DNA of 64,000 nucleotides from a virus (lineage: Duplodnaviria; Heunggongvirae; Uroviricota; Caudoviricetes), in the IMG/VR virus record IMGVR_UViG_3300050190_000017. The stretch is one strand, 5' to 3'. Within the stretch, counting starts at the first letter, position 1, and each line of letters begins with the position of its first letter. The translations under genes were made by a program, and so were the position numbers. The notes under the pieces were generated by a model, which was not told the DNA's origin, searched no databases, and saw nothing but the letters and a program-made list of their open reading frames with translations. This document shows positions 1-64,000 of this stretch, piece by piece.

Positions 1-2
1 GG

Positions 3-590
3 TTCATCAATCTCCCGGATGAGGATCTGGCGTACCTTCCCGAAGACAGCGAAGACTTCAACGCATACATGGAAGCTGTAGGGTGGGCACAAGACTACGC
101 CTTGTTGAATCGCAAGGTAATGATGTTGAGTGTTATATCTGCATTACAGCGGCACATACCAATCGAGTTCTCTGTAACCCAGGAAGCCATTAACACCCAC
201 CACAATTACGTCACGAAGGAGAACCACTTCGGGAAGAATCTGTGGATCACTCGTAAGGGCGCTATCTCCGCGAAGGAAGGTGAGCTAGGGATCATTCCTG
301 GATCGATGGGCCAGAAATCTTACATCGTTAAGGGTAAGGGAAACAAGCTGAGTTACTGCTCATGCTCGCATGGCGCGGGACGTTCGATGTCCAGGACGGA
401 AGCTCGTAGGCGTTTCACCGTTGCTGATCTGGTGAGGCAAACTGAGGGCGTGGAATGCTTGAAGGATGATTCTGTCCTCGATGAGATTCCAGCAGCCTAC
501 AAGAACATTGATACCGTGATCGAGAATTCAAAGGATCTGATAGACGTGGTACATGTGTTGAAGCAGGTAATGTGCGTCAAGGGTGCGTAG
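3..590 (+). CDS. rtcB: RNA-splicing ligase RtcB, C-terminal portion (gene begins upstream of window)
   Basis: Frame open from the window edge. The translation carries RtcB signature motifs HHNY, IPGSMG and CSCSHGAGR. Confidence 0.8.
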   Translation, partial: FINLPDEDLAYLPEDSEDFNAYMEAVGWAQDYALLNRKVMMLSVISALQRHIPIEFSVTQEAINTHHNYVTKENHFGKNLWITRKGAISAKEGELGIIPGSMGQKSYIVKGKGNKLSYCSCSHGAGRSMSRTEARRRFTVADLVRQTEGVECLKDDSVLDEIPAAYKNIDTVIENSKDLIDVVHVLKQVMCVKGA

Positions 591-659
591 GTAGTTTGCA
601 CAAAAAAATTTAGGCAAACCCAGGTGTCGTGAAAATACAACAAAATAATTGAAAATAAT

Positions 660-688
660 TTGCACAGACTGGGAAAACGTGTTACAAT
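660..688 (+). promoter_or_regulatory. sigma70-like promoter (TTGCAC-N17-TACAAT with TGn) inside conserved box CGTGTTACAATAGGGTGTAG
   Basis: -35 at 660-665 and -10 at 683-688, read directly. The box plus a downstream leader recur at 15210-15286. Confidence 0.5.
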
Positions 689-697
689 AGGGTGTAG

Positions 698-961
698 GTG
701 AAGGATAGAAAATCCCAACGAAAAGGAAATCAAATGAAAGTAAGCACTTCCCATCTCAAGAAAGTCACTGTTGACTATCGCTTCCCGGAATTCACGGTGG
801 GAACCCAGGTGGCATTGAAATCGAAACCTGAAAAGCGCATCGGGGTTGTAGGCCGAGTGCTGACCGATGACTATATGGTTTTGCTTTCACTCGATATGGA
901 CTTTGGCCCTGAGCATAGATGTGCCCTCGCCGAATTCCTCGTACCCTTCGTAACCCAGTAA
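698..961 (+). CDS. hypothetical protein (87 aa)
   Basis: ORF track. It follows the promoter and an A-rich leader; GGAAA upstream of the ATG. Confidence 0.55.
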   Translation: MKDRKSQRKGNQMKVSTSHLKKVTVDYRFPEFTVGTQVALKSKPEKRIGVVGRVLTDDYMVLLSLDMDFGPEHRCALAEFLVPFVTQ

Positions 962-1010
962 TTCTGATACGGGGCTTCGGCCCCTAACCTAACGAAAAAG
1001 GAAACAGAAC

Positions 1011-1391
1011 ATGCAGAAATTCAAACAGGCAATCCCACTACGGGAGCAGACACCCGGTTTTGAGACTGACGTAGTAGGCCGTGCCTTTATGTTCGCACGG
1101 GACGCAGGTTTAAATCCGGTCACCGCCTGGCTTCAGTTTGAGTCGAATGCAGCGCGGACGATGGTCTCTGTTGTCGTAGATTGCAGTCAGAAGAAAGCTA
1201 TAAAGCGCCTCTTAAAAATCCCTAAGCAGAAAGCGACCGAGAAGCTGTGGAGTAAGGCACTACCCTTCGTACAATCCGATATTGAAGACATTGGTGTAAC
1301 TATTACGTTCGGTCTCACGCACTCAGCGCTCGTCATTAAACGCAACCCTAAAGAATCAGTAGTTATCTTCCGGACATTCTGTCACGCGTAA
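1011..1391 (+). CDS. hypothetical protein (126 aa)
   Basis: ORF track. Co-directional, with an AAAGGAAAC SD-like sequence upstream. Confidence 0.55.
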   Translation: MQKFKQAIPLREQTPGFETDVVGRAFMFARDAGLNPVTAWLQFESNAARTMVSVVVDCSQKKAIKRLLKIPKQKATEKLWSKALPFVQSDIEDIGVTITFGLTHSALVIKRNPKESVVIFRTFCHA

Positions 1392-1458
1392 CTTGTCTCA
1401 CAGGGCTTTAGCGGGGCTCCCTTGCCAAACGTCCCGCGCACTTCTAGGAATTATCATC

Positions 1459-2535
1459 ATGGCATCGAAGAAAGCACAAGCAGCAACAAAGAACACGCAA
1501 GCGAAGATCGCAAAGAACCAAGAGCAAGTGAAGGCCTTTGCATTCCCGACCACCAAGTCTATCAATCAGAAGATTGCCAACAGTGTCAAAACGAGCTGGG
1601 AAGATCCTGCAACCCGTGCAGCCCGCACCAAACGTGATGGCGTGCGAGTCACGGTTAACGGATGCACCACGGAACACACGTCACTTCGCAAGGCATTCAC
1701 CTCCCACAAGTTGCCGGATCGGCAGCACCAAGACTTTCGACGCTCGTTGAAGAAAGCAGGGAACGCAAACTTCTACCATGAGGGTTGGGCCTACACGTTT
1801 GAGATTATCGATCTCAACAAGGTCGAGGCTCCCACAGAAGTGAAAGTAGTTGAGCCCAAATTCAAAGTCGGTGACGCAGTGCGCTTGGTTATAAACCGCA
1901 AGTTTCTGGGTACGATATTTTTTATCGACGATATGAGTAACACTGCGGCGGTAGCAGTTGATCCAGAGGCAGACGATGGCGAGGAGTGGGATCTTGATGA
2001 GCTCGAGCTGGTCCCGGCACAGATCGAAGCCGAGAAGCCAGTCTTCGATAAGATCGAACCCGCCCCTGTGTTCTCGATCGGTACGAACGTCGCACACGTT
2101 GATGTTCCTGACACACTGCTCGGTAATGTGGTAAGGATTCAGAAGCACCCTGATGGAGATGATCTTGCGACTGTCTCGCTGGTCGCAGTAGGTGGTATGG
2201 CAGTCTTTAATGCTTCTAACCTGGTAGAGTTCACGGAGGTCGTCGAGACTAAGCGTGAGCCAGTTCGTTTCGACTCACTCCCTTTGCTGTGTGGCTTCTA
2301 CATGGAAGAGGCCAAGTTGAATCGTGCGACTCTTGAATATCCTCGTCCGGTGAGTTACGTAAAAGTCGGCAACACTTCGGCCATCGCAGTTCCGGTAGCC
2401 TTTGACGACTACCCACAGCGCGAAATTCGCGACCCGTTTATATATCTAGCACACGCAACAACTATAGACCTAAGTGTCAAATGTCGTTTCAAGAAGTCCA
2501 CGAAGGTATTCCCGATTTACCCGATTACCAAGTAA
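1459..2535 (+). CDS. hypothetical protein (about 358 aa, Lys-rich N-terminus)
   Basis: ORF track frame 1393-2535. First ATG is at 1459; 1393 is TTG. Start uncertain. Confidence 0.5.
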   Translation: MASKKAQAATKNTQAKIAKNQEQVKAFAFPTTKSINQKIANSVKTSWEDPATRAARTKRDGVRVTVNGCTTEHTSLRKAFTSHKLPDRQHQDFRRSLKKAGNANFYHEGWAYTFEIIDLNKVEAPTEVKVVEPKFKVGDAVRLVINRKFLGTIFFIDDMSNTAAVAVDPEADDGEEWDLDELELVPAQIEAEKPVFDKIEPAPVFSIGTNVAHVDVPDTLLGNVVRIQKHPDGDDLATVSLVAVGGMAVFNASNLVEFTEVVETKREPVRFDSLPLLCGFYMEEAKLNRATLEYPRPVSYVKVGNTSAIAVPVAFDDYPQREIRDPFIYLAHATTIDLSVKCRFKKSTKVFPIYPITK

Positions 2536-2607
2536 TTCCCTGGTTGGGAGTTTTAACCAACTCCCAATTTAACTATTCAAAATGTAGTAAAGTTTTTCGC
2601 AAACTGT

Positions 2608-2615
2608 TGTAAATA
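2608..2615 (+). promoter_or_regulatory. TGTAAATA box (copy 1 of 16)
   Basis: Intergenic, upstream of gene 2713. Confidence 0.4.
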
Positions 2616-2712
2616 TACAATGTAGTAATTTGTATTTCACAAACATAAAAAGTGTGATACAATTAACCTGTAGTCTTAACCCTCCCAAACTGAAACAAAG
2701 GAAACACATAAA

Positions 2713-3189
2713 ATGGCAACCGCACAAATCTCCCAAGCCAAACAAATCGCAACCGCATTGAAGGCCGCAGCAAAGATGATCGCAACTGGCGACCGCACGA
2801 TTGCACGATTGACGACGCAACTGGAGCGCGCACAAGCTCGCATTGAAGCCGCAAAGGAAGCGAAGGCAGCAGGGAAGGTCGCTAAGGCACCTCGCACGCA
2901 GAAAGCAAAGGCCGGCGCTACCGCCAAGGCAGTGAAGGCAACGAAGGGTCCGAAAGCGAAGGCCGCAGCAGCCGACGAAGCACCGGCCAAAACGAAGAAG
3001 GTTGTAGGCAAGGTCGCAAAGGCTGGTAAGGTTGTGGCGAAAGCAGCCAAGGCTGGCAAGGCACCGGTCAAGGCAGCAACCGCCAAAGGCCCGAAAGCAA
3101 AACCGGCTGCTAAGGCAGGTAAAGCGAAGGTTGCAGCAAAGCCGGTGAAGAAGGCAAAGGCTGGCAATGACGACTTCCTGATTCCGTAA
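2713..3189 (+). CDS. histone H1-like Lys/Ala-rich DNA-binding protein
   Basis: Translation is dominated by AKAK/KAAK repeats, as in bacterial H1-like/AlgP-type proteins. N-terminal helical segment. Confidence 0.5.
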   Translation: MATAQISQAKQIATALKAAAKMIATGDRTIARLTTQLERAQARIEAAKEAKAAGKVAKAPRTQKAKAGATAKAVKATKGPKAKAAAADEAPAKTKKVVGKVAKAGKVVAKAAKAGKAPVKAATAKGPKAKPAAKAGKAKVAAKPVKKAKAGNDDFLIP

Positions 3190-3225
3190 TCCAGAAGTAA
3201 CAGTCAAATCGTAGTTTAGTTAAAA

Positions 3226-3278
3226 GGGAACAGCGTATTCTAGTCTCACTAGTTTGCTCTGTTCCCTTTTGTCGTTTT
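3226..3278 (+). terminator. rho-independent terminator
   Basis: GGGAACAG...CTGTTCCC stem followed by TTTTGTCGTTTT. Confidence 0.5.
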
Positions 3279-3357
3279 GCGCTCTAGAAGTTAGAAGTTA
3301 GAGGCTTGTTCTCGGATAATCCTCTACCTTTTATCAAGTTACCAAGTAGGAGCAGTC

Positions 3358-4380
3358 ATGAAGAACCCCATGCGTATCGTAGACTCAAACTTTGACCGGC
3401 TTCAAGCACGCAAGGGCACGGCCACCAAGAACAACTCACAGATGGAAAAGATTACGGCCATGTTGCAGATCGGGAGTAAGGCTGGCCCGGACGACGCACA
3501 GATTCTGCTCAAGGCCGAGAATCGTGTTACTGCATTGAAGGAGTTACGCATATCGTTAGCTAAGGCGACCACTGCAGTCTCCCGTCTGTATGTTGTGGAG
3601 AAGCCACAGCAATTGAAGAAGCTGACCGCTGCATTGAAAACGATTCAGACTATTGCACAAAGCAAGCCACCCGTCGGAGTGTCGAAGCATCTGAAGGCAG
3701 CAATGAATGAACTCACGAGTTTGCGTGAGGGTGTGTACGTAGGAGCCGCAACATCGCAGAAGGCGCTGTCCATCGTCAGTTGCACGGATGCCCTGACGCA
3801 CGTAGATGAATTGATTGTGAAGGCCACCGCAAGCTATGAAGCGAAGAAGGTAACGGCAGGGCCAGACGATGCACTGTGGACTGAGGAAATCACAAAGGTT
3901 ATCCAGCAGACTGCAGAGGAGTCAAAGAAGCTCGCGTCACTGAAAGACAAAGACTTCGTGGTGTCACGTATGCCTGTTATCCCTCTCGCCAAAGCATCGA
4001 ACAAAGCAGCAACCGGATTCCTCTCTGTGCAAGCGCTGCAACGTGCGGGATTGAAAGCAGAGTCCTTGGGTGGTTATCCCGTGTTGCACAATCAATTGGT
4101 GATCGGTATTAACCCCAAGGCAGTTGGGCTAACCGAAAAGCAGAAGGCTGAGGGCAAATCGATCCCGCGTGAGAAGTGGTTGGAAGTCGCAGACTCGATT
4201 CGCAAACTTGTGCAAAAGCAAACCAAGCAGAAGTATCAATTCGTGGATGAGCGCGCATACGGCGCAGCCGGTGGTGCATGGTTCTGGTTGATGCCTGAAC
4301 GTGAACTCGATCTATTTGCCTCGGCGTTCCCGGGCAAGGCAGTGACATTACTTAACTGGGGATTTGCGAGTGGCGGTTAA
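3358..4380 (+). CDS. hypothetical protein (340 aa)
   Basis: ORF track; AGGAG SD upstream. Confidence 0.6.
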   Translation: MKNPMRIVDSNFDRLQARKGTATKNNSQMEKITAMLQIGSKAGPDDAQILLKAENRVTALKELRISLAKATTAVSRLYVVEKPQQLKKLTAALKTIQTIAQSKPPVGVSKHLKAAMNELTSLREGVYVGAATSQKALSIVSCTDALTHVDELIVKATASYEAKKVTAGPDDALWTEEITKVIQQTAEESKKLASLKDKDFVVSRMPVIPLAKASNKAATGFLSVQALQRAGLKAESLGGYPVLHNQLVIGINPKAVGLTEKQKAEGKSIPREKWLEVADSIRKLVQKQTKQKYQFVDERAYGAAGGAWFWLMPERELDLFASAFPGKAVTLLNWGFASGG

Positions 4381-4381
4381 C

Positions 4382-4687
4382 ATGGAATTTACTAAGAAAG
4401 AACCCACGCCAGAAGAGGCATTATCCCGGTATCTCCAGCAGTATGGATACCCGTACACCTGTCGTATCTTCGGTAGGTGCAAGAATGAATTCAGGGCAGG
4501 CTTTCTAGCAGGGTATAGCTGTGCGTCTAAGCTTAGTTCCTCGGGTCTAGTAGAGCTGTACGCAGAATACGCAGACTCGCTTACAAAGAAACTAGAAGCA
4601 CCATTCGCTAACAGACAAGGATTTGAATCAGGTATCTTGTACGGTGCAATTCGCCACTACAAACTTACTATGGTTAGTAGACTCTAG
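4382..4687 (+). CDS. hypothetical protein (101 aa)
   Basis: ORF track frame 4364-4687. The ATG at 4382 directly follows the upstream stop. Confidence 0.5.
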   Translation: MEFTKKEPTPEEALSRYLQQYGYPYTCRIFGRCKNEFRAGFLAGYSCASKLSSSGLVELYAEYADSLTKKLEAPFANRQGFESGILYGAIRHYKLTMVSRL

Positions 4688-4695
4688 GAGTAGTA

Positions 4696-5196
4696 ATGCT
4701 AGTTAATCAATTGCTTGTGTTGCCGGATGAAGGGACACTGAATTACCTCCGGCAGATATTCAGCGCGTGTCCCTTCGAGCTTGATCTTAGTCAGGCGTAC
4801 GTGGAAGTCAACAGTTCGCTAGGTAACATGCAGGCCGAAGCTTCAAACGTGTACATTGCAGAAGCTGGTTCGATGAACATCTGGTATGACTCGTCTACCC
4901 AGTCATCGTCCCTACTACTTCCCTTAGTTAGTTCGGAATTGAGTAAGCGGTGTCAGGTGGTACGGGAGAATGCCCCGTCACTGTTCTACGGTGATTACTA
5001 CCACCCCTTCTTAGTATTGAAGCGATACATGCCACCGAAGGCTAAACACTTCCGAGGCTTTCTTAACAGTGTGTCGGATGTGTTGTACGCCAATCGAATG
5101 CCTCTAGTGTTCGACGCTGAGTTCGTAATGTCTCAGAATTTTGAATACGTACCCGACACTGATTTCTACGTGTCCCAAATGGCAACCCTTGTTTAA
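4696..5196 (+). CDS. hypothetical protein (166 aa)
   Basis: ORF track; GGAG upstream. Confidence 0.55.
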   Translation: MLVNQLLVLPDEGTLNYLRQIFSACPFELDLSQAYVEVNSSLGNMQAEASNVYIAEAGSMNIWYDSSTQSSSLLLPLVSSELSKRCQVVRENAPSLFYGDYYHPFLVLKRYMPPKAKHFRGFLNSVSDVLYANRMPLVFDAEFVMSQNFEYVPDTDFYVSQMATLV

Positions 5197-5204
5197 GTTA
5201 AGGA

Positions 5205-5474
5205 ATGAACATGAATAAAGAGTGGGCAACCCCTTGGGGTTCGGGTAAGGTCGAACAGCATGAAGCCAAGAAGGACGCCAAGCCTATCGTGTATCTGTTC
5301 GTAAACGGTGCAGCTATCGGCGTCAGCGCGTACCCTAGCGATCACGAAGATGCAGATAAGTACACGATGGAGGTTCAAGAATTCTTGGGTGGTCGCAAAA
5401 CCACCGCTGACATCTCAATCACGGTTCTCCGCAACATCTTGGCGCAAGCCGGTGTGCATGTAGTAATGGAATGA
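5205..5474 (+). CDS. hypothetical protein (89 aa)
   Basis: ORF track; AAGGA SD. Confidence 0.55.
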   Translation: MNMNKEWATPWGSGKVEQHEAKKDAKPIVYLFVNGAAIGVSAYPSDHEDADKYTMEVQEFLGGRKTTADISITVLRNILAQAGVHVVME

Positions 5475-5517
5475 TACACAGCGGCACTGAAACCGTTTTC
5501 TAGCTGGACAATTCCAA

Positions 5518-5973
5518 ATGGAAAGTATCACATTGCCGTATTGCTGGGTCTGCGAGAGACGCTTCGTAGATTCAGTTCCTCCTGGCCCCTGCCTCCGAGA
5601 GGAACACCACATAATCCCGAGGAAGGCGGGTGGTACAGATGGGCCGTTAGTGAGCCTGTGCGACTCCCATCATGCGAAGCTGCATAAGATTGCAAATCGG
5701 CTTTCTTCAAAGAAGCCGTACTTTGATTTACTAGCAGGAGAGTCTAGTGAGCACACTAAGAAGTTGCTCTGGTTAGCGACCCGCGTGTTCAATGCCTTCG
5801 AGTTAGTAAAGGGAGATCCGAATAAGACTACCTCGGTGCTCCTAACACTAGACCGAGAACTACAAAGCAAGCTGGATTACCTGAAAAAGATCTACCCACA
5901 ACTTAAGAGCAGAGAAGCGATTGTGAGCTTCGCTATCGATACCCTCTACAACAAACACTGTTCCCAGGAGTAA
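5518..5973 (+). CDS. HNH homing endonuclease
   Basis: CWVCERRF...EEHHIIPRKAGG...LCDSHHAKLH matches the Cys/His HNH motif. Confidence 0.7.
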   Translation: MESITLPYCWVCERRFVDSVPPGPCLREEHHIIPRKAGGTDGPLVSLCDSHHAKLHKIANRLSSKKPYFDLLAGESSEHTKKLLWLATRVFNAFELVKGDPNKTTSVLLTLDRELQSKLDYLKKIYPQLKSREAIVSFAIDTLYNKHCSQE

Positions 5974-5977
5974 CACA

Positions 5978-6304
5978 ATGACTGAAATCAATAACACCCA
6001 CCAGCCGAAACTCAACGACGTAGTTGCCATTCACCTTACTAATGGTAGTACCGTACTGGGGCGCCTAGTAGTAAACGATATGCTGTATGCAACCCTCAAG
6101 AAGCCAATGTCATTGATTGTTCAAGGCACGGGTCAACAAGGTCAACTGTCAATCTCGATGATGCCTTACCTAACGCTCGGTGTATTCCCTGCACTAGACG
6201 AGATCGACTTTGACACGGAGATGTACATTCTCATGCGTCCGGTACCCAAGCAGCTGGAAGACATCTACCTCGAGAACACCTCAGGCATTGCAATCGTTCG
6301 CTAA
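5978..6304 (+). CDS. hypothetical protein (108 aa)
   Basis: ORF track. Confidence 0.55.
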   Translation: MTEINNTHQPKLNDVVAIHLTNGSTVLGRLVVNDMLYATLKKPMSLIVQGTGQQGQLSISMMPYLTLGVFPALDEIDFDTEMYILMRPVPKQLEDIYLENTSGIAIVR

Positions 6305-6319
6305 CCACTAGGGGCCTGA

Positions 6320-6601
6320 ATGACGATCATTGATACGACCGAACCCAAGAGTAGTTGGAATTATCGCGTAGTGGAGAGCACTGCCTTAGTTGGGGGCGAG
6401 AAAGAGACTTGGAGAGCAGTACACGAAGTCTCTTACTATAATGATGTTCCACAGTCGTACAGTACGCGCCCGGCCACTATTGTGTGGGACGTAGATGCAG
6501 GGGATGACGGTGCTAAAAGAGTTCTGCATAGAATGCTCGAAGCACTAGACAAGCCGATCCTGCTCGCAAAGGATTTTACAGATACCAGGGAGGTCTTATG
6601 A
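6320..6601 (+). CDS. hypothetical protein (93 aa)
   Basis: ORF track. Confidence 0.55.
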   Translation: MTIIDTTEPKSSWNYRVVESTALVGGEKETWRAVHEVSYYNDVPQSYSTRPATIVWDVDAGDDGAKRVLHRMLEALDKPILLAKDFTDTREVL

Positions 6602-6762
6602 TTATCAGTACTGAAGAAGAGTACAGGCAGGCCACAGCTAAGGGCAACGCTATTGTGGACACGGACGAGGATCCCTGGGTGAATCCTGAGTTCATCGAGA
6701 TCACTGATGCTATGATGGCCTGGGAAGCTATTCACTACCCAGAAGGCGAGATCACTGAATAA
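6598..6762 (+). CDS. hypothetical small protein (54 aa)
   Basis: The ATG overlaps the upstream stop (ATGA). Open to the TAA at 6760-6762. Below the track length cutoff. Confidence 0.4.
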   Translation: MIISTEEEYRQATAKGNAIVDTDEDPWVNPEFIEITDAMMAWEAIHYPEGEITE

Positions 6763-6792
6763 TTCTGTGCAATACCCCGAAAAGTGGGGGTA

Positions 6793-6822
6793 TTGACATG
6801 ACCCCCATTTTCATGCGATAAT
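6793..6822 (+). promoter_or_regulatory. sigma70-like promoter TTGACA-N18-GATAAT
   Basis: Read directly. Preceded by a CCCC/GGGG hairpin and followed by AAGGTGT as in the other early box. Confidence 0.5.
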
Positions 6823-6923
6823 AAGGTGTCGGCACAACGGAGAACCTAGCGTGAACGGACTCACGCTACTGACGGAATAACGAAATTTCCATCAACTAGA
6901 ATTATAGAAAACCCTATCCCAAT

Positions 6924-7601
6924 ATGTTGAAAAAGAACGTGCTCGGCACAGCTAGTGCTAAATCTTTGGATGAGGCGTTTCGCTGTGGCGAGTGCCTCCA
7001 TTTCCGTCATCATGCTCATTCAACCCGAGAGGCAGTTTGTTCAGCGGAAGGAGTACGAGCAGTTGGTTTAGCACCAAAGTGCTTCACACCTGACATCACG
7101 GCATTGGCAACGAACACCGATCAGTTTGTTCAAATCGCAGCACTGTTCCAAAGCACGACGCACAAGCAGCGTCGAATTCTCTTAGGCATGTTTCGTGGTC
7201 AGAAGAAAAAGAAGTTTCCGATTGGCACCAAGTTGTTCTTCCGTGTTGGTCGCGATTACATCTCGAATTACTTGGCAGCGTATTCAGCAGGGTATACCAG
7301 CAGTGGTGAGCTGATGTTGATTGGTTCACCCAGTATGAAAACCAGGGGATCACGGTTCACATCGTTTCTCACTTCCAGTGAAGACCTTATGGTGTTCTCG
7401 GAGTGGAAGAAAAAGAAAGCAGAGCTGACTGAGGCTGGATTGATATTCGATCCACAGAACAAGATTATCAAGAAGGCATCGGTCGTCGATAACTATGAAC
7501 CACCGAGCATCGACTCAGTCCCCTCTGACTGGTACAACAAAGAAGAAAAGAAGACGCGGCGCAAGACTGATCCGCTTGAGTTCACTATCAAGGGGAGGTA
7601 A
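6924..7601 (+). CDS. hypothetical protein (225 aa; Cys/His-rich N-terminus, Lys-rich C-terminus)
   Basis: ORF track. Confidence 0.6.
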   Translation: MLKKNVLGTASAKSLDEAFRCGECLHFRHHAHSTREAVCSAEGVRAVGLAPKCFTPDITALATNTDQFVQIAALFQSTTHKQRRILLGMFRGQKKKKFPIGTKLFFRVGRDYISNYLAAYSAGYTSSGELMLIGSPSMKTRGSRFTSFLTSSEDLMVFSEWKKKKAELTEAGLIFDPQNKIIKKASVVDNYEPPSIDSVPSDWYNKEEKKTRRKTDPLEFTIKGR

Positions 7602-7604
7602 GCC

Positions 7605-8564
7605 ATGACTTCACTGTCGAAACTTTGGAACCTAGATCAGAAGACTGTGCTCAAGGTAGGCGGTGCAGTATTCGCCTACCTGTTTCACCGTATCACTCAG
7701 ATCCAACTCGTTCACTTCATCGACGACCGTGAGATTTCAGATAAGGTGTTGCACTCCATTCGCAAGGATGGTTACGTTCTCAAGAACTGCAAGACGTATG
7801 CGTGGGCTGTGCATAAAGCACGGCACTACAACACAGAGGCACCGAAGTATAAAGCGTATGGCATCGCCTCCTCCGATTATCGTTTGCTATCGAAGCTGAA
7901 CCTGAAGCACCTGAGTATCAAGTTTGACGCGTGGACCCCTGACGACCTGGACGCAATCGTTGGTGACACGTTGAACTGCCAGGCAATGTCTCAGTACATT
8001 GGTAAATACATTTCAAAGTGTTTGCTGTTCCTGATTCGGTCCTATGGCATTGAACGGTCGCTTCTGGAAACAGAGATGACCACGTGGGCGATGCGAGCCA
8101 TCTATGTAACGTATCCTCGTTTTGAATCGCTGCTTCACGTAACCAACGTAGCGAAGTCTGCGATTCACAACTGCGGGCAGAATCAGATTCAGTATTACAC
8201 GGCACCGTCTCGCAATAGATTGCAAAAGACGGCAGAGGGATTGTTTGAAGCTCGCCATGTTGCATACGACACACTGGCACACGTAGCGGTTGACGATGAA
8301 CCGCAGCGTGACCTCAAAGACAAGTTGGAGACCTTGGTATCCCTGGCAGAGAAGAAGGGTATGCGTGAGGACGTTCAACGATTTTTAATGTGTTGTGCAG
8401 GGCACCACGACGAAGGGTTTTCGGATTACTTAGAGGTCGATAACTCAAGTTTGATAGAGGAGATTTCCTATCCACGATACTTACGCAAGGCTTCAAAATA
8501 CTTTAGCTTTACTGAGACGCAAGTTCAAAACCTGTTCGAGAAGCTCCGCACAGAGTTAGTATAA
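7605..8564 (+). CDS. hypothetical protein (319 aa)
   Basis: ORF track; GGGAGG SD. Confidence 0.6.
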   Translation: MTSLSKLWNLDQKTVLKVGGAVFAYLFHRITQIQLVHFIDDREISDKVLHSIRKDGYVLKNCKTYAWAVHKARHYNTEAPKYKAYGIASSDYRLLSKLNLKHLSIKFDAWTPDDLDAIVGDTLNCQAMSQYIGKYISKCLLFLIRSYGIERSLLETEMTTWAMRAIYVTYPRFESLLHVTNVAKSAIHNCGQNQIQYYTAPSRNRLQKTAEGLFEARHVAYDTLAHVAVDDEPQRDLKDKLETLVSLAEKKGMREDVQRFLMCCAGHHDEGFSDYLEVDNSSLIEEISYPRYLRKASKYFSFTETQVQNLFEKLRTELV

Positions 8565-8622
8565 AAAAACAGAACTGTAGGTCATCGGTACAAGCCCTTC
8601 CCAGTAACACAGGAGGATCGCT

Positions 8623-8940
8623 ATGTATGCCGCTATTGAGGGTGTTGATATTGTTAGTGTATTGAGAGAACGACAAGCACTGTTCGCTGCCCAGGTTGAT
8701 CTCACACTTGAGCAGTACCTTAAGATTGTACGTGCTTGTAATACCGATGAAGCAATAACAGTTCTGGAACTCTTGCGGGTTTCAACATTCAAGTCTCAAA
8801 GTAGAGCGCACTGTGCGCGTAAGGTTAGGGAGTGGGTGGGCAACGAGAGCGCTATAGGAAAGCCGTTAAACATCTGGGAGTTTGAAAGATGTAGGCCGAC
8901 CTGGAAGATCCGCTATTCACTCCCTACTGTTCATTACTGA
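8623..8940 (+). CDS. hypothetical protein (105 aa)
   Basis: ORF track; AGGAGG SD. Confidence 0.55.
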   Translation: MYAAIEGVDIVSVLRERQALFAAQVDLTLEQYLKIVRACNTDEAITVLELLRVSTFKSQSRAHCARKVREWVGNESAIGKPLNIWEFERCRPTWKIRYSLPTVHY

Positions 8941-8975
8941 GGAGCTTCGGCTCTTCGGATTCTGAGGAGTCGAAA

Positions 8976-9287
8976 ATGGAGCAGCATGTATACTATGTGG
9001 TGATGGTAACGCCAGTACGCACCCAGCACTTCACGTTGAGGTTTGACTCGAACCCAACGGTGAAGGAAGTGCTGTATGAATTATCTACTCAACCGCACAC
9101 CCCTGAGACACTTGCACTCACTGTAAATAGTATGCGGATGCTTCATGCAAGTGGGCAGGAGCACGAGTTATTCAACGAGAGTTCAACCTTCGAGTATAAG
9201 ATTGAGAAGTCGTGGCTGCGTATTGTGTGCCCTCTCCACGTATGTCCAATCACCGCAAACTATGAACAAACCAAAGTATCGAATTAA
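8976..9287 (+). CDS. hypothetical protein (103 aa)
   Basis: ORF track; GAGGAG SD. Confidence 0.55.
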   Translation: MEQHVYYVVMVTPVRTQHFTLRFDSNPTVKEVLYELSTQPHTPETLALTVNSMRMLHASGQEHELFNESSTFEYKIEKSWLRIVCPLHVCPITANYEQTKVSN

Positions 9288-9483
9288 GCGTAGAGCAGAC
9301 GGGTATCATGTAGTACAGCGACGCGAGTTCTTCTTCTGGTGTACCTGCAGTAAACCGTTCTTCTATAGGGGTGACGCTGAAGATCACGTCAAACACCAAG
9401 TAGCTAGGGATCAGCAAGCAAAGATAAAGTGGGATACCCGCGGCATAGTCGCCACCTACGATGAAAACGGAAACCTACTGTAA
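9262..9483 (+). CDS. hypothetical protein (73 aa)
   Basis: Internal ATG of track ORF 9145-9483. The stop lies inside a CTGTAAATAA box. Confidence 0.45.
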   Translation: MNKPKYRIKRRADGYHVVQRREFFFWCTCSKPFFYRGDAEDHVKHQVARDQQAKIKWDTRGIVATYDENGNLL

Positions 9484-9486
9484 ATA
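9479..9486 (+). promoter_or_regulatory. TGTAAATA box
   Basis: Overlaps the stop codon of gene 9262. Confidence 0.4.
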
Positions 9487-9518
9487 ACCTGTATGCGTAT
9501 TACCAACAAGGACGTAAG

Positions 9519-9809
9519 ATGAGCAATGTTGTCGAGTTCCCGAAGGCTTGTGTATCGTGTGATGCAGAGAGTGCCGACAGTGTATGTAAAGAAGCCGACG
9601 GTTGTCCTACTGAACGTGCCGTGCTGCAGCGATTCTGGCGTGCGCATCAAGCTCTGTTAGCCGGATGGAAGTTGGTACCTCTGGAGCCTACAGACAAGAT
9701 GGTTATCGCAGGTGTTCACTGTGAACAGGCGGAACATACTGGACGATACAGTAGTATGGAAGCTGCTTACCGTGCCATACTTGCAGCTGCACCTGATTAC
9801 CCCCTGTAA
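9519..9809 (+). CDS. hypothetical protein (96 aa, Cys-rich)
   Basis: ORF track. Confidence 0.55.
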   Translation: MSNVVEFPKACVSCDAESADSVCKEADGCPTERAVLQRFWRAHQALLAGWKLVPLEPTDKMVIAGVHCEQAEHTGRYSSMEAAYRAILAAAPDYPL

Positions 9810-9812
9810 ATA
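9805..9812 (+). promoter_or_regulatory. TGTAAATA box (CTGTAAATAAAGA)
   Basis: Overlaps the stop of gene 9519. Confidence 0.4.
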
Positions 9813-9818
9813 AAGAAC

Positions 9819-10220
9819 ATGACGTACACTGAAAAGACACTCACGCAAGGCGAGCACGTTGTCTACACCGCATCACTTAGTTTGTGGAATTCCTTCTGGA
9901 TGATCGTCCTCGGCATCATCCTTATTCCAGTGTTTGGTATCGGCTTGATCTTGCTATTGCTGGTGTTCTGCAACTTTGCCACAACTGAGTTGGTGATTAC
10001 AAACAAGCGGTTGGTGTCGAAGAAAGGTTTTATCAGTCGTAGAGTGATCGAGATCCCGTTGTCAAAAGTTGAAACGATTCGCGTGGATCAAACCTTCATG
10101 GGTCGCATCTTGAATTACGGTTCGGTGGTTGTGGCAGGTGCTGGTAATCCCCAAGAGCCGTTCCTGGGTATCTCGAAGCCCCTGGAGTTCCGTAAAAAGT
10201 TTTCTGAGGCTCAACTGTAA
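9819..10220 (+). CDS. membrane protein with bacterial PH-like (YdbT/DUF304-like) domain
   Basis: Two adjacent TM helices, then LVITNKRLV...IEIPLSKVETIRVDQ, typical of bPH_2 proteins. Confidence 0.45.
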   Translation: MTYTEKTLTQGEHVVYTASLSLWNSFWMIVLGIILIPVFGIGLILLLLVFCNFATTELVITNKRLVSKKGFISRRVIEIPLSKVETIRVDQTFMGRILNYGSVVVAGAGNPQEPFLGISKPLEFRKKFSEAQL

Positions 10221-10223
10221 ATA
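10216..10223 (+). promoter_or_regulatory. TGTAAATA box (CTGTAAATAAAGAGTA)
   Basis: Overlaps the stop of gene 9819. Confidence 0.4.
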
Positions 10224-10269
10224 AAGAGTAGATTCCTACTTTTGCTAGACCTTCAAATAAGGAATAAGG

Positions 10270-10371
10270 ATGCGTGATTCTGATGGTGGTAGCTGGCTAG
10301 AGGCTATTCTATTCGTAGCAATGGTTGGCATAGTGCTGTTCGACATAGTATCGGGTATACACTGTAACTAA
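10270..10371 (+). CDS. hypothetical small membrane peptide (33 aa)
   Basis: AGGA SD before the ATG. One hydrophobic helix. The stop lies inside the CTGTAACTAAAGAG box variant. Confidence 0.3.
   Translation: MRDSDGGSWLEAILFVAMVGIVLFDIVSGIHCN
10363..10370 (+). promoter_or_regulatory. TGTAACTA variant box
   Basis: Same flanks (CTGTAA.TAAAGAG) as neighbouring copies. Confidence 0.3.
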
Positions 10372-10424
10372 AGAGTGCAAGGTTTATCAATGAGCAGAGA
10401 TGCTCAATTACTAGGAGTAGGAAA

Positions 10425-10685
10425 ATGCTTACATTGAAGTTAATGTCAGAACAAGATATGCCTGACGACGATCCAGCCAAGGATTTCACCCTCGTCCAGA
10501 TCACCGATGACGAAGTATTGCAGTTCCTTCGTACAGGTGAGTCTGAAACATATCGTGAGTACACCTGCAAGGTAGTGGCACTTATCAAACGCCGTGATGG
10601 TTCCGAGATGCCCTATCCACTAGTAGGTAACGCCTACGTTATGAACGAGAATGGCAAGACCATTGCTAGTCGCTGTTCGTACTAG
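10425..10685 (+). CDS. hypothetical protein (86 aa)
   Basis: ORF track; GGAG SD. Confidence 0.55.
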   Translation: MLTLKLMSEQDMPDDDPAKDFTLVQITDDEVLQFLRTGESETYREYTCKVVALIKRRDGSEMPYPLVGNAYVMNENGKTIASRCSY

Positions 10686-10693
10686 TGTAAATA
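10686..10693 (+). promoter_or_regulatory. TGTAAATA box (GTGTAAATAAAGAGTA)
   Basis: Lies between the stop of gene 10425 and the tRNA. Confidence 0.4.
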
Positions 10694-10706
10694 AAGAGTA
10701 TGAAGT

Positions 10707-10781
10707 AGGGGAGTAGCCAAGTGGTACGGCACTAGTCTTTGACACTAGCACGCGAAGGTTCGATCCCTTCCTCCCCTGCCA
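10707..10781 (+). tRNA. tRNA-Gln: tRNA-Gln (anticodon UUG)
   Basis: Cloverleaf folded by hand. Acceptor AGGGGAG/CTCCCCT, anticodon stem CTAGT/ACTAG with loop CTTTGAC, T arm GAAGG-TTCGATC-CCTTC, discriminator G and encoded CCA. Confidence 0.75.
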
Positions 10782-10795
10782 AAGTTTTTCACTGC

Positions 10796-10803
10796 TGTAA
10801 ATA
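10796..10803 (+). promoter_or_regulatory. TGTAAATA box
   Basis: Immediately 3' of the tRNA. Confidence 0.4.
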
Positions 10804-10953
10804 ACAAGTAACGAATTCCAACAAATAGAAAAGTAATGATTAAGATCTTTTGACTCTATAGCTTCACTGATTAGCAGCACCCGTAGTATAGATCGCAGTA
10901 AGCTGTAGAGAAAACAAACCTTCATTCAAAATCCAATTTGGAATATCACACAC

Positions 10954-11697
10954 ATGAACAAGATCATTATCGCCGCAGCTATTTCCGCAATGTTCGCAGC
11001 TTCGGCTTTTGCAGGTAGCCCTTCGACTATTCCTGCTGGTGTCTCGGCCAGTACTGGTGGTGGCGCAGGAGTTGCTAACACGATTAGCGGTAGCTTTAGT
11101 TCTTTCAATGGTGGATCGAGCGAGTCTCAAGCTTTCAATAGCGAAAGTTCTGCAGTTACCTCGACGGCAGGTATCAGCAAGAGCGGCGTAGCAACCACCT
11201 CCGGTACTATTGCTAATAGCGGTAGCGCATACGGCTGGAACCTCAGCTCGGGCGCAGGCACGGGTAGCGCAGTCTCGACTGGTTCGGCTGACGCCAACAC
11301 CAGTGAGAATACCACAGTAAACGGCGGTAGCAGCTCCGGTAATATTACGCTGGTCAGTGGCAATAACATTGTTGCTGGTAGAAACCAAGGTGGGGCTGTT
11401 GGTTCAGCTGAGGGTGGTAGCTACACCACGAGCCTCTCGTCCACGAATAGCTCTAGCGTAAACAAGACCACCGGTTCGACGTCCACCACGGATATTACGT
11501 CGACGCTGACGGGCGACGCCTGGGGCGCAACGGCTACCACCCAAGGTTCGGGATTGACGGTTGGTAGTACAGCTCTTAGCGATCCGAGCACCATCACTGT
11601 TAACACGAATGGTGGTTTCAACTTCGGCGGTGCTATCACGACGGGTGAAGGCGCAGGCGCAACGCTTATCAACAACCCAGTCAGCAACAACCCGTAA
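10954..11697 (+). CDS. secreted Ser/Gly/Thr-rich protein with signal peptide
   Basis: MNKIIIAAAISAMFAASAFA signal-like N-terminus, then low-complexity S/G/T-rich sequence. The minus-strand ORF 10864-11388 is judged a shadow. Confidence 0.55.
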   Translation: MNKIIIAAAISAMFAASAFAGSPSTIPAGVSASTGGGAGVANTISGSFSSFNGGSSESQAFNSESSAVTSTAGISKSGVATTSGTIANSGSAYGWNLSSGAGTGSAVSTGSADANTSENTTVNGGSSSGNITLVSGNNIVAGRNQGGAVGSAEGGSYTTSLSSTNSSSVNKTTGSTSTTDITSTLTGDAWGATATTQGSGLTVGSTALSDPSTITVNTNGGFNFGGAITTGEGAGATLINNPVSNNP

Positions 11698-11734
11698 TCA
11701 ACAAAGCTTCACACGTAACATCTAGCTAGACTGA

Positions 11735-11771
11735 GGTGGATAGGGATTAAGTTCCCTATCCACCTCTTTTC
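11735..11771 (+). terminator. rho-independent terminator
   Basis: 12-bp stem GGTGGATAGGGA/TCCCTATCCACC, loop TTAAGT, then TCTTTT. Confidence 0.7.
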
Positions 11772-11788
11772 ACATTTGCCCTCCTTAA

Positions 11789-12499
11789 TTGGACGAAAAC
11801 ATGAATAAGAAGCTCCTAGTAGCAACTGTACTTTCTCTATCGTCAGCTGTAGCCTTTGCACAGACTGCAAGCACGGCATCGAATGCAAGTACGCAGAGTG
11901 CAGCACAAGGTGGTTCCCTGTTGTTCGCCCCTGTTTCTGATAGTACCGTTCGCTACGCAACCTCCTCGGCATTCGCTCCCTCGCTCACCTCTTCAAATGA
12001 TACGTGTATGGGTAGTTCGTCGATGGGTGCGACCGGTATGTCGTTCGGTGTAGCCCTTGGTTCGACCTGGACAGATTCCAATTGCACGATGTTGAAGAAC
12101 GCGCGTGAAGAATGGAACATGGGCGAGCACTCCGCAGCAATGGCCCTTCTCTGTACCAATGACGACATTCGCTATTCGATCTCTGTGTCGGGTGGTGTTA
12201 TTGATCGTCGCAAAGATGGGGCCACCATTCGCCGTGGTTGCCCAATGACGAAGGCCGAGTGGGTTGCAGCCGGTCGTCCTCTAATTGATCCTGATACCGG
12301 CCAAGCAGTTGCTCCTGGCTCGGTCGTTACTCCGGCACCCGTAGCAGCAGCCGTTGTTCAACGCCCTCTCGCTTTGTTGGACTCGAAGGGTGTGCTGATG
12401 ACGGTAACGCCGCAGATGAAGACCGCCGAAGAAATTCAAGCACACGCCGCTATCATCAAAGCCAATGCGGAAATGCGTGCGCAGTCTGTTACCAAGTAA
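11789..12499 (+). CDS. secreted protein with signal peptide (236 aa)
   Basis: MNKKLLVATVLSLSSAVAFAQT signal peptide; several Cys. Confidence 0.6.
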   Translation: MDENMNKKLLVATVLSLSSAVAFAQTASTASNASTQSAAQGGSLLFAPVSDSTVRYATSSAFAPSLTSSNDTCMGSSSMGATGMSFGVALGSTWTDSNCTMLKNAREEWNMGEHSAAMALLCTNDDIRYSISVSGGVIDRRKDGATIRRGCPMTKAEWVAAGRPLIDPDTGQAVAPGSVVTPAPVAAAVVQRPLALLDSKGVLMTVTPQMKTAEEIQAHAAIIKANAEMRAQSVTK

Positions 12500-12528
12500 T
12501 TTTGAATAAACTCATAAAGGAACTAATC

Positions 12529-12702
12529 ATGTCTGAAAATAATAGTAATGAAGACCCGAGCGGAGGTAATGAAGACGCAAAGTGGCTGGACCGGGCTGAT
12601 GAAGCGCGTGCAGAAGGTCACGCAACGCAGGATCAGGTTGATGCACTGGTTGCCAAGCTTAGTGTAGAGGCCGATGCATCTAAGGACTCAACTACGGAGT
12701 AG
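12529..12702 (+). CDS. hypothetical acidic protein (57 aa)
   Basis: ATG with AAAGG SD. The track ORF begins at an upstream TTG at 12502. Confidence 0.45.
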   Translation: MSENNSNEDPSGGNEDAKWLDRADEARAEGHATQDQVDALVAKLSVEADASKDSTTE

Positions 12703-12711
12703 GGAGCAACG

Positions 12712-13119
12712 ATGAAGCAACTCTTACTAGTAGCACTGCTTGGTGTAGCCTTCAGTGCGCAAGCACAAGAACTCACCAATGGTGGAATGCCTCCAGGCGA
12801 TCCACCATCCATCCTGGTAGCTAACGTGCCGATGGGTTCTGGTGTGCCGAGCCTTGGACAGACTATCGGTTACTCCTCAGCAACTCCTGTTGCCGATGGC
12901 CTGTATCACGTCCCTGGTTATCTTCCACTGCAATCTAGTGCAGGCACGATCTGGCCTCGTGTTGTAGACGTTAGCTGCGATCCGATTAGAGGCGTGTGGT
13001 ACTGCAATGGTTATCACGTCGATGGTGTGCTTGAACGTGGTGAGGACATTTATGTGCGTCCAGTCTTCCGTCAATCAATTACATTAACACTTCCGCTGAC
13101 CACTCCTATTCAGCACTAA
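12712..13119 (+). CDS. secreted protein with signal peptide (135 aa)
   Basis: MKQLLLVALLGVAFSAQAQ signal peptide. Confidence 0.6.
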   Translation: MKQLLLVALLGVAFSAQAQELTNGGMPPGDPPSILVANVPMGSGVPSLGQTIGYSSATPVADGLYHVPGYLPLQSSAGTIWPRVVDVSCDPIRGVWYCNGYHVDGVLERGEDIYVRPVFRQSITLTLPLTTPIQH

Positions 13120-13127
13120 TGTAAATA
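13120..13127 (+). promoter_or_regulatory. TGTAAATA box
   Basis: Overlaps or abuts the stop of gene 12712 and precedes a hairpin. Confidence 0.4.
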
Positions 13128-13129
13128 GA

Positions 13130-13160
13130 GGGTAGTCAATCCTGACTATCCCTTTCCTCT
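13130..13160 (+). terminator. putative terminator hairpin
   Basis: GGGTAGTCA/TGACTA(T)CCC stem with one bulge, then a T-rich tract. Confidence 0.4.
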
Positions 13161-13176
13161 TCTAGGACTAGCAACT

Positions 13177-13440
13177 ATGACCGATTACACCTACAAAGCA
13201 ACCAACGCAATCGAAGAATCCCTTCTCCTGTCCACAGCACCGCCCACCAACGAAGAGATTGCAGACCTCCAAATCAAAGATTGGGCAGACTCTCTTACAC
13301 AAATCACTGCAGCTGTTCGCACTCTGGAACACGCACTGCCTCTCGCAAGTTCTCAGGGTATCGAACAGTCCTTCAAGCGGTTGTCGTCAAACATGCATAG
13401 CCTTCGTCTGTTCTTGTTGGTACGGGGATTCAATGTCTAA
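13177..13440 (+). CDS. hypothetical protein (87 aa)
   Basis: ORF track. Confidence 0.5.
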   Translation: MTDYTYKATNAIEESLLLSTAPPTNEEIADLQIKDWADSLTQITAAVRTLEHALPLASSQGIEQSFKRLSSNMHSLRLFLLVRGFNV

Positions 13441-13639
13441 GGCGGTCCACAAAGAATTGAAGGTTAAGCGGTACTCTGTAGTCCACGCAGAAGACACAGG
13501 GCAAGTCGATCTAGTGGTAGCTGACTCAGGTGACTTCGTTAAAGTTACTGACGTTAAAGCAGCACTTCGCGCCATGCTGAGAGCACACAGGCTAACCCCT
13601 GAAACTGCAACACGCATTATCACAAACTTGGCTTTGTAA
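13433..13639 (+). CDS. hypothetical protein (68 aa)
   Basis: Internal ATG of track ORF 13259-13639, overlapping the upstream stop (ATGTCTAA). Confidence 0.45.
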   Translation: MSKAVHKELKVKRYSVVHAEDTGQVDLVVADSGDFVKVTDVKAALRAMLRAHRLTPETATRIITNLAL

Positions 13640-13679
13640 TCCAGCCACCCGGCTGAGTAATAACTTCTGGAGAATCCTA

Positions 13680-14195
13680 GTGTACAACTCAGCCGGTAAA
13701 CGATACCCAGATGAGCAGTCAGATCTCCGAGAGATATTCGCCCGTATCAAAGATAGCAACCAGGAGTCGGGCGTTCTATACTACGAGGTTGTGAATGCTC
13801 CCCATCTCCAGCCCCTAATTAACGCACTTACCCACGTGGGCTTAACAGCAGCCCCTGTGCAAGATACCCGCACACTAATCCTTGTGCATAACGATATGGG
13901 TTCCACACTGTTTCCGGTCTTGCGTATTGAGTGGCATCCGGAGCAAGTTAGGCACTGGTGGCCGAATCAAAAGTTCGAGGGCGTACCCGAGTCTGTTCTT
14001 CCGTTACTAACAAAATTTCGTATAGGTGTGGTATTCGCATTCTTCACCTGTATATTTGCATCACTGCTGTGTGCCCTAGTTATGAACAGGCATTCAGTAG
14101 CGTCACACGATTTAGCAATAGGCGCCATTGGCTCCCTCTTCCTTCTGTGTCTCTTAGGACTTCTTGAGCATGAATCAGCAAACCAATCAAATTAG
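13680..14195 (+). CDS. membrane protein (171 aa; C-terminal TM helices)
   Basis: ORF track; GTG start; GGAG SD. Confidence 0.5.
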   Translation: MYNSAGKRYPDEQSDLREIFARIKDSNQESGVLYYEVVNAPHLQPLINALTHVGLTAAPVQDTRTLILVHNDMGSTLFPVLRIEWHPEQVRHWWPNQKFEGVPESVLPLLTKFRIGVVFAFFTCIFASLLCALVMNRHSVASHDLAIGAIGSLFLLCLLGLLEHESANQSN

Positions 14196-14472
14196 TACCT
14201 TCAACTGTGTAGTGAAGAAGGGCGCAGAAGAATTACCCGCAGAAGGGGTTGTGCTTAAGCAGGAGGATACCTTCGACGTTCAGGTGTTCCTCAACTCTCA
14301 GTTCTACACGTTCAGCATTATCAGGCAGCAAGACCACCAGTACATGCTTCGCCTAGTTCGTATACATGATCGTACCGGAACACTCATATCACTAAAGACG
14401 CTGCTCCTGACAGACCCCAAAGTGGAGATGTTGTTTGAGCGCGTTCTCACCACGTTAGTAAATCAGGAATAA
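14170..14472 (+). CDS. hypothetical protein (100 aa)
   Basis: ORF track 14164-14472; first ATG at 14170. Confidence 0.5.
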   Translation: MNQQTNQISTFNCVVKKGAEELPAEGVVLKQEDTFDVQVFLNSQFYTFSIIRQQDHQYMLRLVRIHDRTGTLISLKTLLLTDPKVEMLFERVLTTLVNQE

Positions 14473-14492
14473 TTTTTAAGTAAGGAAACAGT

Positions 14493-14840
14493 ATGGAAGT
14501 TCGGAATTTTAGTTCTAGGGTGGGCGATGTTACGCTAACCGGTACAGTCAGGGGGAAATACAAAGAGATCAGCGACTACTATGTAAAGGTAGAAGTTGTT
14601 AACTCTGGATATAAGTATCACTTTGAGTTCGAGATGATTATGGTGGCTATCCCTGCCATGTACATCGTGAATCGAATAATGCTTACCGCTCTGGTTGACG
14701 GGCCTATGCCTATGCCGTTTCAGACCACTCAGCGTATGCAAGCAGCACAATGTTTTGAGCATGCCTTGCTACGTATCGTCGAGCTGTTCAAGGAGATTGT
14801 AAGCAAGGAGGCAGCTACACCCGAAGCGGTTATCACATGA
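14493..14840 (+). CDS. hypothetical protein (115 aa)
   Basis: ORF track; AAGGAAAC SD. Confidence 0.55.
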   Translation: MEVRNFSSRVGDVTLTGTVRGKYKEISDYYVKVEVVNSGYKYHFEFEMIMVAIPAMYIVNRIMLTALVDGPMPMPFQTTQRMQAAQCFEHALLRIVELFKEIVSKEAATPEAVIT

Positions 14841-14983
14841 CGTACATAGACCTGGAGATCCACGTAATGATCTCACTGATGCTGACAGGGCTGCTCCTCT
14901 ACGTGTTATTCCCTATAAACTCGCCGAGGCTGTGGTTCCTCGTGTTCTTATTCTTTTTCCTGGTCACACTTGCCCTCTACTAA
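14837..14983 (+). CDS. small hydrophobic protein (48 aa)
   Basis: ATGA overlap with the upstream stop. Two hydrophobic segments. Below the track cutoff. Confidence 0.35.
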   Translation: MTYIDLEIHVMISLMLTGLLLYVLFPINSPRLWFLVFLFFFLVTLALY

Positions 14984-15034
14984 AAGCCCTGCCCCTGGTC
15001 CCTAAAAAGATTGGCGGCAGGGCTTTTTCGTTTT
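14983..15034 (+). terminator. rho-independent terminator
   Basis: AAAGCCCTGCC...GGCAGGGCTTTTT then CGTTTT. Confidence 0.6.
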
Positions 15035-15209
15035 GGGCCAAAATTCCCGGTTTATCAGACTAGGTAAACCTTCCATTGCAGGTAGGCTACAGCGTCGTAG
15101 GCACCCTCTGACGGGCTGAAAATAGGGGTTTTGACCATTTACCCGTGATCCCTAGATTTTGCCTATTTTTTGTGCAAATTTGCGTAAAAACAACACCTAA
15201 ACAAAATTG

Positions 15210-15238
15210 TTGTTTCCCATGTAAATACGTGTTACAAT
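15210..15238 (+). promoter_or_regulatory. sigma70-like promoter (TTGTTT-N17-TACAAT) in conserved box GTGTTACAATAAGGTGTAG
   Basis: Second copy of the 660-700 box and leader. A TGTAAATA at 15220-15227 sits in the spacer. Confidence 0.45.
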
Positions 15239-15286
15239 AAGGTGTAGAGGCACCCGATAGAAAACCAAAGGAAAAGGAAGAACAAA

Positions 15287-15574
15287 ATGGCAAAAGCAAA
15301 AGTGTTGAACGTAGAGGGTAAGGTTCGCAAGGCAACGATCAAGTTTGCACAGGCATTGCTTGACGTCGGCGTGAATGTCAAAAGAGTTTACTCTGAGGTC
15401 ATCGAGATTAAAGGTAAAGGCCGTTTCAGTCTTTACGTTGATCTCGCGTATGACTGTGGATACCTCGCGGTTAGTGTGCTAACGCGAAAGGGCCATGTCC
15501 AGACTCAAGCCGAGTGTGCAACCTACACCGAGTTCAAAGCATTGTTGACCACCTGGAACATAGCAGCGTACTAA
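15287..15574 (+). CDS. hypothetical protein (95 aa)
   Basis: ORF track; follows the promoter and A-rich leader. Confidence 0.6.
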   Translation: MAKAKVLNVEGKVRKATIKFAQALLDVGVNVKRVYSEVIEIKGKGRFSLYVDLAYDCGYLAVSVLTRKGHVQTQAECATYTEFKALLTTWNIAAY

Positions 15575-15582
15575 GGAGCATC

Positions 15583-15708
15583 ATGTTATCCCTAATTCGT
15601 TTCGAGCTGTGGTCATTGTCCCAGCTCTACAAGTTCGCTCGTATGTCAGGATTCGGTCGTATTCAATCAGCCAGCATTGCTCTAACTCTTGTTATAACCA
15701 TTCGCTAA
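15583..15708 (+). CDS. small protein (41 aa)
   Basis: CTAAGGAGCATCATG; internal ATG of track ORF 15514-15708. Confidence 0.4.
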   Translation: MLSLIRFELWSLSQLYKFARMSGFGRIQSASIALTLVITIR

Positions 15709-15722
15709 CTCGGAGAATCAAA

Positions 15723-15854
15723 ATGAACTTCATCATCGACGCAATCAAAAGCAACAAGGAAGTGTTCTACGGCATCATCGGCGGCTTCATCGTGTTCACG
15801 TGCCCGGTTCTGATTGATATGTATGTTCGCCCGCTGTTGCACACGCTGTACTAA
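15723..15854 (+). CDS. small membrane protein (43 aa)
   Basis: GGAGAATCAAAATG; one TM helix; internal ATG of track ORF 15609-15854. Confidence 0.4.
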   Translation: MNFIIDAIKSNKEVFYGIIGGFIVFTCPVLIDMYVRPLLHTLY

Positions 15855-15864
15855 GGAGTAGCCC

Positions 15865-16308
15865 ATGAAAGTTACAGCAATGGCATTCACTAGAAGTGAG
15901 GCCGAAAATCGTATCACTGGCGTTTCTCTTGTTCTGGGCAAACACATCTTGAAGTTATTCCTGTATCCAACATCGCAGTATGTCAAAGGTTGGGAGAAGG
16001 AAGTTCGGGCGTGGTACACCGCTTGCAAGGATGTGGGCAACCACCTTAAGAAGGGCGGTAAAGTCAAGCCTTTGGACTACTTCGAGTGGTTGTATGAAAC
16101 TCCATTCCACAACGGTATTAATGAATACTACGAGCAGGTGGTGGAGCAGAATGATAAATTGGTTCCCAAGTTCGGTACACATGAAGTTCCCGATTTGGAA
16201 ACTTTGGTAAAAGCTTTGTACGTAAAGATGGCAAACTCGATGGCGAAAGACAAAGAGTGGTCCCAGTTCATCTCAGACTTGCAAGAGTACGTCGGCACGG
16301 ATAACTAA
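15865..16308 (+). CDS. hypothetical protein (147 aa)
   Basis: ORF track; TAAGGAGTAG SD. Confidence 0.6.
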   Translation: MKVTAMAFTRSEAENRITGVSLVLGKHILKLFLYPTSQYVKGWEKEVRAWYTACKDVGNHLKKGGKVKPLDYFEWLYETPFHNGINEYYEQVVEQNDKLVPKFGTHEVPDLETLVKALYVKMANSMAKDKEWSQFISDLQEYVGTDN

Positions 16309-16319
16309 GGAGTAAGAAA

Positions 16320-16526
16320 ATGATTGTCACCTACGTGTGTACCGTTATTGATCGACGCACTGATAAGGAGTTGGCGAGCTACGAGATTGAGATTGACCCA
16401 AAGTACGAGCATGAAGATCACGCTCGACGCTATGCTGCAGCTATGTTTAGAAAAGAAGCACTTAACTTCAAGCAGGAAGCGGATTGGTTTATCCGTTCAA
16501 CAAGGAGTAGCAATGCCCAATCCTGA
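16320..16526 (+). CDS. hypothetical protein (68 aa; paralog of 19340)
   Basis: ORF track; TAAGGAGTAAG SD; DKELASYEIEID is shared with 19340. Confidence 0.55.
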   Translation: MIVTYVCTVIDRRTDKELASYEIEIDPKYEHEDHARRYAAAMFRKEALNFKQEADWFIRSTRSSNAQS

Positions 16527-16707
16527 CTACAGAGAGCCATTCGTCTTACCCTTCCCTAAAGGTATGAGCCGCGAGGAAATATTTGCTAACCAATGGAGGA
16601 ACTTTCGTGAGTGCCCTAAGTGCGGGGCAGAGAAGGGTGACTGTTGCAGGAGCCCCTTCTGTGTTCAACTGAAATACGCAGTACCTAACTGTCGGCCTAA
16701 GGAATAA
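16513..16707 (+). CDS. Cys-rich small protein (64 aa; zinc-ribbon-like CPKCG...CC)
   Basis: CAAGGAGTAGCAATG; internal ATG of track ORF 16324-16707. Confidence 0.5.
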   Translation: MPNPDYREPFVLPFPKGMSREEIFANQWRNFRECPKCGAEKGDCCRSPFCVQLKYAVPNCRPKE

Positions 16708-16711
16708 GAAA

Positions 16712-17518
16712 ATGAAGAATGAAAATCTGTATCGCGATCTCAACAACTTCGACGTGGTGGCTAAGGTAGAAGAGCTACACGGCCAGCGCATCGACGATAG
16801 TACTCCGAAGGAAATTGTACTCGAGCTGTTAACCTTGCAGGGCGCTAAGAATGTGCTCAAGGAGCAACTGTTGCTAGATGCAAATGATACGACGTTTGGC
16901 ATGGATGCTCTTCCGTACCTGCAGATCGTTAAGGACTTGGGTTTCATCGAGGTGTACACTGATACATTCCCCCACGTCTGGGAGGGGGAAGAAGCCCGGG
17001 ATTATACGGAAACGCATTACGTTCTGGCTAACCCGGAGATTGGTGCAGTCTTGAACTTTGACACGTACAGCTATCAGGATAGCTCAGGTAAGCTGGCTGT
17101 GCATCGCAACGGCGCGACTCTTCAATACTGTTGGCAGCCCAAAGACTTAGCCGCATATCCTAATGGTGTACTGAGTTCTGGTGGGTGGGAGTCAAAGACT
17201 GATCCAGAGTGGAGGAATCAGAATCTGCGCTTTGAATGTACTCCTGATCTGTTCTGGTTCGGCTCGCATGACGCACGCGAAGGCTTACGGTTCATCATCA
17301 AGAATCTTATGGATGCGGGTACGATGCTTCCTGTGTGGCCGTCGATGACCCGCTCCTACTGGTTGCCATTCATCAACTGGTCGGATTGGAAAGTCTGCGA
17401 TTACAAAACAACGGGGAGTAAGGCATCCTCAGACGCCATCCATGCACTCAACAATTACCGATACAGGACAACCCCGGAATGGTTCAAAGCAATGACCGGT
17501 CATAACGTTAGCGTGTAA
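16712..17518 (+). CDS. hypothetical protein (268 aa)
   Basis: ORF track; TAAGGAATAAG SD. Confidence 0.6.
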   Translation: MKNENLYRDLNNFDVVAKVEELHGQRIDDSTPKEIVLELLTLQGAKNVLKEQLLLDANDTTFGMDALPYLQIVKDLGFIEVYTDTFPHVWEGEEARDYTETHYVLANPEIGAVLNFDTYSYQDSSGKLAVHRNGATLQYCWQPKDLAAYPNGVLSSGGWESKTDPEWRNQNLRFECTPDLFWFGSHDAREGLRFIIKNLMDAGTMLPVWPSMTRSYWLPFINWSDWKVCDYKTTGSKASSDAIHALNNYRYRTTPEWFKAMTGHNVSV

Positions 17519-17528
17519 GGAGTAGGTA

Positions 17529-17783
17529 ATGCTCGCACATCAAATCTCAAACTACATAGGGTTCTCAGAACACACAGTCCATGCGGTCCTGCTGTTCGCT
17601 ATCCTCGCAGTTATCCTGGGGTCGATACTGGTCACGTTCTGGCATGTAATTATTGTCGGGTCGTTCACAGTCTTGTGCCTTGCGTTTTTCTTAGGAGACA
17701 AACCGGAGGTTCACAACCCTCCGGTGTACGTAGTCGGCCACCTGGTTCCAAACAATCCTTACGACAACGGGAGTAGGCAATGA
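17529..17783 (+). CDS. membrane protein (84 aa)
   Basis: ORF track; TAAGGAGTAGG SD. Confidence 0.55.
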   Translation: MLAHQISNYIGFSEHTVHAVLLFAILAVILGSILVTFWHVIIVGSFTVLCLAFFLGDKPEVHNPPVYVVGHLVPNNPYDNGSRQ

Positions 17784-18250
17784 GCGTCCTAGCAGGAGTT
17801 GTACACAGCTATGTCCTGTCAAACCCTGGCGTTACGTCGGCGATGTGTCGAGCATACCTCGCACCCTACTGTACAGCCAATAAGTACAAGGCCAGCAGTA
17901 TCAACACTTACCTCTCGGCAATGACTAGAGCCGGTATACTACGTTCAGAGAAGGTCGGAGGTAAGGAGGTGCATTACTATGTAGCATCTCCTTTCTCCAC
18001 TGAGAGGTTGAGAGCCACGATCTACAAGAGTAAGAAAGGGCAAGCCTTACCACGGGTTAAGGAGACTCAACCATTCACTCCAGTCCACTCCCTACTCCGA
18101 CCTATACTGAGAAAGCACAAACCAGAAGTCGTGCTAGAGGCTCTCAAGTATGAGCTGCTCGCAGTGTACGGAACACACTTGACCTCTGCAATTACTGACA
18201 AGTTCGATGCAGCGTTCGACACCATTACTTCTATATTGAGTAAATCATGA
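17780..18250 (+). CDS. hypothetical protein (156 aa)
   Basis: ORF track; GGGAGTAGG SD. Confidence 0.55.
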   Translation: MSVLAGVVHSYVLSNPGVTSAMCRAYLAPYCTANKYKASSINTYLSAMTRAGILRSEKVGGKEVHYYVASPFSTERLRATIYKSKKGQALPRVKETQPFTPVHSLLRPILRKHKPEVVLEALKYELLAVYGTHLTSAITDKFDAAFDTITSILSKS

Positions 18251-18660
18251 ACTACCCCTTTATCTTAACCAAAGATAGCACCGGCTTCCTCGTTACCTTC
18301 CCGGATATTCCTGAAGCTGCAACAGCGGGAGAAACAGAAGAGGAGGCAATGGAGATGGCGAGTGACTGTTTGCTCTCTGCATTAGATACTTACTTTGAAA
18401 GCCGTAAGCCAATCCCCTGGCCCGTGCTCAAGCACGCCAACTATGTAGTAGAGTTAGCACCAAGCATGGCGTTAAAGGTGAAGCTTATAAATGAGATGCA
18501 CGGGCAGGGTGTCAACCGCACTGAGCTGGCTAACCGTTTAAACATGAAACCTCAGCAGGTTTCCCGCATGTTGGGATCGGGCCATCTCATAACAAACATC
18601 GACGTTATCGCTCAGTGCTTCCGTGTGCTAGGCCGTGAACTTGAAATCCATATTTCGTAA
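18247..18660 (+). CDS. hicB: HicB-family antitoxin-like protein (no adjacent HicA)
   Basis: N-terminal segment FLVTFPDIPEAATAGETEEEAMEMASDCL matches the HicB RNase-H-like fold. The C-terminus is helix-turn-helix-like (NRTELANRLNMKPQQVSRM). Confidence 0.55.
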   Translation: MNYPFILTKDSTGFLVTFPDIPEAATAGETEEEAMEMASDCLLSALDTYFESRKPIPWPVLKHANYVVELAPSMALKVKLINEMHGQGVNRTELANRLNMKPQQVSRMLGSGHLITNIDVIAQCFRVLGRELEIHIS

Positions 18661-18670
18661 GGAGTAGACA

Positions 18671-18976
18671 ATGGCACAGAAAACTATTTGGGTAGCAACT
18701 GACAAAGAGATAGGGCTTGGTGATCTCGATTACCTTACTATCGCGGATGTAGTGAAACTCCTTAACGAGTTTGAAAAGCAGTACCCAGGTGCCCGTTTCA
18801 ACAGGCAACCTGGTAGGTATGCAGACTCAGCTGAATATCTCTCAGTAGAGTTCCCCCATAAGGAAACTGTAGATGAGATGAGGATTCGGGAGACACGAGA
18901 AGTAGAAGAGAAAGAGCAAGCCTTGGTGCGTAAGCGCGCACAGCTTGAACGGCTTAAGAAAGAACTTGGAGAGTGA
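18671..18976 (+). CDS. hypothetical protein (101 aa)
   Basis: ORF track; TAAGGAGTAG SD. Confidence 0.55.
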   Translation: MAQKTIWVATDKEIGLGDLDYLTIADVVKLLNEFEKQYPGARFNRQPGRYADSAEYLSVEFPHKETVDEMRIRETREVEEKEQALVRKRAQLERLKKELGE

Positions 18977-19114
18977 CCAATGAGAGAAATTCGTAGAAGC
19001 CTACGGCCACGGCCGAATTTTGTAGTAAAAAGAACATCTTCTCACTTGGTCCGAGGCATACTGAAAATTTGGATGCGTCGTCGCCGTGTTACTAACCTCG
19101 GGTAGGAGTACATA

Positions 19115-19330
19115 ATGAAGTTGAAGTTCGCCAGGATCAAGCCCTACCGAGCATCTCACGTTAGTAGGTTACACTGGTTCCACAGGTGGTCGAAGTGGGA
19201 GATCGTGAATGACTCTAACCTAGTCAACGACAAAGGTGGGGTCGTAGGTCGTGTCGTTACACAGCAGCGCAAGTGTGTAGTCTGTGACCTACTAGAACTC
19301 AAGCAGCAGAGAATATCATTACACGACTAG
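19115..19330 (+). CDS. hypothetical protein (71 aa)
   Basis: ORF track; TAGGAGTACATAATG. Confidence 0.5.
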   Translation: MKLKFARIKPYRASHVSRLHWFHRWSKWEIVNDSNLVNDKGGVVGRVVTQQRKCVVCDLLELKQQRISLHD

Positions 19331-19339
19331 GAGTAGGTA

Positions 19340-19549
19340 ATGAATGGGCATCCTGTTACACACCTGTGTGTAATCCTCGATAAGGATACGGGAAAAGAAA
19401 TCACTAGCTATGAGATTGTAGTTGATGGTCGTTTCCAAGATTGGTATAACGCTCGACACATAGCACGTGCTCGCTTTGAAGAGGAGCAGAAGTATAAACC
19501 GAATATGAGAAGGTACACCAACTGGGCTGTAGACTCAGTAGAACTTTAG
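19340..19549 (+). CDS. hypothetical protein (69 aa; paralog of 16320)
   Basis: ORF track; TAGGAGTAGG SD. Confidence 0.55.
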   Translation: MNGHPVTHLCVILDKDTGKEITSYEIVVDGRFQDWYNARHIARARFEEEQKYKPNMRRYTNWAVDSVEL

Positions 19550-19560
19550 GAACATAGAGA

Positions 19561-19749
19561 ATGCCTCGTATCATAAAAGAAAAGAAAGCAGTAGTACGAT
19601 TCAACTTGGAAAAGGAAGTACAAGCGGAACTCGAGCAGTACGCAGAGTGGTCAGAACTCACCCAATCGCAGATAGTAGCTGATGCGTTAAACAAACTGTT
19701 CGCTTCCGATAAGTTCTACCTCATCCATAAACTAAACAAAGTTGTGTAA
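19561..19749 (+). CDS. putative ribbon-helix-helix DNA-binding protein (62 aa)
   Basis: The translation resembles the Arc/CopG-type RHH pattern. Weak. Confidence 0.35.
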   Translation: MPRIIKEKKAVVRFNLEKEVQAELEQYAEWSELTQSQIVADALNKLFASDKFYLIHKLNKVV

Positions 19750-19752
19750 ATA
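19745..19752 (+). promoter_or_regulatory. TGTAAATA box
   Basis: Overlaps the stop of 19561, upstream of 19786. Confidence 0.4.
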
Positions 19753-19785
19753 TGTGATATAATAAGTTATACCAGGAGCAACAGC

Positions 19786-20388
19786 ATGTACGAGGTACTA
19801 GCTATCCAACTTACAAAGAAAGCCTTTGCATTTGAGCAATTTTCGCTGTCTGATATTATGAATGCCAGGGTGACCTCTGAATGGTTAGGGGATGCCAAGG
19901 AAGTTAGTGATCTTGGTCAAGCTACACTCTTTAGACGTTTCACAGTAGAAGACGGACAACCTGTCGAATACTTCTTTGCAGTTGACGGTGAAGGTTTAAC
20001 CCGTTACTGCGTAAAGGTAGCAGACATTAAAGCCCCTCCCTTACGAGCAGGATGTCAAGTAGGTGTTTGGAGTGACCCTGAGTTCGCAACCCCAGTGCGA
20101 TTCGCTCCTAAAGTCTTCTGGGAAGTTTTGTTTGAGCGTCACGACATTATCAGCGACCAGATTCAAACCGACTTTGGCCGACGCTTTTGGATTAACCGTA
20201 TTGGTGAGGCCTACGGTAAGAACCTATGCGTCTATCTTTTGGAGTTGAGAGGTTCCAAAATTATCAAGAGTCCCCGAATCCGCACCGTCGATGACTTCAA
20301 TAAGATGATTACCAAAATCTGGGGATCAGAGTTGAAGATGCGCAACATTCGATTGGCAATTACAAAGAACCCACTTCGGTTTGAATAA
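19786..20388 (+). CDS. hypothetical protein (200 aa)
   Basis: ORF track; AGGAG SD. Confidence 0.6.
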   Translation: MYEVLAIQLTKKAFAFEQFSLSDIMNARVTSEWLGDAKEVSDLGQATLFRRFTVEDGQPVEYFFAVDGEGLTRYCVKVADIKAPPLRAGCQVGVWSDPEFATPVRFAPKVFWEVLFERHDIISDQIQTDFGRRFWINRIGEAYGKNLCVYLLELRGSKIIKSPRIRTVDDFNKMITKIWGSELKMRNIRLAITKNPLRFE

Positions 20389-20415
20389 GCTTAAACTGAT
20401 AAACTCAAAAGGAAA

Positions 20416-22356
20416 TTGAAAAAAATGGCACCGACTCCAATGACACTTTCTGAAATGAAGAAGCTGTACGTGAAAGCGCAGACTGCGTACTACAACGGCA
20501 ACGAGCCGATTATGAGTGATAAGGCTTTTGATAAGCTGGAAGATACGATTCGTAAAGTTTCTCCTGAGTGGGATCGCTTGAAGAAGACCGGCGTGAAGGT
20601 CGCAGATAAGAAAACCGACACACTGCTGTGGAGACCAATGCCCTCGTTGAATAAAATGTACGACGAGGCAGTTCCCAAGTTCTACGCAAAGCACAAAGCA
20701 GTTAAGAAATGGGTCTGGTCTGATAAGCTAGACGGTACATCGCTTCAACTTATTTATGAGAACGGCAAAGCATCCCGATTGATTACGCGTGGCGATGGTA
20801 TCACCGGCGGTGACATTTCATTCTTCATCCCGCACTTGACTAAGCTCAAGTTGATCCCGGCGACAATCTCTACTAAGGAACAAACAGTGTTTCGTCTCGA
20901 AGGGTTGATGAAGAAGAAAGTGTTTGAGAAGAACTGGAGTCGTGAGGCAAAGGGTGATGCAGGTGCAGACAACGGCCGTAACCTCGTGAATGGATTGTTC
21001 AATCGCAAGGATATGCACCCGGCCTTAATTGATGTTGATCTGGTGGTCCTGGGTGTCTACGGTTCTACCCTTCCTGAGGGCTTGAAGTTGGCAAGGAAGT
21101 GGGGATTCAAAGTAGTTACGCATTACCTAGTTGCTTCCTCAGAATTACCGGACATCAATCACGCGAACGAACTCGCTGAAATACGCGACGACTCGGAGTA
21201 TGAGATGGATGGGCTGGTGATTGCCCCTGCTGATTGGGTGATGCATTACGAGGACGCGGAGAAGCCGAAGCAGTTAATCGCATATAAGTTCAACGATGAA
21301 GCAAACGCAGCAGAATGCAAAGTTAAGCGCGTGATTTATCAGACGTCAGGCTTTGGCCGAGTAGTGCCTAAGATTGAGATTGAGCCGACGAAGATGGATG
21401 GCGTACTCGTTAAGTTCTGCACGGTACACAATGCGAAGTGGATGCTTGATAGGGGTATAGGACCTGGTGCTATCTTGAAAATCGTTCGCAGCGGAGGAGT
21501 GATACCGAAGGTCGTGGGTGTCGTGAAGAAGGGCAAGATTCAGTTGCCGGAAGTACCTCACAAGTTAGTCGGCGTAAACTTCATGGCGATTGAGAGCTCA
21601 CCAGAACAAAGGGTTCGGATCATTGATCGTTTCCTAACGACACTAGGAATTGAATTCATCGCACGCAAGACGATTGGGAAGTTACATGATGTAAAAGGAG
21701 GTCTTAAGCACCCGCACGATTACATTAAGCTTGTGCAGGGCAAGGACGCTACTGCTATAGCAGTATTAGAAAATGCAGGACTCGGGCCAAACCAATCAGA
21801 AAAGGTTCTCACTGAGTTGACGCGAGTGCTGTGTAATGAAATCTCATTGAAGCAGTTGATGGTTGCTTCCTCGTGTTTCGATGTTGGTGTAGGCGAGCGT
21901 CGTCTTTCCGCAGTCGAAGCCGTAGGCATTTCGATGAATGAGTTGTGCGGTTACAGTTCCGAGTTATCATTCAAGGAGATAAAAACCAAGCTCCTTGCAA
22001 CTAAAGGATTTGCCGATAATACAGTGAATCTTATCCTAGAGGGGGTCGAGAACTTTAAGAGTTGGTTCGCCGACGTTACGAAGTATCTTACAGTCAACGG
22101 TGACTTGCCCAAGCCAAAGAAAGCCAAGAAGGTACTCAATAGTAAGTTGGCTGGTGTCGTTGCTACGTTCACTGGCTATCGAGATCAAGCACAGTTATCT
22201 ATGATTGAAGCACTAGGCGGAACTGTTGCGGACTTCTCCACAAAGACCACGGTGCTTCTATACCGTGAGGGAGGTCGTAAATCATCGAAGATTGAGAAGG
22301 CAGGTGACAAGGCGATGACGTTCACCGAATTTTGTAAGAAGTATGGAGTGAAATGA
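20416..22356 (+). CDS. ligA: NAD+-dependent DNA ligase (LigA-type, with C-terminal BRCT)
   Basis: N-terminal Ia-like segment (YYNGNEPIMSDKAFDKLE), adenylation KxDG (SDKLDGTS) and a C-terminal BRCT-like region. Confidence 0.8.
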   Translation: MKKMAPTPMTLSEMKKLYVKAQTAYYNGNEPIMSDKAFDKLEDTIRKVSPEWDRLKKTGVKVADKKTDTLLWRPMPSLNKMYDEAVPKFYAKHKAVKKWVWSDKLDGTSLQLIYENGKASRLITRGDGITGGDISFFIPHLTKLKLIPATISTKEQTVFRLEGLMKKKVFEKNWSREAKGDAGADNGRNLVNGLFNRKDMHPALIDVDLVVLGVYGSTLPEGLKLARKWGFKVVTHYLVASSELPDINHANELAEIRDDSEYEMDGLVIAPADWVMHYEDAEKPKQLIAYKFNDEANAAECKVKRVIYQTSGFGRVVPKIEIEPTKMDGVLVKFCTVHNAKWMLDRGIGPGAILKIVRSGGVIPKVVGVVKKGKIQLPEVPHKLVGVNFMAIESSPEQRVRIIDRFLTTLGIEFIARKTIGKLHDVKGGLKHPHDYIKLVQGKDATAIAVLENAGLGPNQSEKVLTELTRVLCNEISLKQLMVASSCFDVGVGERRLSAVEAVGISMNELCGYSSELSFKEIKTKLLATKGFADNTVNLILEGVENFKSWFADVTKYLTVNGDLPKPKKAKKVLNSKLAGVVATFTGYRDQAQLSMIEALGGTVADFSTKTTVLLYREGGRKSSKIEKAGDKAMTFTEFCKKYGVK

Positions 22357-22556
22357 TGACACTATTTTATTTTCGGCGAGGTAGTCTTGGCTCCAAGCGC
22401 GTGGCCTTAAAACGAGAACGGCTGAAAGGGCCCTCCCGGCGTAGGCGAGTTAATAGCGTAGCACGGGTGGCTATGAACGACGTACATACACCGACCTACA
22501 AACACATCTTCTGGCGGCGCGTTGCCAATTTCGCGGCAAAGTACGGAGTGAAATGA
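22353..22556 (+). CDS. doubtful ORF (67 aa, very basic) inside a ~180-nt GC-rich insert flanked by duplicated ligase 3' end
   Basis: ORF track. Ends with KYGVK like the ligase. See finding. Confidence 0.25.
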   Translation: MMTLFYFRRGSLGSKRVALKRERLKGPSRRRRVNSVARVAMNDVHTPTYKHIFWRRVANFAAKYGVK

Positions 22557-23959
22557 GTATGTCTAAAGGGTACAAAGTAAAAGACCTGAATCAGTTACCG
22601 AGTTTATTCTCGGTAGCCAAACCAGAGGGATCGTTTGGTTCGCAGTTAGCAGCAGACTTAAACAAGCCGGACCCTATGGAGGACATTCGTGATTGTGTGA
22701 CTGACCTAATGTCGAATTACCGAGGTTGGACAATCAACGATGTTCTACAGAGACTTAGTAAGCATCCTGACGCCAAGATGGTTGCAGTAGTGATGAACAA
22801 GTATGCGGCTGATGGCCACTTCACTGTTGTTAGAGCAGCAAGTGGCATTCTTACCTACACCATGAAGAAGAAAATAATGGACACTACTATCACGACTAGG
22901 AATGCAAAGTGGGTTCAGCGAGAACCTAATGAGCGAGCCACCCCAGATCCTAAAGGAGTGATTCGTCCTGAGGAGGGCCTGGACGTCGGCATCTGGAAAG
23001 TTATGTCAGACGGTAGGCCCCGCACCCCTTACGAGATTCGCAAGATACTAGCTGAGTACAAGTTCGATAGCCGTATCACAGACAAACGATTAGACACACT
23101 GATTAGAACGAATCGCTGGTTTGATCGTCGGAACCACAAAGGTTCCGGTGTAGCATACTCTCTACGTAAGGACTTCCCTATGCCGTCGCTGTTGACTTCC
23201 ACCGAAAGCATCGCAAGCCAGAGCCCTCAACCCAAAGCTGAGTTCAAGGAGGAACCACCCTTCTCTATTGTTCCTGCCGTGGTGAAGGCTGCAGAAACGC
23301 AACCCGTCTTTGTAGATCACTCGGCCAGCATGAGTAAGGATGACACGATCCTCGTGTTGATTTGGAAGGCAATGTCGGATCGCAAATCGTACAAGTCGTC
23401 AGAGGTAGCGGCGTTGGTTCAGGCTATACGTCCTGAGCAGCCTACGCTCCGTATACAGAACTTAATGTCCACCATGAAGGGTAAAGGATGGTTCGATACA
23501 ACCCATGGACTTAACAAGGGAGGGCTATCCGTCAACGTGTGGACACTGCGACCTGAGATAATTGACCCTACGGCATACTCCACAAGTCCTGCTAAGCCTA
23601 GCGCAACCACAGTTACGCCGACAGTTACCCAAGCAGCTCCCGCTGTTAAACCAGTAACCACTGTAGAGGAAATCGCAATGACCACTTCTCTTGTTCAAGT
23701 CAAAGCTATCAAAGCACCTGAGGCAGCACCTTTGCTTGACCTGACGGTGCGCGTTAAAGGTCAATCATTCACTCTTACTGAGTGCCGGCAGCTTGTTCAC
23801 GAATTGCGGAACCTGGGCTATGGCAAGACTGTACCTCCCGCACAGAGCAGCCTGGTGAGTCGCTCCATCACAATCAAGGACGTTGAGTTCAGCGAGTCAG
23901 AACTGGAGACCCTTGTTAAAGCATTGGCCGCGGAAGGTTTGGTACTGGCAAACAAATAG
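22553..23959 (+). CDS. hypothetical protein (468 aa)
   Basis: ORF track; GGAGTG SD. Confidence 0.6.
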   Translation: MSMSKGYKVKDLNQLPSLFSVAKPEGSFGSQLAADLNKPDPMEDIRDCVTDLMSNYRGWTINDVLQRLSKHPDAKMVAVVMNKYAADGHFTVVRAASGILTYTMKKKIMDTTITTRNAKWVQREPNERATPDPKGVIRPEEGLDVGIWKVMSDGRPRTPYEIRKILAEYKFDSRITDKRLDTLIRTNRWFDRRNHKGSGVAYSLRKDFPMPSLLTSTESIASQSPQPKAEFKEEPPFSIVPAVVKAAETQPVFVDHSASMSKDDTILVLIWKAMSDRKSYKSSEVAALVQAIRPEQPTLRIQNLMSTMKGKGWFDTTHGLNKGGLSVNVWTLRPEIIDPTAYSTSPAKPSATTVTPTVTQAAPAVKPVTTVEEIAMTTSLVQVKAIKAPEAAPLLDLTVRVKGQSFTLTECRQLVHELRNLGYGKTVPPAQSSLVSRSITIKDVEFSESELETLVKALAAEGLVLANK

Positions 23960-23968
23960 AGTGAAGTG

Positions 23969-24139
23969 ATGAATGTTAAGTTGTTAGGGAAGCCCGATGG
24001 GTACACGAGTCGTTACTACAAGTTCACTGTAGGAAAGACATACAAGGTGCGCGGTACGTATGGCTCGTGTTATATCATACTAGACGACGCGGGCGACACT
24101 GCTTACGTAGCGTGTTCCCGCTTTGAGGTTCAGGAGTAA
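23969..24139 (+). CDS. hypothetical small protein (56 aa)
   Basis: Open frame ATG 23969 to TAA 24137-24139. Below the track cutoff. Confidence 0.35.
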   Translation: MNVKLLGKPDGYTSRYYKFTVGKTYKVRGTYGSCYIILDDAGDTAYVACSRFEVQE

Positions 24140-24178
24140 CGAAGAGCCCAACCGAAGAAGTTTACTATATGAGGACCT

Positions 24179-24367
24179 ATGGAAAGCAAATTCCAAGAAG
24201 TGATGCTTGAGATTATGGTGAAGCACCACCAACTCAATCAGCAGCTCGAACTCTTGCGATCAGTCATAGACGTGCTCACTAGGGCACTCGATGACAAGAA
24301 CGCAGGAAGGATTAGCGAGGCCGAACTCGATGCCTTGGCCGAACGTCAACTAACTATTCTGAGGTGA
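24179..24367 (+). CDS. hypothetical protein (62 aa)
   Basis: ORF track; GAGGA SD. Confidence 0.5.
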   Translation: MESKFQEVMLEIMVKHHQLNQQLELLRSVIDVLTRALDDKNAGRISEAELDALAERQLTILR

Positions 24368-24370
24368 TGG

Positions 24371-24655
24371 ATGAAATCAAAGTATGTAGTCGGGCAGGTT
24401 CGCGGTGAAGTCAACGGTAAAGAAATGCTGTGCCTAGTAGCTATAGTTTTCCCTGAGTGTGTTGTTCATGCGGATATGGGCAGGCGTATGTTCTACGAAG
24501 TGTTATCTGCGGGGTTCGTCGATGTGTACGCAGATAAGAATTCACAGTTTGGAATTGGTGTACGGTGCCACGGCCGGAGTGATTCACTCAACAAAGAATC
24601 GAAGCCTGAGCGTGACGAGAAGTTAGTTCGCAAGGCTCTTGGCCTGGAGTATTAA
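24371..24655 (+). CDS. hypothetical protein (94 aa)
   Basis: ORF track. Confidence 0.5.
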   Translation: MKSKYVVGQVRGEVNGKEMLCLVAIVFPECVVHADMGRRMFYEVLSAGFVDVYADKNSQFGIGVRCHGRSDSLNKESKPERDEKLVRKALGLEY

Positions 24656-24658
24656 GCA

Positions 24659-25015
24659 ATGGAAAAGTTGATATACCTAGCAGCACCTTACTCGGATAGC
24701 GACCCATTGGTCCTTGAAGATCGCATCCACACACTCTGTCGATGTGATGCACGGTTGATGGAGAAGGGCATCTACACAGTATCGCCACTGTTGAAGCACT
24801 TCATACTTAACTACGGTGAGCTGCCTAGTGATTGGGCGTATTGGAAAACATACTCGGAGACGTTACTCAAGCAATGCGGCAGTATGATTGTTTTAACAAT
24901 GTTCGGGTGGGAGACTTCGACGGGAGTTCAAGCAGAGATTAAACTCTGTAGGGAACATGGTAAGCCTGTTGAGTTCATCGACCCCGTTACTCTGTTGCTT
25001 AACTTTGATGTTTGA
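24659..25015 (+). CDS. nucleoside 2-deoxyribosyltransferase-like protein (DUF1937/DUF4406-type)
   Basis: IYLAAPYSD N-terminus and GWETSTGVQAEIKLCREHGKPV, as in the NDT/Rcl fold family. Confidence 0.5.
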   Translation: MEKLIYLAAPYSDSDPLVLEDRIHTLCRCDARLMEKGIYTVSPLLKHFILNYGELPSDWAYWKTYSETLLKQCGSMIVLTMFGWETSTGVQAEIKLCREHGKPVEFIDPVTLLLNFDV

Positions 25016-25016
25016 C

Positions 25017-25024
25017 TGTAAATA
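25017..25024 (+). promoter_or_regulatory. TGTAAATA box
   Basis: Overlaps the stop of 24659; a TATAAAT follows at about 25050. Confidence 0.4.
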
Positions 25025-25070
25025 GTAAATGAGGGCAGAGAGCCCTCTAGTATAAATCCGCAAAGGAGAT

Positions 25071-26177
25071 TTGCAAATGCAATACGAATATGATTTGTTG
25101 GTATTCATCGGTCGCTTCCGCCCGTTACACAGGGGGCATGAGTTTGTAATCCGCGAGGCATTGAAGCGTGCTCGTCACGTTCTGGTTCTAGTGGGTTCAG
25201 CCAATCGTCCTCGCACGGTAAAGAATCCATGGACGGCTGATGAGGTTGCGCTGATGCTACTTAAAACCTTTAGGCAGGAACTTACTGACGATTCGCTGTT
25301 AGTAGATAGCCTGAACGATTACATGCACGACAACGATTTTCACTGGTGCATGGAAGCTCAGCGTAAGGTTGCCAAGGGTGTAAACGCTGTAGAAGCTCTG
25401 AGTGGGGTTAGGGAGGCTGAGGTTAAGGTCGGCCTTGTTGGTTTCTCTAAGGATCATACCTCGTACTACTTGAAGAAGTTTCCGCAGTGGGGTTCGGTGG
25501 ACGTGGGTGCCTACAAGGAGGATGGCGTTATCCTTAGCGCCACGGACATTCGCAATAATATGCTGGACGGACATAAGGGATGGAAGATGCAAGTACCCGC
25601 TCCTGTTGTTCCGTACCTTGAGAGCTGGCTTGAGAACAACGCAGACATTGTGAATGGGTTAGTTGAATCGCGGGACTTCGCAGCACAGTATAAGCTAGAG
25701 CACAAGTACGTTGGCAAAGACGGCAGGGGCAAGCCGTACAATGCGACGCACACGACTACCGATTCCGTGTTCATTCAATCGAATCACGTACTGCTTATCA
25801 AGCGAGGGATGAATCCAGGTAAAGGGCTGTGGGCGCTCCCTGGTGGATTCACTAACGAGTTCGAGAAGCTGGCTGATAGTTCAGCTCGTGAAGCACGAGA
25901 GGAGACGAAGATTGGATTGTCACGGGAGATCATTGATCTGTCTTTCAGATTCAAGCATGTGTTCTCTGATCCGAATCGTTCAGACGAACGAGGGCGCATT
26001 ATCACTCATGCGTATCTGTATCTGTTAAATGATCGCCCAACATTGCCAGAAGTAGAAGCAGGGGATGACGCAGCGGAAGCTCGTTGGTTCCCTCTGGGGT
26101 TGCTGAACCCGCAGGAGCTCTATAGTGACCATTACTGGATTATCCACAAAATGATTAATATGCTACCCGTGGACTAA
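25071..26177 (+). CDS. natV: bifunctional NMN adenylyltransferase (NadM-type) / Nudix hydrolase (NatV-like)
   Basis: GRFRPLHRGH nucleotidyltransferase motif at the N-terminus. C-terminal Nudix box GLWALPGGFTNEFEKLADSSAREAREETKIGL. Confidence 0.8.
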   Translation: MQMQYEYDLLVFIGRFRPLHRGHEFVIREALKRARHVLVLVGSANRPRTVKNPWTADEVALMLLKTFRQELTDDSLLVDSLNDYMHDNDFHWCMEAQRKVAKGVNAVEALSGVREAEVKVGLVGFSKDHTSYYLKKFPQWGSVDVGAYKEDGVILSATDIRNNMLDGHKGWKMQVPAPVVPYLESWLENNADIVNGLVESRDFAAQYKLEHKYVGKDGRGKPYNATHTTTDSVFIQSNHVLLIKRGMNPGKGLWALPGGFTNEFEKLADSSAREAREETKIGLSREIIDLSFRFKHVFSDPNRSDERGRIITHAYLYLLNDRPTLPEVEAGDDAAEARWFPLGLLNPQELYSDHYWIIHKMINMLPVD

Positions 26178-26248
26178 CAATATATCCTGTAGCACCAAAC
26201 CTCGGGCAGTGAGTCCGAGGAATCCATTTAAAGCAAAGGAGATTTGCC

Positions 26249-27649
26249 ATGACCTATAATTTCGCACTCGATACCGATTCATATAAATACTCCCACTACC
26301 TGCAGCTCCCTAAGTCCTTGCGTAACGTTAGCAGCTACGCAGAAGCACGGTCGGATGAAGTCTTCAAGAAGAGCATGGTGTTTGGGCTTCAAGCATGGCT
26401 GCGGAAGATTCGAAGTAACCCGTTGACCAGGGAGCAAGTTAAGTACGCCCAGGCTACTGCACTTCGCCACAGTGGGTACTTCCCCTACGCTGAGTTCATG
26501 CGAATTGTCGAAATCCACAAAGGGCTGCCTCCTATTAGCCTGCAAGCTCTGCCCGAAGGCTTGGTCGTCCCGAACCGTGTCCCCCTGTATCAGGTAATGT
26601 CCACCGATCCTTCGATTCCTTGGATTGGGCAATTCGTTGAAACCTCCTTGCTGCGTGCGCTCTGGTATCCATCGACTGTGGCAACCCTGAGCTGGCACAT
26701 CAAGCAAGATCTTCGCAAATGGCTAGAGAAGACCTGCGATAGTCCAAAGGCAGAGTTGGGGTTCCGCTTGCATGACTTTGGTGCTCGCGGTGCATCGTCA
26801 GAAGAGACAGCAAGCCTAGGGGCAATGGCACACTTGGTTAACTTCATGGGCAGCGATACGATGGGCGGTATCGAAGCCGCAGCTCAATTCTACGAGGAAC
26901 CATTAGCAGGTTATTCAATCCCTGCGATGGAGCACTTCACTGTTTGCTCCTGGGGTCAAGAGTTCGAGGCTGATGCCTACGCCAATATGATTGAAAACTT
27001 TGGTGGTGAGGGCAAGATTTATGCGTGCGTATCAGATGCTTACGACCTGCATAACGCAGTAGACAACATCTGGGGCAAGCAGCTGAAAGACCGAGTGTTG
27101 GAGAAAGGTGGCCGTGTTGTGATTCGTCCGGACTCTGGTGATCCCGTATCGGAAGTTATGTACACTGTTCGCTCCCTGGCAAATTCGTATGGTTACACGA
27201 CCAACAGTAAAGGTTATTCAGTGTTGCACCCAGCAGTGCGGGTGATTCAAGGCGATGGTGTGAATCGTACATCTATCAATGCAATTTGCACGGCATTGGA
27301 ACTCAACAAGTTCTCGATCGAGAACGTCGCATTCGGCATGGGCGGCGCCCTCCTTCAAGGTATCAATCGTGATACGCTCGGGTATGCACACAAGGCATCT
27401 GCAGTAACCAATGGATTGTCTGGTTGGACTGGCATTGCTAAGAATCCAGCTACCTCTAGGGCCAAGGCTTCAAAGAAGGGTAGGCAGATGGTGTACGCAA
27501 ACGACATGGGTATCATGACTTCTGCAGTCGAGGCTAGTGTGGTAGCCTATCACAACTATCTGGAACCTGTGTATAAGAATACCTTAGGTAGCGATCAGAT
27601 GTTCCGTGACATGACGTTCGCACAAGTACGTTCAAACAGCAACCTGTAA
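26249..27649 (+). CDS. nadV: nicotinamide phosphoribosyltransferase (NadV/NAMPT)
   Basis: TDSYKYSHY, KLHDFGARGASSEETASLGAMAHLVNFMGSDT, IRPDSGDP, VIQGDGV and ENVAFGMGG are characteristic NAMPT segments. Confidence 0.9.
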   Translation: MTYNFALDTDSYKYSHYLQLPKSLRNVSSYAEARSDEVFKKSMVFGLQAWLRKIRSNPLTREQVKYAQATALRHSGYFPYAEFMRIVEIHKGLPPISLQALPEGLVVPNRVPLYQVMSTDPSIPWIGQFVETSLLRALWYPSTVATLSWHIKQDLRKWLEKTCDSPKAELGFRLHDFGARGASSEETASLGAMAHLVNFMGSDTMGGIEAAAQFYEEPLAGYSIPAMEHFTVCSWGQEFEADAYANMIENFGGEGKIYACVSDAYDLHNAVDNIWGKQLKDRVLEKGGRVVIRPDSGDPVSEVMYTVRSLANSYGYTTNSKGYSVLHPAVRVIQGDGVNRTSINAICTALELNKFSIENVAFGMGGALLQGINRDTLGYAHKASAVTNGLSGWTGIAKNPATSRAKASKKGRQMVYANDMGIMTSAVEASVVAYHNYLEPVYKNTLGSDQMFRDMTFAQVRSNSNL

Positions 27650-27657
27650 GTAGTATA

Positions 27658-27697
27658 GAGGATTCAGACTAACAATCTGAATCCTCTTTTGCATTTT
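27658..27697 (+). terminator. rho-independent terminator
   Basis: 12-bp stem AGAGGATTCAGA/TCTGAATCCTCT, then TTTTGCATTTT. Confidence 0.75.
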
Positions 27698-27701
27698 AGG
27701 C

Positions 27702-27709
27702 GTGTAAAT
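27702..27709 (+). promoter_or_regulatory. TGTAAATA box
   Basis: Just after the terminator, upstream of 27741. Confidence 0.4.
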
Positions 27710-27740
27710 AGTATTTAGGAATGTCAGTTAAGGATAAACT

Positions 27741-28154
27741 GTGAAGTCGCAGAAAGCAAAAGCAGCAGTCGCCCGTGACAAAGAACGGGCACGTAAGTTA
27801 CAAGAAGAGCAGCAAGTGGGAGCGCGTTTCCAAGCATTGAAGAGCATGACGTCTGGGTTCGCTAAGACGACTAGGAGCACAAAGGTTGAACGTGAATTCA
27901 TTCAGTCAAAGATGCCGGTGTACAGAACGTCAGGAATTGTGAACACCCGCAGTGCAGCCGAACGATTCCCGGTAACGGTGATGAAGGCGCAGCCTCGACT
28001 AACTGGCGAAATGGCAGAGCGTGAAGAAGCAGCCAAAGAGCGTTATCGTGAGATTCAGAATAGGATCGCACCTCCGGGGAATAAAATGGGCGATCAATTA
28101 CTATCCGAATCAGAGTACGCAGCTATGAAGCGCGGTGAACTAAGGAGAAGATAA
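27741..28154 (+). CDS. hypothetical basic protein (137 aa)
   Basis: ORF track; GTG start; AAGGATAAAC upstream. Confidence 0.5.
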   Translation: MKSQKAKAAVARDKERARKLQEEQQVGARFQALKSMTSGFAKTTRSTKVEREFIQSKMPVYRTSGIVNTRSAAERFPVTVMKAQPRLTGEMAEREEAAKERYREIQNRIAPPGNKMGDQLLSESEYAAMKRGELRRR

Positions 28155-28393
28155 TGGACCATTCGTGTGCAAGAGCTTTCGCTAAGTTCATCACCCTACG
28201 GTACAAGGATGCGGGAGCCCTGAAACATCTTCGGTTAGGCCAGCACTTCTGCAACCTGTTCATCAAGAGCCCCTGGCCTGAACTATATAATGAAGAGGAT
28301 CTTGCAAGGTCAACTTCGCTTATCACCCAGTGGCTAGAGGACAACCAGTACTACGATGAACTGCCACCTATTCTAAACGGAGATTCAAAATGA
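28154..28393 (+). CDS. hypothetical protein (79 aa)
   Basis: ORF track; AGGAGAAG SD. Confidence 0.5.
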   Translation: MDHSCARAFAKFITLRYKDAGALKHLRLGQHFCNLFIKSPWPELYNEEDLARSTSLITQWLEDNQYYDELPPILNGDSK

Positions 28394-28671
28394 AGACAGT
28401 AATTATCTGGGACATGTGCAGGCAAGAACCTTTGAGTTTCTTCATAGTGGCTGGAGATCAGTCTCACCTAGACAAGATCTTCATCAACAATGCGGATCAG
28501 GACATGAGCTTGCAGGACGAGCTTAATGATCTCATATATAATGAGGCAGGTCAGTATAAGCTCAAGCAGTATAAGCTCAAGCAGTATAAGCTCAAGCAGT
28601 ATAAGAAGCTACCGCGGAAGGCAATCGCCAATCCTACCAACAAAGTAATCATCTCCGGGTTCTTCCCATGA
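28390..28671 (+). CDS. hypothetical protein with QYKLK x3.6 tandem repeat (93 aa)
   Basis: ORF track. Confidence 0.5.
   Translation: MKTVIIWDMCRQEPLSFFIVAGDQSHLDKIFINNADQDMSLQDELNDLIYNEAGQYKLKQYKLKQYKLKQYKKLPRKAIANPTNKVIISGFFP
28552..28605 (+). repeat. 15-bp tandem repeat CAGTATAAGCTCAAG x3.6 (in-frame, coding)
   Basis: Read directly. Confidence 0.8.
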
Positions 28672-28985
28672 AAGAACTAGCTGAGTATCTACGTAGACGT
28701 GCAGCTGAGGAAGCTGAATGTCCATACTTTACGGTCCAGCAACATGCCAACAAATTACGGCGCTGGGCAGACGAGGTAGAGAAGCTGATTGAGAAGCAAG
28801 CCTGTGTGCAAGTCGAGTTCCCTAAGATGCAGAGTGCCACAGAGTTAGCCTACCAGGATGGTTGCAAATCTAGGGCTAACGGGAAAACACTTGAAAGTAA
28901 CCCGTACCAAACGCCTGCCTTACGCCAAGAGTGGGCTCAAGGCTGGCATTGGGGCCAGGAAGACCTCTATAGTAAAGGGAGCTAA
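28668..28985 (+). CDS. hypothetical protein (105 aa)
   Basis: ORF track. Confidence 0.5.
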   Translation: MKELAEYLRRRAAEEAECPYFTVQQHANKLRRWADEVEKLIEKQACVQVEFPKMQSATELAYQDGCKSRANGKTLESNPYQTPALRQEWAQGWHWGQEDLYSKGS

Positions 28986-28986
28986 C

Positions 28987-29211
28987 ATGACTAACGAGCA
29001 AATCGAGAAACTGTTTGAAAATCCGCACTTCCAGCATTGTATGTTCAACTTCATACAGGCGAAACTTCAGATTAGGGTCAGTGTAGAGGCAGGTGAGAGT
29101 AGAACAGGTGAGAGTAGAGTAAACGTCAGTGTAAATTTGGAAGGCCAACGTATCGACAGTCATAGCTATGACTACTTGCTTGGTGATTCTGATTCGAGTT
29201 CTATACAATGA
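28987..29211 (+). CDS. hypothetical protein (74 aa)
   Basis: GGGAGCTAACATG; internal ATG of track ORF 28858-29211. Confidence 0.45.
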   Translation: MTNEQIEKLFENPHFQHCMFNFIQAKLQIRVSVEAGESRTGESRVNVSVNLEGQRIDSHSYDYLLGDSDSSSIQ

Positions 29212-29603
29212 GCAAGCACACTGTAAAGTATAAAGACGTAACAGTTGCCTCTGGTACAAAGCTGTGGGATGCGCTCGAAGCTAAGGACGCAAAGCTTTCC
29301 GAGAAGCTCTACAAAGAGATGATGCAGGAGTTTCGTAAGTACAACCCGAAAAAAGTGTACACGATTGCAGATCGAGAGTCTCTCCAGCAGGAACACCAGA
29401 TTCTACTTAGTCGGTGGGCTAATGGAACAAGCGTCCGCCATGAACGGGATCGTCTAGTTGTAGTACGGAATGCTCTAGATGAAATCAACTCGTTAGAACT
29501 AAAAGTAGTAAAGGACTTCACACCTACACACGTCTCTATGGTACTTCTGCCTAACGGCGAAGTTGAATACGGTACGGGCGGCTACACTAAGGAACTGAAA
29601 TGA
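29208..29603 (+). CDS. hypothetical protein (131 aa)
   Basis: ORF track. Confidence 0.55.
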   Translation: MSKHTVKYKDVTVASGTKLWDALEAKDAKLSEKLYKEMMQEFRKYNPKKVYTIADRESLQQEHQILLSRWANGTSVRHERDRLVVVRNALDEINSLELKVVKDFTPTHVSMVLLPNGEVEYGTGGYTKELK

Positions 29604-29896
29604 AAATTCAATATGTGGCAGATGACGGCACCCCGTTTAATACCGAAGCAGAGTGCAAGGAATACGAGGGGGCAGCTAACCGTGGAGCACATCCTCGCTT
29701 CGTTATGGCCGTAGACTCGGCGTTGAGTTCTATAACAGACCTAGATGGTAGTGCTACCCGCATACTCTTCTTCGAGAATGACGTCCATAAGACAAAGGTC
29801 GCTATCGCTATTGCACGAAACTTAGACAAGCTTGTTGCCGTATACGAAGGTATAAGCACTGAGCGTAAGACGTTTAACAAGAAGGCTAAGAAGTGA
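29600..29896 (+). CDS. hypothetical protein (98 aa)
   Basis: ORF track; AAGGAACTGAAATG. Confidence 0.55.
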   Translation: MKIQYVADDGTPFNTEAECKEYEGAANRGAHPRFVMAVDSALSSITDLDGSATRILFFENDVHKTKVAIAIARNLDKLVAVYEGISTERKTFNKKAKK

Positions 29897-30282
29897 TAGG
29901 CTCGGCCTTACTCTGCCTAGCCCTCAACGTATTCTACGAAGCACGTGGTACAACAGTAATTGATAGAGAAGCAGTAGCTGCGGTAGCCCTTAATAGGGCG
30001 GAGAAGGAGCACCGCAGTGTATGTAACGTCATAGAAGAACCTCGCCAGTTCAGCTGGACTGCACACCATCGGCTAACAGCACCCAGGGTCAAGAATCCTG
30101 TTGAAAGGAAAGCGTGGTCTACCGCTATCACAACAGCAAGACGTGTTATGTACTCAAGGAGGACGCGCAGAGTATTCGCCCACGTAATGTACTACCACAC
30201 CCACTATGTACATCCTAGGTGGGGTAGCCATTACCGAGTTGCATTTGCCACTAATGCCCACATTTATTATTTGAGTTCCTGA
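29893..30282 (+). CDS. SleB/CwlJ-family cell-wall hydrolase (candidate endolysin)
   Basis: ALNVFYEARGTTVIDREAVAAVALNRAE...VIEEPRQFSW matches the Hydrolase_2 (SleB) signature. Confidence 0.7.
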   Translation: MIGSALLCLALNVFYEARGTTVIDREAVAAVALNRAEKEHRSVCNVIEEPRQFSWTAHHRLTAPRVKNPVERKAWSTAITTARRVMYSRRTRRVFAHVMYYHTHYVHPRWGSHYRVAFATNAHIYYLSS

Positions 30283-30527
30283 TGACCCCTGAAAACTTCG
30301 AGAAGCTAGAGCATCTCAGTGCCAGCCCTATTACCAAGGAAGTCACTCTTACCCTCAGTATTCAAGAGCATGCAGATGGTTCAACTACAATCAATGGACA
30401 GGCTATAGCCAAAGAGTATACGGTAACCGCACAGCGCGTTTGCCGTATACCACCACGGTGGGTACACGCCTCTGGTAGGGCGTTGAAGGATCTTATAGAA
30501 GATTACAATGAGATGATTAAGGAATAA
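30282..30527 (+). CDS. hypothetical protein (81 aa)
   Basis: ORF track. Confidence 0.5.
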   Translation: MTPENFEKLEHLSASPITKEVTLTLSIQEHADGSTTINGQAIAKEYTVTAQRVCRIPPRWVHASGRALKDLIEDYNEMIKE

Positions 30528-30529
30528 TC

Positions 30530-30880
30530 ATGGGCATTAGTATGGGAAGCAAATGCAGCAGTTCACCCTACGCAGCACCGAACAGCAACCCGGATCCCCT
30601 GAACTTCAAGGTGGTAAATCACTCTATAGTGAGGTGCAAAGCTAACGTCTGTTTGGTAGTAAAAGTTCACTACCCAGATGCTAAGAACTTCGAGGGCATG
30701 AAAGTCATGGTATACAGTGGGATCTACACTGTAAACGACCTACTGTCCCGTGTCTTAAACAAGCTCGATCCTCATTTTAGTGAAGTGGATATTAGTCCAG
30801 ACGCCCGCTTCCCGCCAACAGATGAAGGTTGGGGCAATGCCTTAGCCTTCGCTAAATTTCTAGTAGCGAAAAGATCATGA
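30530..30880 (+). CDS. hypothetical protein (116 aa)
   Basis: ORF track; AAGGAATAATCATG. Confidence 0.55.
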   Translation: MGISMGSKCSSSPYAAPNSNPDPLNFKVVNHSIVRCKANVCLVVKVHYPDAKNFEGMKVMVYSGIYTVNDLLSRVLNKLDPHFSEVDISPDARFPPTDEGWGNALAFAKFLVAKRS

Positions 30881-31008
30881 AAGCATACACTGATTACCCA
30901 TTCACAGAACTTGGCGACATCTCAGGCGAGAAAGCACCAATCAGAGAAGTCCGTGTCATCTCCAACAGCCTAATCCCGAAGCTTCGCGACTATCGCAAAA
31001 GGAAATAA
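30877..31008 (+). CDS. hypothetical small protein (43 aa)
   Basis: ATGA overlap; fills the gap before 31010. Below the track cutoff. Confidence 0.35.
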   Translation: MKAYTDYPFTELGDISGEKAPIREVRVISNSLIPKLRDYRKRK

Positions 31009-31009
31009 C

Positions 31010-31345
31010 ATGCTATATCTTGTGACAGATGACTTCGGCAAATCGGCATTCCTTAACTTGCCTTTCCTAGATCACAGTGATCGACTCTGGCTTTCCGCAG
31101 ACGGAATAATGGAAGCACAGACGGGTAAGGTGTTACGTGCGCCTAGTGGGAAGTACACATTCAATTCTAATGTGCCTCACGCAGAACCTATCTACGGTCG
31201 GACTAAACTTGGAAACGCCTTAGTAGGTGTGACTAAGACTTCCTGGCATCTAGGTTACTACGCGGATAACGGCTTCTGTATTCCTGGCCGAAAGGTCCTC
31301 GCTAACTATCACCTAATTGTGAAGCCACTTGTAAATAAGATTTAG
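31010..31345 (+). CDS. hypothetical protein (111 aa)
   Basis: ORF track; AAAGGAAATAACATG. Confidence 0.55.
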   Translation: MLYLVTDDFGKSAFLNLPFLDHSDRLWLSADGIMEAQTGKVLRAPSGKYTFNSNVPHAEPIYGRTKLGNALVGVTKTSWHLGYYADNGFCIPGRKVLANYHLIVKPLVNKI

Positions 31346-31359
31346 TAAGGGAGGAACTA

Positions 31360-31587
31360 ATGAAGCGTTATCTCAAAACCAAACTCGCAATCTTGCTGTT
31401 AGCAACCCTCGTAACAGTGTACGCAATGTTTGCAGGTATCAGTATCGCTTCCATGCTCACCCAAAGTGGTGACGCCTACGTTCTGTTACCCGCATTCGTC
31501 ATGCTCTACGCAGCGGCTATGTTCATACTGTGGTACATAGTGGCTCGTAGTTTTCGCAAACTCAACAAAATTAAGGATTCAGAATGA
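31360..31587 (+). CDS. membrane protein (75 aa, 2 TM)
   Basis: ORF track; GGGAGGAAC SD. Confidence 0.55.
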   Translation: MKRYLKTKLAILLLATLVTVYAMFAGISIASMLTQSGDAYVLLPAFVMLYAAAMFILWYIVARSFRKLNKIKDSE

Positions 31588-32429
31588 ACAAGAAGATCAC
31601 CCTTTCCCTGCTCTCCCTCGCGTTCCTCGCAGCCTGTACCAAAGTTCCTGTTGGGTACGTTGGCGTAAAGGTCAACAAGTATGGTTCAGGTTCGGGCGTG
31701 CAGAACCAAGTGTTGCAGCCGGGTAACACGTTCCAAGGTTGGAACACGCAAGTCTACTTGTTCCCTACGTTCACTCAGAACTATACGTGGACGGCATCCC
31801 TCGATGAAGGCAAGGCCAAGAACGAGTCGATCGACTTCCAATCGCAAGAAGGGACTAACGTTAATGCTGACTTCGGTATCACCTACCACATTGCAGAAGC
31901 CAACGTCCCCACGATTTTCCAGAAGTACCGGCAGGGCATGGACGAGATCACTGACGTGTACCTGCGTAACATGGTACGTGATTCTTTAGTAGAAGTTGCG
32001 GGCTCTATGACGCTGGATCAGATCAGTAGCGACCGTGCAAAGTTCATGACTCAGGTTAATCAGAAGCTAATTGCAAAGGCTTCCACGGTGGGCATTACTG
32101 TAGAACAGCTATCCTCCATTGGTAGCTTCCGTTACCCGCCGCAGATTGTTGCTGCTATGAACTCCAAGATGGCAGCGATTCAGAAGGGGATCCAAATTGA
32201 GAATGAAGTAGCGCAGACCAAGGCAGAAGCAGCGAAGCGTGTTGTGAACTCACTTGCTGACGTTACGGTTGCTCAGAATGAGGCACAGGCAACGGAATTG
32301 CGAGGTGCAGCTTTGGCAAAGAATCCAGAAGTGCTGACCCAGATGTGGATTGAGCGTTGGAATGGTGTGCAACCTCAGTACGTAGGGAGCGGGAACTCCC
32401 CGATCCCAACATTCCAGGTGAACAGGTAA
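31584..32429 (+). CDS. SPFH/band-7 domain lipoprotein
   Basis: Lipoprotein signal with lipobox LAAC. GYVGVKVNKYG...QPGNTF matches the SPFH fold, followed by a long coiled region. Confidence 0.55.
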   Translation: MNKKITLSLLSLAFLAACTKVPVGYVGVKVNKYGSGSGVQNQVLQPGNTFQGWNTQVYLFPTFTQNYTWTASLDEGKAKNESIDFQSQEGTNVNADFGITYHIAEANVPTIFQKYRQGMDEITDVYLRNMVRDSLVEVAGSMTLDQISSDRAKFMTQVNQKLIAKASTVGITVEQLSSIGSFRYPPQIVAAMNSKMAAIQKGIQIENEVAQTKAEAAKRVVNSLADVTVAQNEAQATELRGAALAKNPEVLTQMWIERWNGVQPQYVGSGNSPIPTFQVNR

Positions 32430-32545
32430 TGACAGAAGAACGAAAAGAAGCAGACCAAGCACTCTTTAAATGCGTTGACTACGATCTTACGATTAATCAG
32501 CTGCGGGAAATTGGTATGGCCCGACGCTCGGAACATAAGGAGTAG
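32429..32545 (+). CDS. hypothetical small protein (38 aa)
   Basis: ATG overlapping the TAA of 31584 (TAATG). Low confidence. Confidence 0.3.
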   Translation: MTEERKEADQALFKCVDYDLTINQLREIGMARRSEHKE

Positions 32546-32547
32546 CA

Positions 32548-32856
32548 ATGGGTGATCACGACGAGTGTAGTGGGCAGCTAGTGTTCAAAGTGTTGTTGCC
32601 CGCTTCTGAAATCCCAGTCAATAGTACCGTAACAAAGAGGACTGGTGAACACGAGTACACCTTGCTGGATCAGATAAAAGTCTACGCCGTAGACAAACAA
32701 CAGCAGGTTATCAACTCGGTGGGAGTACGCTATCTAGTAGGGGATCGCGGGAATATAAATGCTATAGCTGATACTACTGTTCTTTGTTGGCACGTAGAAG
32801 AGGAGGACTTATGCCAATTCCTCAATGACCGTGAGGCTACGAGGTTTTCCCAGTGA
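32548..32856 (+). CDS. hypothetical protein (102 aa)
   Basis: ORF track; TAAGGAGTAGCAATG. Confidence 0.55.
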   Translation: MGDHDECSGQLVFKVLLPASEIPVNSTVTKRTGEHEYTLLDQIKVYAVDKQQQVINSVGVRYLVGDRGNINAIADTTVLCWHVEEEDLCQFLNDREATRFSQ

Positions 32857-33047
32857 AAGCAAATCTAGATCATCTAACTATAACTAACATTATAGTAGTA
32901 ACGCTAACATTTCTAATCTTCTTATTCCTTCTAGGCTGGAGCGTAACCTGGAAGATTATGCTCACTATACTAGTGGTTAGCGTAGTGTTTGCAGTGGCAG
33001 CTGCTCGTTCTTCTGCTCCGGCTGATACAGGTTTCGGTGGGTACTAA
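32853..33047 (+). CDS. small membrane protein (64 aa)
   Basis: ORF track; GTG start. Confidence 0.5.
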   Translation: MKANLDHLTITNIIVVTLTFLIFLFLLGWSVTWKIMLTILVVSVVFAVAAARSSAPADTGFGGY

Positions 33048-33059
33048 CTAAGGAATAAT

Positions 33060-33302
33060 ATGGCAAAACTTCTAAAGCTGTCCGATGCTAAAGCGATCAG
33101 AATGAGTGGAGTGATCCTCAACGGGGAGCGCTTCGTGTCCCTTCGCCAAATGTACCAGACCAAGAAGAATCCAACTTGGCAGCACGGTCGGCAAGGCCTC
33201 AACATCCCGATTGACCAGGCAGATAAGATTGCGAAGTACATCAAACAGATTGCAGAGGGCGATGACTTTAAAGAAATTGAACTTGGTAAGGACAAAGAAT
33301 GA
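33060..33302 (+). CDS. hypothetical protein (80 aa)
   Basis: ORF track; AAGGAATAATATG. Confidence 0.55.
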   Translation: MAKLLKLSDAKAIRMSGVILNGERFVSLRQMYQTKKNPTWQHGRQGLNIPIDQADKIAKYIKQIAEGDDFKEIELGKDKE

Positions 33303-33529
33303 GTAAAGTACAGATCCTCACTAACGGAGCTTGGCTGGACTTAGCAGGGTTACAAGATGTGCGAGCTGGCGATAAGTTTCGTGTTCAGGAACGTTTAGAA
33401 GTTCTTGGTACCTGGGGGAAGACTAGAGAAGCTAAAGGTGATGCACAGCGTAAACCGCACCCAATGAGTCCTACTAATTTTGTATGGTGTGTGGACTCTC
33501 TGTATGAACCAATCCCTAAAAATTCTTAA
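33299..33529 (+). CDS. hypothetical protein (76 aa)
   Basis: ORF track. Confidence 0.5.
   Translation: MSKVQILTNGAWLDLAGLQDVRAGDKFRVQERLEVLGTWGKTREAKGDAQRKPHPMSPTNFVWCVDSLYEPIPKNS
33521..33528 (+). promoter_or_regulatory. TGTAAATA box
   Basis: Overlaps the stop of 33299, upstream of 33569. Confidence 0.4.
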
Positions 33530-33568
33530 CTGTAAATAACATAAGTAACCCCAACCAAGGAATTAAAG

Positions 33569-34369
33569 ATGAGCATGTCGTTAGAGCAGTACACCAACAT
33601 TGTCAACTCCAGTGCAGAAGAGTTCGCGGCAACTGGCTTGCCTATTGAACAGCTGTTTATGTTTCAAGTGTACAAGCAAAACAAGATGTACGATCTGCCG
33701 ATCAATAGTACACCCTCGCTGGACAACCTCGGGGAATCGCCTGTTCAGCGTATGACCGGGTTCATGAAGACCCTCCAGAAGGAGATGGACGAAGGTAAGG
33801 AGATCCTGGCCTTACTGGAGATGCGGGAAGCTCACATCCCCGCAGAGGGAAATAGTATTGTTGACTTCTTGGCAACGAGGGGTATCACTGGTATGCGGGG
33901 TACTAATCTCGCCCAAACTGTTATCCTCGCTAATCACAATGGTGACCTGGACAATCAAATCCTGGTTATGATCGCTGATTGGCTCGGTGATATGAACGTG
34001 TACAACCGTAGCGAAGCTCTGAAATACGGTATTCCGCTTGAGTCGGTTCTGGCTTGTATAATGGGTTCTAACTTCACCAAGCTCGGTGCAGACGGAATGC
34101 CTATCAAGGATGAAAACGGTAAGGTTCAGAAGGGTCCGAACTTCCAACCACCAGAAGCAGCTATCTACGCTACTATGTTCGATGATGGTTCGTTGATTGC
34201 AGAAGCTTGCGATATTGTGGAAGTAGCATCGTTGATTGAAGCAGTGACGTTGCCTATTCTGAAAGATCCTATGCTCGACGTTCTCATGGCTGCAGAAGCC
34301 TTGGAAGATGAAGACCTGGACATGGAAGACTATGATTCGGATGAGGACGAGGGACATGACAATGGCTAA
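33569..34369 (+). CDS. hypothetical protein with acidic C-terminal tail (266 aa)
   Basis: ORF track; AAGGAATTAAAGATG. Confidence 0.6.
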   Translation: MSMSLEQYTNIVNSSAEEFAATGLPIEQLFMFQVYKQNKMYDLPINSTPSLDNLGESPVQRMTGFMKTLQKEMDEGKEILALLEMREAHIPAEGNSIVDFLATRGITGMRGTNLAQTVILANHNGDLDNQILVMIADWLGDMNVYNRSEALKYGIPLESVLACIMGSNFTKLGADGMPIKDENGKVQKGPNFQPPEAAIYATMFDDGSLIAEACDIVEVASLIEAVTLPILKDPMLDVLMAAEALEDEDLDMEDYDSDEDEGHDNG

Positions 34370-34544
34370 TACTGTTGACGAACGTTTGAATGAGATTCTT
34401 TCCCTGATCTCTGAGTTGGCTAGGGATCATGATATTGATCTCGATGATCGCATGGCTGCAATGGAGCAAATCGAAGACCACACAAATGAGAAGCATGTGT
34501 GGTTAGAAGAACAGGTAGGTGAAGACGAGGAAAACGAAGGTTAG
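34362..34544 (+). CDS. hypothetical protein (about 61 aa)
   Basis: Track ORF 34308-34544. ATG at 34356 or 34362 after GAGGACGAGGG. Confidence 0.45.
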   Translation: MANTVDERLNEILSLISELARDHDIDLDDRMAAMEQIEDHTNEKHVWLEEQVGEDEENEG

Positions 34545-34568
34545 TAGTGTGGTAGAGAAGTGAAATCG

Positions 34569-34610
34569 AGGGCACGTATTCTTAGCGGAATACGTGCCCT
34601 CTTTTGCGTT
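34569..34610 (+). terminator. rho-independent terminator
   Basis: 13-bp stem AGGGCACGTATTC/GAATACGTGCCCT, loop TTAGCG, then CTTTTGCGTT. Confidence 0.75.
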
Positions 34611-34656
34611 ACGCCCGCAATTTCATTCTAAACATCGCTTCTTTAGGAACAATAGA

Positions 34657-36318
34657 ATGGACCAAACATTAATCACAGCCTCAGAGCTTCTGAACCTCCT
34701 CCAACCTCTTTTTGTTTTAATTGTTGACTACGTTAGCAACGGGCCGGAGAGCAAACCGGACAAGGAAACTGCCCAAGAACTAAAAAGCATTCCTAAAGCA
34801 ATCATCGCTAAGTGGGGAAAGCAACTTCCTTCCCTCCTTCCGTCCATCCAGGCAGCCCTTGCCGGCACGGGTAAAGCAGAACAGTTGGTACTCCTTGGTA
34901 CTGAGATCAAGGAGATGTTCGAGACGTATCGTGCGGAGAAGTCATTCACCTCTCAGGAGATCGACGTACTGAAAGCCCTCGGCCTGTACCTCCGTACCGA
35001 TAGTGAAGCCGCGCTCTCCAAGATTCAGAAGATGGCAGGTATAGTTCATAGTCCTTTCGTTAGCTCTCGGTTTGCTCCCAAACAAGGTCAACAGAAGAGT
35101 GACACGCTCCGCAAGCTAGTGTTCGAGATGGTCGGCCGTGACGACACCGCACTTACTATAGATGAAGCCAAACAGGTTAAGGAAACTCACCCAGAAGAGT
35201 ACGCACAGTACCAAGCATACCGCAAGGAGCACAACCAGGTGTGGAAGGATGCCGTAGTATCCTATGTGCGTAAATCCGGACATGACACAGTTCCCTACGA
35301 GGAGCTCTTGGCCTACCTACACGCCAATGGTATTGAGCACATGCTTCCTGTTGGATTCACAGGCGAGGTTGACGACCTGGGTAGGCTATACACCAACACT
35401 GGTAAGATGATCGACGGTGTCCCCTCGGCTATTATGTTCCCTACCATGATAATGAACAAGCAGTTCGGGAAAGAGGGTGGTAAGGATTTTGTGTTTCAGG
35501 CTATACGTAGCGATGGCGGCCCTGGTCCCTACTTCTACACTTCGGAGTACAAGAAGGAAGCAGCTAAGGCAAAGTTCCAGCACGTCGCTGACCTCGCACC
35601 CAAGATCTTGTCGATGCAGAAAGCCTGGTTCTCCAAGGTTAAACAATTCAAGATTACTGATGCTGAATGTGTAGCCGCCACCATCTTAGAGATCCTGTAT
35701 GAGTTTGCAGCCCGTGTTGGTACTCCAGGTGAAGCGACGTTCGGTGTATCCACCCTGCTGGTAAAACATATGGCTGTAGACCATGCTTCAGGTAACATCA
35801 CTATTCGCTACCTTGGTAAGGACTCCATCAAGACCGTGCATAAGTTGGTAGCGTCTGATCCTACACAGAAGTTTGTTATCAAAGCCTTACTCCAACTGTT
35901 AGCGGGCAAGCAGCCTAAGGACCGAGTGTTCACCGTGGACAAAAGCGCTCGTAAAGTCCCGGTTAATGCCAAGGACGCTAACGCTTACTTCAAAGAGCTA
36001 GGTGCCCCTGCAGGAACAACTGTGCACAAGCTTCGGACCCTGCGAGGTACTCATCTGTTCTCTGAGCTTATGGAGAAGGCTATGGAGAAGCCTCCCAAGG
36101 ACGAGCGTGCTGCACTCGCTATGCTAACGAAGATGGGCGAGCAGGTCGGTAAGTTGCTAAACCATATTAGAACAATGGCTAGCGGTGGAACTAAAGTCAC
36201 GGGCACAACAGCACTAGCCAACTACGTGGACCCAAGCATACAGATCATGTTCTTCCGGCAGTTAGGCTTTCGCATTCCTCGCTTCCTTGAAAAACACGAC
36301 ACAGAGGTGAAGGATTAA
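34657..36318 (+). CDS. type IB DNA topoisomerase-like protein with N-terminal extension
   Basis: ITIRYLGKDSIKTVHKL follows the F.F.GK....H pattern. KLRTLRGTH and ALANYVDPSI resemble the active-site tyrosine motif SKxNYLDPRI of TopIB. The ATG at 34657 has an AGGAAC SD; the track's upstream GTG lies in the terminator stem. Confidence 0.5.
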   Translation: MDQTLITASELLNLLQPLFVLIVDYVSNGPESKPDKETAQELKSIPKAIIAKWGKQLPSLLPSIQAALAGTGKAEQLVLLGTEIKEMFETYRAEKSFTSQEIDVLKALGLYLRTDSEAALSKIQKMAGIVHSPFVSSRFAPKQGQQKSDTLRKLVFEMVGRDDTALTIDEAKQVKETHPEEYAQYQAYRKEHNQVWKDAVVSYVRKSGHDTVPYEELLAYLHANGIEHMLPVGFTGEVDDLGRLYTNTGKMIDGVPSAIMFPTMIMNKQFGKEGGKDFVFQAIRSDGGPGPYFYTSEYKKEAAKAKFQHVADLAPKILSMQKAWFSKVKQFKITDAECVAATILEILYEFAARVGTPGEATFGVSTLLVKHMAVDHASGNITIRYLGKDSIKTVHKLVASDPTQKFVIKALLQLLAGKQPKDRVFTVDKSARKVPVNAKDANAYFKELGAPAGTTVHKLRTLRGTHLFSELMEKAMEKPPKDERAALAMLTKMGEQVGKLLNHIRTMASGGTKVTGTTALANYVDPSIQIMFFRQLGFRIPRFLEKHDTEVKD

Positions 36319-36320
36319 AC

Positions 36321-37352
36321 ATGAAACAATTCAAACTAAACGCAGCAGCACGATTGGTAGCATCCACTATTACTCAGGCAAAGGCTCCAGCAGCCAGTGA
36401 GTGGTGGCAACATCTAGAGCCCGACCAGAAGAAGGAGTACATAGAGGAACACCCCCACTCGAAGTACGCAGAGGACGCTATTCGAGAGGGCTCTAACGAG
36501 GAATCGAAATCCAAGAAGGATGAAGAGGAGTTGGGTACAGAGCCTGCGGCTAAGTCGCAGATTAATCCAGAGCACCGTAAGAAGATTGCAGGTGGCATTC
36601 GTAAACATGCCCCTAAGATTGCCAGCTTCCTTAAGAAGACATTTCCGCTAATCCATGAAGCTACCTCAGCCCTAAAGCATTTAGCCACCGGTAAGGCCCT
36701 AGAGGAAAACCACAAGGAAGCACTATACGACCTCGGTGGTGTAGCCCTCAAAGCTACTCTTAGCTCTGTTGTTGGTGTTCATGGTGCTCAGGTACTCGGC
36801 CGTATTGGTATTACCGCAGTTAACCACGCAGTGGAACACTTCAAAGAGAAGAAGGAACAGTCCGAGGGTAAGGATGACGTTGAGGTCTTCGTCGAGGCTT
36901 TAGCCGATGGTGTAGAGCAAGCTAAGGAAGCCCCGGTTCCTAAAGAGCATGCTGCACCTAAGAGTAGCTACCGTTCTGCTATCGGTCGGCACATCAGGAG
37001 TAAAGCACACCACATTACACAGGTGCTGGATAAGTCCTTCCAGCATATCAAGCCTGCTACCCAAGGTTTGGTTGCCCTAAGCGAAGGACAGAAGCTTTCG
37101 GATGAACAGAAAACCGCAATGAAGAGCCTGGGTAAGATTACTTTGGGCTTAAGTATCGCCGCACTACCTGGTGGACTGGCTGCCCACTTAGCAGCAGGGG
37201 TTGGCTCAGTAGCAATCACCCACGCATTCAAACTAATACAGAGTGGTAAGTTCAAAGATGGACACATCATCCACCACTTCGTAGAGTCGATTGGCGAAGG
37301 CTTGGAAGATGCCTTGCTTGAGCACACTGCTGGTGGTGAGGGGGAAGGATGA
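36321..37352 (+). CDS. KLNAAxRLLA-tagged protein, two internal repeats with Gly/Ala-rich segment (paralog of 37349)
   Basis: N-terminus MKQFKLNAAARLVAST. Repeated module ...KHLATGK...ALPGGLAAHLAAGVGS. Confidence 0.6.
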   Translation: MKQFKLNAAARLVASTITQAKAPAASEWWQHLEPDQKKEYIEEHPHSKYAEDAIREGSNEESKSKKDEEELGTEPAAKSQINPEHRKKIAGGIRKHAPKIASFLKKTFPLIHEATSALKHLATGKALEENHKEALYDLGGVALKATLSSVVGVHGAQVLGRIGITAVNHAVEHFKEKKEQSEGKDDVEVFVEALADGVEQAKEAPVPKEHAAPKSSYRSAIGRHIRSKAHHITQVLDKSFQHIKPATQGLVALSEGQKLSDEQKTAMKSLGKITLGLSIAALPGGLAAHLAAGVGSVAITHAFKLIQSGKFKDGHIIHHFVESIGEGLEDALLEHTAGGEGEG

Positions 37353-38284
37353 AACTAAACGCGGCGCATCGACTGTTAGCTTCGGAGGATTGGTGGGAAG
37401 CTCTTGATGCCGACCAGAAGAAGCAATACATCAAGGATCATCCAGGCTCCAAGTATGCTAAGGATTCCATAAAGGAAGACTCGAAAGAACCCGAGGCTAA
37501 GGATACACCTGAGCCCCGTAAGGCGTCTGCAGGTGTCCTAAGAACCCACGGCCCTAAGATAGCGAGGCTACTCCGAGATTCATTCCCACTGTTATCCGGA
37601 GCTACCGCAGCCCTAAAGCATCTTGCCACAGGGAAGAAGCTAACTGAGGACCATCGGGATGTTCTCATGGAGCTCGGGGATACAGTCCTGAAATCAGCAT
37701 TGAAGTTCGCAGTAGGTAAGGAACAGGCACACCTTATTCATACTGCTGGTCACGTAGGTGTTCACGCAGTGAAATACGCTACGGAACACTTCAAAAAGAA
37801 CAAAGAGAATTCCAATGGTAAGGACGACCTCGAAGTGTTCGTGGACTCCGTGGCCGAGGGTATAGAGAAAGCCGATGTACCTGATGAAGAGGTATCGACA
37901 CCACCTAAGAAGGGTGCCATTGCTCAGCACATTAAGTCTAAGGCCTCACACATAGCTAAGGTACTAGACCGGTCCTTCCCTAGGGTAAAGCAGGCCACCA
38001 CAGGACTTGTAGCACTGAGTGAGGGTACAGAGTTGAGTGCTGAGCAGAAGAAAGCAATCAAGGGCCTAGGGAAGATGGCATTAGGCATGAGTATAGCGGC
38101 ACTACCTGGTGGGTTTGCCGCACACCTTGTTGCTGGTGCTGGCAGCCTAGCTTTAACTAGCGCGCTCAACGCCATTCGTAAAAGGAAAGTTCCGGAGGGC
38201 AGCGTTCTCCGCCACTTTGTAGAATCCATAGGGCAAGGATTAGAGGATGCTGTAGTGAGCAAAGCTCTAAAGGAAGAAGTATGA
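37349..38284 (+). CDS. KLNAAxRLLA-tagged protein, tandem paralog of 36321
   Basis: MKLNAAHRLLASE N-terminus; long stretches align with 36321. Confidence 0.6.
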   Translation: MKLNAAHRLLASEDWWEALDADQKKQYIKDHPGSKYAKDSIKEDSKEPEAKDTPEPRKASAGVLRTHGPKIARLLRDSFPLLSGATAALKHLATGKKLTEDHRDVLMELGDTVLKSALKFAVGKEQAHLIHTAGHVGVHAVKYATEHFKKNKENSNGKDDLEVFVDSVAEGIEKADVPDEEVSTPPKKGAIAQHIKSKASHIAKVLDRSFPRVKQATTGLVALSEGTELSAEQKKAIKGLGKMALGMSIAALPGGFAAHLVAGAGSLALTSALNAIRKRKVPEGSVLRHFVESIGQGLEDAVVSKALKEEV

Positions 38285-38784
38285 TGAAACTAAACGCAGC
38301 ACACAGGCTACTAGCTAGTCAAATCTTCTACCGAGGCCTAACTCAAACCTGGTCGGATGAACACGCAAAGAACCAGCACATCATCTTCATTACTCCTGAT
38401 CGAGACTACGCCTTAGAGTATGCAAAGGATGAACAGCACGTACTAGAATTTCATGCTGACATAGGGCATAGCTTCGACTTTGGTTTCCGAACGCTACAAA
38501 CGGAAGTTCAGCTGAAGGATGTAACCGATCGGGTGAAGCGTGGCATACTCTCGCAATTCCAGGAGGGTCACATCACTAGAGAAAAGGGTATGGAGCTCAT
38601 GGACGAACTAGCAGAGGTAAAGGGTTCCGGTTATAAGCATGTGTGGGAGTGGTACATGCAACTACCTGAGCTAGTTAGGATCCTCAAGGCTGCTGGGTTT
38701 AACTCTGTAGAAGGCAAGGAAGGAGTGAACGACGATATTCCTACCTACGGAGTATTCAGTGTTCACCAACTTAAACGTGTATAA
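38281..38784 (+). CDS. KLNAAxRLLA-tagged hypothetical protein (167 aa)
   Basis: MMKLNAAHRLLASQ; a YRG follows the tag, but no complete ART triad was seen. Confidence 0.55.
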   Translation: MMKLNAAHRLLASQIFYRGLTQTWSDEHAKNQHIIFITPDRDYALEYAKDEQHVLEFHADIGHSFDFGFRTLQTEVQLKDVTDRVKRGILSQFQEGHITREKGMELMDELAEVKGSGYKHVWEWYMQLPELVRILKAAGFNSVEGKEGVNDDIPTYGVFSVHQLKRV

Positions 38785-38821
38785 CTAGCAGTATTGATTT
38801 TCAGCTACTAGGAGAATCAAA

Positions 38822-39034
38822 GTGCCTAACGCATTAATCAATAAAGATGTCCGTGAAGGGCGTGGTACTAAGAAGAAATTGGAGAAGGACTGGGAGAAGT
38901 CTAAGAAGGACGCTGAGAAATCGCATCCTGATAACAAGTGGGCTTTGACTAACTACATTTACCAAAACCGGAGGGACGCCTCTGTCTTGGATGACGTAGA
39001 GGTTAGCGCGGCCCGTCGCTTACTGGGTAAGTAG
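38822..39034 (+). CDS. hypothetical basic protein (70 aa)
   Basis: ORF track; GTG start after GGAGAATCAAA. Confidence 0.45.
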   Translation: MPNALINKDVREGRGTKKKLEKDWEKSKKDAEKSHPDNKWALTNYIYQNRRDASVLDDVEVSAARRLLGK

Positions 39035-39097
39035 TAGCACTGACTAGCTGTATTGAATCCGGTGCTAACCCCACCTAACTTCAAATGTGAGGCAGTC

Positions 39098-39250
39098 ATG
39101 ACTAAGGTTAATGTAAGTCAAAACGTGAGTCAGAGTACGACTCAAGAGCAGAACCAGCAACAGCAACAAGGTCCAGGTGAACCTGAGGAGAATGGTCAGG
39201 AGCAGGAACAGGAGCAACCTGGACAAGAGCAGGAACAAGGCGACGAGTAA
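39098..39250 (+). CDS. Gln/Glu-rich low-complexity protein (50 aa)
   Basis: ATG with GAGG SD. The track ORF starts at an upstream TTG. Confidence 0.35.
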   Translation: MTKVNVSQNVSQSTTQEQNQQQQQGPGEPEENGQEQEQEQPGQEQEQGDE

Positions 39251-39336
39251 TCTAGCCTGAACGTGGGCCGTACACCGGGTAGAAGTACAGCCCACCTAGC
39301 CTCATTGATTCTACCATTTTCAATGAGAGCTACGAG

Positions 39337-40752
39337 ATGAAGATTAACGCAGCCTCCAGACTACTAGCTAGTCAAAAGTTAGCAACACACGATGGTCGCC
39401 TCTTACTCTTGGGCTTTGGTGCTGTAGGGCAGACGATGTTACCAATGCTCCTCCGCCACATAGATCTGAATCCCTCCAAGATAACTGTTTTGGATAAGGT
39501 AGAGCGCCCTGAATTCGCTCCCTACACAGGCATTCACTACGTAGTGCGTGAGATAGTAGAAGACAACATGGGCTCTACTCTTGAGTCCTTACTAGCTGAA
39601 GGTGATTACCTCGTCAACCTAAGCTTGAACATCGATGGAATAGCTATTGTAGAGTGGTGCCTATCCCATAACGTTATGTACATCGACACGTCCATTGAGC
39701 GTTGGGCTACCTCACCCGACGAGACAATACCCGATCTAGCAGAACGTACTTTGTACACAGAGCATCAAGAGATTAGGGAGATGGCTTCCAAGTACCCAGG
39801 TCATGCTACCTGTGTAGTAACGCACGGGGCTAACCCTGGGCTAGTATCGCATTTCACAAAAGCTGCATTACTCAAGATTGCTAAGGATACCGGATTATCT
39901 ACTGAGGTTCCACAGAACCAAATGGGTTGGGCAGCTCTAGCCGAGGCCACTGATACTAAGGTGATTCAAATAGCAGAACGCGATACACAGATACTGAAGG
40001 TTCCTAAGCGCGTACATGAATTCGTTAACACCTGGAGCTGCGAAGGCTTCTGGGCTGAGGGTAGAGCACCTGCTGAACTAGGTTGGGGGTCGCACGAACC
40101 GCAAGAGGTTGGTGGCTTAACTGTGCAGGGGAATTCAGCGTATCTCGACACTCCCGGAGTAGCCACCCTCGTGAAGTCCTGGGTGCCTCTTGGTGGTACG
40201 TATAACGGATTCCTAATCCAGCACTCAGAGGCAGTAACGATCAGTGAGTATCTATCCACTGATTCCTATAGACCTACAGTGTACTATGCGTATCAGCCGA
40301 CAGATGCAGCATTGGCCTCAATCCATGAGATGCGTGGACAAGAATTGTGGATGCACCGTAATACTAGGATTGCTAAGAACTCCATACTAAGTGGTATCGA
40401 TGAACTAGGGGTGTTGCTCCTAGGTCATGGTAAGAATGCGCTGTGGTATGGCTCTCAATTAGATATAGAGGAAGCTCGATCGTTAGTTCCTGGTCAGAAT
40501 GCAACTACTGTGCAGGTATGTGCCTCACTGCTAGGGGCTATAGTATGGACGTTAGAGAATCCGAGAATGGGTTATTGTGAGCCAGAAGACTTACCCTTCG
40601 ACTTTGTGCTGTCAATAGCTAAACCCTACCTTGGTCCTATGGTGGCTTACTATTCAGATTGGAGTCCCTTGGATAACAGAGGGCACCTGTACAAGAAGGA
40701 TTTCGATGAAGATAACGAATGGGCTTTCACAAACTTTTTAGTAGGGAAATAG
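39337..40752 (+). CDS. KLNAAxRLLA-tagged homospermidine synthase-like / saccharopine dehydrogenase-family NAD(P)-binding enzyme
   Basis: Tag MKINAASRLLASQ, then the Rossmann motif LLLLGFGAVGQ. Length of 471 aa and overall pattern fit bacterial HSS. Confidence 0.55.
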   Translation: MKINAASRLLASQKLATHDGRLLLLGFGAVGQTMLPMLLRHIDLNPSKITVLDKVERPEFAPYTGIHYVVREIVEDNMGSTLESLLAEGDYLVNLSLNIDGIAIVEWCLSHNVMYIDTSIERWATSPDETIPDLAERTLYTEHQEIREMASKYPGHATCVVTHGANPGLVSHFTKAALLKIAKDTGLSTEVPQNQMGWAALAEATDTKVIQIAERDTQILKVPKRVHEFVNTWSCEGFWAEGRAPAELGWGSHEPQEVGGLTVQGNSAYLDTPGVATLVKSWVPLGGTYNGFLIQHSEAVTISEYLSTDSYRPTVYYAYQPTDAALASIHEMRGQELWMHRNTRIAKNSILSGIDELGVLLLGHGKNALWYGSQLDIEEARSLVPGQNATTVQVCASLLGAIVWTLENPRMGYCEPEDLPFDFVLSIAKPYLGPMVAYYSDWSPLDNRGHLYKKDFDEDNEWAFTNFLVGK

Positions 40753-40755
40753 AAA

Positions 40756-41379
40756 ATGAAGTTAAACGCAGCTACTAGGTTAATCGCAGTCACCTTGACA
40801 GAGTATCTGAAGGACTTGAAGTCACAAGGTATAGAGCCTGTAGCAAAGGGCTCTCACGCCTTTGTCTTTCAGCATCTAACAGATCCGACGACGATGGTGA
40901 AGGTGTTCACTCACGACCCTGCGTTCGAATCGTATACGAAGTTCTGTCAGGCTAATCCCCACAATCCGTATCTATTGAAGATCAAGGGCGAGCACCACGA
41001 CGAACACGGTCTGGATCCTGATCCGAAGTACAAAGGCCACATTTGGAACTCAGATAAGACAGGACTTCACGTGGTCTTCATGGAGAAACTGACTCCTATG
41101 TCAGAAGCCCAGTTCAAGAAGTTCATCTATGGACTGGAGACTATATGCTTTGTACCGCACCAGAAAAACCTCTCGGTATACCAGTCTAAGGTTAGTCCGC
41201 TGTGGACCCGCCTATGTGAGATAAAGACTTCGCGTGGCGCACCCTTAGATCCGAATCTAAAACAATTCGCCGAGTGGCTTGTAGCTGAGTACAACACTGG
41301 TGATGGCTACCCGGACATCCACAAGGACAACTTCATGATGCGCGGAAGGCAGGTTGTCATAGTGGACCCGACTTCTTAG
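40756..41379 (+). CDS. KLNAAxRLLA-tagged protein-kinase-like fold protein
   Basis: Tag, then a G-loop-like GSHAFVF, a Lys in MVKVF and catalytic-loop-like DIHKDNFMM. Confidence 0.45.
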   Translation: MKLNAATRLIAVTLTEYLKDLKSQGIEPVAKGSHAFVFQHLTDPTTMVKVFTHDPAFESYTKFCQANPHNPYLLKIKGEHHDEHGLDPDPKYKGHIWNSDKTGLHVVFMEKLTPMSEAQFKKFIYGLETICFVPHQKNLSVYQSKVSPLWTRLCEIKTSRGAPLDPNLKQFAEWLVAEYNTGDGYPDIHKDNFMMRGRQVVIVDPTS

Positions 41380-41388
41380 GACCTGACA

Positions 41389-41958
41389 ATGAAACTAAAT
41401 GCAGCTACACGACTACTAGCACACAAAGATGGTGAAGAATGGGTCCCTGGGGTGAGGGGGTACCACTACGCGGTTGGTTGCCTACTCCTAGCTGCAGACA
41501 CACTGAACTTCAGTTTCCAACTCCGTAGCACTACTTCGGATACGCCAAACACGTACGGTTGTTGGGGAGGTTCTATCGACGGTAACGAGGAAACGTTCAC
41601 CGCACTCAAACGGGAACTTAGAGAGGAAACAGGATACACAGGTGAGATGAAGATATTCCCTCTCATGACGTACTATGATGCAGACCGCGGATTTCAGTAC
41701 GCTAACAATCTCGTAGTCATTCCTAAGCAATTCGAGATTAATTCTCCACCTGAATTCGCTGAGGAAACCGCAGGTAACGTATGGGTGCCGTATAATGAGT
41801 GGCCTGATCCCCTACACCCTGGGCTAGAATCATTGCTAGCTGATCCACAGTCGATGCGCTCAGTTGAGATGGAAATCTCCAGAATAGAAAACGCGAAGAA
41901 GAATGGCGTCGACCCTCTGAAGATGAGCGCGGCGTACAGACTTACCCACTTTGATTAG
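41389..41958 (+). CDS. KLNAAxRLLA-tagged Nudix hydrolase
   Basis: Tag, then the Nudix box GGSIDGNEETFTALKRELREETGY. Confidence 0.75.
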   Translation: MKLNAATRLLAHKDGEEWVPGVRGYHYAVGCLLLAADTLNFSFQLRSTTSDTPNTYGCWGGSIDGNEETFTALKRELREETGYTGEMKIFPLMTYYDADRGFQYANNLVVIPKQFEINSPPEFAEETAGNVWVPYNEWPDPLHPGLESLLADPQSMRSVEMEISRIENAKKNGVDPLKMSAAYRLTHFD

Positions 41959-41960
41959 AC

Positions 41961-41968
41961 TGTAAATA
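41961..41968 (+). promoter_or_regulatory. TGTAAATA box
   Basis: After the stop of 41389, upstream of 42010. Confidence 0.4.
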
Positions 41969-42009
41969 GTGGTTGAAACATAACAACTTTTAGCCTTACG
42001 GAGATTTAG

Positions 42010-42354
42010 ATGCTTGTATCTGGTACTATGCAGGACTGCGCTCTCGGTAAATGGGATCGCCACGTAACAACGTTTATGAAAGATATGTTCTGGAACTCAC
42101 TCAAAGAACGGTTGATCACCCTTGACAAAGCACCTGGAGTAGAGTTTGTTTACTACGATGCTTCCCTCACTGCACAGAACAGGAAACGAACTAAGTTTGT
42201 GAAGATCGCTACTTCCGGTGAGGTGCAAGTAGATGTGAGACTTCGTAACGGTGAGTTCAAGTCCCAATACTTTAGCCTCAATACCGTGTGCGCTACCATA
42301 GAGTGCTTTGCACAGCAAGTCCAGAAGCAATTCCCCGCTCTAGCCGTAAACTAA
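42010..42354 (+). CDS. hypothetical protein (114 aa, untagged)
   Basis: ORF track; ACGGAGATTTAGATG. Confidence 0.5.
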   Translation: MLVSGTMQDCALGKWDRHVTTFMKDMFWNSLKERLITLDKAPGVEFVYYDASLTAQNRKRTKFVKIATSGEVQVDVRLRNGEFKSQYFSLNTVCATIECFAQQVQKQFPALAVN

Positions 42355-42418
42355 GTCCCTCCTTCAACTCCAGGTCAATTTTATAATAATTAAAATAGTT
42401 GATCTGGAGGCACCCAAA

Positions 42419-43648
42419 TTGCCGTACAAGAATAGTACGAATAATCGTCTTCTACCTCCCAATGCTCGTGGTGCCGATGTAGCTGAGAAGGCTATCACCG
42501 AGGTGATGGCTATCCAGCAGAACAAGACGTACAATGCCTTCAGAGCCCAGGGAATTTCCTGCTGCCACTACAACCGTTTGCTCCAAGGTCGTAAGTGTAG
42601 CTGCCAAGCATCTGGTAAACAGATCAACGGTATCCTCGGCAAAGATGGTAAGGCATCCCAAGGTGATATTAACTCGATGTTGACTGGCGCTATGGAGTTT
42701 ACGATCACTCCGTACGAGCAGCCTAATCGACAATTCCCAAATAACATCACTGAGACTTCGCCGTTCTCTACCGACCCAAACCAAGGGCAATTCTCACTTG
42801 GTAGCACTGGAGAAGGCGGTGACTTCCCCTTCGAGGTCATCACAGAAGGTATCGACTTCGAGGATAACGGCCCTCTTAACTCGACCACCATAGATGATCT
42901 AGTAGGTGACTTCGATGCATCTGTTCTCGGCTTCTCGGATGTAGCGTGTCCCATTTGTTTTGGCACTGGATTCATTGGTGGGTTTGCCCCATTCCACGCG
43001 CACCGTACAGTCCTCACCGTTACGGACGTTAAGTTATCCCAAGAAGGCGAGATCAACGTAACGAGGAAGCCACTTACCGCTAAGGCGCAAAACTTCTCGG
43101 TCATTGTGAAGTTTCCTCGTGGTGCTATAGGGATAGATGTATTCAAGGTGTGGAATATGGCGAAGGCGGTTCCTGCTACCTTTAGCATCGATGGAACTCC
43201 CATTACGAATCCTACACAGGTACTAGCCTTGTGTGACGGAGGTCCTCACTTACTAACTGCCAATGTTAATGGGGAGTTCTCCCACCTAGAGATTCAATTC
43301 GCACTCACTACTGAGTCGGTGTATTTTGAATTCCCGAAACGTAACATAGGAACCGATATATCGTTGCTGGAACAGATGGAACCCTTCCAGATTGTATTGA
43401 GTCCTAATGTACCTACTATTAACTCCCAGGATATTATCGTGGAGTCACAGCTTGGTAAAGTCCTGGTCGTACAATCAGTCAATACGTGGAAGTCTCGGCA
43501 ACGTTCAATCCTAGGTTGGGAAGTTCAGGTGCGAGTAATACAGCCGCAGGAGCTATATAGAATACTGCCTCCTCGTGGTCGTATCATGTCTAAGGACAGG
43601 ACTACACTGAACTCGAGGGATAACGTTACCGGCAAGTACAGAACGTAG
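42419..43648 (+). CDS. hypothetical protein (409 aa, untagged)
   Basis: ORF track; TTG start 9 nt after GGAGG. The minus-strand ORF 42568-43203 is judged a shadow. Confidence 0.5.
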   Translation: MPYKNSTNNRLLPPNARGADVAEKAITEVMAIQQNKTYNAFRAQGISCCHYNRLLQGRKCSCQASGKQINGILGKDGKASQGDINSMLTGAMEFTITPYEQPNRQFPNNITETSPFSTDPNQGQFSLGSTGEGGDFPFEVITEGIDFEDNGPLNSTTIDDLVGDFDASVLGFSDVACPICFGTGFIGGFAPFHAHRTVLTVTDVKLSQEGEINVTRKPLTAKAQNFSVIVKFPRGAIGIDVFKVWNMAKAVPATFSIDGTPITNPTQVLALCDGGPHLLTANVNGEFSHLEIQFALTTESVYFEFPKRNIGTDISLLEQMEPFQIVLSPNVPTINSQDIIVESQLGKVLVVQSVNTWKSRQRSILGWEVQVRVIQPQELYRILPPRGRIMSKDRTTLNSRDNVTGKYRT

Positions 43649-43709
43649 TACCGAACATACTAGAATACAATTTAATCTTATTCAGATCTCGAATTCGTAA
43701 GGAATAATA

Positions 43710-45107
43710 ATGGTCAAGACTAATGCAGCCGCTCGCCTCCGCGCTTCCTCGGGTATTACTGCCACGAAGAAGTCAGCAACAGCTAAGAACAAAACAGTAG
43801 CCCGAACTCGTGTCCACGCGATCGAACTACCGAAGTTTCGTTACATCGATGACGTCACTCGCTTCCTAGATACTATGAAGGAAGAGATCGACGAGAACGA
43901 GAAGGTTATTAAGGTACACCAAACTCAGTTGGCCTTCCTAAAGAAGCCAAAGGAGTGGGTTGGTGCTACTCTAGTTAAGGCTGCTGAGATGGAACTCACC
44001 ATCAAAGAAGGTGAAGGTGGGTCAAATAAATCACGACTCAAGCGTAAGATTGATCCAGAACTTACTAAGGTGGTGGTCCCTAACGTTAAGAAGCTGGAAG
44101 AGCAGTACTCTCTCTCTGAGGACCTATACGAGAAACATCGTACCCTAGAAGCAGTGGAAGCTCAACTCTCTATGCAGTTCCCGGATCGTCGTGGTGAAGC
44201 GTATACAGCTACTATAGCTGCACTCCATGAGTTGAAAGGTAAGGTTGCTAAGCAGTTGAAAACGGTCTTAGGCTTCCTAAATGAAGTGGCAGCCAAGCAT
44301 GTGCCGAAGACCTTCGAGAAGTACATCGACGTTATTCGTCAGGAAGTGCAAGAGCACGTTATGTTTGAGGACTCCAATCTGTTCCTCTACGTATCGACTT
44401 CTGCTGAAGGCCAGATCGTTTTCACCTACTACCTGATGCTGATTAACGCTACTAACGATGAAGGTAAGGTAACGCCTAGCCTGTACATCTCAGTGCAATG
44501 GGTTGTTGGTGAGTCTACTACGATTCAGATTAACCCAGAGTACGAACTCCCGGGTCAACTGCTGAAAGAGGGAGGTGAATCGGTTGGCTCAGCAGGCGAG
44601 GCAGTTAAAGCTATCTCTGATCTCTTAGCTCTAGAAGACTTCAGCTCCTCGCTCGGTACTGTGCCGTTGTCCACGCAACTGCGGAAACCCCTGAACGAGT
44701 TGAAGCCAGAGATGTTTAGCTACAAGGATTTCATTCAGAAGCTGGATGTAGATGAAGATAAGCTAGTGTTCAAGCTGCGTAAAGGTGTTGAGCCTGAGCA
44801 AGCCAAGGAAGTTGCGTATGCCCTGTACCAGGAAGTAAAGGGGTTGTTTAAGAGCTCACGCACTGCTAAGATTCGAATGAAGCCCTCTAGCACGCAAATT
44901 GAATTCACAGTGACCAACGTAGCGAAGGGTAGAGAGGTCTCAGTGCACGATGCTGAATTCCTAGGCCAGAAGTTTGGATTAAATAACGCCCAACTCCGAA
45001 AAGTTCTTTTGATTCTGAACAGTGGCATCGGAGAAGAAAGTAAGCCTTCCGAAGCTCCTGAAACCAAAGCTGAGCAGCCGACAGGTAAAGAGAAGCTGTG
45101 GCTCTAG
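43710..45107 (+). CDS. KLNAAxRLLA-tagged hypothetical protein (465 aa)
   Basis: MVKTNAAARLRASS; AAGGAATAATAATG. Confidence 0.6.
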   Translation: MVKTNAAARLRASSGITATKKSATAKNKTVARTRVHAIELPKFRYIDDVTRFLDTMKEEIDENEKVIKVHQTQLAFLKKPKEWVGATLVKAAEMELTIKEGEGGSNKSRLKRKIDPELTKVVVPNVKKLEEQYSLSEDLYEKHRTLEAVEAQLSMQFPDRRGEAYTATIAALHELKGKVAKQLKTVLGFLNEVAAKHVPKTFEKYIDVIRQEVQEHVMFEDSNLFLYVSTSAEGQIVFTYYLMLINATNDEGKVTPSLYISVQWVVGESTTIQINPEYELPGQLLKEGGESVGSAGEAVKAISDLLALEDFSSSLGTVPLSTQLRKPLNELKPEMFSYKDFIQKLDVDEDKLVFKLRKGVEPEQAKEVAYALYQEVKGLFKSSRTAKIRMKPSSTQIEFTVTNVAKGREVSVHDAEFLGQKFGLNNAQLRKVLLILNSGIGEESKPSEAPETKAEQPTGKEKLWL

Positions 45108-45148
45108 CATGATACTTAGCAGCATTGAAAACTTACTAAGGATTCCCT

Positions 45149-45418
45149 ATGTTTAAACTCAATGCTGCTTCTCGATTACTTTCTATGTACGAGGTCCACG
45201 CTGACCCTTTTGAAGGCTGGATCAACAGCCTCCAGTTCACCTACGATCGCCCAGAGGGTGCTAACTATGTCACGGTAGACGCCACACTCTCTGAGGTAGT
45301 CTCCAAGTTGAAAAGCGATGGGTGGACGTCAACAGGCTCCGGTGAGTTTAGTAAAGGTGAGCACAAGTGCCACGTAGCCAAAGAGGGTAACAAGGCTCGC
45401 ATAACCGACCGAGGCTAA
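45149..45418 (+). CDS. KLNAAxRLLA-tagged hypothetical protein (89 aa)
   Basis: MFKLNAASRLLSMY. Confidence 0.55.
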   Translation: MFKLNAASRLLSMYEVHADPFEGWINSLQFTYDRPEGANYVTVDATLSEVVSKLKSDGWTSTGSGEFSKGEHKCHVAKEGNKARITDRG

Positions 45419-45424
45419 CGCATA

Positions 45425-45763
45425 GTGGCTAACACTAGAGAGATTAATATGAAAGCTGCACACCGACTAGTAGCGTCCCTTATAGAGGAGCAAGCCATGT
45501 TGAGTACCCACCTGATTGAACTACTAGCGAACTATGGTATCGAAGCGGAGTCACCAGATGACGCAAATAATTCCCTGCTAGTGTACGAGGAAAGCCCCCG
45601 TATCGTCATGGCCTTGGCGTTAGCTCGATGGATCTCAGATGAACCTCGGCAGGTCAACGGTGGTATGTACTGTGCGGGCACTACAGTTCAATTGAAACAG
45701 AAGGGACAGACTATCCGCCTACTGACGACAGCGCCAGGAAGGTCTGTACTATGGCTAATATGA
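45425..45763 (+). CDS. partially tagged hypothetical protein (112 aa; MKAAHRLVASL starts at the second Met, 45449)
   Basis: ORF track; true start at 45425 or 45449. Confidence 0.5.
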   Translation: MANTREINMKAAHRLVASLIEEQAMLSTHLIELLANYGIEAESPDDANNSLLVYEESPRIVMALALARWISDEPRQVNGGMYCAGTTVQLKQKGQTIRLLTTAPGRSVLWLI

Positions 45764-46473
45764 AAGAGACAAAAGCAATGCACGCACCTAGGCACAGAAC
45801 AGGTGAGACTGCCCCAATAGCAGATGGGGAACTATCAATTGGCGATCCTGACATCTGGGGTAACGGCATTAACAACACGTTAGTTCAGCCATCTATAGGA
45901 GTATCAGGCGTCAAGCTGAACGCCGCACACAGGCTGTTAGCTGCAGCTGAACCCCTCCCTGAATGGGTTTCACATACTATACAGCAGTGGATAAGTGGCG
46001 GTTCTGGTAGATTCACCTCCGCGCAAATGCAGGATGCCCTAAAAGCTTTCCACGTCGTTAGAGAAAGCTACCGTAGTACACTACCGAAGGTAGTGTATCG
46101 AGGGTTGCTTATCCCTGAGACCGCGCTGACAAAGATCCTAAACGGCAAGCCGTTGAAAGTAGAGCCCGCTGTTCTTTCATCCTGGACCTCAGATCCTAAA
46201 GTTGCATTGAAGTACGCCAACGTCACCTGGGATACACCTTTAGAACAGATCGGAATTATATTAGCTATTCATACGCCACCGTCAGCTCTGTTCTATATAG
46301 ATAAAAAGTTCATACGTACTGTCCTGGATGATCCATTTTCCCACGATCAGAAAGAGGTAGTGGTTCAGGGGCCAGGTGTGTCCCACGTTAGCAGAGACAA
46401 CATACTAGCCGTAGTCTCAGAGACTAATACCCCTCTTAAGGTTTCAGAGTACCTGAAGGGAATTGAAAAATGA
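45751..46473 (+). CDS. Alt/C3-like mono-ADP-ribosyltransferase (R-S-E class) with internal KLNAAHRLLA tag
   Basis: VVYRGLL (Arg), LSSWTSD (STS-like) and DQKEVVVQGPG (QxE plus hydrophobic strand) in canonical order and spacing. The tag begins at about residue 56. Confidence 0.65.
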   Translation: MANMKETKAMHAPRHRTGETAPIADGELSIGDPDIWGNGINNTLVQPSIGVSGVKLNAAHRLLAAAEPLPEWVSHTIQQWISGGSGRFTSAQMQDALKAFHVVRESYRSTLPKVVYRGLLIPETALTKILNGKPLKVEPAVLSSWTSDPKVALKYANVTWDTPLEQIGIILAIHTPPSALFYIDKKFIRTVLDDPFSHDQKEVVVQGPGVSHVSRDNILAVVSETNTPLKVSEYLKGIEK

Positions 46474-46574
46474 ACAACACATTTGTCTACTTCGCACAGC
46501 CAACAGAAAACACATTAGTAGCTCCGAACCTAACGCCTATGCTTGCTCCAGGTGAAACGACATGCAATTAAATG
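46473..46574 (+). pseudogene. truncated duplicate of the 5' end of gene 47092 (33 codons), running into the start of 46562
   Basis: Nucleotides 46473-46560 are about 85% identical to 47092-47180. Both encode MNNTFVYFAQPTENTLVAPNLT(S/P)MLAPGET. Confidence 0.6.
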
Positions 46575-47095
46575 CAGCCTCTAGGCTCGTAGAGTCTATG
46601 CCTATTAGGATGCGAGAGAACTACACTCAACTAGAATTTGATCGAGACGTAGAGTTTCTTGAAAAACGATTGAAAACTAAGCCTGCTGTACCACTTGGCA
46701 CAAAAGAAGGTTTGTCCTTATACTACCTGAAGTTGACTTATTCTCGTGACTTTTTCTTAAAAGATAGAGATAGAATAATTGGAATATTGTCTACGACGGC
46801 CAAAGGCAACATGGTTATCAGTGTTTTTATCGAAGAAGAATACAGGGGACGACATTTAGGTCTTGTACTATATCTAGCAGCTATTCATGTTCTAGGTGAA
46901 CTTCAAAGTTCAAGCATTATAGGTATAATGGCAGTTAGAACCTGGAGATCCGTATCTAAGTACTATTCAGTGGAACTACTAGATCATCTTCAGGTACCTG
47001 TGGATTTCTCTTGGGGTACCGATACAATACCTATTGTAAAAGGTAAACCTATAAATAAACTTAGAGGGAATTTTTACTTTAAGGTGAAAGCATGA
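46562..47095 (+). CDS. KLNAAxRLLA-tagged GNAT-family acetyltransferase
   Basis: MQLNAASRLVES, then the GNAT motif-A-like VFIEEEYRGRHLGLVLYLAAIHVL. Confidence 0.55.
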   Translation: MQLNAASRLVESMPIRMRENYTQLEFDRDVEFLEKRLKTKPAVPLGTKEGLSLYYLKLTYSRDFFLKDRDRIIGILSTTAKGNMVISVFIEEEYRGRHLGLVLYLAAIHVLGELQSSSIIGIMAVRTWRSVSKYYSVELLDHLQVPVDFSWGTDTIPIVKGKPINKLRGNFYFKVKA

Positions 47096-48618
47096 ACAAT
47101 ACATTCGTCTATTTTGCACAGCCCACAGAGAATACATTAGTCGCACCAAACCTAACGTCTATGCTTGCTCCAGGTGAAACGATCACCAGCATAGTATTGA
47201 CTGCGGTAACACCGACTACTGCTCCACCGCTCACAGCAGTCTTGCAGTCAGGTGCTAATCCTGTAACGCAGATCCTGTTATCCGGTGGTATTGCTGGTAC
47301 TGCTTACGGCTTCCAGATTCTGGCTACTACTAATGCTCGGGTGCTCACAGCTCAGGTAGCAGTCACAGTTCAGGATGAATTATTTGTACCGTACGCCACA
47401 CAGAATCCGCAGGCGTTCACCGACCTGGTTGATGAAATCCAAGCAGGCATGGCAGCAATTGGTACTGCTATCTTTAGCTTCCCTGCTACTATTGACCCAC
47501 GTGGAGGCTTTGTAACCTGGGAACTCTTAGCCTCAGACGGCACAGTGTACGCAGCAGGTAACGCCTACAACTATTTGGTACAGTCGAACGGTTTGGCTAA
47601 CACAGTCCTAGCTAACGCAGTTATCACAGTGCCCTCTACAGTACCACCTAGCTTAGATAACCAACGGTATCAACTTCGATATACGTTAGAACTCCCGCAG
47701 GTACAGAACCTGCAAAATGATCCACTGCAAGGTCAGGTATCGCAGAATGCTTTCTTCTCCTACGAGAACATCCGTGTAGTAGGGTTGAATACGGTACCTT
47801 TGGGCACGCAGTCTACAGTTGAACTGCAAGGCAGCCCTGCTAACCTATCGATTGTACTAGATCAGCTGTACGATAACGTCACCGTCGAATTGTGGGCTGG
47901 CGGTGTACAGGTAGCAGCCCCGTCCCTTATTGGTAACTCAGAACGTACTGCTAATGGTTGGTACTACGCAGGGGTCATCGACACCCAGCAGTTGATGGTA
48001 TCCCTTGTCCCCTACACTGTGATCTGGAAGTATTGGTATTCGTCACAAGCCTCGCTCGTCTACCAGGAATCAGCAGACCTGTTCGTTATCAATGCATCTA
48101 TGATGACAGCTATTACTGATGTACGGTCGAAGATCAACAAGGCGAACACTACGCTGTATGGTACTCCTGACATGCTGTACCCTAACCAAACGATCATGAC
48201 TTGGTTGCGTCGGGGTGCGGATGCTTTCAACGGTGCGTACGGGGTATTCACCAACTTCAGCTTCACCAATGCCTTAGGGGTCATCCGTGAATACTGGTTG
48301 ATGCACGCTGAGATGTTTGCTCTGGAATCGCAGGTAACGGCAGAAGCAGAGAAGGCATTCCAGTTCCAGGGTGCTGCTATTACCTTGGACATTGATCGTA
48401 CAGCAGGGTTCGATGCTGCTATCTCTAAGATTCAGTCGAGGTTGGACAATGAGCTGAAGGCGTTGAAGCAGAACTTGGTAATGCGTGGGGTGATGGGGGG
48501 CGATGGCTCCACCGATCCGACTATGCTACAGCACGGCGCTATCGGTGCAGTGGGTATTACGATCTCTCCTGTTACCATGTGGGGTAGATACGGCAGAGGC
48601 TACGGTCAGCTATTCTGA
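47092..48618 (+). CDS. hypothetical protein (508 aa), possibly virion-associated
   Basis: ORF track. Its 5' end is duplicated upstream of the inserted GNAT gene. Confidence 0.6.
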   Translation: MNNTFVYFAQPTENTLVAPNLTSMLAPGETITSIVLTAVTPTTAPPLTAVLQSGANPVTQILLSGGIAGTAYGFQILATTNARVLTAQVAVTVQDELFVPYATQNPQAFTDLVDEIQAGMAAIGTAIFSFPATIDPRGGFVTWELLASDGTVYAAGNAYNYLVQSNGLANTVLANAVITVPSTVPPSLDNQRYQLRYTLELPQVQNLQNDPLQGQVSQNAFFSYENIRVVGLNTVPLGTQSTVELQGSPANLSIVLDQLYDNVTVELWAGGVQVAAPSLIGNSERTANGWYYAGVIDTQQLMVSLVPYTVIWKYWYSSQASLVYQESADLFVINASMMTAITDVRSKINKANTTLYGTPDMLYPNQTIMTWLRRGADAFNGAYGVFTNFSFTNALGVIREYWLMHAEMFALESQVTAEAEKAFQFQGAAITLDIDRTAGFDAAISKIQSRLDNELKALKQNLVMRGVMGGDGSTDPTMLQHGAIGAVGITISPVTMWGRYGRGYGQLF

Positions 48619-48622
48619 TTAT

Positions 48623-48630
48623 TGTAAATA
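48623..48630 (+). promoter_or_regulatory. TGTAAATA box
   Basis: Upstream of the holin-like gene. Confidence 0.4.
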
Positions 48631-48673
48631 TAGCATATAGCCCCATTGAGATTCAAAAAGAAAGGAGGCTGTC

Positions 48674-49072
48674 ATGGCCGATCTCGCAACGGCACTACAA
48701 CAACTATTAGCCGCGCTGGTAAACAATACTCTGGCCACCTTACTCCTGGTAATTATAGCAGCAGGTGTAGGCGTGCTGATCTACGCGCAGTACAAGAAAG
48801 ACAACTTCGACCTTCGGGCACTGATAGTTGACCCGGTAACTAAACAACCATCTATCCATCAGCTAGGGCAATTCACCGCTCTGGTAATCTCCTCGTGGGG
48901 ACTAATCGTGTTGGTGCTGCACGATAAACTAACCGAAGCCTACTTCAGCATCTACATGGCAGTATGGGCAGGTGCTAACACACTGGACCGATTCCTAACC
49001 ATTCGGGACGAGAACGGTAAGCATAATGACGGCGGCGGAGATCGAGATGGAGGTGATGATACTCCGCACTAA
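48674..49072 (+). CDS. holin-like small membrane protein (2-3 TM, charged C-terminus)
   Basis: AAGGAGGCTGTCATG SD. TM segments LATLLLVIIAAGVGVLIY and FTALVISSWGLIVLVL, then a charged Gly/Asp tail. Confidence 0.45.
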   Translation: MADLATALQQLLAALVNNTLATLLLVIIAAGVGVLIYAQYKKDNFDLRALIVDPVTKQPSIHQLGQFTALVISSWGLIVLVLHDKLTEAYFSIYMAVWAGANTLDRFLTIRDENGKHNDGGGDRDGGDDTPH

Positions 49073-49171
49073 GTCTACAATTTCATTTCAATGAATAGCA
49101 AGATTGAGTGGTAGTCCAGCTCCGAGAGTCCCTAAGCTGGTTAGCTTCATTGATAGCTGTTCTGAGCGGTA

Positions 49172-49222
49172 CCCTAGCCTTACTGAGAAACAAACACCTA
49201 GCCTCACTGAGTAACAAACATA
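49172..49222 (+). repeat. about 25-bp direct tandem repeat CTAGCCT(T/C)ACTGAG(A/T)AACAAACA x2
   Basis: Read directly; upstream of gene 49303. Confidence 0.6.
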
Positions 49223-49302
49223 GCCGCCCTAAAGAGGTGCTAGTATTCTTGATAGTATTTCTGAAGGGTGAAAAAAGTAATCGAGATAGTGAGACCCATA
49301 GA

Positions 49303-49683
49303 ATGTTTGATTTGCGCGCCGCATACCGGCTTAGGGATTCAGAACTTCGTTCAAGCACGAATGTACAAACCCCGGCAGTTGCCAATGTACCATTAGAGGC
49401 AGCCTTCGACCAAACACGCGACCCTGATTTACAGAAGATTGAGCAGCAACTTCGTAAGGTAAACGTGTTCTTCACGCTGTCCAAGAACCACTTGTATCAT
49501 AAGAGCAATCGAGGAGACGTGGTTGAGGAGGCCGAGCTCTGTTCAGAGATCCTTAACGATCTTGGGTATCAGTTGCACATTCAACCCGGCATCTTTGAAC
49601 GTTCAAGCTTTGCGCTCAAGGGTACGAAGGGTTTGGTCCTCCAGAAGCTCAACAACGATCTTCGTATTTTCTTTTCAGTTTAA
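49303..49683 (+). CDS. hypothetical protein with divergent tag-like N-terminus MFDLRAAYRLRDS (126 aa)
   Basis: In-frame ATG of track ORF 49108-49683. The minus-strand ORF 49083-49484 is judged a shadow. Confidence 0.45.
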   Translation: MFDLRAAYRLRDSELRSSTNVQTPAVANVPLEAAFDQTRDPDLQKIEQQLRKVNVFFTLSKNHLYHKSNRGDVVEEAELCSEILNDLGYQLHIQPGIFERSSFALKGTKGLVLQKLNNDLRIFFSV

Positions 49684-49725
49684 ACCTTGGGTGGGTCTAG
49701 GCTCACCCGTTTAGGAGCTATACGC

Positions 49726-50223
49726 ATGGCCCAAGTACCTGTCTCATACACTAATGCCAAAACCGCTATGGCTAAGGTTGGTCTTCCTGTTTCTGCAGGT
49801 GATAACTGGACCAACGTAGACGTAGCCTCCTGGTCAACTTTCCTTATTAGCGACTCGTTCGCTACTGGCGGCTACACTGCCAATAAGTACAAGGCCGGCT
49901 ACGGGTTTGCCTTCCCTGGCGAGATGCCTCAACAGATTACTAATGCAGTGGGTGCCGAGAACTACATGGCTACCCTGGCTGCAACCCCTCTAACTGGTAC
50001 AGGCCCTACGCTGGTGACGTTTACTCTCACCGAGACGAACGATAACGGTCAGTCGTTCGTTTGGAACTTCGGTGATGGTTCTGCACTAGTTACTACGATG
50101 ACCCCGACTACTACGTACACCTACGAGACGGCCGGTACTTACACGGCTACTGTTGTTCCTATGGTGCACGGACTGATCGAGCATGAAGTCACTGTCACTG
50201 CACCTGTCGTTATCACTGCTTAA
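49726..50223 (+). CDS. hypothetical protein (paralog of 57281)
   Basis: TTAGGAGCTATACGCATG; AMAKVGLPVSAGDNWT is shared with 57281. Confidence 0.55.
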   Translation: MAQVPVSYTNAKTAMAKVGLPVSAGDNWTNVDVASWSTFLISDSFATGGYTANKYKAGYGFAFPGEMPQQITNAVGAENYMATLAATPLTGTGPTLVTFTLTETNDNGQSFVWNFGDGSALVTTMTPTTTYTYETAGTYTATVVPMVHGLIEHEVTVTAPVVITA

Positions 50224-50236
50224 TTAGGAGTTTGAA

Positions 50237-50554
50237 ATGTGGGCACGTCGGACAAGACCAGCTAAGAGAAACGCGTTCGGCGTGGCTACTATTAGGCGAG
50301 ACTCGTACAATACCCAGAGCGGTATGTCGGTAAAAGCGGGCTGGTGGGAAATTAGTGCTGCAGTCCGTAAGCGATCTGGAGGAAAGTGCGAGGCGCGTAT
50401 TAATGGTGTGCGGTGTAACGCTCCCGCTAAGGACTGCCACCACATAGTACCGCTCTCAAAGGGTGGTGCGAACCTAATAAGTAACCTCCTACACATTTGT
50501 GAGGACTGCCATAATCGACGCCATACTCACCTAATGCGAGCCCGAGGTAAATAA
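50237..50554 (+). CDS. HNH endonuclease
   Basis: CEARINGVRCNAPAKDCHHIVPLSKGGANLISNLLHICEDCHNRRH. Confidence 0.7.
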   Translation: MWARRTRPAKRNAFGVATIRRDSYNTQSGMSVKAGWWEISAAVRKRSGGKCEARINGVRCNAPAKDCHHIVPLSKGGANLISNLLHICEDCHNRRHTHLMRARGK

Positions 50555-50808
50555 TGCAGATACAACTTAATGCGGCCTCTCGACTACTAGCTGCTACAAA
50601 GGTACAGCCTGGAATGAAAGTAGCAGAAGCCCGAAACCCCGACGAGTATATTGGAACTGTACTCGATATTAAAGTAGCGCGTAAAGAAGAAGTCGCTATG
50701 GTAGACGTAGGCGGAGGTGTGCGATCTATGTACCGCTTACCAGAACTTGTAGAGTACAAGGGAAAGAAGACACGGCCTGCTGGTATTACGTTCCCTGGCC
50801 TAACGTAA
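50554..50808 (+). CDS. KLNAAxRLLA-tagged small protein (84 aa)
   Basis: MQIQLNAASRLLAATK. Confidence 0.55.
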   Translation: MQIQLNAASRLLAATKVQPGMKVAEARNPDEYIGTVLDIKVARKEEVAMVDVGGGVRSMYRLPELVEYKGKKTRPAGITFPGLT

Positions 50809-50824
50809 TAAATAAGGATTCACA

Positions 50825-51295
50825 ATGGAAAATGAACAGCAACTCCAAGAGCTTATAGCTCTGTTTCTTAAAGTTAATCCCGATCCATCTGATGATCAAT
50901 TCCATGCACTAGCGGGCGCCTGCGGAGTAGATCATGCTACGCTCGAAGCAATCAGCTACTCCATGCTTGCTGAGTCAGAAGAAGTGCTGGCCGATGCAGA
51001 AGTAGACGTAGAAAGTATCGGTGGCGGGCAAGGTGATGTAGGTCTCAGCGATGCCCAACAAGTACTGGACGGTGACTATGATCCTAACGTTACTCAAACT
51101 GATGACCTGCTGCTTAATGACGGAGCTCCTGCTTCTGATACATCAACTCAACGTCTGCAGGACACGACGTTGAACGACGGAGTGAGTGTCGGTGATACAG
51201 GTTCGGGTATTGCTAGTCAGGAGATGCTGTATAGCGATGGATTAGCTCCTCTGAAGTTGGGTGCATCAGCTCGTTTGCTTGCCACTGCTAAGTAA
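50825..51295 (+). CDS. acidic protein ending in a C-terminal tag-like LKLGASARLLATAK
   Basis: ORF track; tag-like motif at the C-terminus. Confidence 0.55.
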   Translation: MENEQQLQELIALFLKVNPDPSDDQFHALAGACGVDHATLEAISYSMLAESEEVLADAEVDVESIGGGQGDVGLSDAQQVLDGDYDPNVTQTDDLLLNDGAPASDTSTQRLQDTTLNDGVSVGDTGSGIASQEMLYSDGLAPLKLGASARLLATAK

Positions 51296-51297
51296 TC

Positions 51298-52020
51298 ATG
51301 GCTACTACCGATACGCCCTTCCTCAGCAACTTGGGCGTCCCTCCTCTTGTACAGGCGAGGAACCCCACTCCTGAAACATTTCCATCTGCGCTTAACCTGA
51401 ATAACAAGAGTGTATGGGGCACCGCTGTTGCAGAAACTCCACCGACTGCTAGTGTGCCTGAGACGTGGGCATTGTGCTTGAAGCGTTACGTTGAGTTGTG
51501 CGAAATCCAAGACCTCTTTCCCTTCCAGACACTCCACCAGTCTCGTAACGATCAGATCTCGGACTTCTTGAAGGAAGCTCGAATGATGGTTGTGAAGTAC
51601 ATCAATCGATCTGGTCTGTTCGATGAAGTGAAGTTGACCAAGAGCCACCGCTCAGTGCATGTAACGCACGATGGATTCAATATCGTAGTGTACGCCAAGG
51701 CTACGATCACTGATCCCTCGTTCGAGCAGTGGTTGCAGAAAATGCCGTATCCCCACTTCAACAGCGTTCGTCGCCCAGACGGTAAGTGGGTTAAGCCCCT
51801 CGGCAACGGCGTCACTATGTTTGTTATCAACGGTGAGCACGGCGGCTACTCACCTACACGCTGGCACATCGGATATGAGATCGAATGCTCAATGTTCCCT
51901 GATGTTCCGACGTCCGGTACACCCTCACAAGCAGAGTTGGAGAAGTTTGTTTTGGACGTACTTTGGATGCCAGTACTTCGCACCCACCGCCCTTTGAAAG
52001 TATTACATCGTTTGATTTAA
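51298..52020 (+). CDS. hypothetical protein (240 aa)
   Basis: ORF track. Confidence 0.55.
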   Translation: MATTDTPFLSNLGVPPLVQARNPTPETFPSALNLNNKSVWGTAVAETPPTASVPETWALCLKRYVELCEIQDLFPFQTLHQSRNDQISDFLKEARMMVVKYINRSGLFDEVKLTKSHRSVHVTHDGFNIVVYAKATITDPSFEQWLQKMPYPHFNSVRRPDGKWVKPLGNGVTMFVINGEHGGYSPTRWHIGYEIECSMFPDVPTSGTPSQAELEKFVLDVLWMPVLRTHRPLKVLHRLI

Positions 52021-52069
52021 CACTCAGTAGCAACCTAGGCTCATCGAGCTTCAACTTAGGAGAATCACT

Positions 52070-52471
52070 ATGTTTAGTTTCCTCCCCTCCATTACTTCCG
52101 CTCTGTCGGCAATCCCAGTATTCGTTGTTGGTGCGGTTGCCGGTATACTTATCTACCGCTTTGTCTTGGTTAAGAACCCCAGCCTACTCAACACGTTGGT
52201 CACTAAGGCAAAGACGGACATCTCGTCCGTCGAAGCTTTGATTGTTCGGAAAAAGGCAATCCTGCCTGTTGCCGTGGTTCCGGTTGTTGTAGCTGTGAAA
52301 GTTGCTCCTGTAGCAGTTGAACCTGTAGCTGTTGCTCAACCGGTAGCCGCACCCGTAGCTGTTGCTCCAGTTGTAGTTGCTCCAGTAGCACCTGTCGTTG
52401 CCCCTGTAGCTGTTGCTCCGGCCGTTGTTGCACCGGTAGCTACTCAACCTGTGGCAGCTCCTGCTGCCTGA
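52070..52471 (+). CDS. membrane-anchored protein with (P)VAVAPV repeat tail
   Basis: N-terminal TM helix, then VAP-rich tandem repeats. AGGAGAATCACTATG. Confidence 0.55.
   Translation: MFSFLPSITSALSAIPVFVVGAVAGILIYRFVLVKNPSLLNTLVTKAKTDISSVEALIVRKKAILPVAVVPVVVAVKVAPVAVEPVAVAQPVAAPVAVAPVVVAPVAPVVAPVAVAPAVVAPVATQPVAAPAA
52264..52470 (+). repeat. imperfect tandem 9/12-nt repeats encoding (P)VAVAPV units
   Basis: Read directly. Confidence 0.6.
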
Positions 52472-52480
52472 TTCTACTCC

Positions 52481-52488
52481 TGTAAATA
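52481..52488 (+). promoter_or_regulatory. TGTAAATA box
   Basis: After the stop of 52070, before a terminator. Confidence 0.4.
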
Positions 52489-52520
52489 GGGGGTATGCAT
52501 CTCGTACCTGATAGCACCCA

Positions 52521-52560
52521 GCCCTTTCCGACCTAAGAAGTTGGAAAGGGCTTTTGTCGT
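52521..52560 (+). terminator. rho-independent terminator
   Basis: GCCCTTTCC/GGAAAGGGC stem, then TTTTGTCGTTTC. Confidence 0.7.
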
Positions 52561-52635
52561 TTCTTCACAGTACCAGATACCCAATTTCATGGTTGAACAG
52601 CTACATTTTATTCATCCATTCACGGAGTAGTTATA

Positions 52636-55600
52636 ATGGCCGAGTTGAGACCAACTACCAACCTAGTTGTCCCTGAGAGTTTGCAGCTGGATAAGCAGGC
52701 GCTACAGAGCAACTTCTTCTACATCTACCGCGCACTATACAGTGGCCCGGAAATCCTGTTCATGACCAAGTTGTGGGCATGCTCACTGCTCCCTTCTATT
52801 GGCAATGATAAGCGCCTCGGTAGTGTACGACAGGGTATTCGTAAGGCAACCAAGTTCGTAATGGACACCACGCCTGCTGGGTACCTGACCATCAAGAAGG
52901 TGATGGGTGCTGATCCGTACTTTCGAGTATCCGTTCCACTGTTCGCTTTCAATAAGAATAGCCAAGGACCCCTGAGTCAGTTGCTTGAACAAAATTTATT
53001 GGGCTATGCGTTTGCCAAGGAGATTCCTGAGTCAACTCCTGAGCATCATCAGAACATGACGGAGTTGCAGCAACGCTTGAAGGATGAAGGTGATCCTACT
53101 ATTCCAATGAGCGTAGAGATCCCTGCTTCCCGAGTTATTTCGAGCATTAGTGGTTTAGACGCTAGGGCTAAGGTTGCATTGCAAGCCTGTCTTCTAGGAA
53201 TTCGTGTTAAGGTTAAAGGTGGGTTGGCTGTTATTTACGCAGACTTTAAGATTTCCAAGGAAGAAGCACAGCAGCTGACCTCCACGCACTGGATTGAGTT
53301 GCGTGATATTGACCTTTACCCTATGCTGTTGCAGTGGGTAACGACGGGTTTCGGTTCAGAAGGATTGGCCCCCTTTGTAGCATTCCCTATCTCTAAGATC
53401 GCTGCTACTCTGCCTAAGTCTCATACGCAATATGCACGCATTAACAAAGACGGGATTTCTATTACCCCTAAGGGGCGCCCTGTCTATCTTCCTAAGGAAC
53501 TGAATCAAACTCTTCAGTACGAAGACCGCTATACCCAGGCGGGGACGCGCGCTGATGGCAGTTATGCTCTCGTAGATATTAACGAGGGCGCTTCTGCTAT
53601 GGAGGCTGGCTCAGAAGTTAAACAGAAGTTGCCGCCTAACATTCCAGTATTGATCGACTGGGTTAATAACAAGTACAGCTATACTAACACCTCAGGCTTT
53701 CTTGAGGTAGAAGACCTTACTCGGTATCAAGCAGCCGACGTCTCACACATAAGGGCGCTCCTACAAGAACGTATTGTCACGGACAAGAATATAGCACGTA
53801 TCGCTGCACTTGGTGTTCCTGCTAACGTGCATCCTGCATCCTTTAAGGTCCTTGCCTCAGACGTAGAGGGTTTTGCGAATCTACCACAGGCGGGCGTCGA
53901 AGACAACTTAGATCAGTGGTTCGCCTACTGGGCTAGCCGCTTTGAGAAAGATGAAGGCCATCCTGTTACATTTGCGGACATAAGCTCTGATCGTCTTGGA
54001 TATGGTCCTTTCCGCCCTATTGCTCGTTACTTTAAGACTATCAAGGGTGCGGTACTCTCCAACTTAGACGCAGTGTACGCTCGTTACTCGGTGTCCTACG
54101 TTATGGAGAACTTGGCATGGTTAATACTGGTGGTTGAGTACTCCTCTGATTTTGAGGTACTCAAAGCACAGGATAGAACCAATCGTAGAGCGGCTACAGA
54201 TCAGGGTGTAACCAAGGGCTGGGTACCCCCCTCAATTCCCCTGCTGTCACCTGTGGTAGGTATGCTGCCCCACCAGATCAAGGTTCGTAACCTACTCAAG
54301 GACAGCCCTGACTTTGCTATCCTACCAGTCCAGGCGGGCGGTGGCAAATCGGTCATCATCTTGACCGATGTACTGTATGAGATCAAAGCTAACCGTAGTC
54401 AACCTTATTTGATTTTGTGTCCAGGTCACTTAGTTGCCAACTATGTGAAGGAGATCGTGTTCTTCACTGGGGGTAAGTTGAATGTTATAGCTATCAATAG
54501 TTATGCATTCGTTCAGAATGGGTTACCTAGATTGAAGGCTATGCTGGAGAAGGCTCCCCGTAACACAGTAGTGGTTGCTGACTATGATGTGTTGAAGTGG
54601 AGACAACGTGCTCTGTGTTACGGTACTACGCCGACTACCATCTTCCCGGCTATCGATTTCTTGCGCCAGTTTGGATTTGGGTACGTAGCTCTCGACGAGG
54701 CGCACAAGGTTAAGAACGATACTGCACGTACGCGTGCGACTATGTCATTGATTACTGACATTCCAAAGAAGCGACTAGCTTCTGGTACTATGGCTCATGA
54801 CTCTCCGTCAGATCTGGCAATGCAGATTGCTACTATAGATCCAACGTTATTTGGTACTCGAGATGAGTTCAACTTACGATATGGTGCCGAGGTTCAGGGT
54901 AATCGAGTTATCGCTTGGAAACCAGGTGCGCAACAGGAGATCATGCGGAAGATCAAGAGTCGTATAGTAGTAGCGGGTGCTATGCGTAAAGAGTGGGCTG
55001 CACTTCTTCCGAAGAAGACTGAGTGGATTAAGGGTGTCAACCTAACGGACGCTCAGTACTCTGTCTACAATGATATTCTAGACGGTATTATTGACCGTAT
55101 TAAAGAGGATGCAAAGAAGAACAAAGCACTACAGAAGTTTGTGAATCCAGAGGCCGAAGGAACTGACGGAGAAGAAGGAGAGGATGAGGTAAAGGATGAG
55201 GACGCAGGTGAGGATATGGCGAACCTGCTGAAGCCCTATCTAGCCCGGCTTGAGCAGTTCATGATTGCTCCTGCCTCCGATATACTAGGCGATCGAGTAC
55301 TAAAGGGTGCTGATCGAGTTAGCCCGAAAGCTCAACTCATGGTAGACCGAGTTAAGCTGCATATAGACAAGGGCTACCCAGGTAAAGTTTTGGTGTTCAC
55401 TAACTATGTGGAATCTGCCGAGGAACTTTATCGGTTGGCAGGACCTGAACTACAGAAGATGGGTATTCTGTACAAGGCGGGTAACAAGGATGTGGACGGT
55501 GATCGTTTCGAGAAGGATGACCGTATAAAGTGGATGGTAGGTGTTGAGCAATCCATGAACGAAGGCCTTAACTTCCAGTTCGCGTCTCGACTCCTACGCG

Positions 55601-57213
55601 GGGAGAATCCCTGGAACCCCGGTACTCTGGAACAGGGTGACTCGCGTATCAATCGCCCTGAGTTGAAGAAGATTGAAGGCCGTGCAGAAATCTTCTATGA
55701 TTACATTCTGGCAAACCGTTCGATCGACATTACCAAGATGTCGAGATTGATTTCAAAGGTTATTGCTGTTGCCAAGTTTGAGAACACAGATAACCCTGAG
55801 TATGAGAGCATTCCTGACGTTCCGATTATCAAGATGAGTTTGGATAACATTCAGACTATGAATGATTGGGAAGAGAACCTAACAGAATACAACGAGGCAT
55901 TCGGTCAGTATAAGGGAGTCCGCAACGATGAGTATGAGGCATTTAAAGTAGCTTATAGGGCAGCTCATAACGGTGAAGATCCTAAGTTGACGCCACTGAC
56001 AGTAGCAGAGACTCCACCAGACGCCAAGCTTATGTCTAGGGTTCCCTACCCGCCGGGTCTAGACTTGTATGGTACTAAGGAGGCTGGTCTAGTGCGTCTT
56101 GATCAGTATCTGGGCAAGCCAGAGGAAGCTGATACAGGCAGGGACGAGGAGGAGGATGAACCCGAGGTAGAAGAGGGTGAAGAAACTCCCGAGCAGCTGC
56201 GATTGAAAGCCTTGTACCAGAGTATGAAGGGTAAGGCAGTCCACACTGAGTTCGGTGATGGTATTCTGCACAGCGTTGGTACTGGCAAGCGTGTCCCTGT
56301 TGACTTGTTCTCTGGCTTTACTGCTATGGTTCGTAAGAGCTCTGTATTCGTTATTACACGTACCGAGAGTTCTACTAAGGATATTCGTAATGAGCTGCTG
56401 AAGAAGATTGGGGATCTACCTATCGACACGCCCATTGATGTTCCTGCCAACATCTTTAAGCAGAGCAGTCGTGCTCTCAAGCTCGCTCAAGAGCGTAACA
56501 AGAAGGTCGTTATCAAGAAGGAACTGAAGAAGCATAAGGAGCTGGTAGAATCTCTCAATGCTCAACTGCAGTTTACTATCGTAAACGGCTTCCTGGGAAT
56601 TTCCTACTTCGTTAACGGAGAAGGTGACTCGGTGGCTAAGGCATTGCAGGCTATTGGTTTCCGGCCAGACCCGCTGTTCTACTGTGCTAAGATGCCGAAG
56701 GCTCTGCGGCTGAAACGTCAGTTGGATCTGTGGCAAGAGAAGGGTTTCCGTCCTGATCCAGCCATCTTGAAGTCAGGGGCTAGGGAGGGTTTTGCTCAAC
56801 TCTATAACCTACTTAAGGCTGAGAAGATCAAGAGCCATAAGGACGTGTATCAGTTGACTACCTCGGCGAAGTTGCAAAACTTCTACCGCATGGAGCATAA
56901 GCCGTCTAACGATTCGAAGATGTTCAAGCCGTATCCGCTTATCGAAGACGGTATAGCTTACATTGCCTTGCCGATCCAAGGTCAGACGGCTAGTAAAGCC
57001 GCTATCAAAGTGAAAGCACTCAATGTGGTGTGGCAAACCTCTGCACCAACGCTTTCGTTCTTTGGTTCACCTCAGCAGTTGGAGGCGAAGATCGCACAGA
57101 TTACGGAGGCTGGTATAACGGTATCCACTCTCATGGATCTTACCAAGGAGCTGAAGGGGCTGAAGAAGCTTTCCATCCGAGGCTCTGATAAGGATAAGGA
57201 TCTAGAAGTATAG
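52636..57213 (+). CDS. giant (1525 aa) SF2/SNF2-like helicase-domain protein
   Basis: Walker A QAGGGKSV, DEAH box YVALDEAHKVKN and motif-VI-like QGDSRINR in the central region. Long flanking regions lack recognisable motifs. GGAGTAGTTATAATG. Confidence 0.6.
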   Translation: MAELRPTTNLVVPESLQLDKQALQSNFFYIYRALYSGPEILFMTKLWACSLLPSIGNDKRLGSVRQGIRKATKFVMDTTPAGYLTIKKVMGADPYFRVSVPLFAFNKNSQGPLSQLLEQNLLGYAFAKEIPESTPEHHQNMTELQQRLKDEGDPTIPMSVEIPASRVISSISGLDARAKVALQACLLGIRVKVKGGLAVIYADFKISKEEAQQLTSTHWIELRDIDLYPMLLQWVTTGFGSEGLAPFVAFPISKIAATLPKSHTQYARINKDGISITPKGRPVYLPKELNQTLQYEDRYTQAGTRADGSYALVDINEGASAMEAGSEVKQKLPPNIPVLIDWVNNKYSYTNTSGFLEVEDLTRYQAADVSHIRALLQERIVTDKNIARIAALGVPANVHPASFKVLASDVEGFANLPQAGVEDNLDQWFAYWASRFEKDEGHPVTFADISSDRLGYGPFRPIARYFKTIKGAVLSNLDAVYARYSVSYVMENLAWLILVVEYSSDFEVLKAQDRTNRRAATDQGVTKGWVPPSIPLLSPVVGMLPHQIKVRNLLKDSPDFAILPVQAGGGKSVIILTDVLYEIKANRSQPYLILCPGHLVANYVKEIVFFTGGKLNVIAINSYAFVQNGLPRLKAMLEKAPRNTVVVADYDVLKWRQRALCYGTTPTTIFPAIDFLRQFGFGYVALDEAHKVKNDTARTRATMSLITDIPKKRLASGTMAHDSPSDLAMQIATIDPTLFGTRDEFNLRYGAEVQGNRVIAWKPGAQQEIMRKIKSRIVVAGAMRKEWAALLPKKTEWIKGVNLTDAQYSVYNDILDGIIDRIKEDAKKNKALQKFVNPEAEGTDGEEGEDEVKDEDAGEDMANLLKPYLARLEQFMIAPASDILGDRVLKGADRVSPKAQLMVDRVKLHIDKGYPGKVLVFTNYVESAEELYRLAGPELQKMGILYKAGNKDVDGDRFEKDDRIKWMVGVEQSMNEGLNFQFASRLLRGENPWNPGTLEQGDSRINRPELKKIEGRAEIFYDYILANRSIDITKMSRLISKVIAVAKFENTDNPEYESIPDVPIIKMSLDNIQTMNDWEENLTEYNEAFGQYKGVRNDEYEAFKVAYRAAHNGEDPKLTPLTVAETPPDAKLMSRVPYPPGLDLYGTKEAGLVRLDQYLGKPEEADTGRDEEEDEPEVEEGEETPEQLRLKALYQSMKGKAVHTEFGDGILHSVGTGKRVPVDLFSGFTAMVRKSSVFVITRTESSTKDIRNELLKKIGDLPIDTPIDVPANIFKQSSRALKLAQERNKKVVIKKELKKHKELVESLNAQLQFTIVNGFLGISYFVNGEGDSVAKALQAIGFRPDPLFYCAKMPKALRLKRQLDLWQEKGFRPDPAILKSGAREGFAQLYNLLKAEKIKSHKDVYQLTTSAKLQNFYRMEHKPSNDSKMFKPYPLIEDGIAYIALPIQGQTASKAAIKVKALNVVWQTSAPTLSFFGSPQQLEAKIAQITEAGITVSTLMDLTKELKGLKKLSIRGSDKDKDLEV

Positions 57214-57280
57214 TCTGCAATTTGATGGAGTAGCAGGGTTGCTTGTACAGGCCCTGTCTTAACTATACAAAGGAAATACA

Positions 57281-57688
57281 ATGAAATTCAATATCGTTGC
57301 ACTCAAGAATGGGATGGCAAAAGTAGGTTTCGTAGTCAGTGCAGGTGAGGCATGGACTGCCCGCGACATCTCGAATTTCCTGGACTACGCCCATCGGTTC
57401 CATGGGTTGTCTCGTGATCGGGCGTCCTATGGTTTGGCCTACCCATCCACCGTGCCTAAGACCCTCCCCGGTCACCCGGATTTCGATGAAGACACCGCAG
57501 ATGAACTGATGGCTCCAGTAGTGTTCCCGGTTCAGGTTGAGCCTATTCCTACGGATATGGATAACTCACAAACGGATGAACTTCCTAACGTGTACACCCC
57601 GCCAGTGGAAGTCCCTTCGGAGTCTGTAGCTGAACCAGTTGAAGCACCTGTAGAAGACGATGCTACCGAACATACCGACGCTGAATAA
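57281..57688 (+). CDS. hypothetical protein with acidic C-terminus (paralog of 49726)
   Basis: ORF track; AAAGGAAATACAATG. Confidence 0.55.
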   Translation: MKFNIVALKNGMAKVGFVVSAGEAWTARDISNFLDYAHRFHGLSRDRASYGLAYPSTVPKTLPGHPDFDEDTADELMAPVVFPVQVEPIPTDMDNSQTDELPNVYTPPVEVPSESVAEPVEAPVEDDATEHTDAE

Positions 57689-57699
57689 AGAGGTGAATC

Positions 57700-58092
57700 A
57701 TGGTTGCCAAAGTTCATGGTAATACCGGGGCCACTAACTATGGTGGCTCCCGTGGTATAGGTCAAGCTTCAATTCCTGATGGTACTATCGGCTGGGTGGG
57801 AGTAACTGGTAACGCAATCGGTGACGTGGCGTACTTGAAAGCAGCAGACTGTACCTCAATGGATCGGGTTCAGCAGGGCTACTTTTTCCAGTGTACTAGT
57901 TCAGCTACTGTAGACTTTACGTTAGCTCCGGAAGCCCAAGCTACTAATCCTGATCCAGCAGTACAGGCTAACGTGCCCTGGGCTAACACGCTGACTCTAA
58001 CTACTACAGCTATTCAGAAGTCTCTTGTAGCATTCTCTGCTATTCGCGTCACCTTCACCACCCCAGGCGCGGTGTACTGCGTATCTCGCTGA
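57700..58092 (+). CDS. hypothetical protein (130 aa)
   Basis: ORF track; AGAGGTGAATCATG. Confidence 0.55.
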   Translation: MVAKVHGNTGATNYGGSRGIGQASIPDGTIGWVGVTGNAIGDVAYLKAADCTSMDRVQQGYFFQCTSSATVDFTLAPEAQATNPDPAVQANVPWANTLTLTTTAIQKSLVAFSAIRVTFTTPGAVYCVSR

Positions 58093-58105
58093 TAAGGAGT
58101 AGTAA

Positions 58106-58402
58106 ATGAGAATCCAATTGAATGCTGCAGCCCGTCTTGTCGAAGTTAGTGCAGCAGTTCCTAACAAGATAAAGAACGAAGTTATGCGGACGCTAACCTC
58201 GAAGGGATTCACCGTAGACCGCCAAGGGGACGATGCTTTTATAGTGCATGAACCTAAAGAAAAGGTTATTGAAACTCTAGAGGCTGCTGGTTGGGAGTAC
58301 GATAACGCCTACGCAGAGCTAACGCGGGATGAGGGAGAGTGGAGCCTGGCACTGAAGAGCTCTGCTTCAGCTACTAAGCTAGAATTTTTGTGGGAAGGCT
58401 AA
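58106..58402 (+). CDS. KLNAAxRLLA-tagged small protein (98 aa)
   Basis: MRIQLNAAARLVEVS; TAAGGAGTAGTAAATG. Confidence 0.55.
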   Translation: MRIQLNAAARLVEVSAAVPNKIKNEVMRTLTSKGFTVDRQGDDAFIVHEPKEKVIETLEAAGWEYDNAYAELTRDEGEWSLALKSSASATKLEFLWEG

Positions 58403-58405
58403 CCT

Positions 58406-59224
58406 ATGAGGATCCCAAAAGCATACGCGGAGGCATCCGCTAAACGAGAGGACGCAGGTGTCTATAAGAGGTTGAGTGCTAACACTAGTTTAGGTGATGC
58501 TCTCAATACCAAAGTAGTTGATAGCATCGGGCACACTGAGAAGGTGATGGATGCAGAGAAGGATCAGTCGCTCCTTACTCAGCTGGACTATGAGACGTGG
58601 CTACCGTTTGCGGCTAAAGTCTATAAAATAAGCCCGAATATTTCCGATTACATAATCGTCTCTACAGTAGTCTGTCCATCGGAGCTTCCTAATAGGAACG
58701 GTATTGCGTTTCCGACCTCGGAACTAGCGAGGTTCATGCCACCACCTACATCCCGTATGGCTTACAAAGCATGGGCCGGTTGCCCTGTACATCTTGAGCA
58801 CGACAACGAGGATCACGAGAAGGCCTACGGAGTTCTCCTCGATGCTAGCTTCCATAAAGTAAGTGGTTACGGGGATGGTAAGCTATGGAAGGTGATGGGA
58901 CTCTTAGCTATCGACAAGACTAAGTATCCTGACGTAGCACAGAAGGTACTAACCAAAGAGATCAACACCTACTCTATGGGGGCACTAGTCGATTACTTTA
59001 CTTGTGGGTACTGCGGAACAGAGTGTACTTCTAAGTATTGCTGTCAGCACATCTCTAGCATTAAGGATGTGAACTGGAAAACCCACAAGGACTGGAATGG
59101 TGACTCCCATTTAAGCTTTTTAAATGCCCATGGCATCAGCCCGATCGAGGTTTCTATAGTGAAGGACCCGGCCTGGGCGCAGGCTCTATCCGATGAGGTA
59201 CATGAGTTCGCTAGTTCTGAATAG
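58406..59224 (+). CDS. hypothetical protein (272 aa)
   Basis: ORF track. It precedes the head genes. Any role as a prohead protease is speculation only. Confidence 0.5.
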   Translation: MRIPKAYAEASAKREDAGVYKRLSANTSLGDALNTKVVDSIGHTEKVMDAEKDQSLLTQLDYETWLPFAAKVYKISPNISDYIIVSTVVCPSELPNRNGIAFPTSELARFMPPPTSRMAYKAWAGCPVHLEHDNEDHEKAYGVLLDASFHKVSGYGDGKLWKVMGLLAIDKTKYPDVAQKVLTKEINTYSMGALVDYFTCGYCGTECTSKYCCQHISSIKDVNWKTHKDWNGDSHLSFLNAHGISPIEVSIVKDPAWAQALSDEVHEFASSE

Positions 59225-59232
59225 GAGGAAGT

Positions 59233-60861
59233 ATGTCGATGCAATGCGCCTGCTATGTTTGCTCAGGAAGCCTAGGCGCCTCTAAGCGACTACAAGAGGC
59301 ACTAGGTACGGCGAAGAAGATCACGGCGCGTAACTTCGATAGCCCAGAGCAGGCTAATAAGTTTAGTATAGAGCTTAGTAAGCAGTTACGTGCTAGGGGT
59401 ATAGAGATTGACGACTGGAGGAAAGTAGGCAACCGTCATTGGTTTGGCCTGTTCCCGAAGGGCATTAATCTCAAAGCCCCGATCACCTCTGCTCTCTCAA
59501 AGTTAGGGTACGCGCCCTGGTTGTTCAATAAGAAGGTGTACACCCATAATAAGTTTGGGTGGCCTCTTCTGGTAACGGATACTGAGATTGTGCTGCTCGG
59601 TCAATCTGTACCACGCTGGGGTAAGATTCTGGCGGCTGTCAAATCTGCGATCCCTGGTAAACCTCAGTTCACTAGTAAGCAACCTCTAGGGTTTATTGAG
59701 TTTACGTTCACCACGGAGAACTCAGTACCGATCTCTAAGCTGCTCAAGGGATTAGGTTTTGTTAAAGTGGAAGAGGGTCTCCTGTCTTCTAAGGAAGACG
59801 ACCTAGAAGTTACGTACACTAAGACTACAGCACAGGTTAAGGGTAAGTTACAACAACCTGCATCTGAGCTACTCTTAGACGAAAAGAAATTCGACAATGA
59901 GCGTAAGGTACCGCAGCCTCCAGAAGCTCCTAAGGCTCCTCCAGTAGTTGTGGTCAAGCCGGAAGTACCCGTAGTTCGACCTGCGCCAGAAGCTCCTAGG
60001 CAACCGCAGGATATACTAACACAGCCCGATAAGATATTGCTGAAGAAGGACAACACCGAGGTCCCTCATATAGCAATCCCAATTAGGTTGGGTGACTTCT
60101 ATTCTAAGACTGGTGGCGTCGCAGGCTCTCAAGGTGGTTTGCTTTGGATGCGTAACCTGTGGAACTTCCTGAATGAGAATAAGTTCGGAGGCCAGATGAA
60201 GCCGCCTAACATTAGCTACATAAAGAACGTGGCAAGAATGCGTACTCGTGGCTACTGGCGGGCTTCTACTAGGGAGCTTAAGATCGCACCCAAGTTGTTC
60301 AATGCCCCACTTCCGGTATTCGTGGAAATCTTCCTCCATGAGTGTTGCCACCAAGCTGTGTCTGAGATTGATCGTGTAGTTGATAACACGGAGCAGGGAC
60401 ACGGGCATCACTGGAAGAACTGGATGCGTAAAGTTGGGTTGAACCCTGCTAGGTATGACCACAACAACGCAGACATCTATCTCTCAGAGGAAGAGCAGGT
60501 TAAAGTTAAGGAACAACGGGAGAAAGCCGAGGAGACTAAGAAAGAGTTGGCGTTAACTCCGGAGTGGGATCTTGCTCCAGGGCGTGTAGTTCGCATTGCT
60601 TTGGAACGAGGCTCTAAGGTAGTGAATGGGGTCATTGCGTATAAGCAAACATCTAAGTACGCAGTCATCGTTGATCCTAACAGCAATCAATGGTGGAACG
60701 TTCCCCCTCAGCTTATCTACAAAGCTGATCCTAACGCCGACAACTCACAGTACTCTAGTGATGTGTGGCAGAGTGCTATTAGGCAAGTACAGTTTCACTT
60801 CCAGTATAAGAAAGAAGTACGACAGATTAAGAAGAGTCGTCGCTTCACTATTGGTTATTAA
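59233..60861 (+). CDS. SprT-like zinc-metalloprotease domain protein with Pro-rich linker
   Basis: HECCHQAV (HExxH) followed by GHGHHWKNWM, as in SprT/WLM. PPEAPKAPPVVVVKPEVP linker. Confidence 0.55.
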   Translation: MSMQCACYVCSGSLGASKRLQEALGTAKKITARNFDSPEQANKFSIELSKQLRARGIEIDDWRKVGNRHWFGLFPKGINLKAPITSALSKLGYAPWLFNKKVYTHNKFGWPLLVTDTEIVLLGQSVPRWGKILAAVKSAIPGKPQFTSKQPLGFIEFTFTTENSVPISKLLKGLGFVKVEEGLLSSKEDDLEVTYTKTTAQVKGKLQQPASELLLDEKKFDNERKVPQPPEAPKAPPVVVVKPEVPVVRPAPEAPRQPQDILTQPDKILLKKDNTEVPHIAIPIRLGDFYSKTGGVAGSQGGLLWMRNLWNFLNENKFGGQMKPPNISYIKNVARMRTRGYWRASTRELKIAPKLFNAPLPVFVEIFLHECCHQAVSEIDRVVDNTEQGHGHHWKNWMRKVGLNPARYDHNNADIYLSEEEQVKVKEQREKAEETKKELALTPEWDLAPGRVVRIALERGSKVVNGVIAYKQTSKYAVIVDPNSNQWWNVPPQLIYKADPNADNSQYSSDVWQSAIRQVQFHFQYKKEVRQIKKSRRFTIGY

Positions 60862-60865
60862 GAAG

Positions 60866-60898
60866 AGCCCCGCGCCAGCAATGGTCCGGGGCTTTTTT
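60866..60898 (+). terminator. rho-independent terminator
   Basis: AGCCCCG...CGGGGCT, then TTTTTTCTT. Confidence 0.7.
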
Positions 60899-60995
60899 CT
60901 TGTCTACGACTTCTTGTAGTTTCACGCTATCCTCAATTTTAATCTGTGTTAAGGAATTCCATCTCAAACACTTTTTAATCTCTAGAGAGGATGCA

Positions 60996-62567
60996 ATGGC
61001 TATTGTACGTAAGAAAATCACGGCGGCCCAGTTCCCGACCACGCATTTCCCTAACGAGGAAAAGAAGGCTCCGGAATACTCAGGCTTCTCAATTGAGAAC
61101 AATCAGGACTCCATGCTGCTCATCGACCCTGATGAAGCAGAAGGGGGCTCCACCCATTTCTTGAATGAAGAAAAGGACACCAAAGAAACGCGGCGGATGA
61201 ATGCTTCAGCTAAACCCGTGGCTAAGACGCAAGCAGCTAAGCGTATCAAGGCCGACGCTGATGTGGACACCGATTCGTTCTCGGGTACTGATCCGGATAT
61301 GTCGAGCTCTGAAGCTGATCCTGACCTGTTCACGGGTGCTGATCCTGACTCGGGTGTTAAGGCAGGCTCTGCAGAAGGTGATGAGCAGTTCCTCGACAAC
61401 GACGTTGACCCAGCCGAAGGTTATCTGACCGTTGGTGAGTTCGACGAAGAAGAGGAAGATGATGAAGAGGGTATGGAAGAAGTAAACGCTGCTGATGAAC
61501 TTGAGCATGGCTTCACTCCGCAATCGCTTCTCGATACGGACAATGACGACGAAGGTGGTTCGACTCATTTCAAGAATGAGGAGGAAGACACCCCTGAATC
61601 GCGCCGTATGAATGCTGCAGTGGACGAGGAAGAAGAGGGCGATATGGACGACTGGGGTGCTGAGGAAGACGGCAAGGAGTACAGTGCCGCTACCGAAGAT
61701 GACATGCCGGTGGTTGACATTGATGCAATGGACGATAAGGATAGCGAAGATGTTGTGTTTGCTTCGATTGGCCTGCGAGTCCACGCTATCAAGGCTAACC
61801 GTATCATCGCATCACTGGGTAAGAAGCAGGCTATCAAAGCCGGTCATGGTGACCACTATATGTCGGATCAATTCCAAGATGTAGTTGGCGTTGAAATGGC
61901 TAAACATGGTTTGCGTGCTGGTCTGAAGGGCATGGGATTTACGTTAGCTACCGTGAACGTGGGTCGCACCGAAGTATTAAACAAGCGTGTTGAAGCTAAG
62001 GTGAAGAGTGTTACTGCTGCAGTTCGCCGGACTTCTCAAGCTGCTACCTCGGCTCTCGATCAATGCTTGGCTATCGCTGCTGTTGGTATCAATCGTCAGT
62101 ACTTCAAAGACACCAAGAACGAGTTGCGTGCAGCACTCGAAGATGAATTGGCTGCAGCTGGTGTCCGCGGTGCCTCGAAGCTGGTACGTTCGGTGTTTGC
62201 CTCGCACGGTGTTACATATGCTAAGGCCATCGTTACCCTGGCTACCAAGTTGCAAGCAATGCCTGAGTCGACACGTAACACGTTTGCAGAAGCACTGGAC
62301 ATGACTAGCGACGAAGGTATGGACGACGACCAGAACCTGTATGGTGACTCGGCAAGTCCTGACTTCCAAGCCATGTACACCGCTGAAGCAGAAGACGACG
62401 GTGAGTTCGCTGACGAGTTTGAAGACGAGATCGAGAGCCCCAGTACTGTTCACGCAGCACTGAGCCGCCCTCTGCAAAAGACCCGTACTCAGGCTAAGGC
62501 TTCCAGTCATTCGTTGACTGCTAAGGCTATTCTGAATGGCGATGCACCGTTCTTCACGTACCTGTGA
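60996..62567 (+). CDS. acidic, repeat-containing protein (scaffold-like)
   Basis: ATG at 60996 after AGAGAGG. The translation is very acidic and contains two copies of EGGSTHF(L/K)NEE.DT.E.RRMNA. Confidence 0.5.
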   Translation: MAIVRKKITAAQFPTTHFPNEEKKAPEYSGFSIENNQDSMLLIDPDEAEGGSTHFLNEEKDTKETRRMNASAKPVAKTQAAKRIKADADVDTDSFSGTDPDMSSSEADPDLFTGADPDSGVKAGSAEGDEQFLDNDVDPAEGYLTVGEFDEEEEDDEEGMEEVNAADELEHGFTPQSLLDTDNDDEGGSTHFKNEEEDTPESRRMNAAVDEEEEGDMDDWGAEEDGKEYSAATEDDMPVVDIDAMDDKDSEDVVFASIGLRVHAIKANRIIASLGKKQAIKAGHGDHYMSDQFQDVVGVEMAKHGLRAGLKGMGFTLATVNVGRTEVLNKRVEAKVKSVTAAVRRTSQAATSALDQCLAIAAVGINRQYFKDTKNELRAALEDELAAAGVRGASKLVRSVFASHGVTYAKAIVTLATKLQAMPESTRNTFAEALDMTSDEGMDDDQNLYGDSASPDFQAMYTAEAEDDGEFADEFEDEIESPSTVHAALSRPLQKTRTQAKASSHSLTAKAILNGDAPFFTYL

Positions 62568-62636
62568 TTTGCGATACTTGCAATTTTAAAGTGAAGGTCT
62601 GATAAGACTTCAATCTAATTATCTGGAGAAATAAAC

Positions 62637-63314
62637 ATGGCTTTCTATTTGCCTTCTACGCGAATCGTGGACTCGGGCGAGGCTTTCGTTGCACCGGGCG
62701 CAATCATCCTTGCTGAATCGCAGGCACTTGTGGTGTCGAGCGCTGCTCAATCGATGGGTGCAATGCCTTCGACTGGTACTGCTACTGACGTATTCATCGG
62801 CTTTGCCTTCGCTGGTACGTCGGCTCTCCCATTCCCGGAATCGTACACCAACAAGGTTGAGACGTTTACCGTTCCGACCGGTGGCATGATTACCTTGTCG
62901 ATGATGCCTGTTGCTGGTCAAGTGTTTGTTATCGACACGACGACGGGTACGCCGAATACGACGTTCACCATTACCGGTACCAACATCAGCGGCCTGACTC
63001 CAGGTGACACGGTTAGCGTTACTTACAAGTATGCTATGTCGGTGGTCCAGATGCGCGCCCTGTACGGCGACATTCAACCGGGTGGTTACGTTGGTTCGTA
63101 CGTTGGCCAGATCGGTGTTATCAAACGTGGTGACGTGTGGGTAACGGAATTCGACGCATCGAAGAACTGGGCTGCTGCTACTAGCGTTAAGCTGGCTGCT
63201 AATGGTCAGATCACCGACCAGACGGGTACCGGTAACACCATCCCGAATATCATCATCACGGGTGTTCCGAATATGACCATTCCTTACCTGGGTCTGAGCT
63301 TCTCGGCGATGTAA
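62637..63314 (+). CDS. hypothetical structural-module protein (225 aa)
   Basis: ORF track. CTGGAGAAATAAACATG, like the next gene. Biased codon usage. The minus-strand ORF 62619-63329 is judged a shadow. Confidence 0.5.
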   Translation: MAFYLPSTRIVDSGEAFVAPGAIILAESQALVVSSAAQSMGAMPSTGTATDVFIGFAFAGTSALPFPESYTNKVETFTVPTGGMITLSMMPVAGQVFVIDTTTGTPNTTFTITGTNISGLTPGDTVSVTYKYAMSVVQMRALYGDIQPGGYVGSYVGQIGVIKRGDVWVTEFDASKNWAAATSVKLAANGQITDQTGTGNTIPNIIITGVPNMTIPYLGLSFSAM

Positions 63315-63359
63315 GATCACGCCAGACACACTGAATAATCCATTGGAGAATAAACAAAA

Positions 63360-64000
63360 TGCGTGAAAAAATCAAAGTCCGAGCAGCCAAGACGCCTATG
63401 GTTGCAGCTTCCCAATATAAGTTTCCGGGTTCAAACGGTTACGCAGTTGGTGCTGGTGGCGAAATCAATGCTTCGTCTAAACAAGACCTGTTGAACAAGC
63501 AGCGTCAGTTTATCGAAGCTGCTTCGCGTGGCGAGATCGTTAGCGATGCAGTGTTTGCCTCGTCGGAACAAGGCGCTAAGATTGGCCGTGAGCTTATTCA
63601 AGCAAGTTTCAATGATCCGGATGCACACCGCGTTCTGGGCGAACGTATGGCTGAGTCGTTGTACCTTACCGCAAACCGTCAAGGTTTCATGCGTAAGTAT
63701 TTGACGAAGATTCCAGTCGAACAAGGCTCGATTCCTCGTTTCCCGTTGCGGAACAAGAACGTTACGGCTACGTATGCAACTGGCCCGACCAAGGTTTACT
63801 CGCAGATCACGCGCGACCGTTGGTTGACTCCTCCGGAATTGCAGATCGTTACCCGTCCGTATATCCCGACCAACGAGTTGAACCAGTCCGCCGGGGATGT
63901 GCTTCAAGAGAAATACGTTGAAGCGACGGAAGCTATCATGGTCGGCGAAGACCGTCTGTGGTACAACCAAGTTAATGCTATCGTCGGTATTGATAATCCG
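63360..64000 (+). CDS. virion structural protein, candidate major capsid protein (N-terminal 213 codons; runs off window)
   Basis: The frame is open from ATG 63360 to the window end. TTGGAGAATAAACAAAATG. Codon bias typical of a highly expressed gene. It follows the scaffold-like gene. The minus-strand ORF 63431-63970 is rejected. Confidence 0.4.

Follow-up and report, generated by a model that had tools for sequence, protein, structure and literature searches.

The repeated octamer in the window

The 64,000 nt stretch of DNA analysed here (the window) is part of the genome of a jumbo (giant) myophage that is phiRSL1-like and related to Ralstonia phage phiRSL1. Seventeen exact copies of the eight-base word TGTAAATA lie on its + strand, and the - strand has none. 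Shuffled sequences gave a mean of 2.19 copies on both strands together and a largest count of 6, and none of 100 shuffles reached 17. The first-pass annotation of this DNA had reported a repeated octamer confined to one strand, with about one chance copy expected per strand and with comparable numbers of reverse-complement copies as the finding that would speak against it, and these counts agree with it on each point. Its list of sites requires correction: the copies at 9122 and 31330 were left out, and two others were misplaced (27702 should read 27703, and 33521 should read 33531). The variant TGTAACTA that it placed at 10363 is real; as a class, one-mismatch variants are not enriched in the window (25 non-exact hits on both strands versus about 44 expected), and because near-matches show no enrichment the word is essentially invariant.

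The flanking bases are biased as had been described, mostly C before the word (9/17 copies) and A or G after it (13/17). Further downstream, the sixth base past the box is T in fourteen of the seventeen copies (P 1.2e-6; 3e-4 after correction) and the seventh is a purine in every one; no conservation was found around -35 in these copies. A pyrimidine at -1 and a purine at +1 are the usual start-site signature, and the T/purine pair matches it both in sequence and in its spacing from a -10 hexamer, which predicts a transcription start at the purine. If the purine is the start site, TAAATA occupies -12 to -7. The predicted 5' leaders are 16–53 nt long, and most of the genes have a Shine-Dalgarno sequence.

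Positions of the boxes relative to genes and terminators

Sixteen of the seventeen copies touch intergenic or stop-codon sequence, which makes up about 8% of the window (binomial P ~3e-16; the fraction and the placement both rest on a crude gene call on the + strand only). The upstream gene's TAA lies inside the box at four copies and seven more begin 0–10 nt past a stop, so that 11/17 are within 10 nt of one. Stop-to-box distances range from -4 to +73 nt, and the boxes do not keep to one reading-frame phase.

The four copies that hold a TAA are those at 9479–9486 (gene 9145–9483; predicted start 26 nt before the ATG at 9519), 9805–9812 (gene 9519–9809), 10216–10223 (gene 9819–10220; followed by AAGAGTA) and 19745–19752 (gene 19561–19749), the last lying 5 nt before an extended -10, TGATATAAT, that is followed by the ATG at 19786. 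At 9805 the predicted +1 falls on the A of the ATG at 9819, with no Shine-Dalgarno sequence, and the mRNA may therefore be leaderless. The one-mismatch variant (10363–10370, + strand) has AAGAGT downstream, as at 10216, and overlaps the stop codon of what may be a small ORF.

The copy at 10686–10693 directly follows the TAG stop at 10685, with its predicted +1 located 7 nt before a tRNA-Gln gene (10707–10781), and that at 13120–13127 directly follows the TAA at 13119. The boxes at 25017–25024 (1 nt past a TGA stop) and 33531–33538 (1 nt past a TAA) precede, respectively, an NMN adenylyltransferase/NUDIX (NadR-like) gene at 25071 and, by 30 nt, the ATG at 33569 of a nucleotide pyrophosphohydrolase-like gene. 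The box at 41961–41968 is 2 nt past a stop and before gene 42010, and the one at 48623–48630 lies between the head-tail connector gene, whose stop is 4 nt upstream, and a membrane-protein gene at 48674. The copy at 52481–52488 is 9 nt past a stop and is followed by an intrinsic terminator (52520–52552 plus T-run), a CAATTT box and the SNF2 helicase gene at 52636. The box at 31330–31337 is within the final 16 nt of gene 31010–31345, 22 nt before the ATG at 31360. The copy at 9122–9129 may be a chance occurrence, the single one expected on the + strand, because it possibly lies inside an alternative ORF (8976–9287) and lacks the downstream T.

Several boxes directly follow strong terminators or T-runs. 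The copy at 27703–27710 is 16 nt past a strong intrinsic terminator (27657–27687 plus T-run) that follows the NAMPT gene, that at 2608–2615 is about 35 nt past a terminator-like hairpin with a T-run, abuts TACAAT and precedes the ATG at 2713 by 97 nt, and that at 10796–10803 is 15 nt past the tRNA-Gln 3' end and T-run; similar cases occur in phages BcepSaruman, Motura and BCSR5. The reverse order, in which a terminator-like hairpin separates the box from the next gene, is present at at least two window sites, 52481 and, in part, 13120, where the predicted +1 (13134) is in the 5' arm of a terminator-like hairpin (13130–13151). Upstream of SNF2, phiRSL1 and BcepSaruman clearly show this order and BCSR5 possibly does; such an order is unusual for a simple promoter.

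The box and a sigma factor in relatives

Phage phiRSL1 contains 35 copies of GTAAATA (2.2 expected), all 35 on the sense strand and co-oriented with the local genes across six orientation switches; about 26 of them are at gene boundaries. Their consensus reads G-C-a-GTAAATA-g and then runs into G-rich sequence, and the T/purine pair at a fixed distance is weak in this phage. The heptamer is also present in BcepSaruman, BCSR5, Motura and three metagenomic relatives. Across the wider phiRSL1-like family, the box takes the form N-GTAAATA. Several copies occupy orthologous intergenic positions: upstream of SNF2 (window 52481, phiRSL1 70784, BcepSaruman 19908, BCSR5 19857), upstream of the dCMP-deaminase block (window 41961, phiRSL1 61112, BcepSaruman L006:13009) and after NAMPT (window 27703, phiRSL1 55563). 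Metagenomic relatives with 50–55% GC add further such positions, upstream of thymidylate synthase and of SSB.

All relatives examined encode a sigma factor with a sigma-70 fold, the phiRSL1 ORF224 family, which is 324 aa long and has the fold of sigma-70 region 1.2–2. The first-pass annotation had looked to a gp55-like factor; neither phiRSL1 nor the window yielded a homologue of T4 gp55, the relatives' sigma has no detectable similarity to gp55, and no sigma factor gene is encoded within the window. The phiRSL1 sigma operon is preceded by AATTTGA and the sigma gene of relative L021 by AGTAAATA.

Most genes that follow TGTAAATA boxes have DNA-metabolism or auxiliary functions, most structural genes are preceded by a separate box, CAATTT/AATTTGA, and sigma-70-like promoters precede presumed early genes. 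The window has good sigma-70-like promoters with a conserved context of their own (for example TTGACA-18-GATAAT at 6793–6822, and TACAAT near 688 and 2663). As the box is followed mainly by DNA-metabolism genes and the structural genes carry the other box, a middle class is likelier than a late one, and of the two timings that had been proposed for a -10 element we prefer middle. Probable targets of the class are middle genes (for DNA metabolism and auxiliary functions), a tRNA gene and some genes in the virion region.

A putative phage-specific promoter class

We think it likely, from these sequence features, that a phage-specific class of promoters has TGTAAATA as its core box, which is located in the -10 region and lacks a -35 partner. 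The proposal of a phage-specific -10 element, already made from the window sequence, is supported by the placement of the boxes, their co-orientation with genes in phiRSL1, their orthologous positions and the lack of a -35 element; it also fits the start-like pair 6–7 nt downstream, the sites after terminators and before the tRNA gene, and the presence of a sigma factor in the relatives. A specificity factor encoded by the phage and carried by host core RNA polymerase would let the enzyme bind the box, TAAATA acting as the -10 hexamer at about -12 to -7. The G before TAAATA, together with T-14 in the window phage or the G-C two bases further upstream in phiRSL1, could make a contact like that of an extended -10, and transcription would start at the conserved purine, the seventh base past the box. 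We infer that the sigma of the phiRSL1 ORF224 family, with its sigma-70 fold, is the best candidate for the factor that reads the box.

The crowding of boxes against upstream stops (11/17 at or just past a stop codon) is also compatible with an RNA signal that marks 3' ends or lies between cistrons. A host RNase, or a sequence-specific nuclease or RNA-binding protein encoded by the phage, could then recognise GUAAAUA as a processing, 3'-end or stability signal that separates or stabilises the cistrons of long polycistronic transcripts; the restriction of the box to the sense strand in every genome examined, its position between stop and terminator hairpin (window 52481 and 13120, phiRSL1 70784 and 183967, BcepSaruman 19908) and its presence on both sides of a tRNA gene that needs processing are all consistent with this. 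However, the copies at window 27703 and 2608, and similar ones in relatives, are directly past strong intrinsic terminators, where little or no upstream RNA is expected, and the RNA-processing alternative raised in the first-pass annotation is weakened for this reason, although we retain it as an improbable rival. In addition, the T/purine pair and the phiRSL1 G-rich stretch have no obvious role in cleavage and match start-site and discriminator features, the stop-to-box distance and frame vary, and the box has neither a conserved secondary-structure context nor an Rfam family match.

Three boxes lie 0–5 nt before a good sigma-70-type -10, namely TACAAT at 2608, TACAAT at 15220–15227 (5 nt away, in the sigma-70-like early promoter GTGTTACAATAAGGTGTAG) and TATAAT at 19745. 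These could suggest that a DNA-binding regulator of the phage or host recognises the box as an asymmetric site, be it for activation, repression or anti-terminator loading, with weak sigma-70-type elements nearby as the promoters proper, and the strict invariance of the box is operator-like. We consider this quite improbable: the other fourteen copies have no sigma-70-like -10 or -35 at a consistent distance, the position that would hold the final T of such a hexamer varies, and, because gaps to the start codons are as short as 6–30 nt, there is no room for a separate core promoter 3' of the box. The same three neighbouring hexamers, the TG directly 5' of a T-A-rich hexamer and the non-structural nature of the genes that follow might instead point to an unusual extended -10 read by the host housekeeping sigma-70 holoenzyme, hence an early class without any phage factor, which is in our view the least probable explanation. 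TAAATA lacks the final T of the sigma-70 -10 hexamer, a critical base, the TG is one base too near for an extended -10, and a consensus scan misses the box sites in a window that has its own separate set of good sigma-70-like promoters. Furthermore, host-type promoters are normally degenerate, whereas the box is invariant with near-matches absent, and it is kept across phages whose hosts have very different GC content.

Comparison with known promoter systems

Like bacterial extended -10 promoters (TGn-TATAAT), the putative phage promoters have a TG just 5' of a T-A-rich hexamer, need no -35 and would start about 7 nt past the hexamer, but here no spacer base separates the TG from the hexamer, the final base of the hexamer is A instead of T, and the word is invariant and missed by the consensus scan. 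Phage-encoded sigmas with their own promoters include gp28 and gp33/34 of the Bacillus phage SPO1 and gp36 of coliphage phiEco32. These also redirect host core polymerase to phage-specific promoters and give rise to temporal classes; their promoters differ from the box in sequence and mostly have two elements (-35 and -10), and we know of no demonstrable relation between these sigmas and the ORF224 family.

T4 late promoters are recognised by gp55 together with gp33 and the sliding clamp, gp45. As had been pointed out, the octamer is one base from their consensus, with G for A at the second position, a change that is invariant in all family members examined, and an identical TAAATA core. Both systems have a single tightly conserved 8-bp -10 box without a -35; each genome carries tens of copies, which often lie close against, or overlap, the preceding gene's end. 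They differ in the predicted position of the box (-14 to -7 here and -13 to -6 in T4), in the sequence past it (purine- or G-rich here and A+T-rich in T4), in the genes that mostly follow (DNA-metabolism and auxiliary rather than virion genes) and in the encoded sigma: gp55 has no detectable homologue in phiRSL1 or the window, and the family sigma has 324 aa versus 185 for gp55. The T4 late promoter itself is described as an 8-bp box, TATAAATA, that is tightly conserved, lies near -10 and lacks a -35 partner, and in T4 relatives variants are known at the first two positions, such as (a/g)C for TA at -13/-12 in Aeromonas phage Aeh1 (PMC2988020). The present box, with (T/A)G there, likewise keeps TAAATA while those two positions vary, but phages of the Aeh1 type belong to the true T4 relatives and have gp55, gp33 and gp45, and the phiRSL1-like phages are a separate lineage. 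The box resembles the T4 late promoter, but the genes that follow it and the relatives' sigma both differ from those of T4.

Relationship to Ralstonia phage phiRSL1

Along its whole length, the SNF2 protein encoded in the window (1525 amino acids) shares 48% identity with ORF129 of the 231 kb Ralstonia phage phiRSL1; its identity to proteins from Achromobacter phage Motura and from the Burkholderia phages BcepSaruman, BcepSauron and BCSR5 is 41-45%. Gene content and order match the ~10-80 kb portion of phiRSL1, and the shared genes include those for NAD-dependent ligase, NadR-like NMNAT/NUDIX, NAMPT, topoisomerase IB, homospermidine synthase, head-tail connector, SNF2, prohead protease and a virion structural protein. 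This relationship is visible at the protein level only; a megablast search of the phage collection with 12 kb of the window gave no DNA-level match, a scan of viral contigs with the SNF2 protein found no close relatives, only distant helicases, and gene 57281-57688 had no match in an exact-protein look-up. A look-up with NAMPT found the same phage in the Logan assemblies of run SRR35930972.

Fourteen proteins of the window, homospermidine synthase and a NUDIX-like protein among them, share the peptide (M)K-L-N-A-A-x-R-L-L-A (genes at 36321, 37349, 38281, 39337, 40756, 41389, 43710, 45149, 45425, 45751, 46562, 50554, 50825 and 58106), which is at or near the N-terminus in eleven. The pattern is absent from the frames of the other strand, and its strict form is absent from phiRSL1. 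Its role might be to target the proteins or to mark a site of protease cleavage, for instance in packaging into the capsid.

An invariant octamer at gene boundaries

The octamer TGTAAATA occurs 17 times in the window, always on the + strand, and its reverse complement has no copy on that strand, which bears out the strand specificity claimed in the first-pass annotation. Dinucleotide-preserving shuffles gave a mean of 2.19 copies on both strands together, close to the earlier estimate of about one chance copy per strand, and none of 100 shuffles reached 17. The earlier list, which held 15 exact copies and a variant at 10363, was incomplete; it lacked the copies at 9122 and 31330, and placed those at 27703 and 33531 off by 1 and 10 nt, respectively. 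Among all octamers of the window this one is by far the most over-represented (17 copies versus 0.59 expected from an order-3 Markov model). It is also essentially invariant, with all eight positions identical in the 17 copies; near-matches are not enriched and may be depleted, as the 25 non-exact one-mismatch matches on both strands compare with about 44 in shuffles. This deficit hints at selection against near-cognate sites.

The plausible genes of the window are on the + strand only, and a simple gene call makes the window 93% coding. By the same call, 16 of the 17 fall at least partly between genes or on a stop codon (P ~3e-16). The TAA stop of the upstream gene lies inside four of them and seven more start 0-10 nt past a stop, much as had been noticed in the first pass, and the distance to the next start codon is usually 22-46 nt. 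The tRNA-Gln gene is flanked by boxes, one ending 13 nt before it and another starting 15 nt after it. The copy at 9122 is possibly within an alternative ORF; because about one copy is expected by chance on the + strand and this is one of the three without the T that follows most boxes, it may be a chance copy. The variant box at 10363, TGTAACTAA, is followed by the same AAGAGT as are the boxes at 10216 and 10686, and a 200-nt gap in the gene call at 10224-10424 probably contains a small ORF, some 30 codons long, whose stop is the TAA of this variant.

Conservation of the box in relatives

Unlike the window, phiRSL1 has gene blocks on both strands and so permits a test of orientation. It carries 35 copies of GTAAATA, the form of the box common to the family (2.2 expected, both strands), and every one is on the sense strand of its local gene block, across six orientation switches that include blocks of 1.6 and 5 kb. 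About 26 are at gene boundaries, often containing the TAA stop, and the copies inside genes, most of which have C before the G, may be chance copies. The phiRSL1 consensus is G-C-a-GTAAATA-g followed by a G-rich stretch, with A before the G where the window has T. Sense-strand copies of GTAAATA are also present in BcepSaruman, BCSR5 and Motura, as well as in three metagenomic relatives of 50-55% GC (L019, L020 and L021) that were reached through their sigma factor genes. The signal is real, highly non-random and conserved in the family. A replication or recombination octamer of the Chi or KOPS type was considered and rejected, since 16 of 17 window copies are intergenic or overlap stops and orientation in phiRSL1 tracks the local gene blocks.

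Several boxes occupy orthologous positions. One lies upstream of the SNF2 gene in the window (52481), phiRSL1 (70784), BcepSaruman (19908) and BCSR5 (19857), one precedes the dCMP-deaminase block in the window (41961), phiRSL1 (61112) and BcepSaruman (13009), and one follows the NAMPT gene in the window (27703) and phiRSL1 (55563). Others precede the thymidylate synthase gene in phiRSL1 (164264) and L019 (6948), and the SSB gene in phiRSL1 (159351), L019 (11278), L020 (11123) and L021 (11290). In an alignment of the SNF2 upstream regions the box is among the few conserved islands, together with the T-run of a terminator and the start codon, and the sequence between box and gene is not conserved; MAFFT aligned the boxes of phiRSL1, BcepSaruman and BCSR5, and left the window copy out of register because of its longer spacing. 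The phiRSL1 boxes at 189652 and 229166 (L004 and L005) are each followed by 430-440 nt with no annotated gene, where small genes or non-coding RNAs may have escaped annotation.

Anatomy of the putative promoter

A logo of the flanks, as proposed in the first-pass annotation, shows no -35-like element; upstream there is only a weak A-C preference just before the box, and no position from -30 to -3 relative to the box has notable information content in the 17 copies. On the 3' side, five variable, purine-rich bases are followed at a fixed distance by T in 14 of 17 copies (P 1.2e-6, or 3e-4 when corrected for every base at every flank position), with a purine next in all 17. Bacterial RNA polymerase typically starts at such a pyrimidine-purine pair, and +1 is typically 7 nt beyond the end of a -10 hexamer. 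If the conserved purine is +1, as predicted, the box would span -14 to -7 and its TAAATA core -12 to -7. These features also fit a promoter read by an alternative sigma-70-family sigma, in that T-A is present at the first two positions of the hexamer and the predicted start purine is ~7 nt past it. Leaders counted from the predicted +1 are 16-53 nt long, with a Shine-Dalgarno sequence in most genes, and that of tRNA-Gln would be 7 nt. For the box at 9805, the predicted +1 falls on the first base of the ATG at 9819, which opens a gene for a membrane-flanked-domain protein (PHROG 3707) and has no Shine-Dalgarno sequence, so this transcript may lack a leader.

Overall, TGTAAATA most likely marks a phage-specific class of promoters, of which it is the core, in this phiRSL1-like jumbo phage. 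The conserved T-A that follows the box was also considered as the start of a sigma-70 -10 hexamer, and this was rejected since the sixth position of such a hexamer is not conserved. The boxes also do not match the host sigma-70 consensus promoter (TTGACA, 16-18 nt, TATAAT), as the logo has no -35 element and a scan of positions 1-20000 finds none of the boxes in that stretch, picking instead sites at 6793-6822 (TTGACA-18-GATAAT), 2636-2663 and 659-688. Promoters of this sigma-70 type share a conserved context of their own, ...TACAATAAGGTGTAG; the extended form, GTGTTACAAT/GATAAT and then AAGGTGTAG, is found at 659-690, 2636-2663, 6793-6835, 15228-15250 and 19753-19763, and these are presumably the early class. 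The box lies 5 nt upstream of a sigma-70-like -10 hexamer at 15220 and 19745 and abuts TACAAT at 2608, and these three may be dual-class promoters.

A second box and the temporal class

A second box in phiRSL1, C-AATTTGA-T, has 24 sense copies (for example at 104043, 110536, 122685 and 75599) and one antisense copy, lies 15-70 nt before start codons, and is carried by the structural blocks and by the holin and tail-fibre genes. Its counterpart in the window, CAATTT, is found at 42385, 43670, 49078, 52577, 57216 (GCAATTTGATGG) and 62580, all sense and intergenic; it precedes neighbouring genes of unknown function (42419, 43710 and 49108), SNF2, the next gene along (57281) and the gene for a virion structural protein (62637). 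With start codons as near as 15-30 nt, the AATTTGA box was rejected as a -35 element; CAATTT/AATTTGA is probably a separate promoter class, and perhaps the late one. Two divergent intergenic regions of phiRSL1 have outward-facing copies of the second box that form an inverted repeat.

In phiRSL1 the genes preceded by GTAAATA include those for DnaB, the clamp, SSB, thymidylate synthase, dCMP deaminase, several helicases and a recombination endonuclease, and the box is absent from the main structural blocks. In the window it precedes the NadR-like gene, a tRNA gene and small genes, and only the copies at 48623, 41961 and 52481 are in the virion region. The first-pass annotation had left the class as late or middle; the genes that follow the box, together with the use of AATTTGA in the structural blocks, point to middle rather than late, an assignment made from gene function only.

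A candidate sigma factor

No sigma factor is encoded in the window. ORF224 of phiRSL1, annotated as a sigma factor, has a weak match to Pfam Sigma70_r2 (E 4e-4, below the curated cut-off) and falls in its own PHROG, 17569; public data hold more than 240 members of its family, many of them on 200-260 kb contigs. There is no detectable similarity between this family and T4 gp55 (hhalign probability 0.1%). A gp55-like sigma, for which the first-pass annotation had proposed a search, was not found when T4 gp55 was compared by phmmer with every ORF of phiRSL1 and of the window (best E 1.8), nor did phmmer find a second sigma paralogue in either. phiRSL1 has been classed among the jumbo phages that have sigma factors and no RNA polymerase (Iyer et al. 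2021, PMC7824862), and a 2026 review describes sigma factors as encoded by RNA polymerase-lacking jumbo phages in general (PMC13282480).

Where a promoter consists of an extended -10-like contact, a -10 hexamer and a discriminator, a suitable reader would be a sigma that has regions 1.2 and 2 and does not evidently require a -35 element, and we infer that the ORF224-family sigma in particular could be the reader of the GTAAATA box. In L021 the sigma gene is itself directly preceded by AGTAAATA (9961-10001), 32 nt before its ATG, and the phiRSL1 sigma operon is preceded by AATTTGA (161561). This difference complicates assignment of the box to a middle class; relatives may differ in the order in which the two promoter classes are regulated, or the sigma may control its own gene.

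Promoter or RNA signal

The first-pass annotation had also suggested an RNA-processing signal, and we retain action at the RNA level as a less likely alternative. The way in which the box hugs the upstream stop codon fits such a signal, as do the hairpins resembling intrinsic terminators that lie between box and next gene at window positions 52481 and 13120 and phiRSL1 positions 70784 and 183967. Against it, the box at 27703 is 16 nt past a strong intrinsic terminator (27657-27687, a 12-bp stem and T-run), that at 2608 is likewise directly past a terminator, and there are comparable cases in relatives. These placements, the start-site signature at a fixed distance, the G-rich discriminator-like stretch in phiRSL1, the box before a tRNA gene, and the lack of any Rfam match besides the tRNA (tRNA-Gln alone reaches the gathering score in the window) favour a promoter acting at the DNA level. 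The box as an intrinsic terminator in its own right was rejected, as it is A+T-rich and unpaired.

Terminator-like hairpins accompany a minority of sites, either before the box (27657-27687) or after it (13130-13151 and 52520-52552). Upstream of SNF2 the order is box, terminator, second box and gene in both the window (52481-52640) and phiRSL1 (70784-70925), and a hairpin and T-run 3' of the GTAAATA box are clear in BcepSaruman (L006, 19908-19995) and possible in BCSR5 (L008, 19857-19992). At 13120 the predicted start is inside the 5' arm of the hairpin, so transcripts from this box could escape a terminator that stops those from upstream; such an escape is doubtful at phiRSL1 70784, where the start would be at the very beginning of the arm. 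At window 52481 and in BcepSaruman the terminator is fully downstream of the predicted start, and the arrangement would give RNAs of ~65-70 nt or an attenuator; taken together, the SNF2 box-terminator units would give a short terminated RNA of ~40-70 nt or an attenuator. An improbable further reading works at two levels: the box would be the promoter core for an uncharacterised sigma/promoter pair (ORF224 family, with a sigma-70-like fold and a sequence unrelated to gp55, reading a TAAATA core with no -35) and, where a terminator follows, would also yield short leader RNAs or a read-through attenuator, or, in the most radical form, GUAAAUA would be read by a sequence-specific RNA-binding protein or nuclease of the phage.

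Significance of the box

The phiRSL1-like jumbo phages are a large, understudied lineage known mostly from metagenomes. The literature searched, which does not include the original genome and microarray study of phiRSL1 (Yamada et al. 2010, Virology), has no earlier description of the box and none of the transcription programme of these phages, and searches for TGTAAATA and GTAAATA returned unrelated papers only. An invariant, family-wide box offers a direct handle on that programme and predicts transcription units; the data suggest three promoter classes, sigma-70-like, GTAAATA and CAATTT/AATTTGA. The box also supplies a testable partner for a divergent sigma factor, and, for annotating genomes of these phages, an inexpensive way to mark gene boundaries and to spot small genes or RNAs that have been missed.

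Comparison with T4 late promoters

The T4 late promoter is a tightly conserved 8-bp box, TATAAATA, at -13 to -6 with no -35 element, and its first two positions differ between lineages, Aeh1 having (a/g)C there (PMC2988020). T4-late-like boxes have also been reported in the genome papers of ViI-like phages and rV5. T4 late promoters are activated by way of gp33 and the sliding clamp, in coupling with replication; gp33 orthologues have been reported for the present jumbo-phage group in general (Iyer et al., PMC7824862); phiRSL1 ORF157 is a beta-clamp-like protein. The box described here resembles the T4 late promoter in being a single conserved 8-bp element at a predicted position near -10, with a TAAATA core and no -35. 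It differs in having G at position 2 in 17/17 window and 35/35 phiRSL1 copies (the window has TATAAATA itself at two places only, 26282 and 47050, each within a called gene), in the absence of a gp55 homologue from phiRSL1 and the window by phmmer, and in having no general link to late genes, as judged by gene function. On these three counts we do not place it in the T4 late family, though it would work like a T4-type, -10-only promoter. If an ORF224-type sigma reads the TAAATA core as T4 gp55 does, the comparison bears on whether -35-less, "TATA-like" recognition in large phages is ancient or convergent.

Follow-up and report, generated by a model that had tools for sequence, protein, structure and literature searches.

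A Modular Twelve-Residue Peptide Shared by Unrelated Proteins of an RSL1-Like Jumbo Phage: a Candidate Signal for Loading into the Virion

Overall organization of the tagged genes

The window analyzed here is a stretch of 64,000 nucleotides from a jumbo phage, a relative of Ralstonia phage RSL1. It contains 17 copies of a 12-residue peptide, Φ-K-L-N-A-A-x-R-L-L-A-S (the tag), in 16 genes, all on the + strand (Table 1). The copies were located with regular-expression and position-weight-matrix scans in six frames, with a background of 3–4 hits per ~0.5 million positions when reversed translations were used as the control. Every copy lies within an open reading frame, the outer coordinates being 36330 and 58147. 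The same scans found no copy in positions 1–36 kb, the region of the NAD-salvage, ligase and RtcB genes. The tag is N-terminal in 13 cases, C-terminal in three and internal in one.

A first-pass annotation of this DNA had described an array of at least 13 tagged genes. The array is real, but the count was too low. Gene 38822, taken as untagged, has a C-terminal tag (VEVSAARRLLGK, followed by the stop codon), and gene 41389, credited with an N-terminal tag only, bears another at its C-terminus (LKMSAAYRLTHFD, followed by the stop codon). The tag of 45751 is truly internal, as had been proposed, because its Lys residue is preceded by GTC and not by a start codon. The tags at gene starts sit a few bases after the stop codon of the preceding gene.

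The tagged genes had been placed near the head genes, and they are in fact interleaved with head and neck genes, such as those for the connector (47092) and the prohead protease (58406). The gene immediately before the array encodes topoisomerase IB, a protein that Yamada and colleagues reportedly found in 2010 among the RSL1 virion proteins. The SNF2 and SprT proteins have no clear tag.

Table 1. Tagged genes and their neighbors in the window (all on the + strand)
Gene	Length (aa)	Tag or related stretch	Sequence	Product and remarks
34594..36318		untagged		Topoisomerase IB; orthologue of RSL1 ORF108
36321..37352	343	N-terminal, 36330-36365	FKLNAAARLVAS	WW-motif all-helical family, paralogue A
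37349..38284	311	N-terminal, 37349-37384	MKLNAAHRLLAS	WW-motif family, paralogue B
38281..38784	167	N-terminal, 38284-38319	MKLNAAHRLLAS	
38822..39034	70	C-terminal, 38996-39031	VEVSAARRLLGK, then stop	Small protein
39337..40752	471	N-terminal, 39337-39372	MKINAASRLLAS	Homospermidine-synthase-like; saccharopine dehydrogenase domains
40756..41379	207	N-terminal, 40756-40791	MKLNAATRLIAV	Protein-kinase-like
41389..41958	189	N-terminal, 41389-41424; C-terminal, 41917-41952	MKLNAATRLLAH; LKMSAAYRLTHF	NUDIX hydrolase
43710..45107	465	N-terminal, 43713-43748	VKTNAAARLRAS	Cargo conserved in relatives
45149..45418	89	N-terminal, 45152-45187	FKLNAASRLLSM	
45425..45763	112 (GTG 45425) or 104 (ATG 45449)	45443-45478	INMKAAHRLVAS	
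45751..46473	240	Internal, 45910-45945	VKLNAAHRLLAA	53-residue N-terminal extension before the tag
46562..47095	177	N-terminal, 46562-46597	MQLNAASRLVES	Weak GNAT similarity
47092..48618				Head-tail connector/adaptor, within the array
49303..49683		N-terminal, divergent, 49306-49341	FDLRAAYRLRDS	
50554..50808	84	N-terminal, 50560-50595	IQLNAASRLLAA	
50825..51295	156	C-terminal, 51251-51286	LKLGASARLLAT, then AK and stop	
52636..57213	1525	untagged		SNF2-family helicase; same position in all relatives
58106..58402	98	N-terminal, 58112-58147	IQLNAAARLVEV	Directly upstream of prohead protease
58406..59224				Prohead (head maturation) protease
59233..60861				SprT-like zinc metallopeptidase-domain protein
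60996..62567		Weak internal tag-like, 61221-61256	AKTQAAKRIKAD	Acidic scaffold candidate; N-terminal K-x-(I/V)-x-A-A invariant
63359..64000			MREKIKVRAAKTPMVAASQYKF... (N-terminus)	Major capsid protein start; continues beyond window end

Cargo proteins

The cargo proteins of the window have no mutual similarity despite their common tag. The fold predicted earlier for the NAD(P)-binding protein 39337 is confirmed as that of saccharopine dehydrogenase and homospermidine synthase, as is the NUDIX assignment, and a PHROG match (E = 3.4e-6) supports the kinase-like one. For the GNAT assignment a match is present, but it is weak (E = 0.0065, below the Pfam cut-off). The ADP-ribosyltransferase assignment (R-S-E type) proposed for 45751 and 38281 was not confirmed, with no profile or PDB match and a pLDDT of 39.8 for the AlphaFold model. 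The C-terminal domain of 45751 has an R / S-x-T / Q-x-E pattern that may be ADP-ribosyltransferase-like, and family and PDB searches with the cargo of 38281 gave no match.

The AlphaFold model of 37349 is all-helical, with a pLDDT of 73. Its tag (residues 1–12, pLDDT below 50) is modeled with low confidence as a short helix, and is not packed on the domain. The linker between tag and domain is 0–20 residues long in the WW family. The tag is probably an amphipathic helix.

Conservation and placement of the peptide

The search of related genomes and metagenomes for the tag on other cargo, as the first-pass annotation had suggested, yielded 97 unique tags from ~20 related contigs. Of these tags, 80 are N-terminal, 10 are C-terminal and 7 are internal, and BLAST groups their cargo into 53 clusters, of which 37 are singletons. 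The core of the tag is Φ-(K/Q)-(L/I)-N-A-A-x-R-L-x-A-(S/T/A).

All six codons are in use for the invariant Arg residue and likewise for the invariant Leu residue. Over seven core positions, the pairwise codon differences are 336 synonymous versus 77 non-synonymous. Because codon usage at these positions varies synonymously, the peptide and not the DNA is conserved, in agreement with the earlier reading, and purifying selection acts at the peptide level. The tag is maintained across proteins of only 35–50% identity, including at their C-termini.

The position of the tag differs among homologous cargo proteins. NUDIX homologues carry it at the N-terminus, the C-terminus or both. In the family of 50825 it is located 0–4 residues from the C-terminus in 42 of 57 homologues and is internal in about 10, and the BCSR5 homologue has it at the N-terminus. 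For the small protein 38822, the tag is C-terminal in BcepSauron gp098 and internal in RSL1 ORF112. Homologous cargo is also tagged at domain junctions. RSL1 ORF120, the homologue of 49303, begins with MLKNAVHRLRATA, and RSL1 ORF110, the orthologue of the homospermidine synthase 39337, has no tag. Protein 45751 is a fusion at the tag, since its N-terminal part and tag form a separate small open reading frame in L035.

The tag is an autonomous, modular and position-independent peptide on unrelated cargo. These swaps in position fit a docking signal, and disfavor a signal peptide, an N-degron or a translation-initiation element. A Sec/Tat signal, already denied in the first reading, and a lipoprotein signal would call for an N-terminal hydrophobic core of at least 10 residues, a cleavage site or a twin-arginine motif. 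Both were rejected on two grounds: the sequence of the tag lacks a hydrophobic core, and some copies are internal or C-terminal.

Distribution among related phages

The tag is present in the RSL1-like jumbo myoviruses BcepSauron, Motura and BCSR5, in a shifted form in RSL1 itself, and in dozens of metagenomic contigs. The tag-bearing contigs encode a capsid protein resembling the RSL1 one, with ~67% identity for the single contig compared. In the complete BCSR5 genome, convincing tags are found only at 121–148 kb, 196 kb and 217 kb, all of them structural regions, while the whole-genome scan found none in the early and metabolic genes at 0–120 kb. Tags in the relatives adjoin connector, protease, sheath and tube genes. 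Outside the clade, in phages of Vibrio, Xanthomonas, Rhizobium and Dickeya, the surroundings of the homologous protease gene contained no tag. A strict DNA pattern recovered 8 contigs of the lineage in metagenomes, and gave one chance-like match in 185,579 genomes. The tag is restricted to one phage clade and to the structural modules of that clade. No published description of it was found in the literature.

A different shared N-terminus is observed in L055. As judged from this sequence, homologous cargo may bear different tags in other lineages.

Proposed function in virion loading

The reading favored here, with a probability of about 0.55, is that the tag is a modular docking peptide that loads late proteins into the assembling virion, probably into the procapsid interior, for delivery with the DNA. 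The tag would act at any exposed site, whether at either terminus or between domains, and would recruit unrelated proteins from the structural-gene operons to one common virion partner. This partner would most likely be in the procapsid interior, where the scaffold core, the portal and the capsid protein with its inner face are the candidates. The tagged proteins would be packaged and then delivered into the next host along with the DNA. Their gene positions suggest late expression. Homospermidine synthase, a metabolic enzyme, is an odd cargo and counts against packaging.

Any short linear docking motif would be modular and position-independent, and the tag could instead dock proteins on a hub outside the virion: a phage or host chaperone, an unfoldase or protease (as a timing degron), or a cytoplasmic assembly or replication factory. 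Homospermidine synthase and NUDIX enzymes are sensible in the producing cell, and neither a cleavage site nor a receptor has been found. This explanation is nonetheless unlikely. The tags are all in structural modules, with none in ~120 kb of early and metabolic BCSR5 genes or in 36 kb of the window, and they follow one capsid and protease lineage and are absent from its sister group. A terminal degron in particular is at odds with the internal copies and with those that stop a few residues short of the end.

Less likely again, the tag could be mainly a recognition or cleavage propeptide for the prohead protease, which would free mature proteins and split domain-tag-domain fusions. Several tags are followed by A-S-E or A-S-Q, and the BCSR5 tags by xELLAA or xLLEAA. 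An (A/P)-(S/A/T)-E motif is kept directly before WW in every member of the WW family, and the N-terminus of the capsid protein has a conserved P-(M/V)-x-A-A-(S/T)-(E/Q/D)-(Y/F) stretch. The end of the tag, L-x-A-(S/T), resembles the sites of herpesvirus assemblin. However, no residue is conserved at a fixed offset after the collected tags, and Glu within 10 residues after the tag is not enriched (50/75 observed versus 44.7 expected, p ~0.1). A-(S/T)-E is present behind some tags, and the N-terminus of the capsid protein has it too; its apparent excess arises because the tag itself ends in A-S. The C-terminal tags end 0–4 residues after R-L, and therefore have no room for a downstream protease site. 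Pfam and PDB sequence searches with protease 58406 gave no match that would indicate its specificity. The propeptide reading is a variant of virion docking, because the proteins must still be inside the prohead, and the prohead protease may remove the tag there.

It is very improbable that the tag serves as a membrane-targeting amphipathic helix, directing late proteins to the inner membrane. When the helix is drawn, L2, A5, L8 and L9 are on one face and N3 and R7 are opposite, and such helices are found at either terminus. The hydrophobic face is, however, small and Ala-rich, the invariant N, A-A and R-L residues point to a specific protein groove, and the cargo proteins are soluble enzymes. 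That the repeats are functionless leftovers of gene duplication or recombination joints, as their location just after stop codons and at points of fusion and fission might suggest, is hardly credible, as a DNA-level repeat is absent, and residues that stay invariant while synonymous turnover is saturated, in proteins this diverged and at their C-termini, contradict it.

If the tag does load the capsid, the N- and C-termini would give a readable catalogue of the injected proteins of the clade, which so far lists 53 cargo families, the majority without a known function. With its 12 residues, the tag would also serve as a handle by which foreign proteins could be packaged in large capsids. New effectors would be gained by fusion to the tag or by splitting at it, and phage effector arsenals would then be built by gene fusion and fission at the tag. 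As the cultured isolates RSL1, BcepSauron, Motura and BCSR5 exist, virion docking can be tested at once.

Comparison with known systems

Phages and conjugative elements inject what are called polyvalent proteins (Iyer et al. 2017, cited in PMC7824862). Similar domains are encoded together in the virion module here, including an SNF2 helicase, a SprT-like peptidase, NUDIX, a weak GNAT and a possible ADP-ribosyltransferase. In polyvalent proteins, however, they form one giant polypeptide anchored by a MuF-type domain, whereas here they are separate genes of 70–471 aa, each with its own tag, and SNF2 and SprT proteins outside this pattern.

In giant phages of the phiKZ and SPN3US type, many non-structural proteins are packaged in the head and ejected, and a prohead protease handles their propeptides (PMC7411985, PMC10052503). 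The proteins there share a cleavage motif (S/A/G-x-E) and paralogy rather than a common targeting peptide, and the RSL1-like clade is unrelated to phiKZ.

The cargo-loading peptides of encapsulins are short, N- or C-terminal sequences carried through a flexible linker by diverse enzymes, and dock inside an HK97-fold shell. The tag shares with them the placement at either end, the diverse cargo and the linker. The shell would differ, being a T=27-class phage capsid that also has a scaffold, a portal and a protease. The encapsulin shell gene stands alone beside its cargo genes, without portal, tail or terminase genes, while the capsid gene here lies among genes for protease, scaffold, connector, sheath and tube. 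The tag has no relation to the Gly-Ser-Leu type of motif, and docking to the capsid protein is a proposal. An encapsulin-like, plug-and-play mode of loading in RSL1-like jumbo phages, in which a helical tag docks any carrier into the procapsid and a dozen or more enzymes are delivered with the DNA, is a tentative extension, somewhat doubtful as it stands. In this view the first half of the tag, K-Φ-x-A-A, is similar to the N-termini, themselves invariant, of the scaffold candidate and the capsid protein of this phage.

The main parallel drawn at first pass was the capsid-targeting sequence (CTS) of the T4 proteins IPI–III and Alt. It holds for a modular peptide on unrelated cargo, but not for the protease site, which is not consistently present after the tag. 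Both systems have a ~10-residue peptide common to unrelated, fast-evolving proteins, genes in or near the head genes that are late (here as judged from position), and host-modifying enzymes among the cargo. In T4, further proteins can become cargo by joining the tag (PMC3012670), and the same would hold here. The tag here, with the consensus K-L-N-A-A-x-R-L-L-A-S, is unrelated in sequence to MKTYQEFIAE. The CTS is strictly N-terminal and ends in an (L/I)-x-E protease site, whereas 17 of the 97 tags are C-terminal or internal, with no conserved site of this kind after them. In addition, 16 tagged genes are located in one genome segment here, and encapsidation is a proposal. If the proposal is correct, the tag would be a second, independent case of the T4 capsid-targeting principle, free of its N-terminal and cleavage constraints.

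Copies of the peptide in the window

The tag, a peptide of about 12 residues with the core K-L-N-A-A-x-R-L-L-A-S, is visible directly in the open reading frame (ORF) listing of 35–64 kb. A six-frame regular-expression scan of the window finds 17 matches, all on the + strand and all within ORFs (named here by their start coordinates) between 36.3 and 58.1 kb; the sole other match is a weak one on the opposite strand. Position-weight matrices built from the copies retrieve the same 17 sites at 15–38 bits. Reversed translations, used as a control, give 3–4 matches per ~0.5 million positions. Thirteen copies begin 0–4 residues past the initiator Met, and three, in ORFs 38822, 41389 and 50825, finish 0–2 residues ahead of the stop codon. 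The remaining copy, in ORF 45751, is internal, as described in the first-pass annotation; the codon preceding its Lys is GTC, and it therefore has no hidden start codon. The tagged array recognized in that annotation is real, but its count of at least 13 genes rises to 16 genes with 17 tags, because the C-terminal copies on 38822 (listed as untagged) and 41389 (correctly given an N-terminal tag) had been overlooked.

The conserved unit is the peptide and not a DNA repeat. The invariant Arg is encoded by CGA, AGG, AGA, CGC, CGT and CGG, and all six Leu codons are in use for the invariant Leu. Over seven core positions, the pairwise codon differences are 336 synonymous versus 77 non-synonymous, in agreement with the peptide-level conservation proposed earlier.

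Relatives of the window genome

A megablast search of the block against phage records gives no nucleotide match, and relatives were reached via the prohead protease protein (58406) instead of nucleotide similarity. This protease shares 67–73% identity with its counterparts in Ralstonia phage RSL1 and the Burkholderia phages BcepSauron and BcepSaruman, 62% with the BCSR5 protein, and 56% with the one from Achromobacter phage Motura. The gene order is that of RSL1: topoisomerase IB, NUDIX, homospermidine synthase, further genes, connector, SNF2 helicase and protease, followed by a scaffold-like protein, a 225-aa structural protein and the capsid protein. A metagenomic contig of 218,861 bp represents the same phage. 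The first 36 kb of the window (RtcB, ligase, NMNAT/Nudix, NAMPT and tRNA-Gln) are free of the tag; the NAD-salvage gene set located there is that of RSL1.

Features of the window and of related contig loci (L-numbers).
Locus	Coordinates	Feature	Remarks
Window	69-590	RtcB C-terminal part (fragment)	
Window	10707-10781	tRNA-Gln	
Window	20416-27649	NAD-dependent DNA ligase, NMNAT/Nudix protein, NAMPT	
Window	36399-36500, 37391-37492	WW motif, WW(D/E)xL..QKKxYIxxHPxSKYA	After the tag in ORFs 36321 and 37349
Window	38822-39034	Small family MPxxLxxKxxxE..W.KAKK	
Window	50237-50554	HNH endonuclease gene	Within the tag array; same relative place in RSL1 (ORF122) and Motura (gp179)
Window	52070-52471	133-aa protein	N-terminal hydrophobic segment and long Pro-Val-Ala repeat (VAPVAVAPVVVAP...); gene lies shortly before that of the SNF2 helicase
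Window	58406-59224	Prohead protease	
Window	59233-59330	SprT-like protein	Cys-rich start, then SLGASKRLQEAL; tag-like, score under threshold
Window	60996-62567	Acidic scaffold candidate	Three THFxNEE repeats; invariant N-terminal K-x-(I/V)-x-A-A
Window	62637-63314	225-aa structural protein	
L046	4485-4679	MPxxLxxKxxxE..W.KAKK homologue	
L050 (JGI 3300051225)	2358-3623	Variant tag KL(N/E)AKQRLLAT, then THLEAA	
L055 (JGI 3300049475)	1305, 2590, 4217, 4499, 7308, 8162, 8371	Genes noted for an alternative N-terminus	

Distribution of the tag

Tags are present in nearly every relative in a set comprising RSL1, BcepSauron, Motura, BCSR5 and 22 loci from IMG/VR with the connector gene as anchor, with up to 14 in 21 kb in one contig locus (L022), and 8 and 7 in two others (L017 and L009). 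In RSL1, the NUDIX gene (ORF109) has the tag with standard spacing, and ORFs 120, 123, 124, 127 and 133 have a shifted form, A-A-x-x-R-L; ORF111 is also counted as tagged. Removal of duplicates leaves 97 unique tags, of which 80 are N-terminal and 10 C-terminal, the other 7 being internal or unclear, with the consensus Φ-(K/Q)-(L/I)-N-A-A-x-R-L-x-A-(S/A/T). The search of related phages and metagenomes suggested in the first-pass annotation does find the tag on other cargo, which forms 53 BLAST clusters (37 singletons).

A strict degenerate DNA pattern matches nine metagenomic loci, eight of which are fragments of this lineage, several with 3–4 tags per 1.7–2.9 kb. The same pattern gives one chance-like match in 185,579 species, each represented by one genome. 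Distant tag-bearing contigs still have RSL1-type head and tail genes, and the capsid protein of one such locus (L053) shares 67% identity with its RSL1 counterpart. No tag is found near the homologous protease in phages sharing only the protease family, namely Vibrio GR11A, Xanthomonas PhiXhv-12, Rhizobium RHEph12, and Dickeya AD1, which is from the sister group of Mieseafarmvirus.

In the complete 227-kb genome of BCSR5, all convincing tags are located in the head module (121–148 kb) and, at 196 kb and 217 kb, in the tail and fibre modules. Tagged BCSR5 genes are those at 121374, 121678, 122058, 126152, 132830, 140220, 196362 and 216926. There is no convincing tag in its replication and metabolism region (0–120 kb). 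In other relatives, the tagged genes adjoin connector, protease, sheath and tube genes. In the window, the neighbourhood of the tag has genes for an SNF2 helicase, a SprT-like peptidase, a NUDIX protein and a kinase-like protein, and one whose product weakly matches GNAT.

One 421-aa protein of L050 has two tandem tags, 24 residues apart. The variant tag at this locus continues into THLEAA, much as the BCSR5 tags continue into xELLAA or xLLEAA. L055 encodes a WW-family protein (see below) yet has no R-L tag. A different N-terminus is common to at least 6 of its 21 genes (MRKIKVTVAGS, MRKIQITVAGS, MKIKHVILAAN, MKIKHVKIVTAG and MVKQLTVTIAS), and is similar to the way in which the capsid and scaffold proteins begin in the clade of the window. 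Another lineage, such as that of L055, may use another tag.

Position and structure of the tag

The position of the tag varies among homologous proteins. In NUDIX proteins, it is N-terminal, C-terminal or, as for the window protein, both. In the family of 50825, it lies within 4 residues of the C-terminus in 42 of the 57 homologues, with identities as low as 35%, and these C-terminal tags are preceded by a conserved SDG(L/A)(A/P)P stretch. About 10 of the 57 have an internal tag with an extra domain after it, and the BCSR5 homologue has the tag at its N-terminus. The internal tag of 45751 is explained by fusion, as the related locus L035 has the first ~52 residues plus tag as a small ORF of their own, immediately before the connector. 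In RSL1, the tags of ORF112, ORF125 and ORF141 are located at domain junctions. Homospermidine synthase has a tag in the window and none in RSL1.

The N-terminal tag is kept in all 15 homologues of 37349, with a linker of 0–20 residues between it and the conserved WW motif. In the AlphaFold model of 37349 (mean pLDDT 73), residues 1–12 have pLDDT below 50, and a short helix at residues 5–10 is not packed on the domain.

Proteins carrying the tag

ORFs 36321 and 37349 belong to an all-helical family with a WW motif after the tag. Its fold has no match at E ≤0.001 in viral predicted structures or the PDB (model pLDDT 73). The motif is a widespread module, as a profile of 15 homologues matches 316 cluster representatives at E ≤0.001. 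Some of these proteins have 2–4 motif copies, and some are fused to topoisomerase IB (among homologues P0018–P0166). The tag is present on 67 of 166 proteins scanned, nearly always at residues 0–6. A member of the small family at 38822 is also found in the distant Vibrio phage GR11A (L046), directly after the prohead protease and untagged; some homologues are fused in front of WW-family proteins (homologues P0023 and P0050).

The earlier assignment of an ADP-ribosyltransferase is not confirmed, with no Pfam, NCBIfam, PHROG or PDB-sequence match for 45751 or 38281. The AlphaFold model of 45751 (built on only two sequences) has a pLDDT of 39.8 and is unusable.

Possible cleavage and candidate receptor

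The protease family has no Pfam match and no meaningful PDB sequence match to indicate a cleavage specificity. The capsid protein N-terminus contains a conserved P-(M/V)-x-A-A-(S/T)-(E/Q/D)-(Y/F), and WW-family members retain (A/P)-(S/A/T)-E ahead of WW. A Glu cleavage site after the tag was considered and finds no support, as Glu is not enriched downstream; the excess of A-(S/T)-E is due to the A-S ending of the tag itself. No residue is conserved at a fixed distance beyond the tag, and nothing follows the tags at C-termini.

In its first half, K-Φ-x-A-A, the tag looks like two other N-termini of this clade, an invariant one in the scaffold candidate (KKITAAQ and variants) and that of the capsid protein (KIKVRAAK); Motura topoisomerase IB begins MRITAAQ. 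This likeness, in a low-information motif and noticed after the fact, is a weak lead on the receptor. An origin of the tag in the scaffold was also considered. The scaffold candidates of the window and BCSR5 align over an internal stretch resembling the tag, which those of RSL1, BcepSauron and Motura lack; this idea is treated as weak. The scaffold-candidate family is labelled 'ATPase' by PHROG; no ATPase domain was found in it.

Possible role and comparison with known systems

The properties of the tag are consistent with a small docking signal through which numerous proteins, made late, would gather on a single component of the virion during assembly; packaging, the receptor and injection are inferred. 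Topoisomerase IB is reportedly named among the RSL1 virion proteins in the abstract of Yamada et al. 2010, and the window gene directly before the array is its orthologue. No proteomic labels are given in the GenBank notes of either RSL1 or BcepSauron. Docking to a hub that is not part of the virion (chaperone, degron system or factory) is less likely, as it fits poorly with a tag confined to structural modules and a single capsid lineage. The tag is unlikely to be a membrane-targeting helix or its copies non-functional recombination scars. A limited search of the literature on the clade, jumbo-phage capsid targeting and virion proteomes found no description of the tag.

Docking to a partner in the virion has its closest precedent in the T4 capsid-targeting sequence. 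The cargo-loading peptides of encapsulins are position-independent, and in this respect the tag is more like them than the T4 sequence. The internal proteins of T-even phages vary widely and have only the capsid-targeting sequence in common, by which they enter the scaffolding core (PMC3012670). A repertoire of the type encoded in the neighbourhood has been discussed for injected polyvalent proteins (PMC7824862). Relative to the capsid-targeting principle that it would follow, the tag has a new sequence and is independent of position, with no obligatory cleavage site and an unusually high number of copies per genome.

Follow-up and report, generated by a model that had tools for sequence, protein, structure and literature searches.

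A Short Peptide Shared by Homospermidine Synthase, Kinase-Fold and Nudix Proteins in the Head-Gene Cluster of a phiRSL1-Lineage Jumbo Phage: A Candidate Cargo-Loading Tag

Introduction

Phage T4 carries a capsid-targeting sequence (CTS) on its internal proteins IPI-III and on the ADP-ribosyltransferase Alt, and in phage P1 the protein DarA is located inside the head. In the chlorovirus PBCV-1, homospermidine synthase (HSS) and several protein kinases are among the virion-associated proteins (PMC7019647). The jumbo phage phiRSL1, which depends on the host RNA polymerase, encodes an HSS (ORF110) that is a biochemically functional enzyme. Here we describe a viral DNA stretch of 64,000 nucleotides (IMGVR_UViG_3300050190_000017, hereafter the window), the source of which is a jumbo myophage of the phiRSL1 lineage. 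An earlier note on this DNA had placed three consecutive tagged ORFs at 39337-41958, and these coordinates proved exact, with all three ORFs on the + strand and gaps of 3 nt (HSS/kinase) and 9 nt (kinase/Nudix) between them. The HSS, kinase-fold protein and Nudix hydrolase that they encode share an N-terminal 12-residue peptide, M-K-[LI]-N-A-A-x-R-L-[LI]-A-[ST], which we refer to as the tag. One form of the tag peptide is MKLNAAHRLLAS. No description of this peptide was found in a full-text search of the literature.

Results

The first ORF of the three (39337..40752, + strand) encodes a 471-aa HSS, identified with Pfam and phmmer, with the tag MKINAASRLLAS at residues 1-12 (39337..39372, + strand, matrix score 36.5 bits). 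The earlier note had assigned this product to HSS and the Sacchrp_dh family, and had named placement outside that family as the result that would speak against it; both Sacchrp_dh domains score above their cut-offs (PF03435, 9.3e-23, 81.4 bits against 25.1; PF16653, 2.6e-23, 83.9 bits against 31), and residues 19-469 match solved HSS in the PDB by phmmer (2ph5, E=1e-114; 4plp, E=2.6e-106). The Rossmann NAD-binding motif LLLLGFGAVGQ, also pointed out earlier, is present at residues 22-32 (39400..39432, + strand, read from sequence) and aligns with the same motif of the Legionella HSS. In the Blastochloris HSS, N162, E237, H296, and E298 are essential by mutagenesis (PMC4725965), and the peptides THGANPGLV, FWAEG, and GFLIQHSE of the window HSS match the contexts given by the mutagenesis primers of that study, the residues being mapped through this local context rather than a numbered alignment to 4plp. 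In the Legionella alignment, THGANPGLV and GFLIQHSE are kept and the E237 site retains only the E-G pair. On these sequence grounds, the 39337 product is a predicted catalytically intact NAD-dependent HSS. It is 61.8% identical to phiRSL1 ORF110 hss, the enzyme for which conversion of putrescine to homospermidine is established, and would by similarity carry out the same reaction.

A polyamine enzyme repurposed as an NAD-dependent modifier, which had been suggested for this product, would no longer make homospermidine and might instead act on proteins or nucleic acids. The extra N-terminal peptide and the effector-type genes around the HSS would fit such a change of function, but the end-to-end alignment to solved HSS at E=1e-114, the preserved surroundings of the essential residues (GANPG, FWAEG, and HSE), and the 62% identity to a functional phiRSL1 orthologue argue against it, and we find repurposing scarcely credible. 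Nor is a virion-tagged polyamine enzyme as unexpected as had been supposed, the PBCV-1 HSS being virion-associated (PMC7019647). The Motura HSS, considered as another tagged enzyme from a tblastn match beginning at query residue 3, was rejected; its translated upstream DNA contains no tag.

The second ORF (40756..41379, + strand) encodes a minimal protein-kinase-fold enzyme of 207 aa, of the T7 gp0.7 type, with the tag MKLNAATRLIAV (40756..40791, + strand, 35.3 bits). Of the kinase motifs read earlier, AKGSHAFVF, VKV with the beta3 lysine K49 (codon 40900-40902, + strand), and the catalytic loop D187-I-H-K-D-N192 (41314..41331, + strand) stand, but in the G-loop Ala30 takes the place of the first glycine, giving A30-K-G32 where the family has G30-x-G32, with Gly30 in at least 90% of members. 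Across 75 family members, D187 and N192 are invariant and K49 and the metal-binding D204 (codon 41365-41367, + strand) are conserved in at least 90%. The protein matches phrog_15752 (3.4e-6), belongs to a family of 304 members at E<=1e-3, and has no Pfam or NCBIfam match; 21 of 75 relatives match PF10707 YrbL and 2 of the 75 match PF18762 Kinase-PolyVal. An AF2 model (pLDDT 87.9) retrieves the kinase fold in all top 50 Foldseek matches in the PDB (probability 0.94-1.0) and T7-group phage protein kinases in BFVD (E down to 7.7e-10, TM up to 0.59). These matches and the conserved catalytic residues bear out the kinase-like fold, the lack of which the earlier note had named as grounds for giving up its reading. 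From the model, the 40756 product is predicted to be a T7 gp0.7-type protein kinase of ∼200 residues with the bilobal kinase fold. Kinase-family members without the tag often begin MKxxELxxEE, a start reminiscent of a T4-type signal. Where HSS proteins open in a similar way, the residues have the look of the native N-terminus of the bacterial enzyme, so we attach no weight to the resemblance.

The third ORF (41389..41958, + strand) encodes a 189-aa Nudix hydrolase bearing the tag MKLNAATRLLAH (41389..41424, + strand, 37.1 bits). The canonical Nudix box reported for it (GX5EX7REUXEEXGU) is perfect: as read from the sequence, it runs from G61 to Y83 (41569..41637, + strand) as G61-x5-E67-x7-R75-E76-L-x-E79-E80-x-G82-Y83, and the family alignment shows no variation at E67, R75, E76, E79, or E80. 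The protein matches PF00293 (6.6e-9, 36.3 bits, cut-off 21.1) and phrog_1198 (1.3e-20), is orthologous to phiRSL1 ORF109, and has a Nudix fold in the AF2 model (pLDDT 84.7). We class the product as a putative Nudix pyrophosphohydrolase. No NCBIfam equivalog comes near its cut-off, and the top structural matches range across NUDT17, RenU, NUDT15, Ap4A hydrolase, NudC, and Dcp2, favoring no single class among ADP-ribose/NAD, RNA cap, and oxidised dNTP substrates. Nearly all 19 Nudix homologues carry the tag, followed by an invariant AHK..E.W.PGVRGYH. A degenerate second copy lies at the C-terminus (LKMSAAYRLTHFD; 41917..41955, + strand), and close homologues end in clearer copies, such as one that reads DPMKLAAAHRLLCK up to the stop codon. 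In the homologue P0275, a copy is internal and separates the Nudix domain from a C-terminal extension in which a ParB-like motif can be seen by eye.

In all three proteins the tag lies outside the folded domain. It precedes the part of the HSS that can be aligned to solved structures (first aligned residue, 19), and it is of low confidence and detached in the AF2 models of the other two: kinase residues 1-4 have pLDDT <50, with a mean of 50 over residues 1-10 and no secondary structure over residues 1-12, and Nudix residues 1-18 have pLDDT <50. The tag is thus a flexible peptide ahead of the catalytic domain in HSS, kinase, and Nudix alike.

With a position matrix built from the window's own copies, 14 matches of at least 12 bits were found in the window, all on the + strand. 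Random peptides matched in composition would be expected to give ∼0.64, and 10 Markov-simulated windows gave 0-1 matches apiece. Leave-one-out scoring of the copies gives values of 9-39 bits. The tag occurs on about 16 window proteins, namely, the three enzymes and about 13 others that are mostly unrelated. Each tagged protein has an ORF of its own, and lengths run from 84 to 471 aa. Some proteins carry the tag internally or at the C-terminus, where copies lie 2-8 residues from the stop codon. The most conserved positions are N, AA, R, and L, and across 40 tagged proteins that are unrelated apart from the tag, R8 never varies and L9 is kept in at least 90%. Because the copies vary at synonymous (wobble) codon positions, selection acts on the peptide and not on the DNA.

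This pattern bears on whether the shared N-terminus has a role at the protein level at all, since it could also be the boundary of a cassette kept by recombination or a favorable translation-initiation region. Nothing but the first 12 residues separates very closely related HSS homologues (P0012 is tagged, phiRSL1 is not), and relatives have exchanged or lost the domains that follow the tag; together, these observations suggest recombination at the tag. A boundary or initiation region as the whole explanation is nevertheless very improbable in our judgment, given that the amino acids are kept while the codons differ, that R8 and L9 are so well retained across unrelated proteins, and that the consensus persists in relatives whose connector proteins are only 40-63% identical.

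All window copies of the tag lie within 36.3-58.4 kb, between a topoisomerase gene and the prohead protease gene, and none lies in the first 36 kb. A strong hairpin terminator (34568-34601, terminator scan) precedes the untagged type IB topoisomerase gene (34594..36318, + strand, PF01028 9.4e-20), the first gene of the cluster and syntenic with phiRSL1 ORF108. Upstream of the HSS gene follow two tagged paralogues (36321-37352 and 37349-38284, both + strand), in which the tag is succeeded by WW..QKKQYIxxHPxSKYA, and another tagged gene (38281-38784, + strand); Pfam and PHROGs give no family for these three. A 70-aa basic protein (38822..39034, + strand) carries the tag at its C-terminus, VEVSAARRLLGK preceding the stop codon, as do its homologues in the related locus L004. 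Beyond the Nudix gene, tagged genes lie at 43710-45107, 45149-45418, 45425-45763, and 46562-47095 (all + strand; the last has a weak GNAT match), and the tag is internal (at 45910) in 45751-46473 (+ strand). The gene at 47092..48618 (+ strand, phrog_17327) encodes a connector-class head protein; its assignment as the portal was rejected, since the phiRSL1 portal is ORF211, beside the terminase and elsewhere in the genome, so that we take it no further than the connector class. Two more tagged genes (49303-49683 and 50554-50808, both + strand) and one with a tag-like C-terminal end (50825-51295, + strand) follow, and the last tagged gene (MRIQLNAAARLVEV; 58106..58402, + strand) is directly 5' of the gene for the head maturation (prohead) protease (58406..59224, + strand, phrog_18299 5.9e-90), for which PDB and Pfam give no sequence match. 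A hyper-acidic scaffold-like protein (60900-62567, + strand) and a virion structural protein (62637-63314, + strand) lie further downstream, and phiRSL1 shows the same order, followed by its major head protein ORF136. The tagged genes are thus co-oriented with and adjoin connector, prohead-protease, scaffold-like, and structural genes.

Motifs of an R-S-E-like (ADP-ribosyltransferase-like) type can be seen by eye in 38281-38784 and 45751-46473. Neither product gives anything in Pfam, PHROGs, or NCBIfam, and BLASTP against the genuine tagged ADP-ribosyltransferase of locus L005 matches the tag alone. Against isolated phages, megablast of the region and tblastn of the kinase and of the tagged paralogue 37349 gave no match.

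The tag is not confined to the window. It is found on 83 of 527 ORF N-termini in 12 related jumbo-phage loci (L004 has 15 copies) and on most of the closest metagenomic homologues of the HSS, kinase, and Nudix proteins. Tagged cargo in the relatives includes ADPrib_exo_Tox (2e-28), Zeta_toxin (4e-20), and DarA_C (4.9e-10) domains, a SprT-like protease, ATLF, and a further Nudix, domains that were earlier predicted to be head-packaged and injected (PMC5512222, PMC9503650). In phiRSL1, of which positions 1-220.6 kb of 231 kb (∼95%) were scanned, all 10 clear tag copies are in head-gene clusters, either at 58-78 kb, where the connector, protease, and major head protein genes cluster, or immediately next to ORF211, the portal gene; the tagged proteins include ORF109, 111, 120, 123, 124, 126, 127, 133, and 210. 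No gene N-terminus in the 49-kb head and tail region of PaBG, the nearest relative with a published virion proteome, has the tag, so that proteome provides no evidence on tagged proteins.

Because these copies keep to head-gene clusters, we consider it unlikely that the tag docks its enzymes to a hub other than the capsid, where they would be gathered in the infected cell and not packaged. Candidates for such a hub would be a phage or host protein (for instance RNA polymerase or the ribosome), the membrane, and an assembly site in the cytoplasm. Docking of this kind would suit a peptide that is amphipathic and basic and that occurs in N-terminal, C-terminal, and internal copies, like a general short linear motif. 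It would also suit the active phiRSL1 HSS, which is untagged although it lies within the same cluster; packaging is thus not essential to HSS function. Against it stand the restriction of tagged genes to head-morphogenesis clusters, both in the window and across ∼95% of phiRSL1, and cargo of the DarA_C and toxin types, which is typical of injected proteins and would be harmful if free in the producing cell. For the membrane in particular, the Ala-rich face of the peptide appears ill suited to insertion.

The residues that follow the tag speak to a different role, as a processing or turnover signal, which would make it mainly a degron that shortens the life of the tagged enzymes or a sequence recognized by a protease, either the prohead enzyme or the SprT-like one nearby. 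Genes for both types of protease are in the same cluster, many tag copies end in A-[ST]-E, the internal copy of P0275 is at a domain boundary, and ..VVAATE occurs close to the start of the phiRSL1 major head protein. However, only 15 of 83 copies (18%) are followed by Glu at the putative cleavage position (A-[ST]-E), and the window HSS has no Glu there, so that processing cannot be a general feature. Moreover, the most conserved residues of the tag are upstream of any such site, and cleavage of the C-terminal copies, so near the stop codon, would achieve little. We regard processing as the main function as improbable.

Discussion

The earlier note had read the shared N-terminus as a virion or effector tag. 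Gene context makes this the best-supported reading, within which packaging itself is a step that we infer. By analogy with the T4 CTS, we favor, with moderate confidence, a model in which the tag docks cargo into the prohead. The peptide would form a short amphipathic helix and dock on a component of the assembling prohead, so that tagged proteins would be enclosed as internal head cargo and could exit with the DNA at the next infection. The delivered cargo would then provide a phage that depends on the host RNA polymerase with a first wave of ready-made enzymes, both host-modifying and metabolic, and in some cargo the prohead protease may remove the tag at A-[ST]-E. A bolder extension, which we hold to be somewhat less likely than not, is that the tag could serve the whole phiRSL1-like clade of jumbo phages as a transferable address for cargo loading. 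Each virion might then hold 10-16 enzymes, including a working NAD-bound HSS that is either injected as part of a metabolic first strike or active in the porous prohead, where it would turn putrescine into a stronger DNA-condensing triamine during packaging of the 220-kb genome.

If the tag is a head-loading address, the injected-protein arsenal of a jumbo-phage clade becomes readable from sequence only, and that arsenal would comprise kinases, ADP-ribosyltransferases, toxin-type kinases, proteases, Nudix enzymes, and a polyamine synthase. The peptide would also provide a 12-residue handle with which to load foreign proteins into large capsids. Likewise, the window HSS would become the second independent case, after chlorovirus PBCV-1, of an HSS in a virus particle, and the long-unclear role of viral polyamine synthesis would become approachable by experiment in a bacterial system, in which the tagged and untagged (phiRSL1) forms of HSS are directly comparable.

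Comparison with Known Systems

The T4 CTS is likewise a short N-terminal peptide common to otherwise unrelated proteins that are encoded near head genes, its cargo includes host-modifying enzymes, and the stretch coding for the signal is in both systems a boundary for cargo-gene exchange; delivery along with the DNA is known for T4 and inferred here. The sequences are unrelated, however (an NAAxRL core here and MKTYQEFIAE in T4), and the tag differs in having no uniform Glu cleavage site, in occurring also C-terminally and internally, in marking ∼16 cargo genes per genome, and in being known from sequence alone.

Shell loading by short peptides at either terminus also recalls the encapsulins, whose cargo-loading peptides bring enzymes into an HK97-fold shell, although their consensus is another one, they are not viruses, and their cargo is not released. 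With PBCV-1, the likeness lies in a virus-encoded functional HSS that is virion-associated alongside packaged kinases, where packaging here would follow from the proposed role of the tag. PBCV-1 is a giant virus of eukaryotes, unrelated in its capsid and its route of packaging, and to our knowledge it has no shared address peptide; the virion association of its HSS is as described above (PMC7019647). T7 gp0.7 has the same small kinase fold, T7-group phage protein kinases being the best structural matches, and acts in a bacterial host whose RNA polymerase the phage depends on, as is assumed here on the basis of phiRSL1. It differs in being untagged and the product of the first early gene, away from the head genes, whereas the kinase here, at only 207 aa, is without the C-terminal host shut-off region.

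The domain repertoire is that of the polyvalent proteins (Iyer et al. 2017, PMC5512222) and of head-packaged ART/Nudix/Macro proteins (PMC9503650), the shared members being ADP-ribosyltransferase, Zeta toxin, SprT-type metallopeptidase, DarA, Kinase-PolyVal-like kinase, and Nudix, with early action after injection as the predicted role in both. Whereas those systems combine the domains in a single giant polypeptide or fuse them to MuF or portal, the proteins here are separate and small, each with its own address peptide, and so fall outside the definition of polyvalent proteins. A further counterpart is the syntenic phiRSL1 cluster ORF108-110 of orthologous topoisomerase IB, Nudix, and HSS genes, in which the Nudix protein ORF109 carries the tag. 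There, in contrast to the window, the HSS has a bacterial-type N-terminus (MDKVGNIQLDGF) in place of the tag, the HSS-Nudix order is reversed, and no kinase gene lies between the two.

Three Enzyme Genes with a Shared Peptide

Homospermidine synthase (HSS, 39337-40752, 471 aa), a kinase-fold enzyme (40756-41379, 207 aa), and a Nudix hydrolase (41389-41958, 189 aa) are encoded on the plus strand within a same-strand gene run, with gaps of 3 nt and 9 nt. Each has the N-terminus MK[LI]NAA.RL[LI]A, which we call the tag. A nucleotide search of the window against isolated phages returned no match; its proteins place it among jumbo myophages of the phiRSL1 lineage. The window HSS and phiRSL1 ORF110 are 61.8% identical, the connector-class protein shares 58-59% identity with its counterparts in phiRSL1 and the Burkholderia phages BcepSauron and BcepSaruman, and the order topoisomerase IB, Nudix, HSS is common to the window and phiRSL1 ORF108-110. 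A protein identical to the window Nudix is encoded on a 218,861-bp metagenomic contig. Directly 5' of the HSS gene is an untagged 65-aa ORF with little in it besides Q, E, G, and P (39053-39250, ..QQQQQGPGEPEENGQEQEQEQPGQEQEQGDE); L004, the closest syntenic relative, has a similar Q/E-rich ORF at the equivalent position (9736-9882).

Catalytic Domains

The HSS matches both saccharopine-dehydrogenase Pfam domains, in line with the family named in the earlier note, and residues 19-469 align with the solved enzymes of Legionella (2ph5, E = 1e-114) and Blastochloris (4plp, E = 2.6e-106). Mutating N162, E237, H296, or E298 inactivates the Blastochloris HSS (PMC4725965), and THGANPGLV, FWAEG, and GFLIQHSE in the window HSS are the conserved contexts holding the equivalent residues. 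Biochemical work has shown the phiRSL1 orthologue to be functional (PMC9992855). These lines lead us to read the window HSS as a working enzyme, and we find no support for the suggestion that it is repurposed, for example as an NAD-dependent modifier.

No Pfam, NCBIfam, or PDB entry matches the kinase by sequence; among PHROGs, that of the T7 gp0.7-type kinases does, at 3.4e-6. An exhaustive profile search yields a family of 304 proteins, mostly 170-250 residues long. Among 75 aligned members, N70, D187, and N192 are invariant and G30, G32, K49, and D204 occur in at least 90%, the window protein having Ala at position 30 where the family has Gly; YrbL, a kinase-clan family, is matched by 21 of the 75 and Kinase-PolyVal by two. 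For the AlphaFold model, which is confident (pLDDT 87.9), the top 50 matches to solved structures are all kinase-fold proteins, and the best viral models are T7-group phage protein kinases (E to 7.7e-10, TM ≤0.59). Structure matches and conserved catalytic residues thus agree on the kinase-like fold proposed earlier. Family members of 400-1000 aa include P0124, P0128, P0149, and P0155, with the kinase N-lobe region matched 4-7 times; to judge from sequence, the long members are repeated partial kinase modules.

The canonical Nudix box claimed for the third protein is perfect (residues 61-83), the Pfam cut-off is passed, and the AlphaFold model has the Nudix domain fold; neither NCBIfam profiles nor structural matches assign a substrate class. 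P0275, a 303-aa homologue, has a Nudix domain, then the tag, then a C-terminal extension that contains GRHR and is ParB-like by eye; two tagged genes have apparently fused in it. In several other Nudix homologues only the second tag remains, at the C-terminus.

The Tag in the Window

A motif scan finds the tag on about a dozen further window ORFs, all on the plus strand and all within 36.3-58.4 kb, and none in the first 36 kb. With a matrix built from the window copies and a threshold of 12 bits, the window has 14 sites, none on the minus strand, versus ∼0.64 expected from random peptides; ten simulated windows have 0-1 sites each, and leave-one-out scores are 9-39 bits. The sharing of a tag by the three enzymes, as first noted, is therefore real and far above chance. 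Its codons vary by copy (AAA CTA AAC GCA GCA, AAG ATT AAC GCA GCC, CAA TTA AAT GCA GCC), so the peptide, not the DNA, is conserved; we regard an artefact of recombination or translation as very improbable.

In the HSS, the tag precedes the first residue aligning to solved structures, and the kinase and Nudix models both give it low confidence and set it apart from the fold. Residues 1-12 of the kinase model are without secondary structure (pLDDT <50 for residues 1-4); the Nudix model has pLDDT <50 across residues 1-18, with short helices at residues 5-10 and at the C-terminal tag copy (residues 181-187). Alignments and models alike place the tag outside the catalytic domains. Only 18% of copies are followed by A-[ST]-E, a possible protease site, and the copy on the window HSS is not among them; a processing or turnover signal is an unlikely reading.

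C-terminal copies (38822-39034, 50825-51295, and the Nudix C-terminus) and internal ones (45751-46473, and P0275 between Nudix domain and extension) imply that a free N-terminus is not required. The ORF at 45751-46473 has a 53-residue N-terminal part, the tag at 45910, and a 175-residue body; its L004 homologue (15900-16118) stops 8 codons past the tag, a comparison that suggests gain or loss of gene bodies at the tag. Behind the tag in several proteins is a longer module, WW..L...QKKQYIxxHPxSKYA, covered by no Pfam family. In the window it heads two paralogous helical proteins (36321-37352 and 37349-38284), and in related loci it heads Zeta-toxin kinases and an ADP-ribosyltransferase (L003 11442-12740, L008 2958-4511, L005 2179-2925).

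Spread of the Tag

We gathered 15 loci from metagenomes and isolates via HSS and the connector protein; the census covers the window and 12 of these, those that were near-duplicates or unrelated being set aside. The tag is on 83 of 527 ORF N-termini (consensus M-K-[IL]-N-[AS]-A-x-R-L-x-A-[ST]) and on most of the closest homologues of HSS, kinase, and Nudix, with a slightly longer variant, AAVxRLxxT, in phiRSL1. On these sequences, it is a clade-wide feature. On a neighbor-joining HSS tree, the tagged forms are spread over at least two groups with untagged ones interleaved, and the homologue P0012 and the phiRSL1 HSS both have TKYHKPEGKIVILGFG while differing in the preceding 12 residues, the tag in P0012 and bacterial-type MDKVGNIQLDGF in phiRSL1. 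The tag thus behaves as an exchangeable module and, since an untagged phiRSL1 HSS exists, tagging is optional.

Genomic Setting

The tagged genes of the window start just past the topoisomerase, have a connector-class gene amid them, and are followed directly by the head maturation protease (phrog_18299, 5.9e-90); 3' of the run are genes for a SprT-like protein, for a scaffold-like protein that is hyper-acidic, and for a virion structural protein. In phiRSL1, scanned over positions 1-220,600 of 231,255 bp, the ten clear copies are all in a cluster at 58-78 kb except one, on ORF210, directly beside the portal gene ORF211. The cluster includes the genes for connector and protease, and its end adjoins the major head protein, ORF136.

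The connector-class protein (47092-48618, 508 aa, phrog_17327; compare phiRSL1 ORF118) is not the portal, since phiRSL1 has in ORF211 a separate portal gene beside the terminase. The SprT-like metallopeptidase (59233-60861, 542 aa) is directly 3' of the prohead protease, and a SprT-like protein in L009 (2399-3700) is tagged. The hyper-acidic protein (60900-62567), between protease and structural genes, has repeated GGSTHF.NEE.DT.E.RRMNA units; its location and make-up suggest a role in scaffolding, and the RefSeq label "ATPase" on its homologue, phiRSL1 ORF134, looks like a mislabel. Within the head-gene cluster is a 1525-aa helicase gene (52636-57213), beside which we set, by description only, the 221-kDa "RuvB helicase-like" gp202 of the virion proteome of PaBG, another relative.

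Just 5' of the topoisomerase IB gene, a strong hairpin (34568-34601) with a 15-bp perfect stem and then a T-run is terminator-like on both strands; past it, up to the scan end at 47.5 kb, there is no convincing terminator. Because the hairpin overlaps the listed GTG start, translation probably begins at an ATG farther downstream (MDQTLITASELL). Between topoisomerase and first tagged gene, L004 has an untagged SIR2-family gene (5727-6569) with no counterpart in the window.

A Possible Packaging Signal

In related loci, what stands behind the tag is an ADP-ribosyltransferase exoenzyme domain (2e-28), DarA_C (4.9e-10), Zeta-toxin kinases (4e-20), anthrax-lethal-factor-like domains, a SprT-like metallopeptidase, or a Nudix protein of another kind. 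In phage P1, DarA is an anti-restriction protein located inside the head. Comparative studies predicted such a repertoire to be head-packaged and injected (PMC5512222, PMC9503650). phiRSL1 relies on host RNA polymerase, and host-modifying enzymes made in advance would suit that dependence.

The most economical reading, which we favor somewhat over even odds, is that the tag is a docking helix by which tagged proteins would be loaded into the prohead, with HSS, kinase, and Nudix as three members of a ∼16-item cargo set. Docking to a non-capsid hub is a much less probable alternative. In PaBG, the nearest phage with a virion proteome, gene N-termini in the 49-kb head/tail region examined carry no tag. 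Already known were the families of all three enzymes and, in phiRSL1, the HSS and Nudix genes. In the literature searched there is no description of the shared address peptide, its clade-wide spread, the cargo list, or a tagged HSS.

As a prohead docking helix, the tag is proposed to be a functional equivalent of the T4 capsid-targeting sequence. The earlier note had thought a virion-tagged polyamine enzyme unexpected, yet chlorovirus PBCV-1 provides a precedent, its HSS being associated with the virion, as are several kinases (PMC7019647); for the tagged HSS described here we infer packaging.
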